Shown: piece by piece, positions 1 through 64,000 of the stretch
How positions within the stretch are numbered: position 1 is the first letter of the stretch
Layout of the letters: each line of letters starts with the position of its first letter
Origin: Ophelia neglecta
Taxonomy: Eukaryota
Reading direction: 5' to 3'
Assembly (NCBI GenBank): GCA_965285935.1
Contig: OZ260664.1
Span: forward strand, 41,726,001-41,790,000
Length of the DNA: 64,000 nucleotides
The notes under the pieces: model-generated
Told to the model about the DNA's origin: nothing
Database searches by the model: none
Seen by the model: only the letters and a program-made list of their open reading frames with translations
Position numbers and translations under genes: made by a program

Positions 1-1349
1 TGAATACCAAGCAGGCAAATTATTAAATGCCGAAAGTCGTCCGATAAATCGCCCCAAACTCATCAGGAAGGAGCAATCTCCAGCTCCCAAACAAGAAATA
101 AACATGTATCAAAATAAAGCATTCCAAAAGAATATTTGTCAACAGTTTTTCATGATGTGTGTCAGATCTTAAATATCCCCAAGAGAGGCTATGATGGTCT
201 AATCACTCTCATAATTCTTAGAGACTATAGACCAAAGTGAATTATTAAACACAAAAACAAACTGGGGGAGAGTTAGGAGTAAGTCATAAGATTGGGAGGG
301 GGTAGTAACAAGGAAAGGTAAAGAATTGTGTAAGCTCTTGTGTTCGCATGGTTAATTTTCTTATGGTTTGGGGGTGAGAACAAACAGGCAGAGTTACTGT
401 TTGGGTGCAAAGGTTTTAACCTATTGAAATAATTGAAAGGGTTTTTCAGCCATTTTAGCTATTTATTTTACTTCTTAACTATGTTAGATCATTGTAAATT
501 TTTTATTTGCCGACGTAGCATATGATATTTTTATAAAGAGCATAGTAACAAAAGTTCAGCGTTGTCCAAACACATGCAACTTTGAAAAAACGTATAAAAT
601 ATTGAAATATTACTTTGGCGCAATACAAATGATGTTCACTTGAAAAAGTGAATCAGTCACATTTTTAGTTGTGATTTAACACATGCAGCTGCTACATACG
701 ATGTCCTATCAGTATGAAGCCGGGGCACATGGCCCCTAAGATGAGTGAAATAAATTTTACTAATCCAATGCATTCTTGGCTGTTAGGCATTTATAAAATG
801 ATGACAACTCAAAGAACAAGAGCAGGTAAAAAACGATTCAAGAAACATCTATAAACCTTCCTCTTTTTTTTCATGCATATAGTAACCAAATTATTTGTCA
901 TGCTATGTTGGTTATTATTTGTCTTCTGTCTTATAGCTTTTTGCGTGTGAAAGTTCTATGAGCGGTTCATAATTTGTAATAGACGCTTAAGACGTAAATT
1001 ATATTGTCATCATTAGTACTGGCTTTTCTTAACCCAACAGTTAAACGAGCAAAGTCTGTGATATTCTTAGGGAAACTATTAAATCTATATTATCATTACT
1101 GTGCGAGAATTATCCCCATCTTTATGATCTTTATGCATTTTAGTCACACTATTAATGTGAAAATTTGAGTATAGCTATACATAATTTTGATCCATCGGAA
1201 AGTTCCATATGTGGCAAGAGTTAATTCAACATAGTAAGACGGGTCGTTGTTGTCAAAAAATAGTGGCACTAAGTGTTCATCATTATTTATTATGCAACCT
1301 AACAAAATACATTTAAACGAGTCTAATCCGGCCAGTCAAGGAACTGGAA

Positions 1350-1485
1350 AAAGCGACCACATCATGTAGGTGACCTTAAAAGGCAGGTCAGTTAAGACAA
1401 GCATAAATGAGGTCGGGCTACTATTTAGTGACCTTGGTGAACAGGTGACCTTATTACACAGGTGACCACAAACACAAGTGTCACA
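1350..1485. mobile_element. Degenerate non-autonomous DNA-transposon (MITE) remnant with iterated AGGTGACC
   Basis: AGGTGACC recurs at about 1368, 1443 and 1460; similar architecture at 53073-53223 and 57090-57226. Confidence 0.4.
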
Positions 1486-4400
1486 ACAAATTAACAATTT
1501 CTTCCTGATGCCCCCGTCACCCTAAAGGTTCGGCTTACCTGTTCTGGATTGATATTTCCAAAGACAAGACAGGACTACTTTATTAATGTCCCGTTTAACC
1601 TGGAGCAGAGTTCATAACCCTGGGTCGGTAATTTGGACTCCTATGTGTCTTGGGTTGAAATCAGGGAGAAAAGCGCATACTGTAATAACAAAGGCCACTA
1701 GTCTTAAAATATACATCTCTTATGCTGAATATTTCTTTTTAGAAAGAGGCAGTTTACTATTGGAAAATAACACAATCATCCCTTTCGTTACACAGACGTC
1801 AAATTGTTCTTTTTTTATCATACAGATTTGAACATAAAAGGCTGTTTTTCGTTTTAGATCATATATATACAAATAAGAACAACCCAAGCGGCTTTCGATG
1901 TTTTCATTTAGGTATAAACGGTGTACAGACAGCGCATTGTCCGAACCTGTTATTGAACGAAAATAAATTGTCTATGTACTCTTTTTTGTGTAAAAGAATC
2001 CTTAAGATATAATTTACTCGTGTTCACTTCCGTTATTAATTTTCCATGAAATCGTTTACATAAGAGCATATAGGGTCAAATCTGAGACAAAAGTGAACGC
2101 ATTCTTCAAGCATTTTTAACCGAACCGTTTGCCGAAACGGTCCCAACGGAGTGTGATATACCAGAAGAAATATATTTTCAGGTAGGAATATGCCGATTAT
2201 TGATTCGCAATGCTTTCCTCTTCCCGCTACCCACAGTTAACAGCATCCAGATTGTGAAGAAAAGTGAGTGGGGTGGATACGATACCTAGTGGACAATCCA
2301 CAACCATTAATGCGTAAATATCTTTAAATCTTGCCAAAATCATCATGAACCATCCGCTGTAGGCCTTCAAATAATATCAACTCCCAGTTCCATAATTTCG
2401 AGCAAGATTGAAGAGAAATGAAAACAAAGTACCTCGTGCTATGGTCAGAAGGGGGTCAGAACCATATCCTCGGTATCCGCGCTTCTCTGAGACACCTATA
2501 AATCAAATGGAGCGCAGTGCTAGGTAAACAATACTTACTCTCGAGATTTATAAAAGGAACCTAATAATCATAGGCTCTCCTAGTGGATGATTATGTTAAC
2601 CACTGCTTTTTACTTGGACTCAATTTTTTTGATAGGCTCGACAGACAGTCAACATTCACTATTGACAGGACTCTCAAACAGTCAACGGTGGTCATCTGGC
2701 AGCCGAAAGGTGCCTTCCGTCACATACTTGGACACCTAAATTTATAGACCTACTATTATTTTTATTTCTTTTAACAACTGCTAACTGTATTTAACTCTTA
2801 ACATTATTTATTTATTATTTGAATTTCTTTATCCGGCAGTCCAATTAGTTTACAACTGTTATCCTCATTGGGAGCACAGCCGACAATGTACACGTGAGAG
2901 GAATTTAATAAATATGTATTTAGAGTATTTGCAATATTGACAGTATATACAATATGTTCTTACCACGGGTAACTTAAAAATTCACCATTTACTTAAAGCA
3001 TTTGGCTTTTACAACTGATTATAGGAATGTCCACACATTTGATGTTTATTATAGAAGTGACTATGTATCTATCATTTACCGCGGCGAGTGAATCCAATTT
3101 ATAAACGTCCGCTACGTTCCACGATATCACTTATGAAATATATTCATTGCTGAATGTGACAACATGCATCGCGGTTGTATCGGGTAGAGGTAGTAGCTTC
3201 TCTATCTGAGGATGTTTGCGGGAACAGACCCTGAGATCCCTTCAAATAATGTTTTCTACTATTACTGGAAAGGGAAGTAGAACTATTTCGTAAAGGATCT
3301 ATTTAGCTGTAGGCCTACGGTAACACAAGTTTAAGTTATCACAGCCTTAATAATATCCGTAGCGTTGAACAATTAAGTAGCATCACCCTATTACAAATGA
3401 GACATTCTATGGAATAAATTTCTTTTGTGCCTAGTTATTGAATAATGAATGAGGAAAATGGACTGACATTTAATGGAGTCCAGGATATCCGATAGGCCGC
3501 CTGCATACCTCCCGTCCCCTCCCCCCCCCCCCCCCGTCCTCAATGGGGTTATATTAATGAAGCATTATATTGCAGGTGATTTTATGCCAGACTGACATTC
3601 TGTCTAATTGAATCGAGTCACAAATCAACTGGCTAGTCAGTGTCAAAGATCATGACTCCTACCTCTTTTCTTGTGTGCTCTGGGTGATGGATGAGATCAT
3701 TTACTACGGAGTTTTGCGATGGGATGCAGGTGTTTATGTTGCTGGTAATACTGCATGTCTTGAGAAAACAGTCAAAATATTGGACATCCTACGAAAAAAA
3801 AAAACATTGTTTACTGCCTGCATGAATTACGGTGGTGTATTTAACTGTTGGTTTTTCTGTCATAAAAACATTCAACAATTAATGCAACGGCTGAAAAACC
3901 GTCAGAGGTGAACTATTGAAATAACTAACATAGTTACACAAATATGCTTTTAACTAGAATAAATTAGCGACTTGAATTTTGGCGAAAATTGCCGCAGGAT
4001 ATTTTGGCGCCAAATATGTTTGGCAGTAAAGGGAAGTCGAACCGAAGCTATGCAATATATTTTAATTTGGCGCCGGAAAAGTCGGGGCCCAATTCCCCTT
4101 CTCCTATCTCGTCCCTTTATTCTACAAGCCAACATTTTCTGGGACACTGTATGATATTCATGTCCAAAGCGCAATAGGATCACGTCCTTTCTGCAGCGAA
4201 AGGACGTGCCATGGTATGTATATACCCTGCCGACAAATTGGAAATATCTATCGACCGGTCCATTATTGCTTATCTCCATCTATCTGGTAAGGTAAGGTCC
4301 GATGTGGTGTCAAGATGTCACTAGAACTGACACATCTTGTAATTAAATCATTACACGCTGCCTGCCTTCATTGTATCGGGGGGTCACAATCACGGAGTCC

Positions 4401-6589
4401 AATCTTAGTATCTCGGAGCTAGGCGGCCAACCAGACCAGACGGCCTTATCCGGCAAGTTTTCTGATAGACATCTCGGCCCCTAGAAAAACATTTTATTAA
4501 ACGAGTTAACTTGATATGGTGAGAACTACAAAGACCAGACTGGATCACTTTACCTGTCACAGGTGATCTAACTATCCTTTTAGAACATCTTGTAGATGTC
4601 TGCCAGTTGATTGTAAGAGTTATGTTTGCACCCGCGCTGAATTCAAAACATTAAACACAATTTGACATTACAAATATCTCTTCAAATATTTATGCTTACA
4701 TTTTTTTCGAATTTAAAGTAAATAAACCATACTTGACAATGCCTGGGGAACAAATTGCCATGGAGTAAACTAAATGACATTATTCATCACATTTCAGAAC
4801 CTTTGTCAACCGCACGTCCTTATATTTTGGTTAGGTCTCATTGGCATTTTTTTGAGGCAGGGAAAGCCGATAAAGGATCTGTCCTTTCAAGAAAACAGAC
4901 AATGGGCGTATTCTTCTTCTGGCAAAAAGCATAATTCCGAGCATCACATATTTCAAGGCTAAACTACTAATTGTTAATTAACGTGATCATTAACATAGAT
5001 GTAAAGCTCTCCTTTAACATTTGCTTATTGTAACTTCTGAAAAAAGGTTAAATAAACAGCTGCAGTGTGTGATCCTTATTTTTTAGGCTAGCCATAATTC
5101 ATATAAATGTGATCACCCAACATTTACCAATTAGAAACGCATAGGCGAGTATAATTTGAAGTGGAATGGGACAGGACGCCTGACAGTATAGGAACGATCG
5201 CCAGACGTCGACGGGCGACAGGTTTAAAACGACAGATTACAAAATGGCTACAAACTTACAGTAATCATATAATATAATTCATAATGACCGCTAGAACTCC
5301 AAGGTATGGCGTCTCACCTCTACGGCAGACGTTATTATGAATAGGGACTGATTCAGCTTGAAGGCGGCGCTATGCCGGTGTTCATGCTATACGATGTATG
5401 CAAGGAAACGAGTTTCCATCCTCAATAGACCAGAGCTCAATTAGAAATTGATAATAAAAATACTTATTGAATTATTAAAAATAATCCTCGCATGTGGCTT
5501 AGGAATATAGTCACAAAGAAGGTAATAACCCTTTGAAAGTTTACCCTACACTCGTTGATTAATCTGGGCATTGCGATCAAAGAGCCAGGCCTCAAGTCAA
5601 AACTGAAAAATATACTTCTCGGCTAACTGTTCTGATTATAAGATTTCTTTCCCGCCATAAAGCGTAATAAATGACAGATAAAGTTCGCACAAAAAGCTCT
5701 ATTCTTAATGTCCCTAACGGTGCTGGCGAAGGTGACATGATCAGAGGATGTTTTCTGGGAGCGATTCCTGAAGAATGTGATATATTTTATCAAAGCTGGC
5801 TATAATCAATTTGGAGTTTTATAATCTCACTTAAACTGCGATTTATGTTTGACTGCAATTATAATGTGGCGTATGCTATATACTAACAGCTGGAGAACGC
5901 ACTGATACTCTCTGTTTTGTAACACGTTTAACGCCGGTACATTTATACACACATGTTTGGCTCAAGCCTCTACTTTTCCGAATAGGTATACTAAGCAGAA
6001 ACAGGAATGATAACTAATATTATTATAATGCCACTGATAAAATTTATAAAAATTAAGATGTCGGACCGACATTAGAAGGTAGAGTAAAAGTGTCCTTAAT
6101 CTTAGTCGATAAAAAGCACAAGTAGGGGTGCGGTCGGGGTGGAGCTGGAGGGGTGTGCTCCAGCAAGTTGTAGGTCAGAGGAACAATCATTGGTAGGGCT
6201 GGATAGGCGAGGTATTCCCTGAGCTATTTGGCGGTCAAAAAAAAACACCAAACAGTCTTAGGAAATGTGGAAGAGGGTGTCTTGGCCAAGTGGTCAATCA
6301 GCAAATAAACGAGCACTATGAGATACATTGGAAGAGGGTGTCCTAAATCAAGTGGTGAGTTAGAGATAACGGTGGGGATGGAATTTCCCTCACCAATTGG
6401 TTGATCAGATCAATGGTGGAGGGTTTGATAGGAGTGCATTTAGGTATTCAAAGCTAGGAAAATCCAACGGTTTGTGTATTACAGGGAGAGAAGTAGATAT
6501 ATTCAATCAGCGGATCTTTAGAAGTACACAGCAGTATTGCTGATGGTGCTGGTGGATGCCGTTCACAATTGTGCTATCAAATATATGGG

Positions 6590-6825
6590 TCATCACATTT
6601 CTTTGCCCATCAGAAGGGTCTAATTTTAGCTTTCGTACAAAAAGGGTACATTTTTCGAAAAAACTATATCAAAATGGTGTCGTTTTTGAAAAATATCTAT
6701 CAATTATGTACATTTTTCGAAAATTTCTATCAAATGGATACCGTTTTTAAGGAATTTCTCCATAGTAATAATCCCCATTTTCAAAGCTGCGTGGAGCATC
6801 CCCGCTCTAAAATAAGGCAAGTATG
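6590..6825. repeat. Degenerate approximately 33-bp tandem repeat, probably internal to a non-autonomous element
   Basis: TACATTTTTCGAAAA..CTATCAAA recurs 3-4 times between 6648 and 6760. Confidence 0.45.
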
Positions 6826-9800
6826 AAAACACCAGTTTATAAGAGTTGATGGCAGCGTAGACAAGAGTGTCATAATCAGGGTACAGTATTAACTCCTCCA
6901 AAAGGGGTTAGACAAAATAAAAACCACTTTGACGGGAGGTGGGTGTCATTTACTTGATCAAGTGGCCGGTCAGAAATGGGTGGGGATTTTATTCTTCAAG
7001 CAGCCGGTGAGAAGCCCGCTAGTCGGCCTGTGAGAGCGGGTGTGTGAGGGTGTCCTCCTTCAGGTGGACGGTCAGTTAAAGACACCAGTATGAGGGAGTG
7101 TGTGTATGAGAGTGCCCAAGACACTGTTCCCATTGACGCCAGCCATTTCCTCGTGTACACAGCCCTCATCACCTGCCTCCATTTGCCGGGTACATACTTC
7201 CCTTTATCTCGGTCCACGCGTTTTGTTTACCTCACAAGCAAAGGCTTCCCGCCGCTTGATCTCCAAGAAACGGTGTTTTGTGGAAAGTTAATCGACAAAT
7301 AAAAGATGACGCGAGGCGGCACATGAAAACTTTACCGTTCTCTTTGTGTGTTTTATGAACTGATGTAGTCACACGGTCTTTGATGCAGTCACCATTATTC
7401 TCTTCTCATCTGAACCCTGCTAATATTTATTTTAATTATTTGAACTTGGTTTGGCACGATGCTGTCGAGGGATAATACTTTCCGATCTATTGAGGTACCA
7501 ATTCCGCCATCATTGTTCAATTTAAATGTCGACTGAATGCAGGGAAATGGGTGGAAGTTAAACGGAATGAAACTTTAATTTCAAAACATGAAAGAAAGCT
7601 AAAAAGGTATCTGATGTTTCCTGTCAACCAGTATGTTTTCATGCCAATTTATTGACTTTATTCACAGTCTAAGTTTGAAGGCATAACAATTCCTTTTTTT
7701 TCTAAAGTATTTTTTTTTGGAAGAATTGCAAGGTAAAGACAAAGTATATATTGTTTGAAAAAACTGCCCTAGTTCAAGGAATTTTAATTATTATTGGAGT
7801 GAATTTGATTGGAACTGTACGCATACATGTTTGTACAGAATTTCAGGAGAAGATACGTCACACAGCTGATTGAACCATCTCCTTACAGCGTACAATCATG
7901 ATATTGTAGCATATTTGTGCCTGCCTCATCTAATTGCTTGCCATCATGGAGAATTTTTTTTAAATTCATCAACAAGAGCTACTGATTTATTTAATGTGTC
8001 AACGTCTTGCACATGTTCCCCTAGATCATGTACAGTTCAAAATAAAGATGGTATTTTTAAAATGCATTCGTTCCTTTTGTATTTGATTTATAAAATGGCA
8101 ATAAAGACTTAACGGGTGGCGTCCTTGGTTTTCATAATATTTGTGTACTATAATGTGTCTAGTTAAACTTTGTTAAACTTAAACACTTATTTTACTCGAT
8201 TTGTCCAAACATCTTCGTTTAGCAAAAGGGAGGGTTGGTCTATGCCAAACTCTTTATGGTGTGAACTTTTGTTCGTGCGTGGTTTTCGCTACCCCCCCCC
8301 CCTCTCCCCCCAACCCACCCCCCACTGAGAATTAAGCCGTTTCAAATTCAGAGTGTATCACCTGTGCCGTGTCTTTTAACTAGGCTGATTGCCTCATCGT
8401 CGTCAAAAGAAATGTGAATGACATCAAGTTTTCTAAAGTCTGGTTATCTTATAATTGGTGTCGCCGTATTGTAGAATTATTTGAGTCTTTTGATATTAAA
8501 CATTATAAAGTTGTATATAATTATACATAGTTTGAAAGGTACATGAATTAATTTAAGAATGCGCGGCAAAAAGAAGTTGGTTTCATTGTGAAGTTGGTGT
8601 GCCATTGCCAATACTAAGATTATTTCAGTCTTTGGCGATGAATGGTTTCTAATTAATATAAACAATGAGATATAGTTTAGGTAGAACGAACTGGTACTTA
8701 CTGTCCCATCGAAGAATATCATTCAATTATTTTGGTAAAGGCCGGAAAAAAACTTGTTATTAATAGACCTATAATGGCATCAAATGAAATGGTTTCATTC
8801 ATATGTTTTCCAGTATTTATCCGAATGTTAAAGAATTAGGATGTATTGAACCCATACTTTCACAATGGCTAATAATGTGTTTTGGAAAATAAGGTCTAAT
8901 TTTTTACTTGGATGGCAGTTCACATGATTTTATTCAAAGTTAGGCCCAGTAGTTTTCCAGTTGAATGATTTTCTGTTTTATCCCATCCTCAACCAGGAGT
9001 AATTATCCTGTCTAAGATAAACAGTGCATTTCACAGGGAATAGAAGAAAAAAGCTTTTGTCACTAGCCATACATGCTTTTTTTTTTACTAAAACGTAACC
9101 CTCATGGACAGAAAATGTATGGGAATTGAAATTTTTCGGCAGTTGATAATATTGTTTTGATGCGGAGCAGATGCTTTGAGACTTGGAACCTAACTTTAAC
9201 AAAAAGTAAATGGTCCTTGGCGGTTTTAATAAATTGTACCCGCTACAATTAAAAGCAGATTAGTCAAACCATAATCCTGATATGCTAATATCAAATACCG
9301 GTAATATTGTATAGAGTACACCATTTAAGTAATGAAAAAGAATGGAGCTTGTCTACTATTTAAAAGCTACACAACCATCTCATTACCATGATACAGATCT
9401 TACCCAAGAAATTTATGGCCATTATCGAAGATATAAATGTTTGACAATTGTGAACAAACTTATTTAGTGGAATAACGCTCATAAAACGTATTGCGATCGC
9501 TATCAACTGAAGACAGCCATTATTAAGACATTTAAATCCGGGTGACTTATACCCAGAAGTTACTTATGTTCCCTGTCAGTTTGTCGAGCTCTAATGTGGA
9601 AGCCACACCTGTCACTATTAAGCTGGTTTACGTGTTCCAACTTTACGGCCATTTCAGGGGTTTGGTTACCAAAAGGCAAATGTTAAACTACCAGCTTTTA
9701 CAGTCGTTTGGTTTCTCTTACCACTGCACCATATTTAAATTGTCAGGTGCTGCAAGTCAGTGGCAATAAAGACTTGGTAGCTCAATGCCGGAGTACATAA

Positions 9801-12800
9801 AAGGCCATATTGGGTCAATAGAAAGTTTAGAATTAAATGAACTTTTGTCACGACAAGCCGCTCGGAGGGTAACCCTAGAATACTGTGGCCGATAGGGTTG
9901 TCACCCTCCCCTTGTCCGCCGGTGTATTAAACACCACGTATATGAAGAAGAGTTAACAACTTGGATGAACTATCCGCCCGAAACAATTCATCACACATTG
10001 ACATTGTCAGTGTAAATCAAAATTAAGTGAATTTCCCACGGGAATAGCAATAGCCTTGGGCAAGAGTACGACTTCATCAATTACTGGCGTATCATTAGAT
10101 GAGGCACGCTCGTTCTAAGTAAGATCCCGAACATCCGAGACGCATCGCCATAGAACACGTGTTGATTTTACATGGAAGTTCTTAAGGCCCAGTCTGAGTT
10201 AGGTGAGAATAGTGTCAATTTCTCATTGACATTCCAAATTAGTTGTATAAACGCCCATATTAATTGGCTGTATCTGTTACATCAATTTCTGTCCAGATAT
10301 TGTCAGTCGATGCCAAGAGCATGCGGGCCTTGTGACGGACATGGCTTACTGACACAATAACGACAAACAGATCTAGGCCCTACCTAGACCTATAGGCCGT
10401 ACTGCTGTAAACACCTGCTGATTATCATATGTCACCGAAAGAGCTACCCGGAGTGTTGGACAGCTATAAAGTGATACGAAATTGATCATTATCTAATAGC
10501 TCATAGAGACAATAGTTTTCGGAGCTGCATTCAGCTAAGCTATGGCATTTTATTGCACTAATGTATTTGTATTGTGATACTTTCAGAATTTAAACCTGCG
10601 CTTTATAACGTGATCAAGTTGTGGGAACGAACGATTTCTATCAGCAAAAAGGTCAATATCATTAAGTGCCAGTCGACTGTCTTCTGGGTTAGATAGCTTA
10701 ATATTATAGTAAATTACATGTTGGACAAGTAAACGCATGAAGAATCTTGGACGGCCATTTTTTGGTGACTTTTCATTTTAAAGATATTAATTAGATCCGA
10801 GTAAACAACACACGTAAGATTGTAACCATCAGTCTCTAGCATATGTCCTTATGTCTGATCAATCCTCTATTTGTGACATGACCAATACGGTCAGCTCCAA
10901 TGACAAGCCACAAATATGTCTTCCGTATTATAAAGACTGATCCGGCTAAATAAGGCGTAATGTAATTGGTCATTGTTGGTAAATGTTGGGTACTTAAGTT
11001 AATTCAGAAATGAATTGATAGGCCTAATAAATAAATGAACAACCTTTCATTATGCGTTATTTTAATCATGCCAATCAGACATAGGCCTACTTATGGTGTA
11101 TATGTGTATAACTACAGTATTCATCTATTATTTCCAACCTTGATATTGGCTGCAGAGAATAGAAATCAGGTAGCTAACGTTACTACTAGAGCTTTTGTCT
11201 ATTCGAAAAATACATGCATGTGCGAAGAAGGTTACTTAAGGCGGCAAGTTAGGCCGCCGAATGTAAGGTGAGACGAGGTCTCAGCAGCTGACGAACTGTT
11301 TGAGTCAATTTACTGATCTGTATGATACGGGGAAAAAGTGAAAAAGCCGACATGCGCCTAGCACATGCCTTGGTCCCAATCAATATCAAAGACAATGTTA
11401 CTGTATAAAATCCGGGCTCAATCGATGGCTCGGTGTTTGAGTTGGCTGCCGACACTGCCGACAGTGTTGACTCAGACAATCACAACTGCTGGCGAGACTG
11501 TTTCTTCTCAGGGTGGGTAACCTGATCGAAACCTGTTGATTCGAAATCAATCCACCTCGCTCTCTGATCTTCCTATCGATTCATTACCGATCGATCGTCT
11601 CGGATCAATCACTCAAAGATGAGTAGACGACGCATATTCAAATGGGGACTGTCCGTTACCTTAATCAATCAGCTCAGTAAATATTATTTTTGTATCAAAA
11701 CATGTTTTTGAGTCTAGGTGTCATGGACGTTTTAATCACAGTTTGCGCATGGAGTGATGCTGCCTATTGTACCGCGTGCACAGAGATCTGGCGGATAGAA
11801 CCGCACAGCAACCAGTCCTTAAATGAGAAATTTACTGTCTAACTTGGGTAATTAATCTAAACTGACGAATGATATGCCAATATATATAAAGATAAAAAAG
11901 CTTGCGAAAAAAAACACCCCAATTAACAATTAAATCCTTATAAAAATCAGTTTAATATGTTACCCTCGTATTTTTTGAGTCGTTTATAGCATGCACTACC
12001 TTTTATATGTCTGAACCGCCTTATGTTTGTTTTTGCTTGATAACATATAAAAAAATGTTCTCGTGTCACTTGTAAACTAAGACAAGGCCAGTCGTACCAG
12101 TCTACCCCATCAATTTACTGGTTGCCGTCTGGTACACGCCAACTTATTGAAACAATAACCTGCTTGGTGAAGAGGGTGGTAGACCTCGAGTGCTACATAT
12201 ATTTGAATAACATAATGATTGAATTTTTGATTAGATTCATATAACGAAAGAATATGAATAAAATTAACAAAGGTTGACATGTGGTAGAGGGGGCTTTTCA
12301 GAAACAAAAGAACTGAACATGGTTAGTGTATCGGTTGGATTCAACAGGTGTCCAGAGAACAAGAGCAGATAATATAACAGGGCAGGTGGAAGAGGGGAAA
12401 TTGTATGCCTCGTGTTGGGCACCTTGCTTCATGATTTATTTAACTATCTAATGTAGTCACGTAATAAAAACATGATACAGTATAAGGAGGTGCCAATATG
12501 ACAAGTATGAGTCACAAATGAACTCCCATATCAATCAGCTCAAAAACACAAAGCGGCAACCAGTAGCAATTACTGAATCATGTGACAGGAAAGGGCCATG
12601 AAATTTTGACGGGTTGTAGTTCCTTCACCGATCATCGTGGTGGTCCTAAAACAGCTTTTATGGGTCCTAAAAGGTACAACGCGGGGCTTTATGAACAAAA
12701 GCTTAATAGTGCATGGTTTTAATACAGATTTTAATTATCACAGCAGGTGTACCAAGAACATTAGAAGATTATATGTTTATTATAAATAGGCCTAGGCCTA

Positions 12801-14425
12801 TTCACTCACGCTGAAACGTTTCACTGGTTCACCATGATTTTATCATTCATGGTCTCCTGATAATATATTTGCATTAACATAATTATATCTGGGAGACTTC
12901 AGAATCATATTTTTAATACCTTGACTATAGTCCCAGAGTTTAATACCATGAAATTCTAAATAAGATCCCTCGCCATCAAGGTTTTCCATACATAGCATAC
13001 TACATGTGTTGACATATACAGGTGAACCCTGCTTCTGATTTCACATGGATGAGATGCTATGGGGCCTATAAGAAAAGCACATACACCATTTATATAAAAA
13101 GAAATACAAGGAATGTGATTATTCATCGCTTACTCAGTCTGGTATATTTAACCATTTATCACAATCAAACAAATATGAGATGTCGGAGGTCTAAAAGAAA
13201 GGTAAACAGATTTTTTTGGCGTAATGAGCTGTCTACATTTTATCCATCAGGGCACCAGAAGACTGTACCGAAATAATAAATAATTTTGAATCGGACAATT
13301 CTTGATACACTTCTTCGCTATTTAATCCAAAACAGTGTTTCTAAATTAAAATTTGATATTCGTATTTATTCCCTGTTTTATAACAGCCGAGTTAATTAGC
13401 ATTAATTTGATTATACAATTGTAACGACAAATTGATTTTTTATTTTACAAATGAACATTAGACATTTACTTCCCTTTTGTTATATGCATTGAAAGTTGGA
13501 AACAAATCATTAACTGACCGATTCCATCGCGGCACTCGGGTGATGATATATTGCATCCTTCGCCGACTAAGTGAACGAAGCATGTCATTAACGTAAAGCA
13601 AAAAAAAACTGGTCACAATATTTGGCCTTGTTGGACTCCAAACGATAAATTAATTTATAGAAAATTACCATTTAAAAAAAGCCTTTGCAATTATCTATGT
13701 TCAAATTCTGTACAATTATAATTGGGCCCGGAAGTTTTATCTGAATAATGACATTAATGCAACTATATTGTAAACTTGGCACGAGAATGGTCTTTACAGA
13801 TAAAGACTAAACATTCAGCGAATTAATTAAGATCATACAGTTAAAGCTAAAAAACGCTTCCAGCCTTTGAGCAGCAAACTTCCCTTTCTTGGGTAGCCTA
13901 GACATTCAAATTTTAAATTGGTCGGATCAGCATATTTTTTGCTTAGCACGCAATTAACCTGTGACATCAATATGATAGGCAAGCCATTTCCCTGCCAAGC
14001 ATCACACTGAATATAAGGGGCCAGCAGCTATATGGATGAACCAACTTTAGCTCTTTATTCAAAGTTAAAGACATTAATATCACCAAGCATATGTGTATTT
14101 TGAGAGGGAGCGTCATGTGATGGTCAGAGCAAGATAAACTTCTGGTTAACAGCTTATGCAGATATATGCAGATCGAAGCATGTGTTCTTACATGTCTACA
14201 AAAATCTTCTTTAAATATAAGTGCAGATTTGGTGATCCGTAAGAATTTGTTGAACATCAAGATTTAACAGATACGATAATATAATTTTAGTCCCAAATAG
14301 GCCTATATGGCACCTTAGATAAGGCATTTTTCGTTCTCTCCTTCATTTCCCATTGAATCTGGTGTCATAGAACAAGTACAGCGCGATATGTAAGAACCAG
14401 AGTGCAGCCTTGGCCTGGCCTTAAA

Positions 14426-14627
14426 GGGGCGGAGCCAATGGATTGCTTGCTGTCACACACAGGCAGGCCGACTGAACACACGCTACCAGTGCGCGGCAAG
14501 TTTTCCTGCTCGTCAGTTGTTCCTATACCAAAAACACCAAATTTATATTGACACCGACATTAAGCGGAAAACTACGTTCGTTTTGCTGTTCTTCCTCTAC
14601 CGTTGTAAACAAATGGAGGCAGTAAGT
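14426..14627 (+). promoter_or_regulatory. Candidate orphan Pol II promoter and short first exon
   Basis: GC box GGGGCGGAGC (14426), CCAAT (14435), Inr-like TCAGTT (14513), first ATG at 14613 then GAG GCA|GTAAGT donor at 14622. Confidence 0.45.
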
Positions 14628-17600
14628 TTGAAGTTGTCTGTACAATTACTAAATCCACATAGACTTCCGAATCGTTCGTTTGATTCTGGACCAAGGCCTA
14701 TGAGTTTATCTAAACGTCAAAGTCACTTACTATATTACTGACTCCGGACAGCCTGGCAATCTATGCATTTCCTTGTACACCTACTATTAGTTTACCCTCC
14801 CTAGGTTAATGATAGACCATATTCCATTTAGCTGGACATTATCTGGAGATCAACTGTCCGCTTCATGCAGTCGGGAGACTGAGGGCTATCAGAGGCGCTC
14901 GAGTTTCTTTGATGTGATTATACTTCTCTATTTGTCTTCACACCTTTACCCCGGTTGAGGTGTTCCTCAACACGCCCCGTTCACTCATCTCAACGTTTGG
15001 ATGTATGCAATGTTTAGATGAGCATGCTCTTGCATGATCATATCCTAACGAAGAGGAAAACCCAATTGAAGAGATCAGGTTTTTAACTCCTCTTAGCGAA
15101 GAATTTCCTCGTGTTATGTAGTTTTAAAATGTGTTCATAAGTGAATAAAATTGAGAAGCCCTAGCTGTGCCTTTATATTAAATACCTGTTCTTTGAAACG
15201 TTCAATGAATTTAGGCCTATACACGAAGTCATATATTTCAAGTGAAGAGAGGTCCGACATGGCTGTAAATAGGCTTTACCTGTCTTGTTTGACCTTGCTG
15301 ACTGTGAATCTTCTGTTTTTAAACTGTATAGACTTATTTAAAGACATAGTATTTATGAAAAGGTAGCTTTCAAAAAGTACTCATGTCATTCGCAGCAGAA
15401 GATGTTTCATATTTAGTGTCGGCGGGGCTTTATATATATGTGTTTGACACGGGTCTCAAAAGGCCATTTAAAAGCCTTGAGACCACCATTTGGTGTCTCG
15501 ACGTGAACTGATGAATGAAGGTGTAACTAGCAACTTGACGTCACTTTCATCTTGCACGACTTCTAAAAAATGCCGAGCAGCGTGAAGTTTGTGTCTTGTT
15601 AGTTAGGCTCCTAAAAAACTGTGTCTGTTGAATGCACCCTTGTAAAACACAGTCAGCGATGGTGAACGGATTCATTTCATTTTCCCACTGCAGGAGAAGT
15701 CATATTTTATCCCTGAAGAGGCTGGGAGAAAGTTCTGATGCTTTTGTTCCACTGCTGGGTCAGGTTATTTAATTGCCGCAAAACCACTAACCCCTGGCCT
15801 TCTCCACTTAATGAAGTTCTGCCGTTATCCCGTCCCATGTATACGTGTCTGACAGCCTACGTCTCCGGCGCCCTGTGCTTTGCTGTCAACTGACAGAGTG
15901 CCTCATCGCTTTCCAATTGCTGCAAAGTCTGCCTTTTTTGAACGGCAAATTAGCGCATAGGTGACAGCCGGTATATTCGTTTGGTCAAAGGACCAAAGCA
16001 ATTGGCCATTAACATGATGCATCGAGTTGTACCTCAATAGCGTAATATTTTAATATCCTTTAATTATGTGTCAAAGGTCAAGTGGGATTTCTTTAGAGAA
16101 ACCAGCCGCACTGTCGGTATACAGAGACTAACAGAGTTGCGACTGCAGGCTTCTAATAATACAACCCAGTCTTCGCTCTTTTAATATGGCACACCATACC
16201 TTTCAAACTGTTACATTTACGGGGACTCGATGTTATGTTTCTTTCTCCGGACTGACTTGTAAACAGGCCCAGATACTATAATGGCGAGTGCGTTTAATAT
16301 TGCAGCGCCTAGACTAATATGCCCGCAAAACTTATACATTCTCGTAGGGCGAAATGTAATGAAAGTTAGAATATTTGAAAATTGACAGACATAGAAGCAC
16401 ATGGGAAAAACCGTACATTAGATGATTCATAAAGCCACCAGTTTGTATTGTTTATTTAGCCTTTATTAATCCCAAGTCCATTTTATAGACTTACATGCTA
16501 AGTGCAAGCCATTAATACAGAACGACTGACAGTACCTGTGCTGCACGTGCTAGCTGTGTGGACCAATATATCCCGAAATGCTTAGGGCATTCATTAATAT
16601 CCGGTGTCCACAAGACCAAAGCAAGCCGGTAACTTGCAAAATAATTTAAGTGGGTTTGAACCTGGTATTTATCTAAAACTCTTTTGAAGGTATTATTGGA
16701 GGGAAATGTCGTTCGTGTTTCTCACAATACTTATAGCTGTCTCCTGTAAACAGGTGCCTTAAAACATGTGCACTCATTACATTTAAGTTTAATACGCATT
16801 TCCTTTTAGCAGACAATATGGAAACTAAGGGATGGAAAAGTGTTTTTACCATTAAAGCCCAGGACATGCCATCCTGCGTCCGCAGAAGCATGCAGGTTAG
16901 ATTTCTAGAGCAAAGAAGATCACAAAGACCGACATTTCATAATCATATTTATTGGAGGTAATATGAAGTCCATAGAAGCCCACTACTAACTAGAGGTTAC
17001 TGAGTGAAATATCAATAATACCATAAACATATGAAATTGGGTTTTCTATTACCTACCCTAGCCATTGTCATCACATTACCATACTTCAGGCGATCGACAA
17101 AGTGGCTTATTTATATGATCACGCTATTCTTGCATCAATATTCAATTGAAAAAGGCGATCACTTTGTTCATAAGAAAGTATAATATTAAAGGTTAGAAAG
17201 CATGCGAGAAGACGCCGCGGTTTACGAGGCATTAATGTTCACACCAGAGCTGTTTGCTCAACTCTTTATCAAATCACAATACGATATCTTTGGCAACAGG
17301 TTATTCATAGTGGTGGATGGTTTAGATATTGTGTGTTTTGCGCGAAGGTGCTCCATTGAAAACAGTTTTTCTCTGAATCATTGTGAGAAACGCTGACTAA
17401 GTACACTTACAACTTGACCGCAACCATGCAATGAATTTTAAAACTACGAATTTCACGGGAAACCTCCAAGGGGCAGGCGGCATTAGATGCCCTCTAGGCC
17501 TGTTGGAAAATTTGAATTCTCACTTAAATACCGTTTTATAGACGCTAAAGCATCACTTAGCCCTAATTGTAATGCCAACATTGCGGTATTATTTCATGGC

Positions 17601-20600
17601 AATTTGACGGTAGATAGGACATGAGAACTCGGGGCTGCCCATTGTGTGCCTTCCCTAGCTTCATCTGTCATTTCTCGAGCTGTTTGACCTCTTCTGCTCT
17701 GTTCCCCTAACATAAAAACATGGAAAATTAAACATTTTGTGTCGCTTCATTGTCTGGAACAATAGCAACTTATACTAATTAGACCTGTTTTCTTAAATTA
17801 ACCACATGTAAATGCCACTAACCAACAAAGCCAGCACTTGGCCTTAGCTGGGATAAAAGAACCCCTGCCTATCAACAGCCCAGCAGGTCTCCGGTTGTGG
17901 CAAAGGTGTTCCCACCAGATCGACAGAGAAGCTCTTAGCAATGACGAGCGATAAATACCAACAGGGTTCAACAAGGCAATGGCAGCCTGATTAGGATGTG
18001 CAGCTATCAAATCCTGAGAGGTGAAATATCCCACACGCTTTTCTTGTATTGAGAGGCCAATTAGCTGGGTTTGGATTGGCCATTGTATGGCCCACGGGGA
18101 AGGTGGGTGGGTTGGTTGAGGGGGGGAGGACACCCCTCACTGTCCTAGACGTCTACCGTACCACTCGACCGGTAAATAAGACGAACATTACTGGGTAATT
18201 ATCTCAATTGCCAGAGGCACGATCCCCGACGAACGCAATTTGTACTGGCACATTTAAAATTCTAAGCGGTTTGGATTGCTCCGATGGGCCCTTTTGTGGC
18301 GGCACGTGAAGCGAAGGAAACTTGGCTATAATTTGATGGTGTGCTTCGGCCTAAGTACCCATCTTTCCCACACTAAATATTAGCCGAAATGTGCATCAAA
18401 GCTATGAGACGCGAGTCTAAAAGGGGACAACTTCGATAAGGTTTTTGTACTTACCATTGGTTCTCTGAACTGTGAACTGCTCTGGAACGATTTTTTTTAT
18501 AATTAGAACAAAAACAAATATGAATAGACTAAGTCTCCCAGAGCCCAAACACCCCGAGCACGACAGGTGTGAACTTTTTTTAAATGTAGAAGTGTATTCT
18601 GTACTGATCACCGCTTTATGAGCTAAATATGCCAACACCTTTTATATTGTGCTGAAATTAAAGCCTCGTGTTCTGGTGAACAATGAACGTGTGACACGAG
18701 GCAGGTTTTTTCCATGGTATATATTAGGCTATTATTTGCATTTCAGTTATTAATCTCCCGATGTTGCAGTTGGAGTTGATACAAGCGTGGGGTGGTACAA
18801 AGGAAGCGGTGGGTGGATTTAGGAAACGGAATGCTTTCCTGTGAGAAACCCGCCGTACAAAGCGATTAGGCATGCTGGGTTTCTGCCCGCGTGTCTTCGA
18901 CGCTATTCTTTTTTCATGTTTTAACTATTTGACACAATCGGACACGCTTGCTATTTTCTAGTTACAAACTGCTTAGCTTTAGAAAACCCGAGCTTGGCAC
19001 CAGGAAGCACGAAGAGGCCACATCAGGGTTTGTACTTGTCACTGTTTACTCTCACAATGTTATATTTCACGTTACACTGTAGCAATATTTAAACCTTTGG
19101 TCCGAAGTATAATATTTGGATTTCTTTAATCAAATACAAGTTGTGGCACGGCTACTATGACCTCTATACCTTTCTGAGCCACATATAACTGTGACCGCTC
19201 AGAGACACGGGTAACTAAAATGACCCTCTTGAGTGAGGATCAAATTGGCCTTCTGGAGACAGGAATTTTTATGTGGGCCTATTGATGTATTTAAATAAAG
19301 ATAATAATAAGTCAATCTTTGCAAAGCAAACCAAATCAAAATCAAGCAAAATTGGACGTGATAGTCTAAATCTATGCTCGTAAGTCAGTAAATGTTCTAC
19401 CATTTTGCTGGAATTGTTCCTTATTTCAAAACAAGAAAAAACCCTATGTTTGAGTGAACTAATTAGGCCTATTTTATTTAAAAAATAATAATTAAAGACG
19501 AAATATATATATCATCAAAACAATAAACACTCAAGATAAAAAGAGGTAAGTTGACAGCGATACAGAAATCTCAGTATCCAATTGACAAAGCAGACGCCAG
19601 GTTATGATCATAAATTTCTGACTATCTAAAAGTAAAGCTCATGGAAGGGAGCTTTTTATCTTGTTAGATGTAGACATATTCCCGGGCCGCAGGTCGGGTG
19701 AGGCGGAACATCCTGTGCGGGGAACGAGTATACAAAGGTCTATAGAGTGTACAGAGACTAAAAAATTATCATAGTTCTGGCACATTTGACTTGTTTGGTC
19801 TGCTCTCGGCACATCTTAAAATGAGACACACACTTATATCGTGGCCTTTTTGAACGATTATCAGACAAACTTGTTACGTAAGGGATAGTCCAATTCAGTT
19901 GCCCCAGGGATGTGAACTATTTCCCAAGGCTGCAGTTCGATGGCACTAGATTACCGCCGCCCCCCCCCCCCAACCTCCCCCTCCCCCTTCCCCTACCCCC
20001 CCCCCCCTCCTTATCTGGCTATATTTCTTGCCCTATATAGCAGCCTTTCCTCATTTGATAGACACGATAGTTTCATCCAAAAACGAAACAGTAGAGTCAG
20101 CACATAAAACGATTGCCCTTCTGCTCAGCCTCCATCTTTCCTCGGGGAGGGGGGGGGGGACCTAACAAATACGTAAATCCCGGCCCTGGATAACCCATCC
20201 AAATCAGAGTATGCCGAATGAGCACCCACCCATGTTAGAATTTGGCAAATTGAACCCATCCATTGAGGATCTGCCGAAAAAGGACACAATGCATGCAAAT
20301 CCCAGAGCTGACAACCCACAGCGGCATGTCCCCGTATACCAGTATAATGGAGCTGACTCCCCCGAGCATCTCACCCTTTTCTTTCTGGCTGCTTCAACCA
20401 AATAAAGTCTGCAGATCGTAAGGTTAGGTCGGTTGGTCTTCGATAAAACAGAGTGATTGTAGCTTGCCTAATGCAATCAGGCAATATGAAAGTTAGTAAA
20501 TATTATAGACTGGTAAATCTATGATTGATTTTCAAGGGGCAGGAGGGGCAAGTCCTCTCCCATGAAGGGGTTTGTAGCTTTGTCCCCGATCACTCTCAGG

Positions 20601-20643
20601 GTGGACATACATGTACCTATTAGACTTGTGGTGAGGAAGGAAA

Positions 20644-20682
20644 AGGGAGGGGGGGGGGGGGTGGGGGGGGGGGGTGGGCGGG
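20644..20682 (+). other. G-run tract (potential G-quadruplex)
   Basis: Near-continuous G runs interrupted by single A, T or C bases; a complementary-type C tract lies at about 19958-20010. Confidence 0.55.
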
Positions 20683-23600
20683 AAAGCGTCATGGCTCCGT
20701 GATAGGTTGGTTTTGTTGTTTTAAGAGACGAACATTAGATCAAAGGCAAAAGTAAAGATCAAGGTATCATTACCTATAGCGATATTGAATTTCAAACCCT
20801 TAACTAGTAACCTTTCAGTCATTTCCTTGTACATTAGATATTGTTTGATTTACATGCATTTTCGAGCTCATTTTTATTATGATCGTATTGCTAGTGATCA
20901 ATAAAGAAAAGTGATGTAATGTTATGTAATGCAGCACTGGGGCATGTCCACGGCGGACGATTTCGATTAAATACCATATTAGTTCCACTTTTAATTCATT
21001 TATATTTTAATGAGTTAAATAATTTTTCATTAAATATTTCTAGGTAGAAACAAATTAAACTATTAAGATAAAGTGTTTTATTCATAAATGAAGGTATAAG
21101 TTGCACATTATTGTTTTTATTTATTTGTTATAAATGTAATAGCGCTAAAGGTACAATATTGCCTTCTCAGCAGATTGTATCATAACAAGACATGCCCTCA
21201 CATCAGGAACGATAGCGGGTCTAAACAGGCAGTCCAGAGATTGTCATCTAGGCCTATACTTGTGTAATAAGAAGACAGGAGTAACTTCATTTTATCTGCC
21301 TCTTCCAACCGGTGAATTGAAACATAATTGTGACAGCACTTTTATTGCATAATTTGTGACAGTCACCTTTTATCGGTGGTTTTTAGCCTATTTGTTTCTT
21401 GGATCAAAAATATCTCGTAAAAAATATATTGCCGTCGTTCAAACATGTAAGGGTTGTTGTCTGAATGGAGTAAGATGACTTGATGGCACCTGCCTGGTAC
21501 AACAGACGTCACGACTCAATCATCGACGTCTCCATTGACACGTACGTGTAATATCGAATTCTATAAGCCCGGTCATCATGCTATATCTTCAGACGACGTT
21601 TGGGCAAAGGCCGTCTGCTCCGAATGGAAGCACATCATGCAATCTGCATTGATGAGGCAAACGTTCTGCAAGCTATCTAATTACCGACAACCCGGCCGCC
21701 CCTTCAAACCAGACCAACCAACAACATTTCAACTCGCCATATTCATTATTTTATGGGAAAGTGTAAAACTCTTCAAGAAGAAATGTGGTTATCGTGCAGC
21801 TAAAAGATATCATTGTTCTCGATACCGGTAGTTATTTATTTCACACGGCTTTAACTTGAACTACAGACTTAGGCCTATAGAGAACAATTAGTATAAGCAT
21901 CGCTCTCAATATTCCCCTTTGTATGGTGGTTGTATGACGGTATTATAAGATTTTTTCTCCTTTTAGCGCGATACGATCTCGTTCACAATAGTACCATGTA
22001 GTGTGCTTGTCCACGTAGCAGGAGCCGAGATATTTGACAAAGTCCATGAGAAGAGGTCAAGTCGTCGGGTCAGGTAATGAAGGATCTCTCAGCCGACTAC
22101 ACCGGTATTAACTCTACACAAGATACTGATAGCCCCAACTACAAGCTCTCTTAAACTTATACATGAGATATGACGTGACAATGTTGTGGTGCGCTCGATA
22201 AAGCCGGCTGTTGAACTATTGTGTGAGCCGGGGAATGAAGAGGGGGGTATTGACCATGTAGTCACGGTGATGTTAAGGAGCTGATAGCCGGACAATAAGG
22301 GTGAGTGCCCTGCCGGAGGGGACAGTGCCCTCTGACCCCTAGGCCTACCACCCTTACCACCACCTCCCACCCCGGGAGCCAGGCGAGAGTCGTCCGACCG
22401 CCTCCCGTCATTGTCCGGCCCGCTTGTCAGCTGGACATGCCTTTCACTCCAGCACAGCACTGGTAGCATCCCGAGTTCAAGGGCTCTTGCCTCTTAACGC
22501 TTCCTTATACAAATCCGCTGAGTCCTTTGACTAACGAATGGCATTAAGTACTTATTCAGCGAGGAAGACGCTCCCTGTCATTATGAAGACGTTAGGTCAT
22601 TAAATCGAGTGATGTTCTCGGTGTCCACTCACCAGACTAAGCATCTGTCAGATTCATCCTCGTCACCTATTAAACGGCTTGGGCTCCAGCAAACACCAGT
22701 TAAATCAAGCCATGTCCGGTACGGTCTGCTGTCTTATGTCATCGGTGATATACCAATGTAATGTAAAGACTCTCTACATCAACTCCTTGATATCTCTTAC
22801 ACAACATTAACCAACTAAATTAAAATTCTCTGACATAATTTATTAATGAAATTTGCCATAGGTCATTGCAGACACCATTCTAAAACTATGTATAGCATTT
22901 TGCCTGGCCTCGTCAATGAGACTAATATGATCTGGAGCTCATGACACGACACAAGTGTCAATTATGTTAAATGCATGCAAAACATTGAATTCTACACCAT
23001 TGGTGAATAAATGTCACCCACTCAATATGTTTCCTAAATATTTAATTTGAAAATTAATTTATTAATTGCTAATGATCACTGCTGGAATCTAAGTAAACAA
23101 GGGACATGCATAAAATTCACTCTGCTGCACGTGCATGCGGCCATTTCTTTCTCACGGCGAAAAACTATCTTTCTATGTTTTAAATTAGCAAGCAAACGTC
23201 AGTAGACCAATATATTTAAAACGCGTGTTTACTCACGGTAACGGGCATTTATTTTGGCATACCTCCTTTTTGAAACCCACATTTAAATATGTCAAACGCA
23301 CTTTGAATTCTCAAACCTTTAACAATATTCGTTTTTTATACCAGGTGGACATATACATTAATAGTCTTGCTGGAAAGGCACATTTTGCACTAATGTCACT
23401 TATGCTAATTTGACAATTAGTGTTTGCTAGTTTGAAAATTTCCGGTAATATTAAATATCCGAAGAATATGTATATGGCATACAATGCTCAAATATTTACG
23501 TATATACTGATGTAGGGGCTGGTTTAATAGGTTTATAGTCCATCTTGAAATTCGCCTGAGAACAACATGGGATGCTGTCAACTTAAAGCCAAATAGTTAC

Positions 23601-26600
23601 TTGCGGAAGTGCAAGTGATTTTTCATTACCAGCAAGTAGAATCTAAATGGTATTAAATGATGAAGTTATGTAGCATTCAAGTGATCCCCACTCGAGATTG
23701 ACTGAATAAACTGGTTAGTCAATAGGTGGGAAAGGTTTCCCACTTGAGATGGGATCAAATCGCTTGTAGAGGGTTTATACACGCTCTGTCTAAATGGTAC
23801 TTGAGTGATAAGATGTGGGTATTTCTTCTCACCACCACTTCTTGCCACAACCAACCCTGCGGCCGAAACAGGCGTGTAAATATGTCCACCTAAACCTTGG
23901 GTATCAGTGAGGATTTGGCAGAATCTGACCTGCCCCTTGTTCTAGATCGTGTTTAACTTTCAATTTAACACAGAGTATCAAGCACTGTAGAGCAGTGTTC
24001 AACAAGAGAAACCACACCAGAAGTATCTCTCCTGTCCGGACACCTTACGTCACTTCTGGAGTGACATTTCCAATAAAGCTGACAACTGCATGGTGTTAGA
24101 ATGCGATTTACGGGACACACCTATAGCCCTACTCAACCCGGTGACAGGATCTTCAACTTAATGAACAAATATAACTAAAAGGTGACCATATATAGGCCTA
24201 TAAGGAGAAATGGAGGATTTTTTATGAAGATCATTTATCGGACAAATGGTGGACTTTTTCATAATACAAAATACTGTAGCATTCCATGAATCAAACGAAA
24301 TGAACTTTCCCTTATGTTATATGTAGTTATCTGCATACTGCTCAGCTCGTTCAGGTAGAATGATATACTGTAATAATGTTTTGAGATGAATGTGATTTCC
24401 AGCTATGAGTAAGTCTTTGTTACTATTTCCCGGGGGTCCCCGCTGATTGTTCGAGGCTGCCCCAAGTTCAGAATGTCACCGCGCATCCACGGTCTTGATG
24501 TAATTGCTCAGCAAATAAGCACTCATGACAGGATGATCTTTTCATTTAGCACATATTGAGACTGCGGACATTTGGCACAAAGAAACGGAAAATATTAGTC
24601 GATTTCAACACCTTGTTGGTCCGTGTTCAAATAATCCTGACAAATATTTGCATTCAACAGGCAATCGCCGGCCTAGGCTTTAAACTGCGGCACGTATGGA
24701 AGTAGGTGAAGAAAAGAATGAAAACCACAATGGAATTAAATAGTTCACTCTCAGCAACTGGCCACCATTGTTCCCCGTTTTATTCAACATTTGATTTAGG
24801 CAGAAAGTGTGCTTTGCCTTGTGTTTTGCCGGTAGAGCCGTGCCTCGTTCAAACACAGCCTGCCGTGTACTGTTGTGTCTGTCGTTTGAAGTTTTCCATG
24901 GCCGGTTCACTTAGGCAGGTGATAGTCTTATGGGCATAGGGGGGGCCAGGGGCCTCCCCCTAACCCTTAACCATATGCTTTTCAAATCTATTTGTTCGTC
25001 CAGATTTATATTGCACACGTGCGCACTTTGCCATGGGGCAGACTGTATTTGGAGGTTTTACATAACTCAATTGCTTACCAGTTGAAAACACCGACATTAA
25101 GTTGAAAAGCGTGATTGCCGATTGAAAGTCGCCTGCCGGGACGCAGGTAAAGAATCTTGGTCGTAATGATACGTTAGCCGCGCAGACGATCTCTAAAAGG
25201 TACAGCACCTCCTCTAAATACAAGCTCGAGTAATTGCCTACAAAATGTAGGCGGAATACTGATTCAACTTCAAAGCGCTACACTCAATTGAAGGAAGTAA
25301 ATCTCATAATTATAGTGTACCTTATGTAGGTTTTTACACCTTTGTAGAGAACAACACACTTCGATTTCAATTTTGAACTCAGATTTGACTGCGACAGTTA
25401 TCGAATAACAGTCAGTTTACTATGTGTACGAATAGAAATATACATGCAGCTGCTTTGCAATCGTACACCTAAGCAATTACAGATTCTTTCTTAAGTATGG
25501 CGAGTTAGGCAATTTAAGAATACCTTCTTCTGATTTTAATACAGACTCAATAAATCTCACGTTGTCTGGCAGTATCCCCCATGCTGAGTTTTACCTGTAT
25601 AATACGTCTCACTGCGACAAAACTATGCAACCTGTCGACCTGGCCGTCCTATATCTAACATATCACATTGGAGTCAACGAAAAAGGTGAAAGGTGGACCA
25701 AAGTGAAATCGTCTGCTGCACATATCGAAGATGATATCTTATTTTGATGCCTATATTTGTATTCTGGTGGTGAGAAAGAGGCGAGACTCACGCTGGTGTG
25801 GTATGGAAAACCAACCAACAGAACAGCCAAGATGAATAGAGACGAAATGAAGATAACTGAAAATGACAACAGATTCCAGATTCGATGCTCATTATTTCTA
25901 CAAAAACCAGCCGGGGGTCTTAAAAAAATACACACGCCAAAGAAGTGTCTTGGCTGTGACATATTCTGAATGCCTGTCCCGCATGCTGCCCGAGGTGTCT
26001 GGGTAGCACCTTGTGAGGCTCGACCTCGGCCACAATCGCCCGGGACAACCGAAGAAAACACTAATATTGTACCTTTGTGAGGCTTTTGTAAGACTCAGCA
26101 AGGAGACAGATCTATTTTGATGAAGGCTGGTAACGAAGTCGCCCGCTAGATTGACGGTGTCAGTTCGAACAAAGCAACATGGCCAGAAAAAGGTGGGCTA
26201 TGTATGCTCAGCGGGCAGAAAGATCGAGATAATGACAAGCGACGAAAAATGTCCTGGAAACAATACGGCTGTGAATGGAGATAGTCGAAATGGCCGCGGT
26301 CCTAGTTTACCACGTATATCGAATTGCAGGCTGCTAAATTGAATCCGTCGAAAGTGACTGGTTAATTTGAAGGAAGCACCTGTCTTCATATGGAGTTGGG
26401 TGGCCATATAATAATAAGTTAATGTTTAAATAGTCTAGTGACTGAGGTCTTTAATATTCTTGTACATTTCAGTCAAGGCTCCTGCTTTGGTGTTTTCCTC
26501 TGCACTAAATTAAATGTAGTCTTATTGCGATGGCTTTCTTGTTTAATAGTCAGGCTAATCGAGTCGAGGATGTTCGACGATTATAGATTACACCTTCTTA

Positions 26601-26633
26601 CCAACTGGGGCATAATTAGAGTGAAATAACCTC

Positions 26634-26635
<2 letters not shown>

Positions 26636-26680
<45 letters not shown>
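26636..26680. repeat. (CT)22 microsatellite
   Basis: Perfect dinucleotide run. Confidence 0.98.
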
Positions 26681-26683
<3 letters not shown>

Positions 26684-29600
26684 CTCTAATATTATCCATT
26701 GGAGCTCCATTCACTAGATTATCAGACAGTTCATCAAGAGACATCGATACTATAGTCCAAATGAATAACTCAAATGAACAGCAGGACTGACACCAAGATG
26801 ATTTCCTATAAATATCACTGCTGTGCGCTGAAGCCTGGACATACCTGCCTATCATTTGATAAATACCTCCAGGGCGTTATTAGAGTCACACGTGTGAGAA
26901 AAGCGGGCGAAAAAGGACTCATACGAGTAGCAGCTGTTTAAATTATTTCATTTACATACATCCAAACAAGTCCCCCTGAGAAAAAGATCCATTTTAATTA
27001 TTCAGCACCCTTATGGAGTTGAGTGTCATGGTGGCGGGAAGACGTTTATAGTCTTGTCAAACAGTAATTAGTCATGTCAGATGGGAGATTTAGAACAAGA
27101 TTTACACCATCTGATGGCAATAGATCTGAATCTCTGAAGCCTGAAATGCAATATACCACAATCAAATATTTTTATTCAACTGGGTTCTCATGGTTGTTGC
27201 TTTCCATCAGCAACAGGTTTTCTTGTCTGATTATGGTTTGATTGATTTGCTTTGCGGCCAATTATCGGCGACCTGTCAGAGAAGAAAGGCCGAGTTTCTG
27301 TGACACACGACATAACAGGGCGTGGTTGTGCGCATCCATCACTGCCTTTTTAACCCTGACATCCAGAGTCTGATCTTTGTCAAATCACATCGGCAGTCAC
27401 CGCTTGGCTGGAAAAAAGCATAATCATCATAAGAATCCAATTCTTTTCAGAATATGAGTTGAATTAAGCTGTTTGCAATTCCATTTTCACTGCTTCACAC
27501 CTATTGCCTGACAAGTGGATTTAGTTTTGGGCGGCGTGATGTTAAACATATGGACAAGGTGTCAAGTCTATAGTTCACACTTAATTCTACTCTGTTAAGC
27601 CACACAAAAAAGCTGACGCCGTTGTTGGGACGAGAATATCTTAGCAGGAGGCTAATGGATTTAGTGAGTTATTTCATTTCAGACCCCGAAGTCAATGGAC
27701 AGACGCTATCTTCCCAAACTCTCTCTGACATTCTGCTTTGATTTAAAAACAGATCCGTCGTTAAAAAAAAGTTTTCATGCTGAGTAGAGAGTTGTTTATT
27801 ACAATCAATATCTCAAGTTAGAATTTTTTTTAATTATAGGGTTGTTCACTTCCGCCATACAGACCATCACCAAAAAAAGTATTTTCTCCTAATCTTACTG
27901 AAAATTTGGCATGAAAATGACTTAAATAGGCCTCCATTCAGATAGGTCGTTAGATACGAAGGACGTATCAGTCCACGCATGGATTTATTTCGGATTACAA
28001 AGTCACGTGCCCTTGGTTTGAAATCATTTAACTTTTGTCGCAGGTGAGGTAATGAAATGTCACACCACCAACATTTAACTTACATGTTTGATATTGAGGA
28101 TTGTTCAATCTAATTGATTGTTGCATGAGGCCTAGTTTTTTCAGAGACAACCGGGCCTTTCAAGGTGGTGATCCGACCCCAATTGATGGTCAAGTCTGGG
28201 ACACTCATGACCCGTTGAGCACGCGTTCCTAGGGGCAGTGGCGTTTTCGTCGCACGTGTTCACGGACGCAGCTAAAATACGACTTGTTGAGTCTGGCTCA
28301 AATTTCAGTGGTTTTCCTTTCATGATAGCGTGGCGGGAAACCGACGGCCATTCGACAATTGGGCCGGGCACGCGGGACTATTTACTCTCACGGATTAAGA
28401 AGCGCGTTACCTGAAAATTGATCTCCCAGCCTCACAGGTGTATTTGAGAGCTCCTTGTCGTCTGCTCCGGTTGCCTTTAGATCAATCGGCGTTCACGGGA
28501 TTATTCCTGTGGCCCGATGATCTTGTCTCTCACCTGTCCCATATTAATTACTAATGAATTGTCAACACACTCTCGGCTGATATATTCTAAGCAAATATTT
28601 AAACCATGGGCATAATTATGATAATATTCAGAGAAGTTTATTAATTTTTTAGTCCTATTTCATCAAGTTTGTTTCTTACTTGACATAGATGAGAAGGATT
28701 TGCGTTTTAGGTCTATATCATTTAAATATAGGTATTAATAAATTCTAAGATATTAAGTTTCAAACAAATTTGTTTAATTTTGTCAAGCTATAATTTGTTC
28801 TTTCGGCCAACGAAACGTAAGCGTTGTTAAAATGTTTCATGAAAACCCTGTCAGAAAGCACTTTTGCACTTCAGCTGGGAGTTGCGTCAGAACTATTCTA
28901 TTGTTAAAGCATTAATCCCTTCTACATTTTTCATCTGATATCAATGTATCACCTATAGGCCTAGGCCTAGATAACGTTAATATATATGGAATTTTAATGA
29001 AAATATGCAAGTAGGCTGCTATTGCAAACTTTGTCCTGACACTGTCTGAAGGATTGTTTTCGTGTTCTTACATATTTCATTGGTTGATTTAAGGGTTGTA
29101 GACCACAATAAATGGATTTTGCGGTAAGACCCATCAAATAAAAGAAACGAGAGACATGTATAAGCACCAAATCAGAGGGCTCTATCGAATGTTTTCATTC
29201 GACGGGAATAATTATAGCAGCATGCACTTAAAAGTTCCTTCTTCAATGATTGATGACAGTTGACTGTACATGCTTCGTGGGGGGATGGGGGGAGGAGGGG
29301 TGGGGGCAAAGGTGGTAATGACACAATACATTAAGTTGACTTTAAATTGGTTCACGCAATACAATTAATTACCCACGTGAAGTTTTTAATTAGCGTCATA
29401 CTCAGGGAAAAAAAATGAACAAATATTAACTACTGACAATATTAAAAGAAGCTATATGATTGCGAAAAGAACCGGTTTGTATCTTGTAGGTGAGATGAGG
29501 AGCAGATGCCGATTGGCACATAGCCTGTCTCGCTTTCCTGTTACGTTTACCTACTTTTCTTCTTCTTGCAAACAAGTTCAATTATGGGTACATAAACTTT

Positions 29601-30850
29601 CTTTGTGAAATATAATAATAAAAGTAGGTTGAGTGCCGTAGTATATTTATTTTATATGACTGTTGGATACCGGAAAGTTGAAATCCTAGGAAAACCAGCT
29701 TATGGCCTAAGACACAATCATGCCTATTGTTATTAACAAATAAAGTACGTACTTTTTCGTTAGGACAAAGAAGGTTTATAATGCACGAGAGGGCGAATTT
29801 AAATACTGTAACTACATTAAGCCGCATATTGGCCAGTTGTTTTTTCTTTCTCCTGGTGGTTGATTTTTAAGAAAGAAAGTATATGCCTCATTTGAATTCA
29901 CTTGCAGACAGTTTTTATTAATGCACGCATGCTTGTTTATTAACAAGAGTGCCCGACTATAGTTATTTCACTTACAGCTGTTCACTTAATAACCGTTGGA
30001 CACCTATAACATACACGAGTTATTTGTATCTCTCCATGAGGTCAGCCTTGCCTCATCCTCCATTAGTCGTTATAACAGTTTGGGGATTCTTCTCATTTTG
30101 GAGTAGGCTTTAACATGAGTCACAAAGTACTGTAATAATACATAGATAACACCGACTGTTTTTAACAGGTATTTACTACGCCTATTTTCCCATTGAAATG
30201 TTTTTTCCTAATATATTAGAAGCTGATTTTTTTTCTCTCCCATGGCCTGGAGCAGGGAATATCTACAGGTGCTGGCTATATATTTCACGCTGGAGAAGAT
30301 GGAAATAAAGAGAACCAAGACAAGTAAAGAGATGCACTGCCGTGTTTAGTAACAAAATGACTAGGCAAACAAAATGGCTTTTAACTACTTGTTGCGTTTA
30401 CATAATGAATCCATATGCCACCGAACGGTGGGGTGAGGATGTCAGATCGAGACGAAATGGAAATCTGCCTCAAGCACAAAAGGGGCGAAGAAGTTGTCAG
30501 GCCCGAATCAAGGCTGTAAGTAAACACCAACTGAAAGCGGCAATCTCTTTTTTCCACGCACTGGAGCATATAAACACCCTCCTTAAAGACACACAACCCC
30601 ATACATGACTTGCAACTAACGTTAGGCCCCCTTTACCTGTTTGTAAGTTAATTATATAGCGTTATACCTGTGATTACTGTTTTTATTGGCACCTTAAGCA
30701 GTGAAGGTTTAAACACATCATAGCTTACATGACCAGCAATGCTTTAACTGGTATCTTTTACAGCCCTCGACTTCGACCCCGTAATTCATGGATAATTTTT
30801 ATTGCCGATTTAAATAAAAGTAACCGCGTTTTTCTTTACACGTAGATGGA

Positions 30851-30856
30851 TTTATT
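30851..30856 (-). terminator. Candidate polyadenylation signal AATAAA for PRDM13 (3' UTR about 390 nt)
   Basis: Minus-strand AATAAA preceded by TGTAAATA, about 385 nt after the stop codon; alternative AATAAA copies lie near 30800 and 30683. Confidence 0.5.
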
Positions 30857-31239
30857 TAAGAAATATTTACAGGCACATTGAAAGAAATGCATTAACAATC
30901 CTTTTTTGACACTATGCTGTAATGTTATATTGTCGTCCTACAATAATATAGGCATATATGTTCAACAAACCAAACTAGACACATTGTATTGCTGCAGGAA
31001 TATTCTGCAAGAAGGCACATCGCGATACTCACAGAAACAAACATATACAATAAAGCATAGCTTAAATCTACAAACTACCTCAACATTTGGACAAATAATT
31101 TACTATTCAAGGCTTAAGCACATCATACAATTTCCTAACATGGGTGTCACAGATAAATCAGGTTACTCGATCAATGTCATATCATCAGCTGATTTTGTAA
31201 GTACTATATGGTGTCGTATTTCTATTATAAGTTGTTTAT

Positions 31240-32555
31240 TTATTCAACATCAATGTCTTCCTCGTCTGCCAGTTCCGAGTTAGAGTCTGAGTGACACTCG
31301 TCCTCATACGAGCCCGCCCTCTCGTACAAGCCTGCCTGTTCTAGATATTCGGACTTTTCGCAGGTGTCGGATTTCTCGCACGAGTCGAACTTCTCGTACG
31401 AATCGGACTTTTCGCTTCCACAGTCTTCTCGATCTAACTCTGTGTCCTCCTGGGGGCTAGTAGACTCCGGGGTCTCTAGTTTCAGTTTGTCCGCAAAATT
31501 AGGATGGCGAGATTTGATGTGTCGCTCGAGATCGCGTCTGCGCACAAGCACCTTTCCACAGTATTCGCATCGATAGGGGGTTTCTCCTTCCGCGTGTAGT
31601 CTGATGTGTTTATTAAGATTGCTGGGATCCCCAAAAGGCCGATGGCACACCTTACATTTCAGGGGCTTATAGCCCGTGTGAGTTCTCAAATGGATTTTCA
31701 GTCCGTATTTACGCGAGTACAATTTTCCGCAGTAGATGCACAAGTGTCCTTTCCTAGATTTGCTGGTATAGAGGGAGCGCGGTAGTAAATCTAACGGTTC
31801 TCCGGCGTTCTCACTAGGCAGAGGGAACCCCATCGGAGATATCTGCACGGGGGAGAACTGGTCCTTGGCTCCGGCTTGGGCTGTTGATGGTGGGTCCTTC
31901 GGAGAATGTGTAGGTGGTAAGAGAGGGCTTTGCGGTGGTATAGGGTTCAGCCCGGGAGAGGCTAGCGGAAACATGTACCCATTTGGGAGGAGGGAGGGTG
32001 CCTGGCTACAGCAATATGGCGCCTGTGGGTAGAGTTGTGCGTAGAAAGGATGATACGGGTAGTAGCGGAGGGCCACTGCAGGATCTAGAGCTCCGGTACT
32101 CCCTGGCAACTGTCCATTGAGACAGAAGGTGGGGAAACTGGTCATTGGGTGAGGGAGGGCGCCGATCAGTGGTGACGTGCGCTGTGTATCAGGTTGTTTA
32201 TGTTCCTCCTTCTTCCCCGTGTCTCTGATGAGCCGAGAAGCAGGCACAGCCACACCTCTCTCCTCAGGGAGTTTCTTGTCGCTGCCACCGTGTCTAGACA
32301 TTGGGCTGAAGGCTGAACTTAGAGCGCCGCTGCTCAGCGATAGGGAAGCTGCAGATTTTTCACGGTCAGCAAACAGTTTTTTGGCCATTGGGTGTTTATA
32401 GTAGTGTTCTAGAAGCCGTGGATCGGACGCTCCGTTCATCATACTGGGCGGAAGCAGGGCGGTTGACATGGGACATCGGAAGCGTATGTGGGCCTTTAAC
32501 ATGTTAGGGTATTTGTACGTCTTCAAACACCGGGAACATGTATACTGTTGATCTC
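31240..32555 (-). CDS. PRDM13: PRDM13 coding exon 3 (ZF1, Pro/Tyr-rich linker, ZF2-4, acidic tail)
   Basis: Acceptor ttttttgcag| at 32556 completes GGA (Gly) in phase 1; corresponds to the 444-aa ORF 31240..32574; TAA stop. Confidence 0.96.
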
Positions 32556-35500
32556 CTGCAAAAAAATAAGACATTTTTATTATTCATAAATAAAATGACT
32601 CGTTACACTCTGGCTGGTAGCATGGCCCGAGGAGGTACTCTCTGGGATTGTGAACAATTCTGATAAAACTATTCTCGTGATCGACATCAGTAAAAAGTGG
32701 GTAACACAACTAATAATTATCAACTGATCAAGTGCAGGCGTGGTATAGTTTCAGAAGTATGCACGCTTTATTGAATTGCTTTTGGGACTATCTTCAGAAT
32801 TCATTTGACATTATTCTTTAATTTTGACTTGATTAGGTCGCGTCTAGTCGCCTATAGACGCTTTCACGGTGGCTTCATTGACTGTCATGAGGTAACACGA
32901 TGAGGGAAACAGAAACCGACGTGTTTGGGTCTGACAAATATTTTAGGACTTGTCATGATAATTCCCATTTACTTTAATAAGAGTGAAGAGCATGAGACTT
33001 TGGAGCAACCCTCGAGGGCAGTTTGTCTGGACTACCAGCCTTTCAACTAATGATCCCAGTTTATACGGATTTGACAGTGCTGTTTACACACCTCGCAGGC
33101 GGGAGTGGTGTCCCATACCTGTCTTCATTAGAAAGTAATCTACCCTCAGTAGCTGAGCTCTTGACAACATTGGACCTGGCCAGTGTCAAGAGGCGAGTGT
33201 TTACAGTCAGCCCCTTCAATGTAACTGCCCTCTCTGTTTACACCTCAAAGTTGTCATATTTGAAGTGCCACAAATCACCAGTCTCTCTGCTGAATGCTAT
33301 TACTCTGTCAATTGTAGCTATTATTCGAGTTGACTGGTCGTAAATAACAACATCACTAATGATCACTGCTCGCTTTACCTTTCCGGCGAGAATTCATTTC
33401 AGACACATGTGAATGATCATTTCAACCAGTGGTTTACTTTTCTCACATTTACGCTAGGTGGATAGACCTATTTGGGGTCTTAGAGTAAACAGAAGCCACC
33501 CCTCAGGCGTACGGTCAGTTGCGAACTAAAATCTAATATAGACCTACTGACAGCATACGACGTCTGAAAGGGTTGGAGTCAAGTTATTTTGAAGCCCAGT
33601 AAATCATAATCATTATAACTATATGCAGTGTCGATCCGGACGGAACCAAACGTTAACCAAAACAACTTTCAGACACTCCTTAACGTTCAAATGCATTTTC
33701 AATTCAATAGTTTATTAAGGCATTGTGCTCTATACAAAATACGTTGCCTACATTGGCCGATCAGAAAAAAAATGCATTGGAAATTCCCGCGCCACAGTGT
33801 GAACGATCTTCTTGGGGCTGCAACGCCACCCATAATCTTATTTCATGCCTTCTAGCATATATTCCATTAAAACTATAGGGCCTAACATAGTCGGACACTT
33901 TTTAGGATTAACATAAATTAGGCCTTAGATTAATCTCTCACGTTATTATGCACGGGGTGGGCGGGGTGGGGGGTTCGGCTGGGGAGAGAAAAATCATCGC
34001 CTTACCTCTAATATTAGCCGGACTGAGAATAGGAATACCACATTCTCTGGCCAGCTCGTCCCCGTACCAGACCAGTAGTTCCTCCCCCTTGCTGATGTCC
34101 CGTAAGGTGCGCACGTAGACCAGACCCCTCCGGGGGTCTCTCACTGCCTCCAGATTCTGCTCGTGACGATCTCGGGCCGGACGCAAGTACCCCAGCCAGC
34201 TGGGGAACGCGCCCGCCGAGAACTCACATTCAGACACCAACGTGCCGTCTTTGAAGAGTACCTACAAATAAAACATCACTATATGAAATAACTTTTTTCA
34301 TGAGGCTCTAACGCTATTAATTGAGACAGAAACAACCATATAGATAGGCGATAAGCGACAGTAAGGAGTGCGAGCAATGAACCTTGATTTATAGCAAAGA
34401 TTTCACAATTTTCTTAAGAGTAAAAAACGATTCAATAGCAAAATTCAAACTTTAAGTATTACAATATTCATATAATTACATTTTTATAGCTGACCGACAG
34501 AATTTAGACTGGATTAGATTAGATTTTGCTTAAAGGTCATTAGAGAAAGTTTGTTGTAAAATTTACGTAGCGGGTATTAACGAGATAAAAAGATGAAACC
34601 TGCACTAGCTTTACATATTTATACTGATGCACTTGTACCTTGTGGATAAAACCGATTTCAATATAAGAATCAGACTCTTATCGCTGGTGAATAATTTCGC
34701 TGTGTCGCTCACCTTTTCGAACTTTTCATTTCTATAACCCAAACTAAATATTTGCCCATGTTACTGTTTAAATTAAGCGCCGCCGATAGGTGTTAATGGG
34801 GCTCACTCAAAGAAAAGATCATGATTTCCATATCCTACATCTTGTTTTCTCTTATTTGCCGATTAACTTTCAACAAAGATGCTGGGCTTTTAATAAAGGT
34901 GGGTCGGGAGTTGGTATTTGCCCTGTACACAGACGATATTTCCGTTACACTGCAGAGAAGGCAGCCGACATTGTGCCAGTCAGCGGGGTGCAGGTGGTAT
35001 CTGCCGCGGACTGGCCTGGCAAGCCTGAAAATGACCCCACCTTACGGAGGGTCCTGCAGCAAGTTTGCAGAGTGCCGGGGACATGTTATGCCTATAGGCT
35101 ATAGACGTAAGAAAATAATTTGAAGGCAATTTAATGATTTATGGATAATTCCTTTATAATGGCTTTTCTTTAAGATTTATTTAGATTGATGTTTTATTTA
35201 GAAATGAGTATTTTATCGCGGTCTAATATCGAAATGTACGAACAAATAGTCTACCTGAGCTCGAATGACGGGATGGCGCATTAAACCACAGACATGAGTT
35301 ATCTGATTCTGCGGGCACACAGAAACTAACGATTGATTACTGAAAGCTGACATTTAAATCAGATAGGTCTTGATTTATTCTGGTAGTTCTATATAGAAAC
35401 ACTATAAACATGACCCGCGGCCACTCTTTTTTTGAAAGAAATAAACTTGATGCGTGCCTGACAAGAGTATTTGAACGTTGAAAACAAGAAGAAGGTGATG

Positions 35501-35777
35501 TCAATAGGCCTATGGTATGAGCGACGTCCCCCGTTCCCTCTATTTCAAGACTTGGAGAAAATAAATAAGAGTATCAATAATCTAGACTTACCTCGATGTA
35601 GTTTTTGGGTGAGGCCCTGCCTTCCTCGAGGTCGTCGAGACTTAGTTGGAACTCCCCCGGGAAGGGTCCGGCGGTGACTAGGCCTGGTAGGGGCGCACAG
35701 GCCCGGGCACTCACCCTGCGGTGTCGCTGGGATGGCATGGGTACAACCAACTCTGTCCTTGGTCTTGCCAGCATCAT
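31240..35777 (-). CDS. PRDM13: PR domain zinc finger protein 13 (PRDM13), three coding exons join(35777..35592,34261..34006,32555..31240), 585 aa
   Basis: Exon lengths 186+256+1316=1758 nt stay in frame with canonical GT-AG junctions (phases 0 and 1). PR/SET motifs GPFPGEF, WLGYLRPAR..EQNLEA and LRDISKGEELLVWYG are present. ZF1 is YTCSRCLKTYKYPNMLKAHIRFRC. The C-terminal triple C2H2 block HLCIYCGKLYSRKYGLKIHLRTHTGYKPLKCKVCHRPFGDPSNLNKHIRLHAEGETPYRCEYCGKVLVRRRDLERHIKSRHP is nearly identical to vertebrate PRDM13 as I recall it. Confidence 0.95.
34006..34261 (-). CDS. PRDM13: PRDM13 coding exon 2 (core PR/SET domain, VLFKDG...PANIR-G)
   Basis: Acceptor tatttgtag| at 34262; donor AGAG|GTAAGG at 34005; 256 nt; PR motifs EQNLEAV and GEELLVWYG. 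Confidence 0.93.
35592..35777 (-). CDS. PRDM13: PRDM13 coding exon 1 (MMLARPR...PKNYIE, N-terminal part of PR domain)
   Basis: ATG ATG at 35777/35774; VSARACAPLPGLVTAGPFPGEFQL resembles the PRDM13 N-terminus; donor GAG|GTAAGT at 35591; phase 0. Confidence 0.85.
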
Positions 35778-36149
35778 CCTCTCAGAGTAACACGTCCAAT
35801 ATAATTCAATCCTCACGGGCCATGCGTGAACTGATTAATGAATTAGGAAATCATCCAGGTAGTCAAGAAGTCCTTTTTTATATGATGATAACAAGAAAGA
35901 ACCGTTCCTATATTAAGTCTCTCCTTCAAAGTTTCCGTAAGTGCACAAAAATCCTGGAAATAAAAATCCCCTTCTGTTTTTAGATCTTGGGGGTTTGGGA
36001 TGAACGTTCCGAGGAAGTCAATTGGGAATGACAGAGTCACTCGGTCTGCTGAGCGGTAAAGAAACGTCGACTAAATGAAGTTATCGTCAACAGTGGCGGA
36101 GAATGGTTGATGTCTCTTTTAAACAGTCCTCTTCACGAACCATTGCTCA

Positions 36150-36450
36150 TGAGAAAAGCAGCTAGGTGCAACAGCTGCAGAGCGGGGCCATCGCAGGCAG
36201 CGCAACAAAACACGTTGGAAAGTGCAGTTCTATTATGTTTTTCTGTTTGCTGTGAGAGTGGTTCCCTCCTATTGGTTCAAGTCGCGACTGCGCATTCTCG
36301 TTGCTCCGCCTTGTCAGGCCACGCAAATAGAAACTTCATCAGAGGCTTCTGAAAACATATAATGAGTGACACAAGTCAAGATGACCAAATAAGTTGATGT
36401 GAATAAAATCAAATCATGAAAACCATTCGTGGGAAAATGCCAACTGATAG
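36150..36450 (-). promoter_or_regulatory. Candidate PRDM13 proximal promoter
   Basis: Locally GC-richer segment 400-650 bp upstream of the ATG with a CCAAT box (plus-strand ATTGG about 36271), a GC-box-like CTCCGCC (about 36304), E-box CAGCTG (about 36173) and RBPJ/Su(H) site CGTGGGAA (36428). The TSS is not determinable. Confidence 0.45.
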
Positions 36451-39400
36451 TAAATGGACTTGTAAGCTCATTTCTTATGGCGGTAATGGTAATTAAACAG
36501 CAAGACGTGCGAACATACTGTGTCTGGCGGTAAGAAGAAAGCCCAAGCGCTGGCCCTGAACCTCCGAAGTCTAGAAAACAAGCATCTCTTCTTAGTTTTT
36601 AAGTTACCTTCAACTCTGATATTTGAAGGGCCATTCGAAGGCAGACGAATTACAGCAATCTATTACGTCTTTTAACGTGCAAATTGCATTATTGACTACA
36701 TCAGAATCTACCAGAAATTATGCCCGAATAATGATACAATCAAAGTATCGTAAAGCAGTCATACCTCTCCGGCACTCTTTTATTTTTATGCTCTACAGGT
36801 GTCCTATTCGACGACATCAAGTGCAATATTAGGTGTGAAATGAAGAGAATAGTCGAATTTGATTATTTTTCTTAGATCTTCTCCATTTTTCTTTAATACA
36901 TACTTGTCAAGCACTTACTATATCAAGTTAAAATCATTGAGGACGTTATTGATGATCTCTCAAGACACTGCCTAGGTCTTAACCCACAAAACTAGACCAT
37001 CATTGAGAAGGAAAAAAAACCTGAAGGCCTGGGCTGTTTGATGAAATAAGGGACTCGTTTACACCTGTCGTCTGGTTTATATTCTATATAATCCAGTGCT
37101 TTGACGATGCTGAATTAAACATGTGCTTAGAGACAGTATGTACCAGCTGACACAGAAATTATTTACCACTTTCGCCCTCTCGAAAAATATTGAACATCAA
37201 TAATATGTATGCCATCAAAGCTAGCACCATATATCCACCATTGAGTTTCTTTTAAGTAATTCTACTTGTAAAGGCCTAGAAATGAAATAATCCACATTTT
37301 ACATGATAAGTTCGACTCCCGAGGGAGATAACATCAAACGCAAATATCCTTTCATGCCTCCACCACCCATAGCTTTCATATACTAGTGCCATTTAAGGTG
37401 CGAAAATTTCATAAGTTAATAAATTCCTTTTACCTAATGCCTCTTGCGCACGAGAAGTGGACATCGGGGATTGATGAATGGAGTGAGAACAATAGGCGCA
37501 CATTCTTATGGTAATTGTTTCTCTGTGAGACGCAATGGGTTCGCGAGTGAGACACTAGCTGCTGGAACCTGCTATAAGCGTTGGTTACCGGCATAAAGCC
37601 GCCTGCTGATCTATTGTATCGAGCTATGTCAGGGGCCTTTCGGCAGACGTGTAATGTACGTCTGGCCTGTAGCGATAGCTTTAGGCCTAACCACGAATTC
37701 TCCTAAAAGGCAGTCGCTAGGAGAACGATCCTCGTTCTTATGACAATATATATTTAACACCAACCGATATTGAAATCTGAGACCTATATTCATAAGTGAT
37801 GTTTAAATAATAAAATACCCATTAAGGCAAGTATGACACTGAAAGGTACAAAACCAATATTAAAAATATATAGACTGTATGTAACGTTGTATAATTAAGC
37901 TTGAATAACCAGAGAATGTTTCTGTCTTGTATTAAGTAACAGTATAGGCCCATATGTACGGTGGAATGGGTGGCAGTTTGACTGGAGAACCAGGAATTTG
38001 TATTTTTACAAGTGGACCCTAACCAATATGGGTCATCTTTGCCTGGACTCAGTCATATGATTTTCTTTCGGGTATAGATCTAGAATGATCTTCTCCTGAT
38101 TCCGTATGGCTTGCACACCGGTTCTCTGCAGTTGTTATTTCGTGGTATTTATTGTATTTTCATGCCGGCCACATGTCTGTATCGATCAGTTGGAAAACGA
38201 AAGAGTGTTATTGCAAGCAGACGATTGATTGTCCGGTGTGACCACTAGGGTCGGCAAGTGTTTCGGCAGGGCTCGGGCTGGCTCGGCAGGTCCCTGTCCG
38301 CCTCCAGTCACTACCACTACAAGGCTCCGAGCAGCCCGTCCAGTCTCCGCAAACAGGCCCGCAATCTCTGTCAACACCCTCATCGATCCCCCCCTGAATT
38401 TCAAAAGTCATTATCGATTTTTAAAGGACGACATGTGCGGCCCACGTGCTATTCTTTTCACGATTCCCCGATCTAAGTAAACACAAGTCAACCAGTGTAA
38501 TATTGGAGATTCAACAGATGAAACCGCAAATACAGCCTTCTCAGCCACCCTGCAGCTTTCCCCTAGGCGAATTTAGCTATTGTACTTTGGTTTACCTATC
38601 AAATGTGCCTTAAACAGGATCATTAAATTGAAATCACTTCGGGTTTTGTTCCTATAAACTCCATTGTAGGTAAAGTGTCAATTTTAATAAAAGGGAACAT
38701 TTCGGATACCACTAACATTTAACTCATCTGCTCCGGTGTAATCTAGCGGCGCTTTGGTGACAAAACTGATGAATTGGTCAAACAAACTTCTCGATCCTAG
38801 CTCATTATATGAAAATCGGTATTGGGAATTGTGATAAGCGTATTGTTCAAGCACTTAAATTGATCGATTGCTCGAGCAGTGTTTGCCTACCGTTCAACAG
38901 GTGCAGACGGGATAGTGTTCACCCCCCAGCTTCCGACCGTTCATGCTATACGCTGTCTCAGTGTTAGTCCATACCTCTTACCTACATCGGTCACATTCAC
39001 AGCTTATAGACCATTAAAATGTACTAATAGGCCTATATCTAAGTCTCTAGAAGTAAATCGCAGCGTTAAAGTAAATCTAAATCATATATTAGTATATAAA
39101 CCTACCATAGATCTCATGAAAGCGTGGAGGCTGAATCAAACGCAATTCTGCTCCAATATGGATCAAATGAAGGCATCAAGGTTCATGTAACAGGCAACGC
39201 CACGGTTCTTGTGTATAATTATAATGCTCACTTCAAACACCTCTGCTTACGCACATATATATGCATGGGAGTTGTTTGTGTATGCATTTTAAACATTAAC
39301 TATTTATCAAGCGTGTGTGGCAGACATGGTTCCCTTATAGCATTCATGAGAACCCAACCAGGGACCTTGAAATAAAGATATACCTTTTCACCAAAGAAAA

Positions 39401-40744
39401 AAAGTTTGCTCGACATTAGTTGATATTTTTGGTCTTTTGCCGCCGACATATACCTGGAGGCAGTAACTATTACTTAAGGTTAAAGTTCAGACGCACTGAA
39501 AGTGAAATGCCTTACTCTATTCACTGACATCTTATTCGCATTCATCCCGCCTCTATAATTAACTAGATTTTGACTGGTACCTTAAAGAAATCATCTACCG
39601 ATTCAGTGAGCACCAATTCACTCGATCCCGAGGTAAATAGACCTGCAGGTGGAGCGATTGCTCCGCTGAAACCCAGTACGTGTGCAACAGGCAAATGTCA
39701 TCCTCACGATAGCAATCTAAAAAAGAGAGACTTGCGGCCTTGTGTGACGGAAAACAAACTTATGATGAGCTGATGTGATAGTTTTGAGGTAGTGTAATTG
39801 CCTCTTCTTTTTAAAAGCTTGTGCCCGGGCGTGAGAAAGTAACCGGGGTCGCTCGACCCCCGTCAGATGTGAACATACAGGAAACTCACCAGAATAATAC
39901 TTGGTGACTTAATTTATCAGCGATTTCCGCCGTTGATGTCAATACTACAACCTACGTTATAATGAATATCCACATCCAATTTCGCTTTCAATCGTCTGCA
40001 GCACCTGTTTTTTCGAAGCTGGTATACTTCCTTTTATTTGACTATCATCTTCTGTTGTCTCTCCCGCCATTAGGAGGTACCCTGGCTAGCCATACAATGT
40101 ATCTTTCAGTTTAGCTGTATACAGCATTCTAAGCAGACGACGCCCCATCCTGATAAACTTGCTTCATCAGCGGATATTCATTATTAAGTTGTAAATTAAA
40201 GTTGAAAATAACAAAATTGCGTCTCCAATAGCTCAGTAAATAAGTTTTGTTGGATGAGTATCACTATTGGAGTCGCGCCATTTTCATTTATCATCTTACA
40301 ATAGTCTATATACCTCAATGCCAGCAGACGATACAGGTGCACCTGTTTGGGAAATGGTAGAAAGTCATCAATAGTATCATAGGCAGCACACTTTCTAATG
40401 AGTCATGCTTTGAAATAGACATCCATGAGAAATATAACATCTATTATGTTCACATGTTTTTCATGACAAATATCATTATGGAATACATCGTGAAGCATCT
40501 ACATGATATATTTCAAGTTTCTGCACTGGCGGATATAGATTGTAGAGTGGGGGCCCGGGTGGGGTGGAGTTGGCATGGGGCTGGTTATTCGTTTTTATTT
40601 CCACAAGTTGATCAAGAGAGCGTCTTAAGGAAATGAGTGGTTTAGTTTAGCCTCTCCCACCCCCACCCCCCCTACCACTCTCAGAGCAGGGGTATCTGAA
40701 GACCAATTGATAAGCGAATGTTGATCTTCCGTTTACGGCAGTAC

Positions 40745-42508
40745 TTCAGGAAAGCCGCTCAGAAGAGCTTCCGGTAGGCCACTTGGCAGTACTTCCGGTA
40801 AGCGACTGAGCAGCGCTCCCAGTAAGCATCTGAGCAATACTTCTGGAAAGCCACTGAGCACTGGGTCCGGGTAAGCCACTGACCAGTGCTTCTCCCACTA
40901 AGCAGTGCTTCTTCCACTGAGCAGTGCCTCTACCACTGAGCAGTGCTTCTACCACTGAGCAGTGCTTCTAACATTGAGCAGTGCTTCTACCATTAAGCTG
41001 TGCTTCTACCACTGGACAGTGCTTCTGCTTCTACCACTGAGCAGTGCTTCTACCACTGAGCAGTGCTTCTACCACTGAGCAGTGCTTCTACCACTGGACA
41101 GTGCTTCTGCTTCTACCACTGAGCAGTGCTTCTACCACTGAGCAGTGCTTCTACCACTGGGCAGTGCTTCTACCACTGAGCAGTGCTTCTACCACTGAGC
41201 AGTGCTTGGTAGTGCTTCTACCACTGGGCAGTGCTTCTACCACTGGGCAGTGCTTCTACCACTGAGCAGTGCTTGGTAGTGCTTCTACGACTGAGCAGTG
41301 CTTCTACCACTGGGCAGTGCTTCTACCACCTACGACTGAGCAGTGCTTCTTCCACTGAGCAGTGCTTCTCCCACTAAGCAGTGCTTCTTCCACTGAGCAG
41401 TGCCTCTACCACTGAGCAGTGCTTCTACCACTGAGCAGTGCTTCTAACATTGAGCAGTGCTTCTACCATTAAGCTGTGCTTCTACCACTGGACAGTGCTT
41501 CTGCTTCTACCACTGAGCAGTGCTTCTACCACTGAGCAGTGCTTCTACCACTGGGAGTCTCCGTGGTCCAGTGGTAGCGTGCTGGACCTCCGACCTCCAA
41601 GGTCTGAGTTCGAACCCAGCTTGAGAGGGCTGTTTTCAACCTAACCTTGTGTCGGGGGAGTGATTCATCAGACCTTCGCCTCATCTTTCCAAGAGACTCC
41701 CTGTCCCGATATGACCTCTCCAGTGTTGAAAGGGACGTTAAAACCCATACATTTAACATTCTACCACTGGGCAGTGCTTCTACCACTGAGCAGTGCTTCT
41801 ACCACTGAGCAGTGCTTGGTAGTGCTTTTACCACTGGGCAGTGCTTCTACCACTGGGCAGTGCTTCTACCACTGGGCAGTGCTTCTACCACTGAGCAGTG
41901 CTTCCGGTAAGTCCCTGTACAGTGCTTCTGGTAAACCACTAAGCGATCCTCCTGGTCAACCGCTGATCACTGATTATTTTAAGCCAATGGTAGGCAACTC
42001 GGTAAGCAACTGGGCAGTGCTTCCGATAAGCCATTGAGCAGTTTTTTCCGGTGAGCCCCTGGGCAGTGCTTCCGATAAGCCACTGAGCAGTTTATTTCCG
42101 GTGAGCCACTGGGCAGTGCTTCCGATAAGCCACTGAGCAGTTTTTTCCGGTGAGCCACTGGGCAGTGCTTCCGATAAGCCACTGAGCAGTTTTTTCCGGT
42201 GAGCCACTGGGCAGTGCTTCCGATAAACCACTGAGCAGTTTTTTCCGGTGAGCCACTGGGCAGTGCTTCCGATAAGACACTAAGCAGTTTTTTTCCGGTG
42301 AGCCCCTGGGCAGTGCTTCCGATAAGCCACTTAGCAGTTTTTTCCGGTGAGCCACTGGGCAGCCCTTCCGATAAGCCGCTAAGCAGTTTTTTCCGGTGAG
42401 CCACTGGGCAGCCCTTCCGATAAGCCACTAAGCAGTTTTTTCCGGTGAGCCACTGGGCAGTGCTTCCGATAAGCCACTAAGCCGTTTTTTTCCGGTGAGC
42501 AACTGAAT
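40745..42508. repeat. Composite minisatellite: degenerate 24-bp units, central 19-bp units (ACCACTGAGCAGTGCTTCT) and 49/50-bp dimeric units, interrupted by a SINE
   Basis: 19-bp tandem units at about 40884-41553 and 41761-41903; 49/50-bp units GAGCCACTGGGCAGTGCTTCCGATAAGCCACTGAGCAGTTTTTTCCGGT at about 42000-42508 (about 10 copies); all share the CACTGNGCAGT core. Confidence 0.97.
41553..41760 (+). mobile_element. Full-length tRNA-derived SINE with target-site duplication
   Basis: Pol III A-box TGGTCCAGTGG (41564-41574), B-box GTTCGAACC (41608-41616), 3' tail ...GATATGACC...GTTGAAAGGGACGTTAAAACCC followed by (CATT)-like repeats; flanking direct repeat TTCTACCACTGGG at 41543-41555 and 41759-41771. 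Confidence 0.88.
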
Positions 42509-45500
42509 AGTTTTTAATATGCATTTAAATCATCTCAATAAATCCCATACTGAAAATCTAGTTGAAAAATGAATTTGACATAAAATGTTGACTACGAATC
42601 GCTACAGGCTAAAACGCGCCTTCAACCCGAAGATGGCAGCTAACATCAGCAGTTGAAAACCAATAAGAATAAAAATTAAAAACCTATAAAAACATTTAGC
42701 AACAAAACATATTTAAATACACTTGTGGGGGTCACGGAACATCAGCATGACTGTCACCTCGCCTAGGGCAGCTCTACCAAATCTTGTGACTAGTTCTCAG
42801 AACGATTTTATGGACTTGTGATTATACTGATTTCATCTTTTTCACATGATCACATTCATGTGATAATTCGGCAAAACAAAACGAGGAAACCAAATTTCCC
42901 ATAGCAACATCAAATCGGCATTTAGCGTAGTAATAATAATTGCACTTTATTTTAGCTACTTCTTGTCCTCGCGCTTGTTTTCCATTATCTCTGATGTCCA
43001 ACTTTGATTAACTGCTCGCCACCCTTCTAAGACAAGTCAATTTTCCCGTGGGAAATTCTTTCACTAATAACTTATATTTATAAACCTTATGTGCATTGTT
43101 AAATTGCTAACAATTTGTGGTCAGATACTCGTCAAGGTGCTTTAGAAAGCTGGCTCGTCGCTTAATAACTAACTCCAACAGTGGATGACAAGTCATCAAT
43201 TGGCTGATAGAGCATCATCGCCTTGTATATAGTGCTGCTCTATTGCAGCAACTAGCACGACATCCGGCCATTAACGGGCCAAGGTGATCGAAAGCAAACG
43301 GTGTTTGTGACACATGGACTATGCCATCTTTTCATGGCCATGTCACGGTTAACCAGCTACCACACATACGTCTTTATATGTAGTAGGATGGGGTTTATGG
43401 GCAGGAGAAAGTTGAAACCCTCCATCATCCGCAACGCGATCGCCCCCGATAAAAATTCACTTAAAAACAACAATTCTAACGCCAATTTGTGGTTACAGGT
43501 TGGATTGTTCAACCACCTTCATGTTTCTTTCTATAGTAAAGGGGGTCAAATAACGTTAGTACACTATATTGTGTGATGAATCCCCGCCTTTAAAAGAACA
43601 AATTATGCACAGTCCAATTAGGACTATATATCTAGGACCTTCCGACAATGCAGCCCTATGACAAGCGCCGTAACCAGCTAACAAAGATGAGAACGCGAGG
43701 ATGTTTATTGCCAAGAGAGGAAGTATCTCTTTTCATATCACGAAATTGCACAAGATAATGAGTTTCGCTTCTATACCGTCTGATGCTACCTGTCAAACTT
43801 TTATTCTTATAAGTATCAATTAAATGAGGGGAGCTGGCCTGGGATTCTGCTTGTCTGTCGTACCTTTATACCGTGCATCCTGCTTGCTGACACCCACGAC
43901 TTTCACCTCGCCTGGCGACGCTTTCCTTTCCCACACTTATCAGGTTCAGATCAAGACAGATACAGTCGGCAGGTAGTTACACCCCTCTCATGACTTGTAC
44001 ATACAACACACGAGCAATCAACATAGAGTTTTACCTCAATTGAGTCTCTTCTTCCCGAAGGTCGTGGGAGACCAGTCGCGAAAGCGACGCAACGGAGGGG
44101 AATAAAAACACGAGTCCCATAGTGATAAATAATGTTTTCTTCGTGTTATTTTTTGGTGTTACTTGTTAATTTTACTTAAATTAATCTTCGGCTAGGTCTC
44201 CATTGTGCAAGAAATCTGTGAAACATGAACCATTTTTCGCCGCAAGTGCCTTTAAGTTATGAATATTGCTCAGATGTTACTGTTTTGCTTTTTCCATTCT
44301 TCAATTTTATGCATTTAGAGAAAAGTTTCCCAGTAAAAACTCTGATGACGGTGGAAGGTTCTGGATGACAAACAAACGTGCCAGTAAAGTGTAGAAAGTG
44401 GGCAAAACTTGATAATACTATGTTTTAATAGTGTACGTGCCTTGCTCCGTAGGGCTATAGGTTAACAATCCGCAATTACAGGTAGACTTCCGCTGTACAT
44501 GGTTTAAACTAGGAACCAAGTCGGAGATTGACTTTCACTAGCTATTACCAACAATCGGCTTCGCAAAAGGCACAATTTAAGGTCGGTTGTATATTCTATT
44601 AACGTTTTCAATAAGACAGGAATGTGAAAAAAAGGTTGTAGGGAACTGTGCCTCTCCTAGTGGCGGTTGTCCAGCAATTATTAAAGAAAATGTTAGTTTA
44701 AGACTTGACAATTTATATAGAGAACCATATAGATACTGTCAGACAGATATCCCTGGCGGTTGGGCTGAGTGGTCTATCAAATATTTTTGGTTTTGATTAG
44801 GACGAGTTTACAACAGAGGTTGCATCGTTGTGTAAAGACCACCGCACATATGCATACAAACCTGCATTATGTCCCTCGTACTTATTTTTGACGATTCAGA
44901 TTTATTGTGCGTAAATGATTACACTTATTTCTCTAACCTACACCCACAAGTAAAAATAAACACCGATAATCCTCAGGCACCAAAAACAGACTGTATAATA
45001 ATGACAATAATAACTTGAAATAAACCTAGGTATGTGGCTGCCTTTAGTAACTTTTTCTTTTTCTTTTTCTCTTTCTTTTTCTTTAACTTATTAATGTATC
45101 AAAAAAAAAGTAGAACTTGGCTGTGACTACGAAAAAATATTTATTTACACATGTAGAAAACTATTTGGTGGCCTTTTCGCTAACGGTTTTTATAAAAACC
45201 TTAGAGGAGGTCAGCCATATCAGGTTGCTGTACACTTCAATCAAGAATCAGTGCTCGCCCTGTCGGAGGGTGGAGCTGTATGCTCTGCCGGCCGGCAGGT
45301 CGGGTGCTGGGCCCGTTCATTCTGTATTGCTGGACTGCTAAGTATTTGTAACAGTCTTATGAATTACCATATTAAAATGCGAATGTATGTATGCTTACTA
45401 TATAAGCTGCTTATATGGATATCATATTGATATGCGCTTGTATATATTTTATGTTTATCTATAGTATTTAGTGTGTGTGTTATGCTTGCAGCCCCGTAAT

Positions 45501-47054
45501 AATTGTTCTCCAGAAATTTGTGTGTATAGCTTCAGTTGGTTAAATAAATTGCTCTCTACTCTCAAAGAATCTTACCAAACATTTAAAATTTTGGTTTGTA
45601 ATTTATTTCGCAGTAGAGTTAATTTATTTTTACTGTAGTTGACTATACGAATTGATATCGTCTAATATTATAGGCAAATAGGTACGCCATTAAACTTTAG
45701 TCAAATTTGAAATTGTTTACTCTTGTACATGGAGAATAAATAAAACGGGTTACCGTGTTATATAATGATGTGGACAATATTAACAACGCTTTCTAGTCTT
45801 TTGGGAACTTAATTTATCAACAAGACGTAACCGCGGTAATTAACTGTCAGAATCTGGCGGGCGCTAGTGTGAAACCGTCCAAGTTCGCACAACCCCTGGG
45901 CGACCTAACAAGGATTTCCCTCTTATCTGTGCCAAATGTGTTTCTTTTACATCATTTGTTAATGTATTTAAGGGTAATTAATAAAACAAAAGTACTAGGC
46001 CCTCTATCTTATGAACAAAAACGATCACTAGAAAATTGTGATGTACAAATTCGCGATAAACGACTGAAGTTAGCCACTCATTTTGGGTGTAACTTCGGGT
46101 AAGTTCGAGCACCCGTCCTTGTCAGTTCCGCTTTTCGTCCTTGTACGTTCGCGCACCATTAAAACTTCATTTTAAAACAACTACTAGGCTTAGGAAACTA
46201 AATAATAACTGAACTGAGCTAGCAATTAATTAATATCACTTCTTTAATTAAGCTATAATTAACGTAAAAATAGTCTTAGTTAGTTCGCGCGATCACCATG
46301 TTAGTTCACGCAACAGAACAGTGTCAGTTCACACACAATCAAAACAACTATATTTGAATCAAAGTCGTGTTTTGGGTGTGAGTTACTTTATAAATCACTT
46401 TTCACACGTGTTTAAGACGACAGATAATTCGTGGCGTTTGGGATCGACGAGGCGGAGAATCCAAGTGTACATCGTTATAAAGTTAACGACAAAAGTAACA
46501 GGTATCACGTCATATTCATTTTCTTATTAATTACAAATGTGGACTGCATGTTTGATTTTTATCAAGAATTGACCTCAGACTTCTCCTTAAACACAAATTA
46601 ACATGTAAGCAATGTTGTACCCATTTCTAATGCCCGAACACGATAAAATGATTAACTAACCAATAATTCGAAATCACATAGACCTACCTAGCGGGAACTA
46701 ACTCTTACTAGTATGTGAACTCATACGGATCAACCTTAGGCCTATGGGCCTCTAAGGAAAGTTATGTTTGAGGAACTCATCCACCAGTGCCGACGTCATG
46801 GCCCTTCCAACGACGACACGCAGCAAAAACGAGGCTCGATCTAGGGATTGAAGAGAACTTGGCCTCACTGGAATATAAGACATCTTTGCGGTTTAAATCA
46901 TGTCGTCATTTTTTGATGGGCCTAGGCACACAGCATATTGTCGTACCGTTCATAGAGGGACATGTGGTTTAAATTCTTGCTGCCACGCTATTGTTTGGGG
47001 TTTCGTAAGTCCAATTGAACACAAACCGAACATCGCCTACAACTGCTTTGCTCA

Positions 47055-50000
47055 CAGCTCCGAGGTGAGTATACAAATGGGCACAGCTCCCAGGCGGGCA
47101 CCACTCGTAGATGAGTAGACGAGTGGCCGTCACCTCTAGACGAATGGGTACAGCTCCTAGAATCGGTGCCATAGCTCATAGTGGGCATAGCTCTGAGATG
47201 AATGGGCACAGCTCTTAGACGAGTAGACGTGTGGGAACATTTCCTAGACGAGTGGGCAAAGCTCCTAGACGAGTAGGCACAGCTCCTAGACGAGTAGACG
47301 AGTGGACACAGCTCCTAGACGAGCAGATGAGAGGGCATAGCTCTTAGGTGAGTGGACACAGCCCTTAGACGAGTGGACGAGCGGACACATTCCCTAGACG
47401 AGTGGGCACTGCTCCTGCAATTACGAGTAAACGAGTGGGTACCGCTCCTAGACGAGGGGGCACAAGAGGGGAGGACAAGTGAGCACAGCTCCTAGATGAA
47501 TTGGCACAGCTCCTAGCAGAGTAGACGTGTGGACACATTTCCTAGACGAGTGGGCACAGCTCCTAGACGAGTAGATGAGAGGGCACGGCTCTTAGGTGAG
47601 TTGGCACAGCTCCTGGCCGAGTAGACGTGTGGACACATTTCCTAGACGAATGGGCACAGCTCCTAGACGAGTGGACGAGTGGTCACAGCTCCTAGACGAG
47701 GGCCTCCTAGACAAGGGGCACACCTCCTAGACAAGGGGCACGCCTCCTAGACGAGGGGCACACCTCCAAGACGAGGGGCACACCTCCTAGACAAGGGGCA
47801 CACCTCCTAGACGGGGGGCACACCTCCTAGACGAGGGGCACGCCTCCTAGACAAGGGGCACACCTCCTACACGAGGGGCACACCTCCTAGACGAGGGGCA
47901 CACCTCCTAGACGAGGGGCACGCCTCCTAGACGAGGGGCACACCTCCTAGACGGGGGGCACACCTCCTAGACGAGGGGCACACCTCCTAGACGAGGGGCA
48001 CACCTAGACGAGGGGCACACCTCCTAGACGAGGGGCACAGCTCCAAGACAAGGGGCGCACCTCCTAGACGAGGGGCACACCTCCAAGACAAGGGGCACAC
48101 CTCCTAGACGGGGGGCACACCTCCTAGACGAGGGGCACACCTCCTAGACGAGGGCCTCCTAGACAAGGGGCACACCTCCTAGACAAGGGGCACACCTCCT
48201 AGACGAGGGGCACACCTCCTACACGAGGGGCACACCTCCTAGACAAGGGGCACACCTCCTAGACGAGGGGCACGCCTCCTAGACAAGGGGCACACCTCCT
48301 AGACAAGGGGCACACCTCCTAGACAAGGGGCACACCTCCAAGACGAGGGGCACACCTCCTAGACAAGGGGCACACCTCCTAGACAAGGGGCACGCCTCCT
48401 AGACGAGGGGCACACCTCCAAGACGAGGGGCACACCTCCTAGACAAGGGGCACACCTCCTAGACGGGGGGCACACCTCCTAGACGAGGGGCACACCTCCT
48501 AGACAAGGGGCACACCTCCTACACGAGGGGCACACCTCCTAGACGAGGGGCACACCTCCTAGACGAGGGGGCACACCTCCTAGACGAGGGGCACACCTCC
48601 TAGACAAGGGGCACACCTCCTAGACAAGGGGCACACCTCCTAGACGAGGGGCACACCTCCTAGACGAGGGGCACGCCTCCTAGACGAGGGGCACACCTCC
48701 TAGACGAGGGGCACACCTCCAAGACGAGGGGCACACCTCCTACACGAGGGGCACACCTCCTAGACGAGGGGCACACCTCCTAGACGAGGGGCACACCTCC
48801 AAGACGAGGGGCACAGCTCCTAGACGAGGGGCACAGCTCCTAGACGAGGGGCACACCTAGACGAGGGGCACACCTCCTAGACGAGGGGCACACCTCCTAG
48901 ACAAGGGGCACACCTCCTAGACGAGGGGCACAGCTCCTAGACGAGGGGCACACCTAGACGAGGGGCACACCTCCTAGACGAGGGGCACAGCTCCAAGACA
49001 AGGGGCACACCTCCTAGACGAGGGCACACCTCCAAGACAAGGGGCACACCTCATAGACGAGGGGCACGCCTCATAGACGAGGGGCACAGCTCCAAGACGA
49101 GGGGCACACCTCCTAGACGAGGGGCACATCTCCTAGACGAGGGGCACACCTCCTAGACGAGGGGCACACCTCCTAGACGAGGGGCACATCTCCTAGACGA
49201 GGGGCACACCTCCTAGACGAGGGGCACACCTCCTAGACGAGGGGCACACCTCCTAGACGAGGGGCACACCTCCTAGACGAGGGGCACACCTAGACGAGGG
49301 GCACACCTCCTAGACGAGGGGCACAGCTCCAAGACAAGGGGCACACCTCCTACACGAGGGGCACACCTCCTAGACGAGGGGCACACCTCCTAGACGAGGG
49401 GCACACCTCCAAGACAAGGGGCACACCTCCAAGACAAGGGGCACACCTCCTAGACGAGGGGCCCACCTCCTAGACGAGGGGCACAGCTCCTAGACGAGGG
49501 GCACACCTCCTAGACGAGGGGCACACCTCCTAGACGAGGGGCACACCTCCTAGACAAGGGGCACACCTCCTAGACGAGGGGCACGCCTCCTAGATGAAGG
49601 GCACATCTCCTAGACGAGGGGCACAGCTCCAAGACAAGGGGCACACCTCCTAGACGAGGGGCACACCTCCTAGACGAGGGGCACGCCTTCTAAACGAGGG
49701 GCACACCTCCTAGACGAGGGGCACGCCTCCTAGACGAGGGGCACATCTCCTAGACGAGGGGCACACCTCCTAGACGAGGGGCACACCTCCTAGACGAGGG
49801 GCACGCCTCCTAGACGAGGGGCACGCCTCCTAGACGAGGGGCACATCTCCTAGACGAGGGGCACACCTAGACGAGGGGCACACCTCCGAGACGAGGGGCA
49901 CAGCTCCAAGACGAGGGGCACACCTCCTACACGAGGGGCACACCTCCTAGACGAGGGGCACACCTCCTAGACGAGGGGCACACCTCCAAGACAAGGGGCA

Positions 50001-50283
50001 CACCTCATAGACGAGGGGCACGCCTCCTAGACGAGGGGCACATCTCCTAGACGAGGGACTCACCTCCTAGACGAGGGGCACAGCTCCTAGACGAGGGGCA
50101 CGCCTCCTAGACAAGGGGCACACCTCATAGACGAGGGGCACGCCTCCTAGACGAGGGGCACACCTCCTAGACAAGGGGCACACCTCCGAGACGAGACGAG
50201 GGGCACATCTCCTAGACGAGGGGCACAGGGGCACGCCTACTAGACGAGTAAACGTGTGGGCAGAGTTCCTCGACGAGTGGCCG
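47055..50283. repeat. 20-bp satellite (CACACCTCCTAGACGAGGGG)n, about 125 homogeneous copies with degenerate 21-bp flanks
   Basis: Homogeneous core about 47702-50222; diverged GAGTGGGCACAGCTCCTAGAC units at 47055-47700 and 50222-50283; CTAG places stop codons on both strands, so non-coding. Confidence 0.98.
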
Positions 50284-53072
50284 CATAACGACAAGTTTTA
50301 AGATGGATGGCATAAAACTTGCATTTATCAATTAATAAGCTATAATTAGGTTCTTAGTGAGATGCACACTGTCAATTTGGCATAATGTTAAAACCATGCT
50401 GCTGTAGTGCCATGTTCACATGACTTAGCCGTGGGTAGGGACATTGTGATTTCAATAACTGGACTCGGTTGAGGTTGAACAAATAAAGAGGGTGGAGATC
50501 GCCATGATTGTATACATGGTCTAGTACAGGTTCACATATTTGGTTTAGGACAGATTACATCGCCTTTCAAACATAGCGCCCCAGACGTTATATTGGCTAT
50601 TCGTTGCTCTTGTCCACCGATGAAACAGTGTCTGGCTTTATCTGTTTTTTTGGACCGCTCACAATTTTGTCGGGGCCAATCAGGAATTCGCCTCCGAAGA
50701 GTAAGCAGGTAATGTTCATATTTTCTTTTCATATAGAAATCGCTAGCTGGCTTTAGACTTTTAAACTTGCATGTTATGATATTTTTCAAATTATTTGCCG
50801 TTTACAATGGAAATGGGTTGTAGGTCGAGACATGATTATGACATCCACAAGTACGCATGCATTATCCGAGAGGTCTCCTAGTGACCGATTTTGAGGTTTT
50901 TAAATCATGAGACATGCTGTTTAAAAATAAGAAGGATCAAGTATAGCTCGAGATATTATCCAGCCTCTCTGTTGACTTATCTTCATGTGCTTGCACATCC
51001 ATTGAAGTCACAGAGAAGCGAGGTAGGTCCTCGGAGAAGCCCGCTTCCCTAGCTCATGTATTAGTATAATGAATTCATTTGAAGCCGGTAGCCCACATAA
51101 AGAACTCAGTTTGCTCATGAGTTGTGAAGATGGCGATACACACTTCAGTTGTGAGGAATGCGAAAAACAAAGCCCAAATTGCAAATCTTATAAGCCCAAA
51201 TTTACTACTACAGCAGCCGATTTAACTCATAGCGGCTCATGAACATTTAAAGACGCTGCGGGGTAAAGATTATTTATATAGTCCAAATTATTACGAAGTG
51301 AATTATCAAAATCTTTTTGAGAACCCTCATTTCTTTATATCACCCCAAAGGGCAAGTCATATGTCATAGAACCCCCTAAAGGCTAGGCCTACTGCTCAAT
51401 TGAAAACCGGTCAATATTTGATTTGTATGTTTACGCGGGGAATATCCATATTATATTGTACATGCAAACTTTGTTAGTAATTTAAAAAATGAACCTTTTT
51501 TGCACTACACGTTGTCAGGTACAAGGTGCAGGTATCAGATAGTTTGAGAGTAACAATTACAGCCGAGCCTAGCTCTCTGTTAGTATTCAGCTGATAAGTG
51601 AGGCAATTGGGATTAAAGTCGCTTAACTTTTATACTACTACGAAACCTGTACAGCCAATCACCTATTTTAGACCGATTAGACTTGTTTTGAAATGCTAAT
51701 TTTTTCAAAAGCTTGATTTCAATGTCGTTTTGGCCGAATACGACGCTAGCATTTGCTTAAGGATTATACACCCGATTGCCCCCCTCCCCACCCCAACCTT
51801 CCCCGAGGCGGCCGTTTTTCGCTCATTTTCTGAATATTGCACATCCGTGAAAAGAATTTGACTATTTGACTGACTCGTGCAGAACTATGGGCCCGTTATA
51901 TGGCTATTTACCTATTACCTGCTAGATAACAGCGCAAAAGTTTGGCAGGTTTGATCTTCAGTCCTGAAGGGACTAAAGAAATGATGTATGTTTAATTCAT
52001 ATGCAAACACTTAGGGAGACCGTTATTACACGTGTAGTTATTTAGAACAATATGCCATCTACCTTTATACTTGTTAGGCCCACGACTCTTCAGCGCATGA
52101 ATCTCCTGAGATAAAAAAAAATGGCCTAGACTCAACCAGGAAAACGGAACTATTGGCTTTTTTTACCGAGAAGCTCCGCAGGCGACCCTGGAGGAAAACG
52201 TTAACTGGAGCCGTGACCTGCAATAAGTTAAACAACTTTAATTGCCAAATATGAAGAAAAAGAAGTGAAGCAAGAGCTACTTGCTGGAGGCATCCCGCCT
52301 TTAATTTTCGCTTCTTCCTAGCTAAAACATTATTTATTCCTAAATGTTAAAAAATATATAATTTGCTTATGGGAAATATTCCAAACAATTCGTTCATCGG
52401 AGGGAATCCAAAAAACTTAAACTTGGAAATTACTTTTGCTTACCGACGCCCTCTGAACAAATAAGTTGGATTAAAGAAGAAGCTGTTTCAGGAATTGTCC
52501 TCGAAGGGGGTGGGTCGGTCTGGATAACAGGCAACCTTTTTCAGACACCTCCCCCCCCCCCCCACACACACACAGACTACTGGAAAAACTTTCCTAAGAA
52601 TCATCTCGCCTAGGACACAAAAAAACCGAGAACCCACGCCTCCCGGAAAAGCTTTGTGCAAGGAACCCCTCCCCCCCCCCTCCCAGCCTGGACAACACTC
52701 CATCCCCTAGACAACCCCAAACAACTGGTTCTAAATTTTCGGATGCAAATTACCCCACTCCCATCCCAGGATAATTTTTAGGCAAAACCAGCTACCCCCC
52801 CCCCCCCCCGCGGATATTCTTAACCCTTTACCTCTCGCCGGTAGATGTTGTCCTTGTCAAAATAGGGGTTTATAGCTACATTCAAGGCTTGGGTATAATT
52901 ACCGGCGAACAGATTTGTGCAGTGAAAGTGGAGGATTGTGTTGAATTTTTGAAAATATCGGGCTTTAAACTGAGAGATGCCTGTCGGACCCCATGCAGGA
53001 GTCCGTTCCCTTTTTATTTTTATATAGTATATAGTGACTCTATATGGGGGATTTTCAGTTTTAAAAGGCCCT

Positions 53073-53223
53073 GTGGTATAAAACCTGTGAATTAAGATCA
53101 CTAAAGTGACTTGGAAATACTGGTCTGATTTCGGAGGTGATCTTTTCAGACAGGTTTATAATGATAGAGTATAGTAAGGTCTTCATACTAGTGGTCTGAA
53201 TTGGCAGGTGGTCTGATTATCAG
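53073..53223. mobile_element. MITE remnant (AAACCTG start; iterated GGTCT/CAGGTGGTC)
   Basis: Iterated AGGTGRTCT and CAGGT motifs resembling the 1350 and 57090 segments. Confidence 0.45.
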
Positions 53224-56200
53224 CAACATGGATTGAGCAACCGCATATTGGCGGGCCCAAAAATGGTGCTTGCGTTTAAAGAAAAAGTGTGTATACGTTA
53301 GGCCTATATTAAAATACTCTTCTATGATGGATGTATATCAAGTGAAGATATAAACAACCACTCGCGATTCCTCATGATAATATATAACCATAATTATTTA
53401 TTTTGCTCTTTCATAAAGGGTAATTCGCTCTAATTAAGGCCCCTTTTAATCTTCTTGCCTCTCGTAGTTGTATTATTTCTGGAATAAACGCTTATTAAAA
53501 AAAGAAATCTCACGCAATTCCTTGCTCTTTACAGTTATAATCTATATCCTAATACAAATGATTCCCAAGGGTTTGAAGAGAGGGAAGTCTAAGTATTAAA
53601 TCCGACTCGTTCCGGACCGAAGTCAGGTCCCGTGGTACCTATGTCCGGCCACGTCTTGTCTTAATCCGACCCTTTTCTTAAAGTTCCACTTATCGGGACT
53701 TAATGGTATATGTACGAATGAACGAGGTAACCCTAACACGTGGGGCGTTTATTTCTCCTACTTGAACTGCTTGTTTAATATATATCATGGGTCCTATCAG
53801 CAAATATAAACTCGAAAAATAAAATCTATTTGCTCACAAAGTGATGCCAAACCATTGTACACTATTCCTCGTGTCCACTTAATTGACAGTGACTTCTTGT
53901 ATTGTGGTTCTGGAGGTTTTTCCGTTTTACCTGTTTAATAACTAAATTTGGTCTAAATAAAGATGGGGGGGGGGGGGGGAGTAATGGCTTATAACTATTG
54001 CGCCTTGACAAGCCAAGCATTGGTTAACACAATAGTTCATGGAACTTTTGCTTTGTAAATTATTCACGGACATTGGCCTATGGACCAACTCCAAAAAACG
54101 CCTCATCATTGTCATGTAACTTTGTAGAGGCCAGACGTCGGCTATTGGACGTATATAAGCCTATATTGTATAAGCCTCATTATATTTAATTTGTGTATTT
54201 TTCACAAATATATTATTTCGTTTTTTCTTAATAAAAAAAAATTATTCCATTCAAGTGCACCTGTCAAATTGCAAATTCACCAAACGGGCCTTTTAAAATT
54301 TAATTTTTGGCGCAAACTTCTCAGTTAAGATCTCAATCTTCTCGAACTGTATCTTGCTCAAGCGGCGGAGCAAATTATTGGCTGCGTTCTACATACTTTT
54401 TCTCCAGCTCCAATGAGGTATTCCCTGGCCAGTATCTTCATTACAAATTTGGAGAGAAGTTGTCGATGTTTTTTTCTTTGGTTTTTTTTCAAACAACTAA
54501 ATCTAATAACGACGGCAAAGAACCAAAAAACTGATTAAACGTTAACAGAAAAAGGGGCGGGTTATAATTAACATCTGATTATGCTGACTTTTTGTAAATG
54601 TGTTAAATTGTACATCGTGGTGGGGAAAAATAGCGAAAGCATTTTATTGCAACATGGCAATATAGTCTTATCTTGAAATAATTGTTATTATATTTGCAAT
54701 AGGGCGATCCTGCCAAGACATTGATAGCGCCATGACAAGCCTCAGAACTAGTTGTAATGCTAACACCCAGGAAACCGAGGTTCGAGTGGAAACATTTGCA
54801 CTTCTTTCCGTTTTCGCGATATAACCTATATTGACGCTATACCGAAAAAATAGTTACTAATACGGTGTTTCATTTTCCTGCCTACGTTCATCACCCTTAA
54901 ACGTGAAACGCGATTCTCAAACGACTGAACTAGAGCCATTTGAATTGGTTAATTGTGTATAAATAAAAATAAACAAATTTGACACATATTTCAGCTATAA
55001 ACCTAAGTAGTTCATATGGCATTTCTGATTGTGTAATAGGTTTTATCTCATATCCAGGGCAATAACAATAAAAAGGTAAGGTTTTGTTATAAAATTAATA
55101 CCATTAAATATGCTATCAAACAAACAAAATATTTTTTAAGTAATTTAATTCTATAGATAAAAATCCATGTGTCACTCTGAACATTGTTAAAAGCTTATGC
55201 AGACGTTTCACATTAAAGACAAGAATGTCTGTCCGATCCATTGTCTATTTTATATGTTGACTGCATCGGATTTCATGAAAACTTTGCCTTTATCAAGAAA
55301 CATGCATATTAATTATAATTTTACAAGTAATAGCTTTATAAATCTTCTTAACATATTTGTCTGTGTTCATGATATTGTTCACCGTACACGCCATTGATTT
55401 CGAGTCCTGATCTTGGTCACTGCGCTCTTTTCAGTTAAACATTCTCATAACTGGAAGAACAACGAGCGATCCAAAGGTCAAAATAATCCAAGGACGAAGA
55501 AAGCAATTTAGGCGTCAGGCCTATTGTTAACCAATAGTCTGCGTTCATTGGTAAAGCGTCAAATCTTGTCCCGAGTAGTTTTACCCTAGTGTTTTGAGTT
55601 TGGGCATCTTTTCATCCAGGGTACTTAATTGTCTTATCGTAATCGGCGAACAGCCAGTTAGTCTGCATGGACTGCTTGTGTCAGGTAATGGTTTTATAAG
55701 GATAAAACAGTTCCATTTTATCATCTAATCAGTCGCATGGTCCTTAAGTATGCAAATATATAGGGGTCAGGGGTCAGTTCAAGGGTGTCACAGAAATTGA
55801 ACGTGGTCAGCAGTATCTGCAAAGGGTATTATGCACTTTCCGAATTGGTTGAACTAAGCAAAAAATGTTCTTAGCTACATTTCCAACCACACTACTGCCA
55901 CCCTGCTGCTAGGCATAAATTTTGGCTTCGAATGTTTTTAAATTCTACACGATTGGACACTTTATAACGGCCGTAAATAGGAATACATATGGCATATTCT
56001 GCTCTGGAAGTCACACACGCTTACTACTTAAATCCAAGTAAAGGGATTAAATCTCACCCTCGTACTACTTGATGGAGAAGCATATTGGCTATGTATAAAC
56101 TAACCACTTGCCAAATTCTGCAAACACTTTATATTGCATATAAATATTAGGGTTTTTTTTCACGCGTTTCTAAATAAGGCCCAGCTTGCAACATCATACG

Positions 56201-57089
56201 AAATGAATTTATTTCTTAAATCACCAAAAATAAATAAATTTAGTTAGTGATAGTTCCAACTTACAAGTTTCTCACGAAGGAGCAGCACTGTTAAACGGCA
56301 ATATGCATACTGTTACAAACGATTACAAATCAAATTTCCAAGAAGTACCTAGTTTATTTAATCTTTAGGCGAATTACATGCTGTCATTTGTTCCATATAA
56401 TAATGTTCTGTTTGAATTTGTTTTGGACACATGCGCCTAAAAATTTTCTTGAGTATATGATTGTGCGCAGTGTGTGTGTGTGGGCATAGTTGTGCGCTGC
56501 CACGAATTGATAATACTTGTTCGTTGTGGCGTGCGGTATTTGCAGCAAATCCTTATTTTATAAAGCTAAACTTTTAATTGCTTGTAAATTGACCACATTA
56601 ATAATGCTCTCCTTTTACTTGAAGATAATAAACATATGATGATAATGATAATATTGATGTGTATTGATGCCTAACTATGACAGATGCTACACGGTTACTG
56701 TTGGAAAATAGGCTTTTGACTTTGTGGCAAAGGCGAGACATTTTGAATGTATTGGACTCTTTCATCTAATTCACCCAACTCGCTAGCTGTGCTACCGTTA
56801 CCTCGCCAGCGTAGCCTACGTCACATCTACTTCCGCCCGCTACATATAGGTTCTCTCTTTTGGGAAGCTGCTTCTATCCATTCATTAAAACACTTTACCA
56901 AATCCTGACACCGGTCGTTTTAATAAACCTGAAATGAGTCTTTCGGGATTCGAAAGCTAGTTTCATTTTTTTTAACGTCTTTAGTAACCATTTATTGATG
57001 ACTTGATGGATTAAAATGGTGGAGTACGATATATTAATAAATACGTGTTGATATGTATTTAGTTGATAATGTGATAGGTTTCTATTCAA

Positions 57090-57226
57090 AATAACAGGTC
57101 TGCATATACAGGTGATCTGATTACACAGATTATTTTACATTGAAATGGTACACTATGTTCTTCATAGTATTAGTCTGGCAGGTACTCTGAATATAGAGAT
57201 GGTCTGTAAGGCTGGTATCACTGTAA
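57090..57226. mobile_element. MITE remnant ending in ...CACTGTA (Tc1/pogo-type end plus TA)
   Basis: CAGGTGATCT and GAGATGGTCT iterations with a terminal CACTG-TA. Confidence 0.45.
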
Positions 57227-57638
57227 TATGATGAAGGAAGTGCCTAAAATCGTGCACAGAAAAGCAAAATGTCCTGTGGTTCGTGGTGGTTCGCTGGTGG
57301 AGATTACGACGTAAAGCCCCTTTAATGGTCTTTGTACAGGAACCAGTATGGCCGCTATGTATTAAACAAGGGAGGAATGTTGATAGGTAGCACAGCTATT
57401 TATGCAGCCCAGTTGGATTCCATCCTATTCCTCCCATTCTATTTACACGCCTCGCCATGCTCCATGCTAGTCAGCCCCTTCGGCGCTTGATATTAGAACG
57501 AACAAATAAAGAGATTGATTCCAGTGCAGTGGTTCGTAGGGATTTTTTTCCGATTTCTCGGTCGTTGCATTACTTGTTTTTCGTTCCCTAAACATTTTGG
57601 GCACTAATTGTCTTTTAATTATTTCGCGATAGGAGTCG

Positions 57639-58725
57639 TTATGTCCACAAAAATTTAGCGTTTTCGAGTAAAAGAGCAAGCTTTTCATTCCAAGGTTTGT
57701 AGAAACTTTCAAGGCTTCTCCTGGTTTCAACAAGCATATCATTTAGAGCTGTCGCGTTGTTTACCAAATAACGGTGACTTGCAGTGTTCTCAGCAGGAGT
57801 TCTGTTAATTTCATTCTCCGTCGTTTGATCTAGAGGTTTCAATCTAAGAAACTTTATTATTTCTTTCATTTCCTCTGCTCTGTTTTCGAAGAAATCTTCA
57901 GCTTTAATAACATGAACTTGTTTTCTTGGGAAAATATTAAACAGATCGTTTAAATACCCGAAGTATAAACTTCTTCGGGGATCATAAGCCTGTTTCAGCG
58001 GTTGATTTGTATTTGGGTACATGCAATAACACAATGTGTGATTTTGTAAACACATCCTAAAACGTACGATTTGCTCTGTCACGACTGTATGGAAATGGCG
58101 GGGAGACTGTGAAGACAATGGTTTGGTATATTGCTTGTAGCTTGAATAAAGTCTCTCTACCGGATTTCTCAGCATAAGCAATAGTTTGACATGCGGCACC
58201 ACAAGTCGCAAGGCATGGAGCTGACGAAAATAATCCTTTTGACCCTTTCGATAAGGGCGATTAAACGAGAATAATAATCCTTCCTCCTGCTCGACGATGA
58301 TGTTAGGATGGTACTCCTTACCAGTCGAACAAACACGCGTGAAACTTTTGGAGATCCGATAAGCAGGGTAGTCATACATATCAATGTAGTGTCTCAACGA
58401 CATGTGTTTGTCTCGATTGAATTCCATTTCTCTGAGATAATGTAGTGTGCTCGAACCGGATACTTGCGGATGCGCCAATAATGTTATTCTTAGGTCCGAG
58501 GTACCACTTTTCATTACGCCAGCAATATACACATAGGGTAAGCATCTGGTCCGCCTTCGTACCCCAGACTTAAAAAGCGAGGAATATATGACTTTCATAT
58601 CCGTCAATATTTTGGTATGTGCAGGTCTCGCCCGTGAGCCGTTACGGTAAGGATTTAACTCGTATAATTTGCTAGGTTCCGGCAAAGTCTCGAGCCAACA
58701 AGGGTTTTTATACCGTGGCAAAAAT
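57639..58725 (-). CDS. Sulfotransferase catalytic-domain exon
   Basis: Acceptor ttaattttag| at 58726; 369-aa ORF with PAPS-binding motifs; TAA stop at 57639. Confidence 0.92.
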
Positions 58726-59767
58726 CTAAAATTAATAAAAACATACATTTATTTATGATAACATAAAACGTCGATTAACAATAAATCCACCTACGCCCAA
58801 TACTGGCCATGGGACACACATGTCTCTCGTAGGGCGCTGCTGTGTATTGGATTGATAAAAATTGATAATGAATTTGTTCATATTGACCGATGAGTATTTG
58901 ATGTGCTCATATTCACAAATCCATTACATAATGTATCCTAGTGGAATTAAGCTTCTATTCTCCATTGCGGGGGGTTTCAAAATTATCAGTAAAATGATTA
59001 GAAACAGAAATCCGTGATCTCTGTAAGAATTCATGCATTAATTATTCGTTAATCAGTAAAATAATCTGCGTGTTAATAAAAGTTACCGATTAATTCGTTT
59101 AAGATTCAGACCACTATTAATAAGAATGTCATATTTATTAGTTTATCCGTACAAAATAAGAATAAAATCATTCCCCCTTAATTTAATACAGGGTTTATTA
59201 TGATGTTACCTGTGGACGGAGCCGCGAAGTGAATGGAGTATTTCGTCTGAAACTTTGAGATAGCTGACGACAGATTCCCAGGAGAGATTCCACTTGTGTA
59301 TCAGATGTCGGCTATCTACCATCAGAGACATGCTGTCGTCTGTCAGGTTGTCAGGGTAACAGGTGTTTGTATACAGCACACGGGGGTGTATTAACCTCTC
59401 AGAACCATACACACGTACTACTAAGATAAGAGACGGGACATACTATATTCAAATCAATTTCTGCCTGTTCATATATGAAAATAAAAAAGGCATAATATAT
59501 AAGCACGTTAATTTACGATATACCATATTAGGACATAATTGGTGCTTCGTGATTTGAAGCATAAGCAGGACAATAAGAATGACCTCACATCCATAACAGG
59601 TCTAATTGTTATATTCTTTGACGGTGAAGAATAGACAAAATTAATCTACCTTGTTCAGTTTGGACCTCACTTGCCCGACGGTAAGAAACAGATATTACCA
59701 GGAACATGAAGAGCAGAAGTAGACCCATCATCACAAGGGGGACATTCCAAGCCCGGAGGCTTGTCGT
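57639..59767 (-). CDS. Carbohydrate sulfotransferase 15-like (GalNAc4S-6ST family) type II Golgi sulfotransferase; join(59767..59650,59420..59210,58725..57639); 5' end uncertain
   Basis: Three exons join in frame with GT-AG junctions (phases 1 and 2). N-terminal hydrophobic anchor LVMMGLLLLFMFLVISVSY; FLPRYKNPCW; RCLPYVYIAGVMKSGTSDL (5'-PSB); MLRNPVERLYSSY (3'-PB); C-terminal FYKPWNEKLALLLENAKFLW, all typical of CHST15-like proteins. The start is either the in-exon ATG at 59731 (459 aa) or an unidentified upstream exon. Confidence 0.88.
59210..59420 (-). CDS. Sulfotransferase stem-region exon
   Basis: Acceptor cttatcttag| (tandem TAGTAG); donor CAG|GTAACA; 211 nt, phase 1 to phase 2, joins both neighbours in frame. 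Confidence 0.78.
59650..59767 (-). CDS. Sulfotransferase signal-anchor exon
   Basis: Acceptor ttttgtttccag|; donor AAG|GTAGAT; encodes a hydrophobic transmembrane segment. Confidence 0.75.
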
Positions 59768-62123
59768 CTGGAAACAAAAGACAAAATCTACATACACCTA
59801 ACCTTTTACGCCGATTTCCTCTCTGTTGGAATATTTGACAATGATCTCTCGAATGTATTTCGAAAACAAAATTGAGATAAATACAATATTTAAACCTTTT
59901 ATCTTTGGTAAGTTGACGGACACTCGTCAGTAGTAAACACTGTGAGTAGTTTTGTCCTAATACGTCTTATAGTCAGAAAATAGAGCTAAAAGTGGGAAAG
60001 TCAGGTAACCGTGTACCGAGGGAGCGTTTGGGACGGGTGTGGTTGTGTATATAAAAAAAATATGACAAGTTCATAGTAGTATTTTTGCTAAACAAGATAA
60101 TGGACATTTCTACTAATACAATTGCCCAACAAACTTCATTTTGCCTGAGGCTGCATGTGGCTAGATATTTCATAACAGGCCCCCTGTCTATATGTCCAAA
60201 TAGCAGCTATTTCCGAATCTAAGAAGGAGACGCATTGTTATGAAAACCCAGGTTATGCATTATTATGTGCACTTATGTATCAAAAGGGCGATATGCATGC
60301 AGTTATAGAAGTATACAACAATTGGGAAAAATCTATTAAGCATACTTAAATCAGACAAATGCTTTCAGAATCATTAATCCGTTAGTCACTCACAAATGGT
60401 TTAAAACGGTCTATCTACATTATTGATGCTAACGTTAGTGATTTGATAATAAGATTGCAGTTGCCTTTAACCCTGTGAAGGATTGTCGTGGCATGCATTA
60501 AAATTAGGAAACGCATTGCTCTAATACATAATTGAGTTAGATAATTATATGCACCGTTTTGTTTCTATGTTTTTACGTTTTCAAACACGGGTGAAATGTA
60601 TGTATGGTTTGGATTGAAGACAAGGGAATAATAACCTTAAAGCAAAACTGTTTGATTCTAGAAGTCAGTATTATGCCTATAACGTCCTGAGGGACGCGTT
60701 ACTATGTAATGCCCTTGTAATGAGATTAAAAAGACGACATACAATCAACTTCATATCCTGCCTTCATATCCAAAGTTATTTATAAATAACTCCAAAGTCA
60801 TTTGCCAGTAAAATATCCGGCGTACCAAAACAATGTAAAACGCCGTTAGCACGTCAATGTGGTTGTGCATGGGTGTGGAGGGGTATTGTCAGGGAAGGAA
60901 ATATACAGAAATGCGGTTTTTTATTATCAAAATGTATTCATTTCGGTCAATAACACTTACGGTGCAAACTTAAATATAATTCGCTACTATATAATAATCA
61001 ATTAATAATATATAAGAATAAGTATTGTTTAACTCCTACACCCACTTATTCAAACGTTAATTCATAATGTATATCAAGTCGCTAAGTTACCATTTATATA
61101 AATATAATGAAGAAAATCACAGAGTTAAAGTTATTCATATGCGATATTATTGACACAATTGAATAAAGGACGGAGTGTCAATAGGAGCTGACCCTACATA
61201 CGAATATGGTTAACAAACTGATATTGTATTTAATATGAAGCCTTGTGTGCGGAATTTTATTGTGCAGATATTCCCTATGCCTGACTAGTCTCACGAAACA
61301 AGAAAAAAGAAGCAGCCCCCCCCCACCCCCCCACCCCCAAAAAAAAGAACCCCAAACGAACCAATCATTCTGAGGTATGGATTTATTGGACTCGCTAACG
61401 GTGTCGATAGGAAACCATGGCATTTTGGACAATTCTGTTAGTTTGGTCAAGATCACAGAAGCGAAAGCTTGAGCTAAATGTTTGTTGGTCAATTTATTTA
61501 ACCGAATTGTTACAATAAGCATAGAGCAGAACGAAAAGACAAACAAAAATATCGATAAGTAGTTGGCCATACCACATATAGAGTTTACATGTGAAAAGGC
61601 TCCCCCGTAATTATGGCCATTCAATTGCTGCTTAATGACCTCTAGTAAATCAAATGAGACGCCGGTCGGCCTCGGCCAATCCAGATCGGCCTACAAGCGA
61701 GTCGAGGTCGAAGTCGGGCAATTCAAGCTGCAAGAGTTCCTTATCCAAACAGTCAGGGCAATGTTATGGTATTCACCAGGACTATAAAATGTTTCGGCAT
61801 CATGAAGTTGGTCGTGTAAAGCACAGACGATGCTTTCCTGGGACCATGACAATCAGTAAATGTAGGTGCGCCTACAAAAATAACCCCTAGGCCTATAGCT
61901 GTATACCCAGTAGCTAAGTCGTTATCCAGAATATTCCATTAAAACTGGTCCGGAATCTGCAGGAACCCTCAACTGCATGCCAACAAACACCAATTCCCAG
62001 ATCCCTAAGTTTGTAACGAATTATTTCAAATCTTTGTTTTGTTATCACTAGCATTTAGAGGTATTCGGCGTTTTTTCATGATAAGATTTAGAGCCCAGAA
62101 CGAACGAGTAAGTGGTGAACACA

Positions 62124-62441
62124 GGACAAGACGAAATATGCCCTGTGAGAGTCTAAGATGGACTATACGAAATATGCCCTGGGAGAGTCTACGATGGACT
62201 AGACGAAATATGCCCTGGGAGAGTCTTCGATGGACTAGACGAAATATGCCCTGGGAGAGCCTACGAGGGACTAGACGAAATATGCCTTGGGAGAGTCTAC
62301 GATGGATTAGACGAAATATGCCCTGGGAGAGTCTACGAGGGACTAGACGAAATATGCCCTGGAAGAGTCTACGATGGATTAGACGAAATATGCCCTGGGA
62401 GAGTCTACGAGGGACTAGACGAAATATGCCCTGGGAGAGTC
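62124..62441. repeat. 36-bp minisatellite (AGACGAAATATGCCCTGGGAGAGTCTACGATGGACT), about 8.8 copies
   Basis: Direct tandem periodicity of 36 nt. Confidence 0.96.
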
Positions 62442-63049
62442 CATGAATGAATTTGATATTTACACGTCTCCCTCTACGCCTTTACCTTCCATAAACAGAC
62501 ACATGCTTGTTTAATCATAGCATTAAAGCATGACGATGTTTGATTTTAAAAATCCATATGTTATTTCTATAACCTGTTGATGGACAAAATAATTGTACAC
62601 CTATTTAATACCAGAGGTAAGCTGACAGGAAACACGATAGCTTGAATCCTACCTTCATCTCCAAAGTAATGTCATGTAGGAAATTGCTAGAAGTTATCTT
62701 TTAACCAACCCAAGTGAATACACCAAATATGGAAAATGCGGCTTTAAAGTAGCTCTTCGAATATCCGTTTAGGCCCTGCTTCAATCCAGGACAGGTGTCC
62801 TATCCACCAGTTGGTCGAATGAAAATAGTTCTAGAGATCTTCTACTGCAGAAACACATTGTTTGCCCCGGTCGACGCAGAGTAGTTTTGTGGTGAAAGTG
62901 CTATATCGCACTTCGACGTTAAAAGAATTGTGATGTGACCTGGAAAGAACTGGAAACAAACAAGCTTTGTGAGCAAATGATTCAGAAATAGTCTCTTGTC
63001 ATTCAAATAGCGGACCGTGGCAGTTTTCATTGGATTGTACAATATTGAC

Positions 63050-63215
63050 GACTAAGCATAGTACATAAATTTTGGTAGATTACATCATTTTAAGTTAAAT
63101 AAGGTGAAATTAGTACAGGATCTTTTCTTTGGTTTATATGCGTTTTTATATTTATTGATTTGTACTTGCTCTGCCTGGAAACAATAAAAAACATTTTGAA
63201 TTGAATTGAATTGAA
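63050..63215 (+). mobile_element. Probable 3' end of a LINE (AATAAA followed by (TTGAA)4 tail)
   Basis: T-rich 3'UTR-like tract, AATAAA at 63183 and (TTGAA)4 at 63196-63215; short tandem tails are typical of CR1/L2-group LINEs. No ORF remains. Confidence 0.4.
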
Positions 63216-63612
63216 CCAGGATTACTTTCGCCAGAACACGCTACAAGGCGGAGGAATCCCATTTATAGAATGTTGGCAGTTCTGTTCTGATTTTATTTTA
63301 TCTACCTCCTCAATCCCACCCCTTGTGGAAAGCTGGGAACGCCCCTGTTGTATATCATAATAAGTTAATTAGGCCACAAACCGGTGCGCAGGACAACGGC
63401 AAGAAAAAGGCACAGGATAAATATACATTTGCTGATTTCCCTAAACATAAACCCAAATTATGAAATAGGAATATTAAGATTAAATAAAACTCTATTTAAT
63501 TCAAACTGGTATTATCGTTTAGTACTGGTGATATTTCAAGGTTCCCTTCTCATGTGCTGCGCTGTCAGACTGCGCCGCGAGAGAACAATAACCTGAGAAG
63601 CTCCTCTCCTCG

Positions 63613-63734
63613 TCGGACCAACACTCAGCGCACTGCAGAGCAGCAGCGCGCATCGGACCAACACTCAGCGCACTGCAGAGCAGCAGCGCGCATCGGACCA
63701 ACACTCAGCGCACTGCAGAGCAGCAGCGCGCATC
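63613..63734. repeat. 40-bp perfect tandem repeat, 3 copies
   Basis: TCGGACCAACACTCAGCGCACTGCAGAGCAGCAGCGCGCA starts at 63613, 63653 and 63693. Confidence 0.96.
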
Positions 63735-64000
63735 AAAGAGCGAAGCGCATGTGCTGAATACAGATACCAATGGTTTATAAGCCCCAAGATAAGCTTACAC
63801 TGATCTTGTCATAGCACGGCTTGGGACCCCGTACTATTATATGTGGTGTCAACACCGCCGAATGGTCATCTACGGCATGGCAGTGTTCATCATTAATAAG
63901 TAAAGCCTATAAGATGTAAATTATTTAAGTCAAATCTTCACTTTTCCTCGTGTACGTATAAATACACGATAAAATAAGCCATAAATTTACATGTAAAAGG

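What the first reader, a model, noticed from the sequence alone, without database searches (positions are those of the whole stretch)
3310..61895. About 25-fold excess of the palindrome TAGGCCTA across non-coding DNA
Seen: 21 exact copies counted by hand, starting at 3310, 11019, 11082, 12787, 12793, 14298, 15212, 19464, 21249, 21870, 22340, 24193, 28956, 28962, 35505, 37682, 39028, 46737, 51384, 53299 and 61888, against about 0.8 expected at 39% GC. Two sites are self-overlapping tandems (TAGGCCTAGGCCTA), there are many one-mismatch variants, none fall in coding exons, and the flanks show no shared homology. Inference: the TA-GGCC-TA form and tandem growth fit repeated excision footprints of a TA-targeting DNA transposon or a motif-generating repair process, possibly concentrated in open chromatin. 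A dispersed protein-binding site is the alternative.
Basis: partly seen in the sequence, partly recalled or inferred. Interest (0 to 1): 0.75.

Follow-up and report, generated by a model that had tools for sequence, protein, structure and literature searches.

The report
Six-base scars added at TA sites
This animal genome is peppered with the 8-base palindrome TAGGCCTA because six bases were repeatedly added at plain TA sites, most likely as scars left when a jumping gene hopped out, but that jumping gene has not been found.

Summary
All 21 exact TAGGCCTA copies lie at the listed coordinates, against 0.86 expected, and it is the top non-simple 8-mer in the window.

The word arises by gain of six bases at an existing TA:
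- Site 14298 is a heterozygous 6-base presence/absence in the sampled animal.
- A site in a repeat has TAGGCC where 7 of 7 aligned paralogs have only TA.

The addition is very uniform. It re-hits its own TA in geometric proportion: 69,501 single, 642 double, 9 triple. It also mixes with the classic Tc1-type scar TACATGTA at the same sites (685 against 5 in the control).

Active Tc1-like elements with TA|CAGT...ACTG|TA ends exist and explain TACATGTA. No TA|GG...CC|TA element turned up in about 342 kb examined, so the donor is inferred, not shown.

In a 264-kb sample the word follows CpG-retaining DNA, about 12-fold by density per TA.

The scan had already flagged this word on at least 8 other windows of this genome. 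One follow-up (s1-733637) reached the same reading.

Best reading: excision scars of an unidentified TA-targeting transposon (about 0.55).

The parts
3310..3317 (.). TAGGCCTA scar, unique flanks
11019..11026 (.). TAGGCCTA scar; same in contigs of runs X1-X3
11082..11089 (.). TAGGCCTA scar; same in contigs of runs X1-X3
12787..12800 (.). double scar TAGGCCTAGGCCTA (second hit at a TA of the first scar)
14298..14305 (.). TAGGCCTA scar that is polymorphic: one contig in X1 and one in X3 lack exactly 6 bases here, leaving TA
   Evidence: table 4: 14298 left out 6; X1 13.7 of 61.7, X3 10.6 of 41.3
15212..15219 (.). TAGGCCTA scar
19464..19471 (.). TAGGCCTA scar
21249..21256 (.). TAGGCCTA scar
21870..21877 (.). 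TAGGCCTA scar
22340..22347 (.). TAGGCCTA scar in G+C-rich low-complexity DNA; lies in a 134-aa open frame without Pfam match
24193..24200 (.). TAGGCCTA scar
28956..28969 (.). double scar TAGGCCTAGGCCTA
35505..35512 (.). TAGGCCTA scar
37682..37689 (.). TAGGCCTA scar
39028..39035 (.). TAGGCCTA scar
46737..46744 (.). TAGGCCTA scar
51384..51391 (.). TAGGCCTA scar
53299..53306 (.). TAGGCCTA scar
61888..61895 (.). TAGGCCTA scar
20608..20615 (.). TACATGTA, the sister scar type (Tc1-like CA...TG ends)
63988..63995 (.). TACATGTA, sister scar type

Best explanation
Each TAGGCCTA marks a place where six bases (GGCC plus a second TA) were added at a pre-existing TA. The most likely cause is insertion and later excision of a cut-and-paste transposon that works like Tc1/mariner elements.

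The proposed sequence of events is:
1. Integration duplicates the TA target.
2. On excision the transposase cuts the non-transferred strand two bases inside the element, so each flank keeps TA plus two terminal bases (GG on the left, CC on the right).
3. End joining seals TA-GG to CC-TA.
4. The scar offers two new TA targets, so later hits give TAGGCCTAGGCCTA, or mixed runs with the CATG scar of the resident Tc1-like elements.

Shown here: the 6-base gain at TA, its polymorphism, its uniformity, the geometric series of re-hits, the mixing with TACATGTA, the TA-rich flank preference, and the presence of active TA|CAGT...ACTG|TA elements that account for the sister scar.

Inferred only: that a GG...CC-ended element exists or existed. 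It was not found.

The bias towards CpG-retaining (probably germline-unmethylated) DNA would reflect where that element lands or from where it can excise. My confidence that the word is a 6-base insertion product at TA is about 0.9. My confidence that the insertion is a transposon excision scar is about 0.55.
For: Polymorphism: at 14298 exactly 6 bases are absent in one contig each of X1 and X3, while the reference form is also present.

Polarity: the copy at L018:5506 has ...TTTAG-TAGGCC-TAAGAG..., whereas 7 of 7 aligned paralogs have ...TTTAG-TAAGAG.... Of 39 other copies spanning the site, 38 are exactly 6 bp shorter and one is 4 bp shorter. One search gives a second site with a 6-bp gain relative to its paralog.

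Uniformity: for TAGG-N(k)-CCTA in 264 kb, k=0 occurs 43 times and every other k from 1 to 40 occurs 0-6 times (about 3 expected).

Re-hits: 69,501 single, 642 double and 9 triple. A pure-birth model predicts 5.9 triples.

Mixing with the Tc1-type scar: TACATGTAGGCCTA occurs 350+335 times against 5 for the control. One search shows a run TACATG-TAGGCC-TACATG-TACATG-TA inside a Tc1-like element.

Resident Tc1-like elements: they have TA|CAGT...ACTG|TA ends, and two copies are 99.3% identical.

Flank preference: TA follows the word in 20 of 86 flanks against 9.3 expected (p=7e-4). TACATGTA shows the same bias (12 of 52 against 5.6).

Known chemistry: passages of PMC6943129 state that Tc1/mariner excision leaves 3' overhangs, and footprints made of the first or last 2-4 nt of the element flanked by TA.
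Against: No donor was found.
- TA|GG...CC|TA inverted-repeat pairs are at background level in 264 kb (5 pairs, against 4-8 for control end dinucleotides TACC and TAGC).
- There are none in a further 78 kb.
- Both Tc1-like families whose ends I could read have CAGT-type ends (one read at both ends, one at its right end only), not GG.
- No mariner-type transposase was seen.
- From memory, I know of no Tc1/mariner family with GG termini.

The scar is more uniform than end-joining footprints usually are.

Two of 5 informative sites arose otherwise: a 3-bp indel and a C>T change, both in short tandem repeats.

In the second 6-bp case the gap fits a TA duplication only if one neighbouring substitution is also assumed.
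Confidence: 0.55

Rival explanations
1. A transposon-independent, templated or enzyme-specific repair process adds GGCC and duplicates TA at staggered breaks in TA. One possibility is a TA-cutting nuclease or domesticated transposase, followed by fill-in and a fixed short addition. In that case no mobile donor ever sat at the site.
For: No GG...CC donor was found. The product is unusually uniform. The domain bias could reflect where such an enzyme acts.
Against: No known process adds a constant GGCC. The exact parallel with TACATGTA argues for the same kind of event: the CA/TG bases of that scar match resident element ends, and it mixes with GGCC units at the same TA sites. Untemplated G/C tailing would give variable TA-Gn-Cm-TA forms, but only n=m=2 is in excess.
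Confidence: 0.2
2. The scars are left by host-driven removal of TA-bounded, germline-limited elements, loosely as in ciliates. The donors are therefore missing from an assembly made from somatic tissue.
For: Donors are absent from all DNA examined although at least one scar is young enough to be polymorphic.
Against: The polymorphic site behaves as an ordinary heritable allele pair in the contigs. As I recall, and as the search listing for PMC6143343 indicates, ciliate excision is precise and leaves one TA, not TA-GGCC-TA. Resident Tc1-like and Harbinger elements are present in the assembly, so transposons are not generally eliminated. The tissue of origin is unknown to me.
Confidence: 0.05
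3. TAGGCCTA is a binding site for a dimeric DNA-binding protein, and selection in regulatory landscapes has enriched it. The insertion events are incidental, or were co-opted.
For: The word is a palindrome. It is enriched in CpG-retaining DNA around a zinc-finger developmental-type gene. Earlier scan notes report it in other gene deserts.
Against: It arises by a 6-base gain at TA, not by point changes from near-cognate words. One site is a neutral-looking heterozygous indel. Decay products, mainly transitions, accumulate as expected for unconstrained DNA. The same units pile up in tandem and inside transposons. Binding itself could not be tested.
Confidence: 0.05
4. The excess is produced by slippage of a (TAGGCC)n microsatellite, or by copying of the word inside satellites and interspersed repeats.
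For: Many genome-wide copies do sit in 26-, 36-, 40- and 41-bp satellites and inside repeated elements.
Against: All 21 window sites have unique flanks. The copy-number series 69,501:642:9 is geometric with no long arrays.
Confidence: 0.03

Closest known systems
Tc1/mariner excision footprints (for example the Sleeping Beauty canonical footprint TAC(A/T)GTA; the Tc1 footprint TACATGTA is recalled)
   Same: There is a TA on both sides and a few constant inner bases that form a palindrome, as two inverted-repeat ends would give. The empty site is a single TA. The target context is TA-rich (passages of PMC6943129).
   Different: The inner bases are GG/CC. These match no element found here and no Tc1/mariner family that I recall. 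The product is almost perfectly uniform. There are tens of thousands of copies, and the word is the top over-represented 8-mer. It is biased to CpG-retaining DNA.
TACATGTA scars of the resident Tc1-like elements in this same genome
   Same: The architecture is the same (TA + 4-bp palindrome + TA). It shows the same preference for a following TA, and it occurs in mixed tandem runs with GGCC units.
   Different: Its donors are present (TA|CAGT...ACTG|TA). In the 264-kb sample it is densest in CpG-poor DNA, the opposite of TAGGCCTA. Genome-wide its excess is weaker (117,701 against 63,683 for the reversed word).
PIF/Harbinger-superfamily (PHIS) transposons, very abundant here
   Same: They are numerous and intact in this genome (678 candidate loci). 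From memory, many PIF/Harbinger ends begin GG(G/C)C.
   Different: Their target duplications are TWA, AT, none, ANT, CWG or TNA, never TA (passages of PMC4482050). The one family whose end I read starts TAA|GCGAG. From memory, mPing-type excision is mostly precise.
TA-bounded internal eliminated sequences of Paramecium
   Same: Tens of thousands of TA-bounded excision events descend from Tc1/mariner-like elements (recalled; search listing of PMC6143343).
   Different: Those are excised precisely to one TA in a somatic nucleus. Here a 4-base remnant stays, and the alleles are heritable.

Membership tests
Tc1/mariner-type excision footprint | The remnant is flanked on both sides by the duplicated TA target, and the empty site is a single TA | tested here: met
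   Heterozygous 6-base indel at 14298. 7 of 7 aligned paralogs have TA where the scar copy has TAGGCCTA.
Tc1/mariner-type excision footprint | The inner bases equal the terminal 2-4 nt of a TA-targeting element resident in the genome | tested here: not met
   No TA|GG...CC|TA inverted-repeat element above background in 264 kb, and none in 78 kb more. Only about 0.045% of the genome was inspected. The feature is met for the sister scar TACATGTA.
Tc1/mariner-type excision footprint | Preference for TA in a TA-rich, palindromic context | tested here: met
   TA follows the scar in 20 of 86 flanks against 9.3 expected (p=7e-4). T at +1 in 41 of 86 flanks against 29 expected. The effect is modest.
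Tc1/mariner-type excision footprint | A canonical footprint accompanied by a spectrum of non-canonical end-joining products | tested here: inconclusive
   Length variants are at or near background. TAGGGCCTA and TAGGCCCTA occur 2 each in 264 kb. The uniformity is greater than usual.
Dispersed protein-binding motif | Instances arise by substitution from near-cognate words and are maintained by selection | tested here: not met
   3 of 5 informative sites are 6-base gains at TA. There is an excess of transition decay products.
Dispersed protein-binding motif | A protein binds the word | not testable with these tools
   No binding or chromatin data are available.
Microsatellite (TAGGCC)n | Slippage gives a long-tailed array-length distribution | tested here: not met
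   69,501 single, 642 double, 9 triple. A geometric series predicts 5.9 triples.
Interspersed repeat / MITE carrying the word | Copies share flanking homology | tested here: not met
   None of the 21 window sites has a non-self hit in 264 kb. Window 10-30 kb is nearly all unique genome-wide. Elsewhere in the genome part of the copies do lie in satellites and repeats.
PIF/Harbinger (PHIS) footprint | The target duplication of the group matches the duplicated bases of the scar | tested here: not met
   The PHIS groups have TWA, AT, none, ANT, CWG and TNA (PMC4482050 passages). The family read here has TAA|GCGAG.

The most novel reading that the evidence does not exclude
The scars record a very active cut-and-paste element, or a host excision system, of a kind not yet described. 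It would have GG...CC ends, an almost error-free 4-base remnant (as self-complementary GGCC overhangs would give), and a strong preference for unmethylated developmental-gene landscapes. Its copies would be missing from the assembly because they are few, germline-restricted or eliminated. If so, the roughly 10^4-10^5 scars form a fossil map of germline chromatin accessibility, alongside a complementary TACATGTA map for methylated DNA.
Probability: 0.15. Interest if true: 0.85.

Novelty: new variant of a known kind. Interest (0 to 1): 0.62.

Why it matters
If these are excision scars, a single 8-mer records tens of thousands of past transposon visits. It shows that cut-and-paste elements present at low copy number can still reshape non-coding DNA on a large scale.

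The opposite domain preferences of the GGCC and CATG scars would give a sequence-only readout of germline methylation or chromatin state around developmental genes.

The missing donor is itself a concrete, testable puzzle. It could be an undescribed transposon family, a germline-restricted element, or a new repair activity.

In practice, the word is a strong confounder for motif discovery in this genome. It will surface as a top 'regulatory' palindrome although it is a mutational product.

I found no report of it in four full-text searches.

Tried and rejected
Donor hunt:
- I scanned 264 kb (the window plus 200 kb to its left) for TA-flanked inverted repeats starting GG and ending CC. The count was at background. 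A further 78 kb of other loci held none.
- My first impression that CA...TG pairs were abundant was wrong. One search showed they come from a self-complementary CATGCGCACGCATG word in a 3.5-kb tandem array. I do not use that count.
- Recurrent words after TAGG were all satellites or the tandem array.
- Transposase searches: DDE_3 gave 84 matches. Five top loci showed no TA-flanked inverted repeats. Two families whose ends I could define have CAGT ends. Mariner PF01359 gave nothing. DDE_Tnp_4 gave 678 candidates, but the PHIS target duplications do not fit.
- pogo, piggyBac, hAT and other superfamilies were not searched.
- A BLAST of the Tc1-like terminal repeat found no related miniature elements in the held DNA.
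- Poly-G runs are not preceded by TA more often than chance (4 of 57), so they are not ends of the missing element.

Other checks that led nowhere:
- No co-motif in the flanks.
- Read 'loose ends' lie at GATC and look like Hi-C ligation junctions, not insertions.

Weak result: mixed doubles number 685, against about 3,084 expected if GGCC and CATG hits were independent and evenly spread (from 642 and 3,705). This hints at partial segregation, but (TACATG)n microsatellites inflate the 3,705, so I give it little weight.

Results against a strict domain rule: five double-scar loci (3 kb each) have CpG observed/expected of 0.39-0.71. At least four of them are copies of repeats.

Papers:
- PMC4482050 and PMC6943129 were read as passages only. 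Their supplementary figures (terminal-repeat logos, footprint schemes) were not seen and may bear on which termini PHIS and Tc1/mariner groups have.
- All other papers were seen as search listings only.
- Recalled, not checked: the Tc1 footprint TACATGTA, the Tc1/Tc3 target consensus, mPing termini and precise excision, and methylation enhancing Sleeping Beauty excision.
Full report
**1. The observation**

The 100 dinucleotide-preserving shuffles give a mean of 0.86 and a maximum of 4. Markov expectations of order 0 to 3 are 0.86-1.12. Orders 5 and 6 approach the observed count only because their training 7-mers are themselves nearly all copies of the word (TAGGCCT 26, AGGCCTA 25), so that is circular.

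After masking the tandem arrays found, TAGGCCTA is the highest-ranking 8-mer apart from homopolymer runs. Among the 16 words of the form TA-XY-Y'X'-TA, no other reaches 8 copies (21 against 0.76 expected for TAGGCCTA).

The window has no N. It belongs to a 762-Mb animal genome. It holds a C2H2 zinc-finger ORF and a sulfotransferase ORF. No site lies in either ORF. The 8 open frames of 70 aa or more that overlap 7 sites have no significant Pfam match. All 21 sites have unique flanks.

**2. Genome scale**

The genome holds 69,501 copies. Scaling the window's shuffle expectation to the genome gives roughly 10,000. That is a rough figure. The tool's own control word contains a CpG and is therefore biased low (3,592).

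The genome average is 5.8 per 64 kb, so this window is about 3.6 times denser than average. The total overstates independent events. About 60 of the first 100 listed places lie in short-period arrays. Satellites of 26, 36, 40 and 41 bp carry the word or a longer palindrome. Repeated elements carry internal copies.

**3. How the word arises**

Contigs of three runs from one sample were laid on window 10000-15999, which holds six motif loci. At 14298, the first base of a motif, exactly 6 bases are missing in one contig of X1 (depth 13.7 of 61.7) and one of X3 (10.6 of 41.3). The reference form is also present. This is a heterozygous TAGGCCTA/TA polymorphism. The other five loci show no difference.

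Of 43 motif copies in a 264-kb sample (the window plus 200 kb to its left), four have paralogs that span the site:
- One (L018:5506) reads ...TTTAG-TAGGCC-TAAGAG.... The 7 aligned paralogs, six from five distant regions of another chromosome and one local, all read ...TTTAG-TAAGAG.... Of the 39 other copies that span the site genome-wide, 38 are exactly 6 bp shorter and one is 4 bp shorter. These copies are mostly units of large tandem repeats and so are not independent. They still fix the polarity: the six bases are a gain at an existing TA.
- A second site also differs from its paralog by 6 bases. Written as a TA duplication, it needs one extra neighbouring substitution.
- The remaining two lie in roughly 33-bp tandem repeats whose units already contain TAGGC or CAGGCCTA. 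They arose by a 3-bp indel and by a C>T change.

So 3 of 5 informative sites are 6-base gains or losses at TA.

**4. Properties of the process**

*Uniformity.* In 264 kb, TAGG-N(k)-CCTA occurs 43 times for k=0 and 0-6 times for every k from 1 to 40 (about 3 expected). TA-Gn-Cm-TA is in excess only for n=m=2.

*Decay.* One-mismatch variants show a modest excess, mainly transitions (window 36 against about 21; 264 kb 125 against about 83). Treating the ratio of intact to one-hit copies as neutral decay gives a mean age of roughly 8% divergence per site. This is my rough estimate. The same reads show about 87 single-base differences in 6 kb. The process is therefore old enough to have decayed copies and young enough to be polymorphic.

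*Re-hits.* Singles, doubles and triples number 69,501, 642 and 9. If each TA, including the two in a scar, is hit independently, the expected number of triples is 5.9. There are no long arrays, so slippage is not the driver.

*Target context.* TA follows the word in 20 of 86 flanks against 9.3 expected (p=7e-4).

**5. The sister scar and the resident elements**

TACATGTA has the same build. In the 264-kb sample it is 26 against 7-10 expected, with the same preference for a following TA (12 of 52 against 5.6). Genome-wide it numbers 117,701 against 63,683 for the reversed word.

Two copies of a 3.7-kb element that carries a DDE_3 match are 99.3% identical and have ends TA|CAGTTATGC...GCATAACTG|TA. 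A second family ends ...GGACTG|TA. These are Tc1-like elements whose terminal CA/TG are the inner bases of TACATGTA. That agrees with the published rule that Tc1/mariner footprints consist of the first or last 2-4 nt of the element between TA dinucleotides (passages of PMC6943129).

Inside the 3.7-kb element, both copies carry the run TACATG-TAGGCC-TACATG-TACATG-TA. Genome-wide the mixed double TACATGTAGGCCTA occurs 350+335 times against 5 for its control. Some of these lie in copies of that element. GGCC and CATG units are thus interchangeable additions at the same TA sites. This is the strongest indirect argument that TAGGCCTA is the same kind of event with a different donor.

**6. The donor was not found**

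TA|GG...CC|TA inverted-repeat pairs are at background in 264 kb and absent in 78 kb of other loci. Mariner-type transposase was not detected.

PIF/Harbinger-type transposases are very numerous and intact (678 candidates). However, the target duplications of that superfamily are TWA, AT, none, ANT, CWG or TNA (passages of PMC4482050), and the one family I read begins TAA|GCGAG.

Only about 342 kb of 762 Mb was inspected, and other superfamilies were not searched.

A low-copy donor is plausible. By my own estimate, a few thousandths of an excision per genome per generation over the inferred time span would suffice.

**7. Domain bias**

In the 264-kb sample, TAGGCCTA per 1000 TA sites rises from 0.34 where local CpG observed/expected is below 0.45 to 4.1 where it is 0.8 or more. 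TACATGTA falls from 4.13 to 0.75. G+C content is similar (Mann-Whitney p=1e-4 and 4e-3). The sites are spatially autocorrelated and this is a single region.

The window itself has CpG observed/expected of 0.7-0.96 outside its satellites. The rule is not strict. Double-scar loci elsewhere have values of 0.39-0.71, and most of them lie in repeats. Mixed doubles are common.

Earlier first-reader notes of this scan report the same domain pattern on other windows. I treat those as leads only.

**8. Verdict**

The word is a mutational product, a six-base gain at TA. It is not primarily a binding site, a microsatellite or a repeat family.

The best-supported mechanism is the excision scar of a TA-targeting cut-and-paste element with GG...CC ends (about 0.55). 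A donor-free repair or nuclease process (about 0.2) and more exotic readings are not excluded.

Tc1/mariner footprints are well known. The new aspects are the scale, the uniformity, the GG/CC remnant without a donor, and the apparent opposite chromatin preferences of two scar types. Four full-text searches found no report of this word as a genomic scar.

Noticed in passing
window 3521, 8292, 19960-20675, 52551-52810, 53965 and many places in L006-L025: Homopolymer G or C runs of 10-19 bases are very frequent: 64 occurrences of the 8-mer against about 1 expected in the window, and 57 runs of 8 or more in 264 kb. They are not preferentially preceded by TA.
   Followed up: partly
window 47703-50227; also 40876-41553 and 42000-42505: Satellites: a 20-bp unit in 127 copies (90% matches), a 19-bp unit in 35 copies and a 49-bp unit in 10 copies. 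These stretches have low CpG observed/expected and almost no scars.
   Followed up: no
L013-L016 (about 128 to 98 kb left of the window) and again about 61 to 50 kb left: A tandem array with a period of about 3.5 kb (9-16 copies) contains a self-complementary CATGCGCACGCATG word. There is no TAGGCCTA in about 30 kb of it.
   Followed up: partly
L024 (about 14.2 to 11.2 kb left of the window): A 47-bp satellite with more than 60 units.
   Followed up: no
L039:1721-5433 and L040 (reverse strand, 1746-5454 on the reverse complement): A 3.7-kb Tc1-like element with TA|CAGT...ACTG|TA ends; two copies are 99.3% identical. Its DDE_3 match covers only the C-terminal part in one open frame, suggesting a spliced transposase. 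It carries 9 TACATGTA and 2 TAGGCCTA internally, shared by both copies.
   Followed up: partly
G000 genome-wide; L037:2791 onward and L038: PIF/Harbinger-type transposase genes are extremely numerous and mostly open (678 candidate loci; 150 scored, all strong). Two copies of one family are 99.6% identical, begin TAA|GCGAGATCGG and hold two TAGGCCTA scars inside. One copy has a 1.57-kb insertion.
   Followed up: partly
L040 (reverse complement 6753-7087); G000 C1 near 0.556, 1.06 and 1.85 Mb: A 26-bp satellite in which every unit starts with TAGGCCTA occurs at several loci in both orientations, in pairs of arrays about 1.3 kb apart. It may be part of a dispersed element. I could not fetch it.
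   Followed up: no
G000 C1:1819-3262, 236065-236856, 246924-247573: A 41-bp satellite near a chromosome end carries the longer palindrome TAGGCCCC(N)GGGCCTA in each unit.
   Followed up: no
window 10612 and 13831: Contig 'loose ends' in run X3 join unrelated sequence exactly at GATC. They look like Hi-C ligation junctions, not insertions.
   Followed up: yes
264-kb sample (window plus L006-L025): TAACGTTA (10 against 2.9-4.4 expected) and TACCGGTA (6 against about 2.2) are mildly over-represented. They could be further scar types, from AC...GT and CC...GG ends.
   Followed up: no
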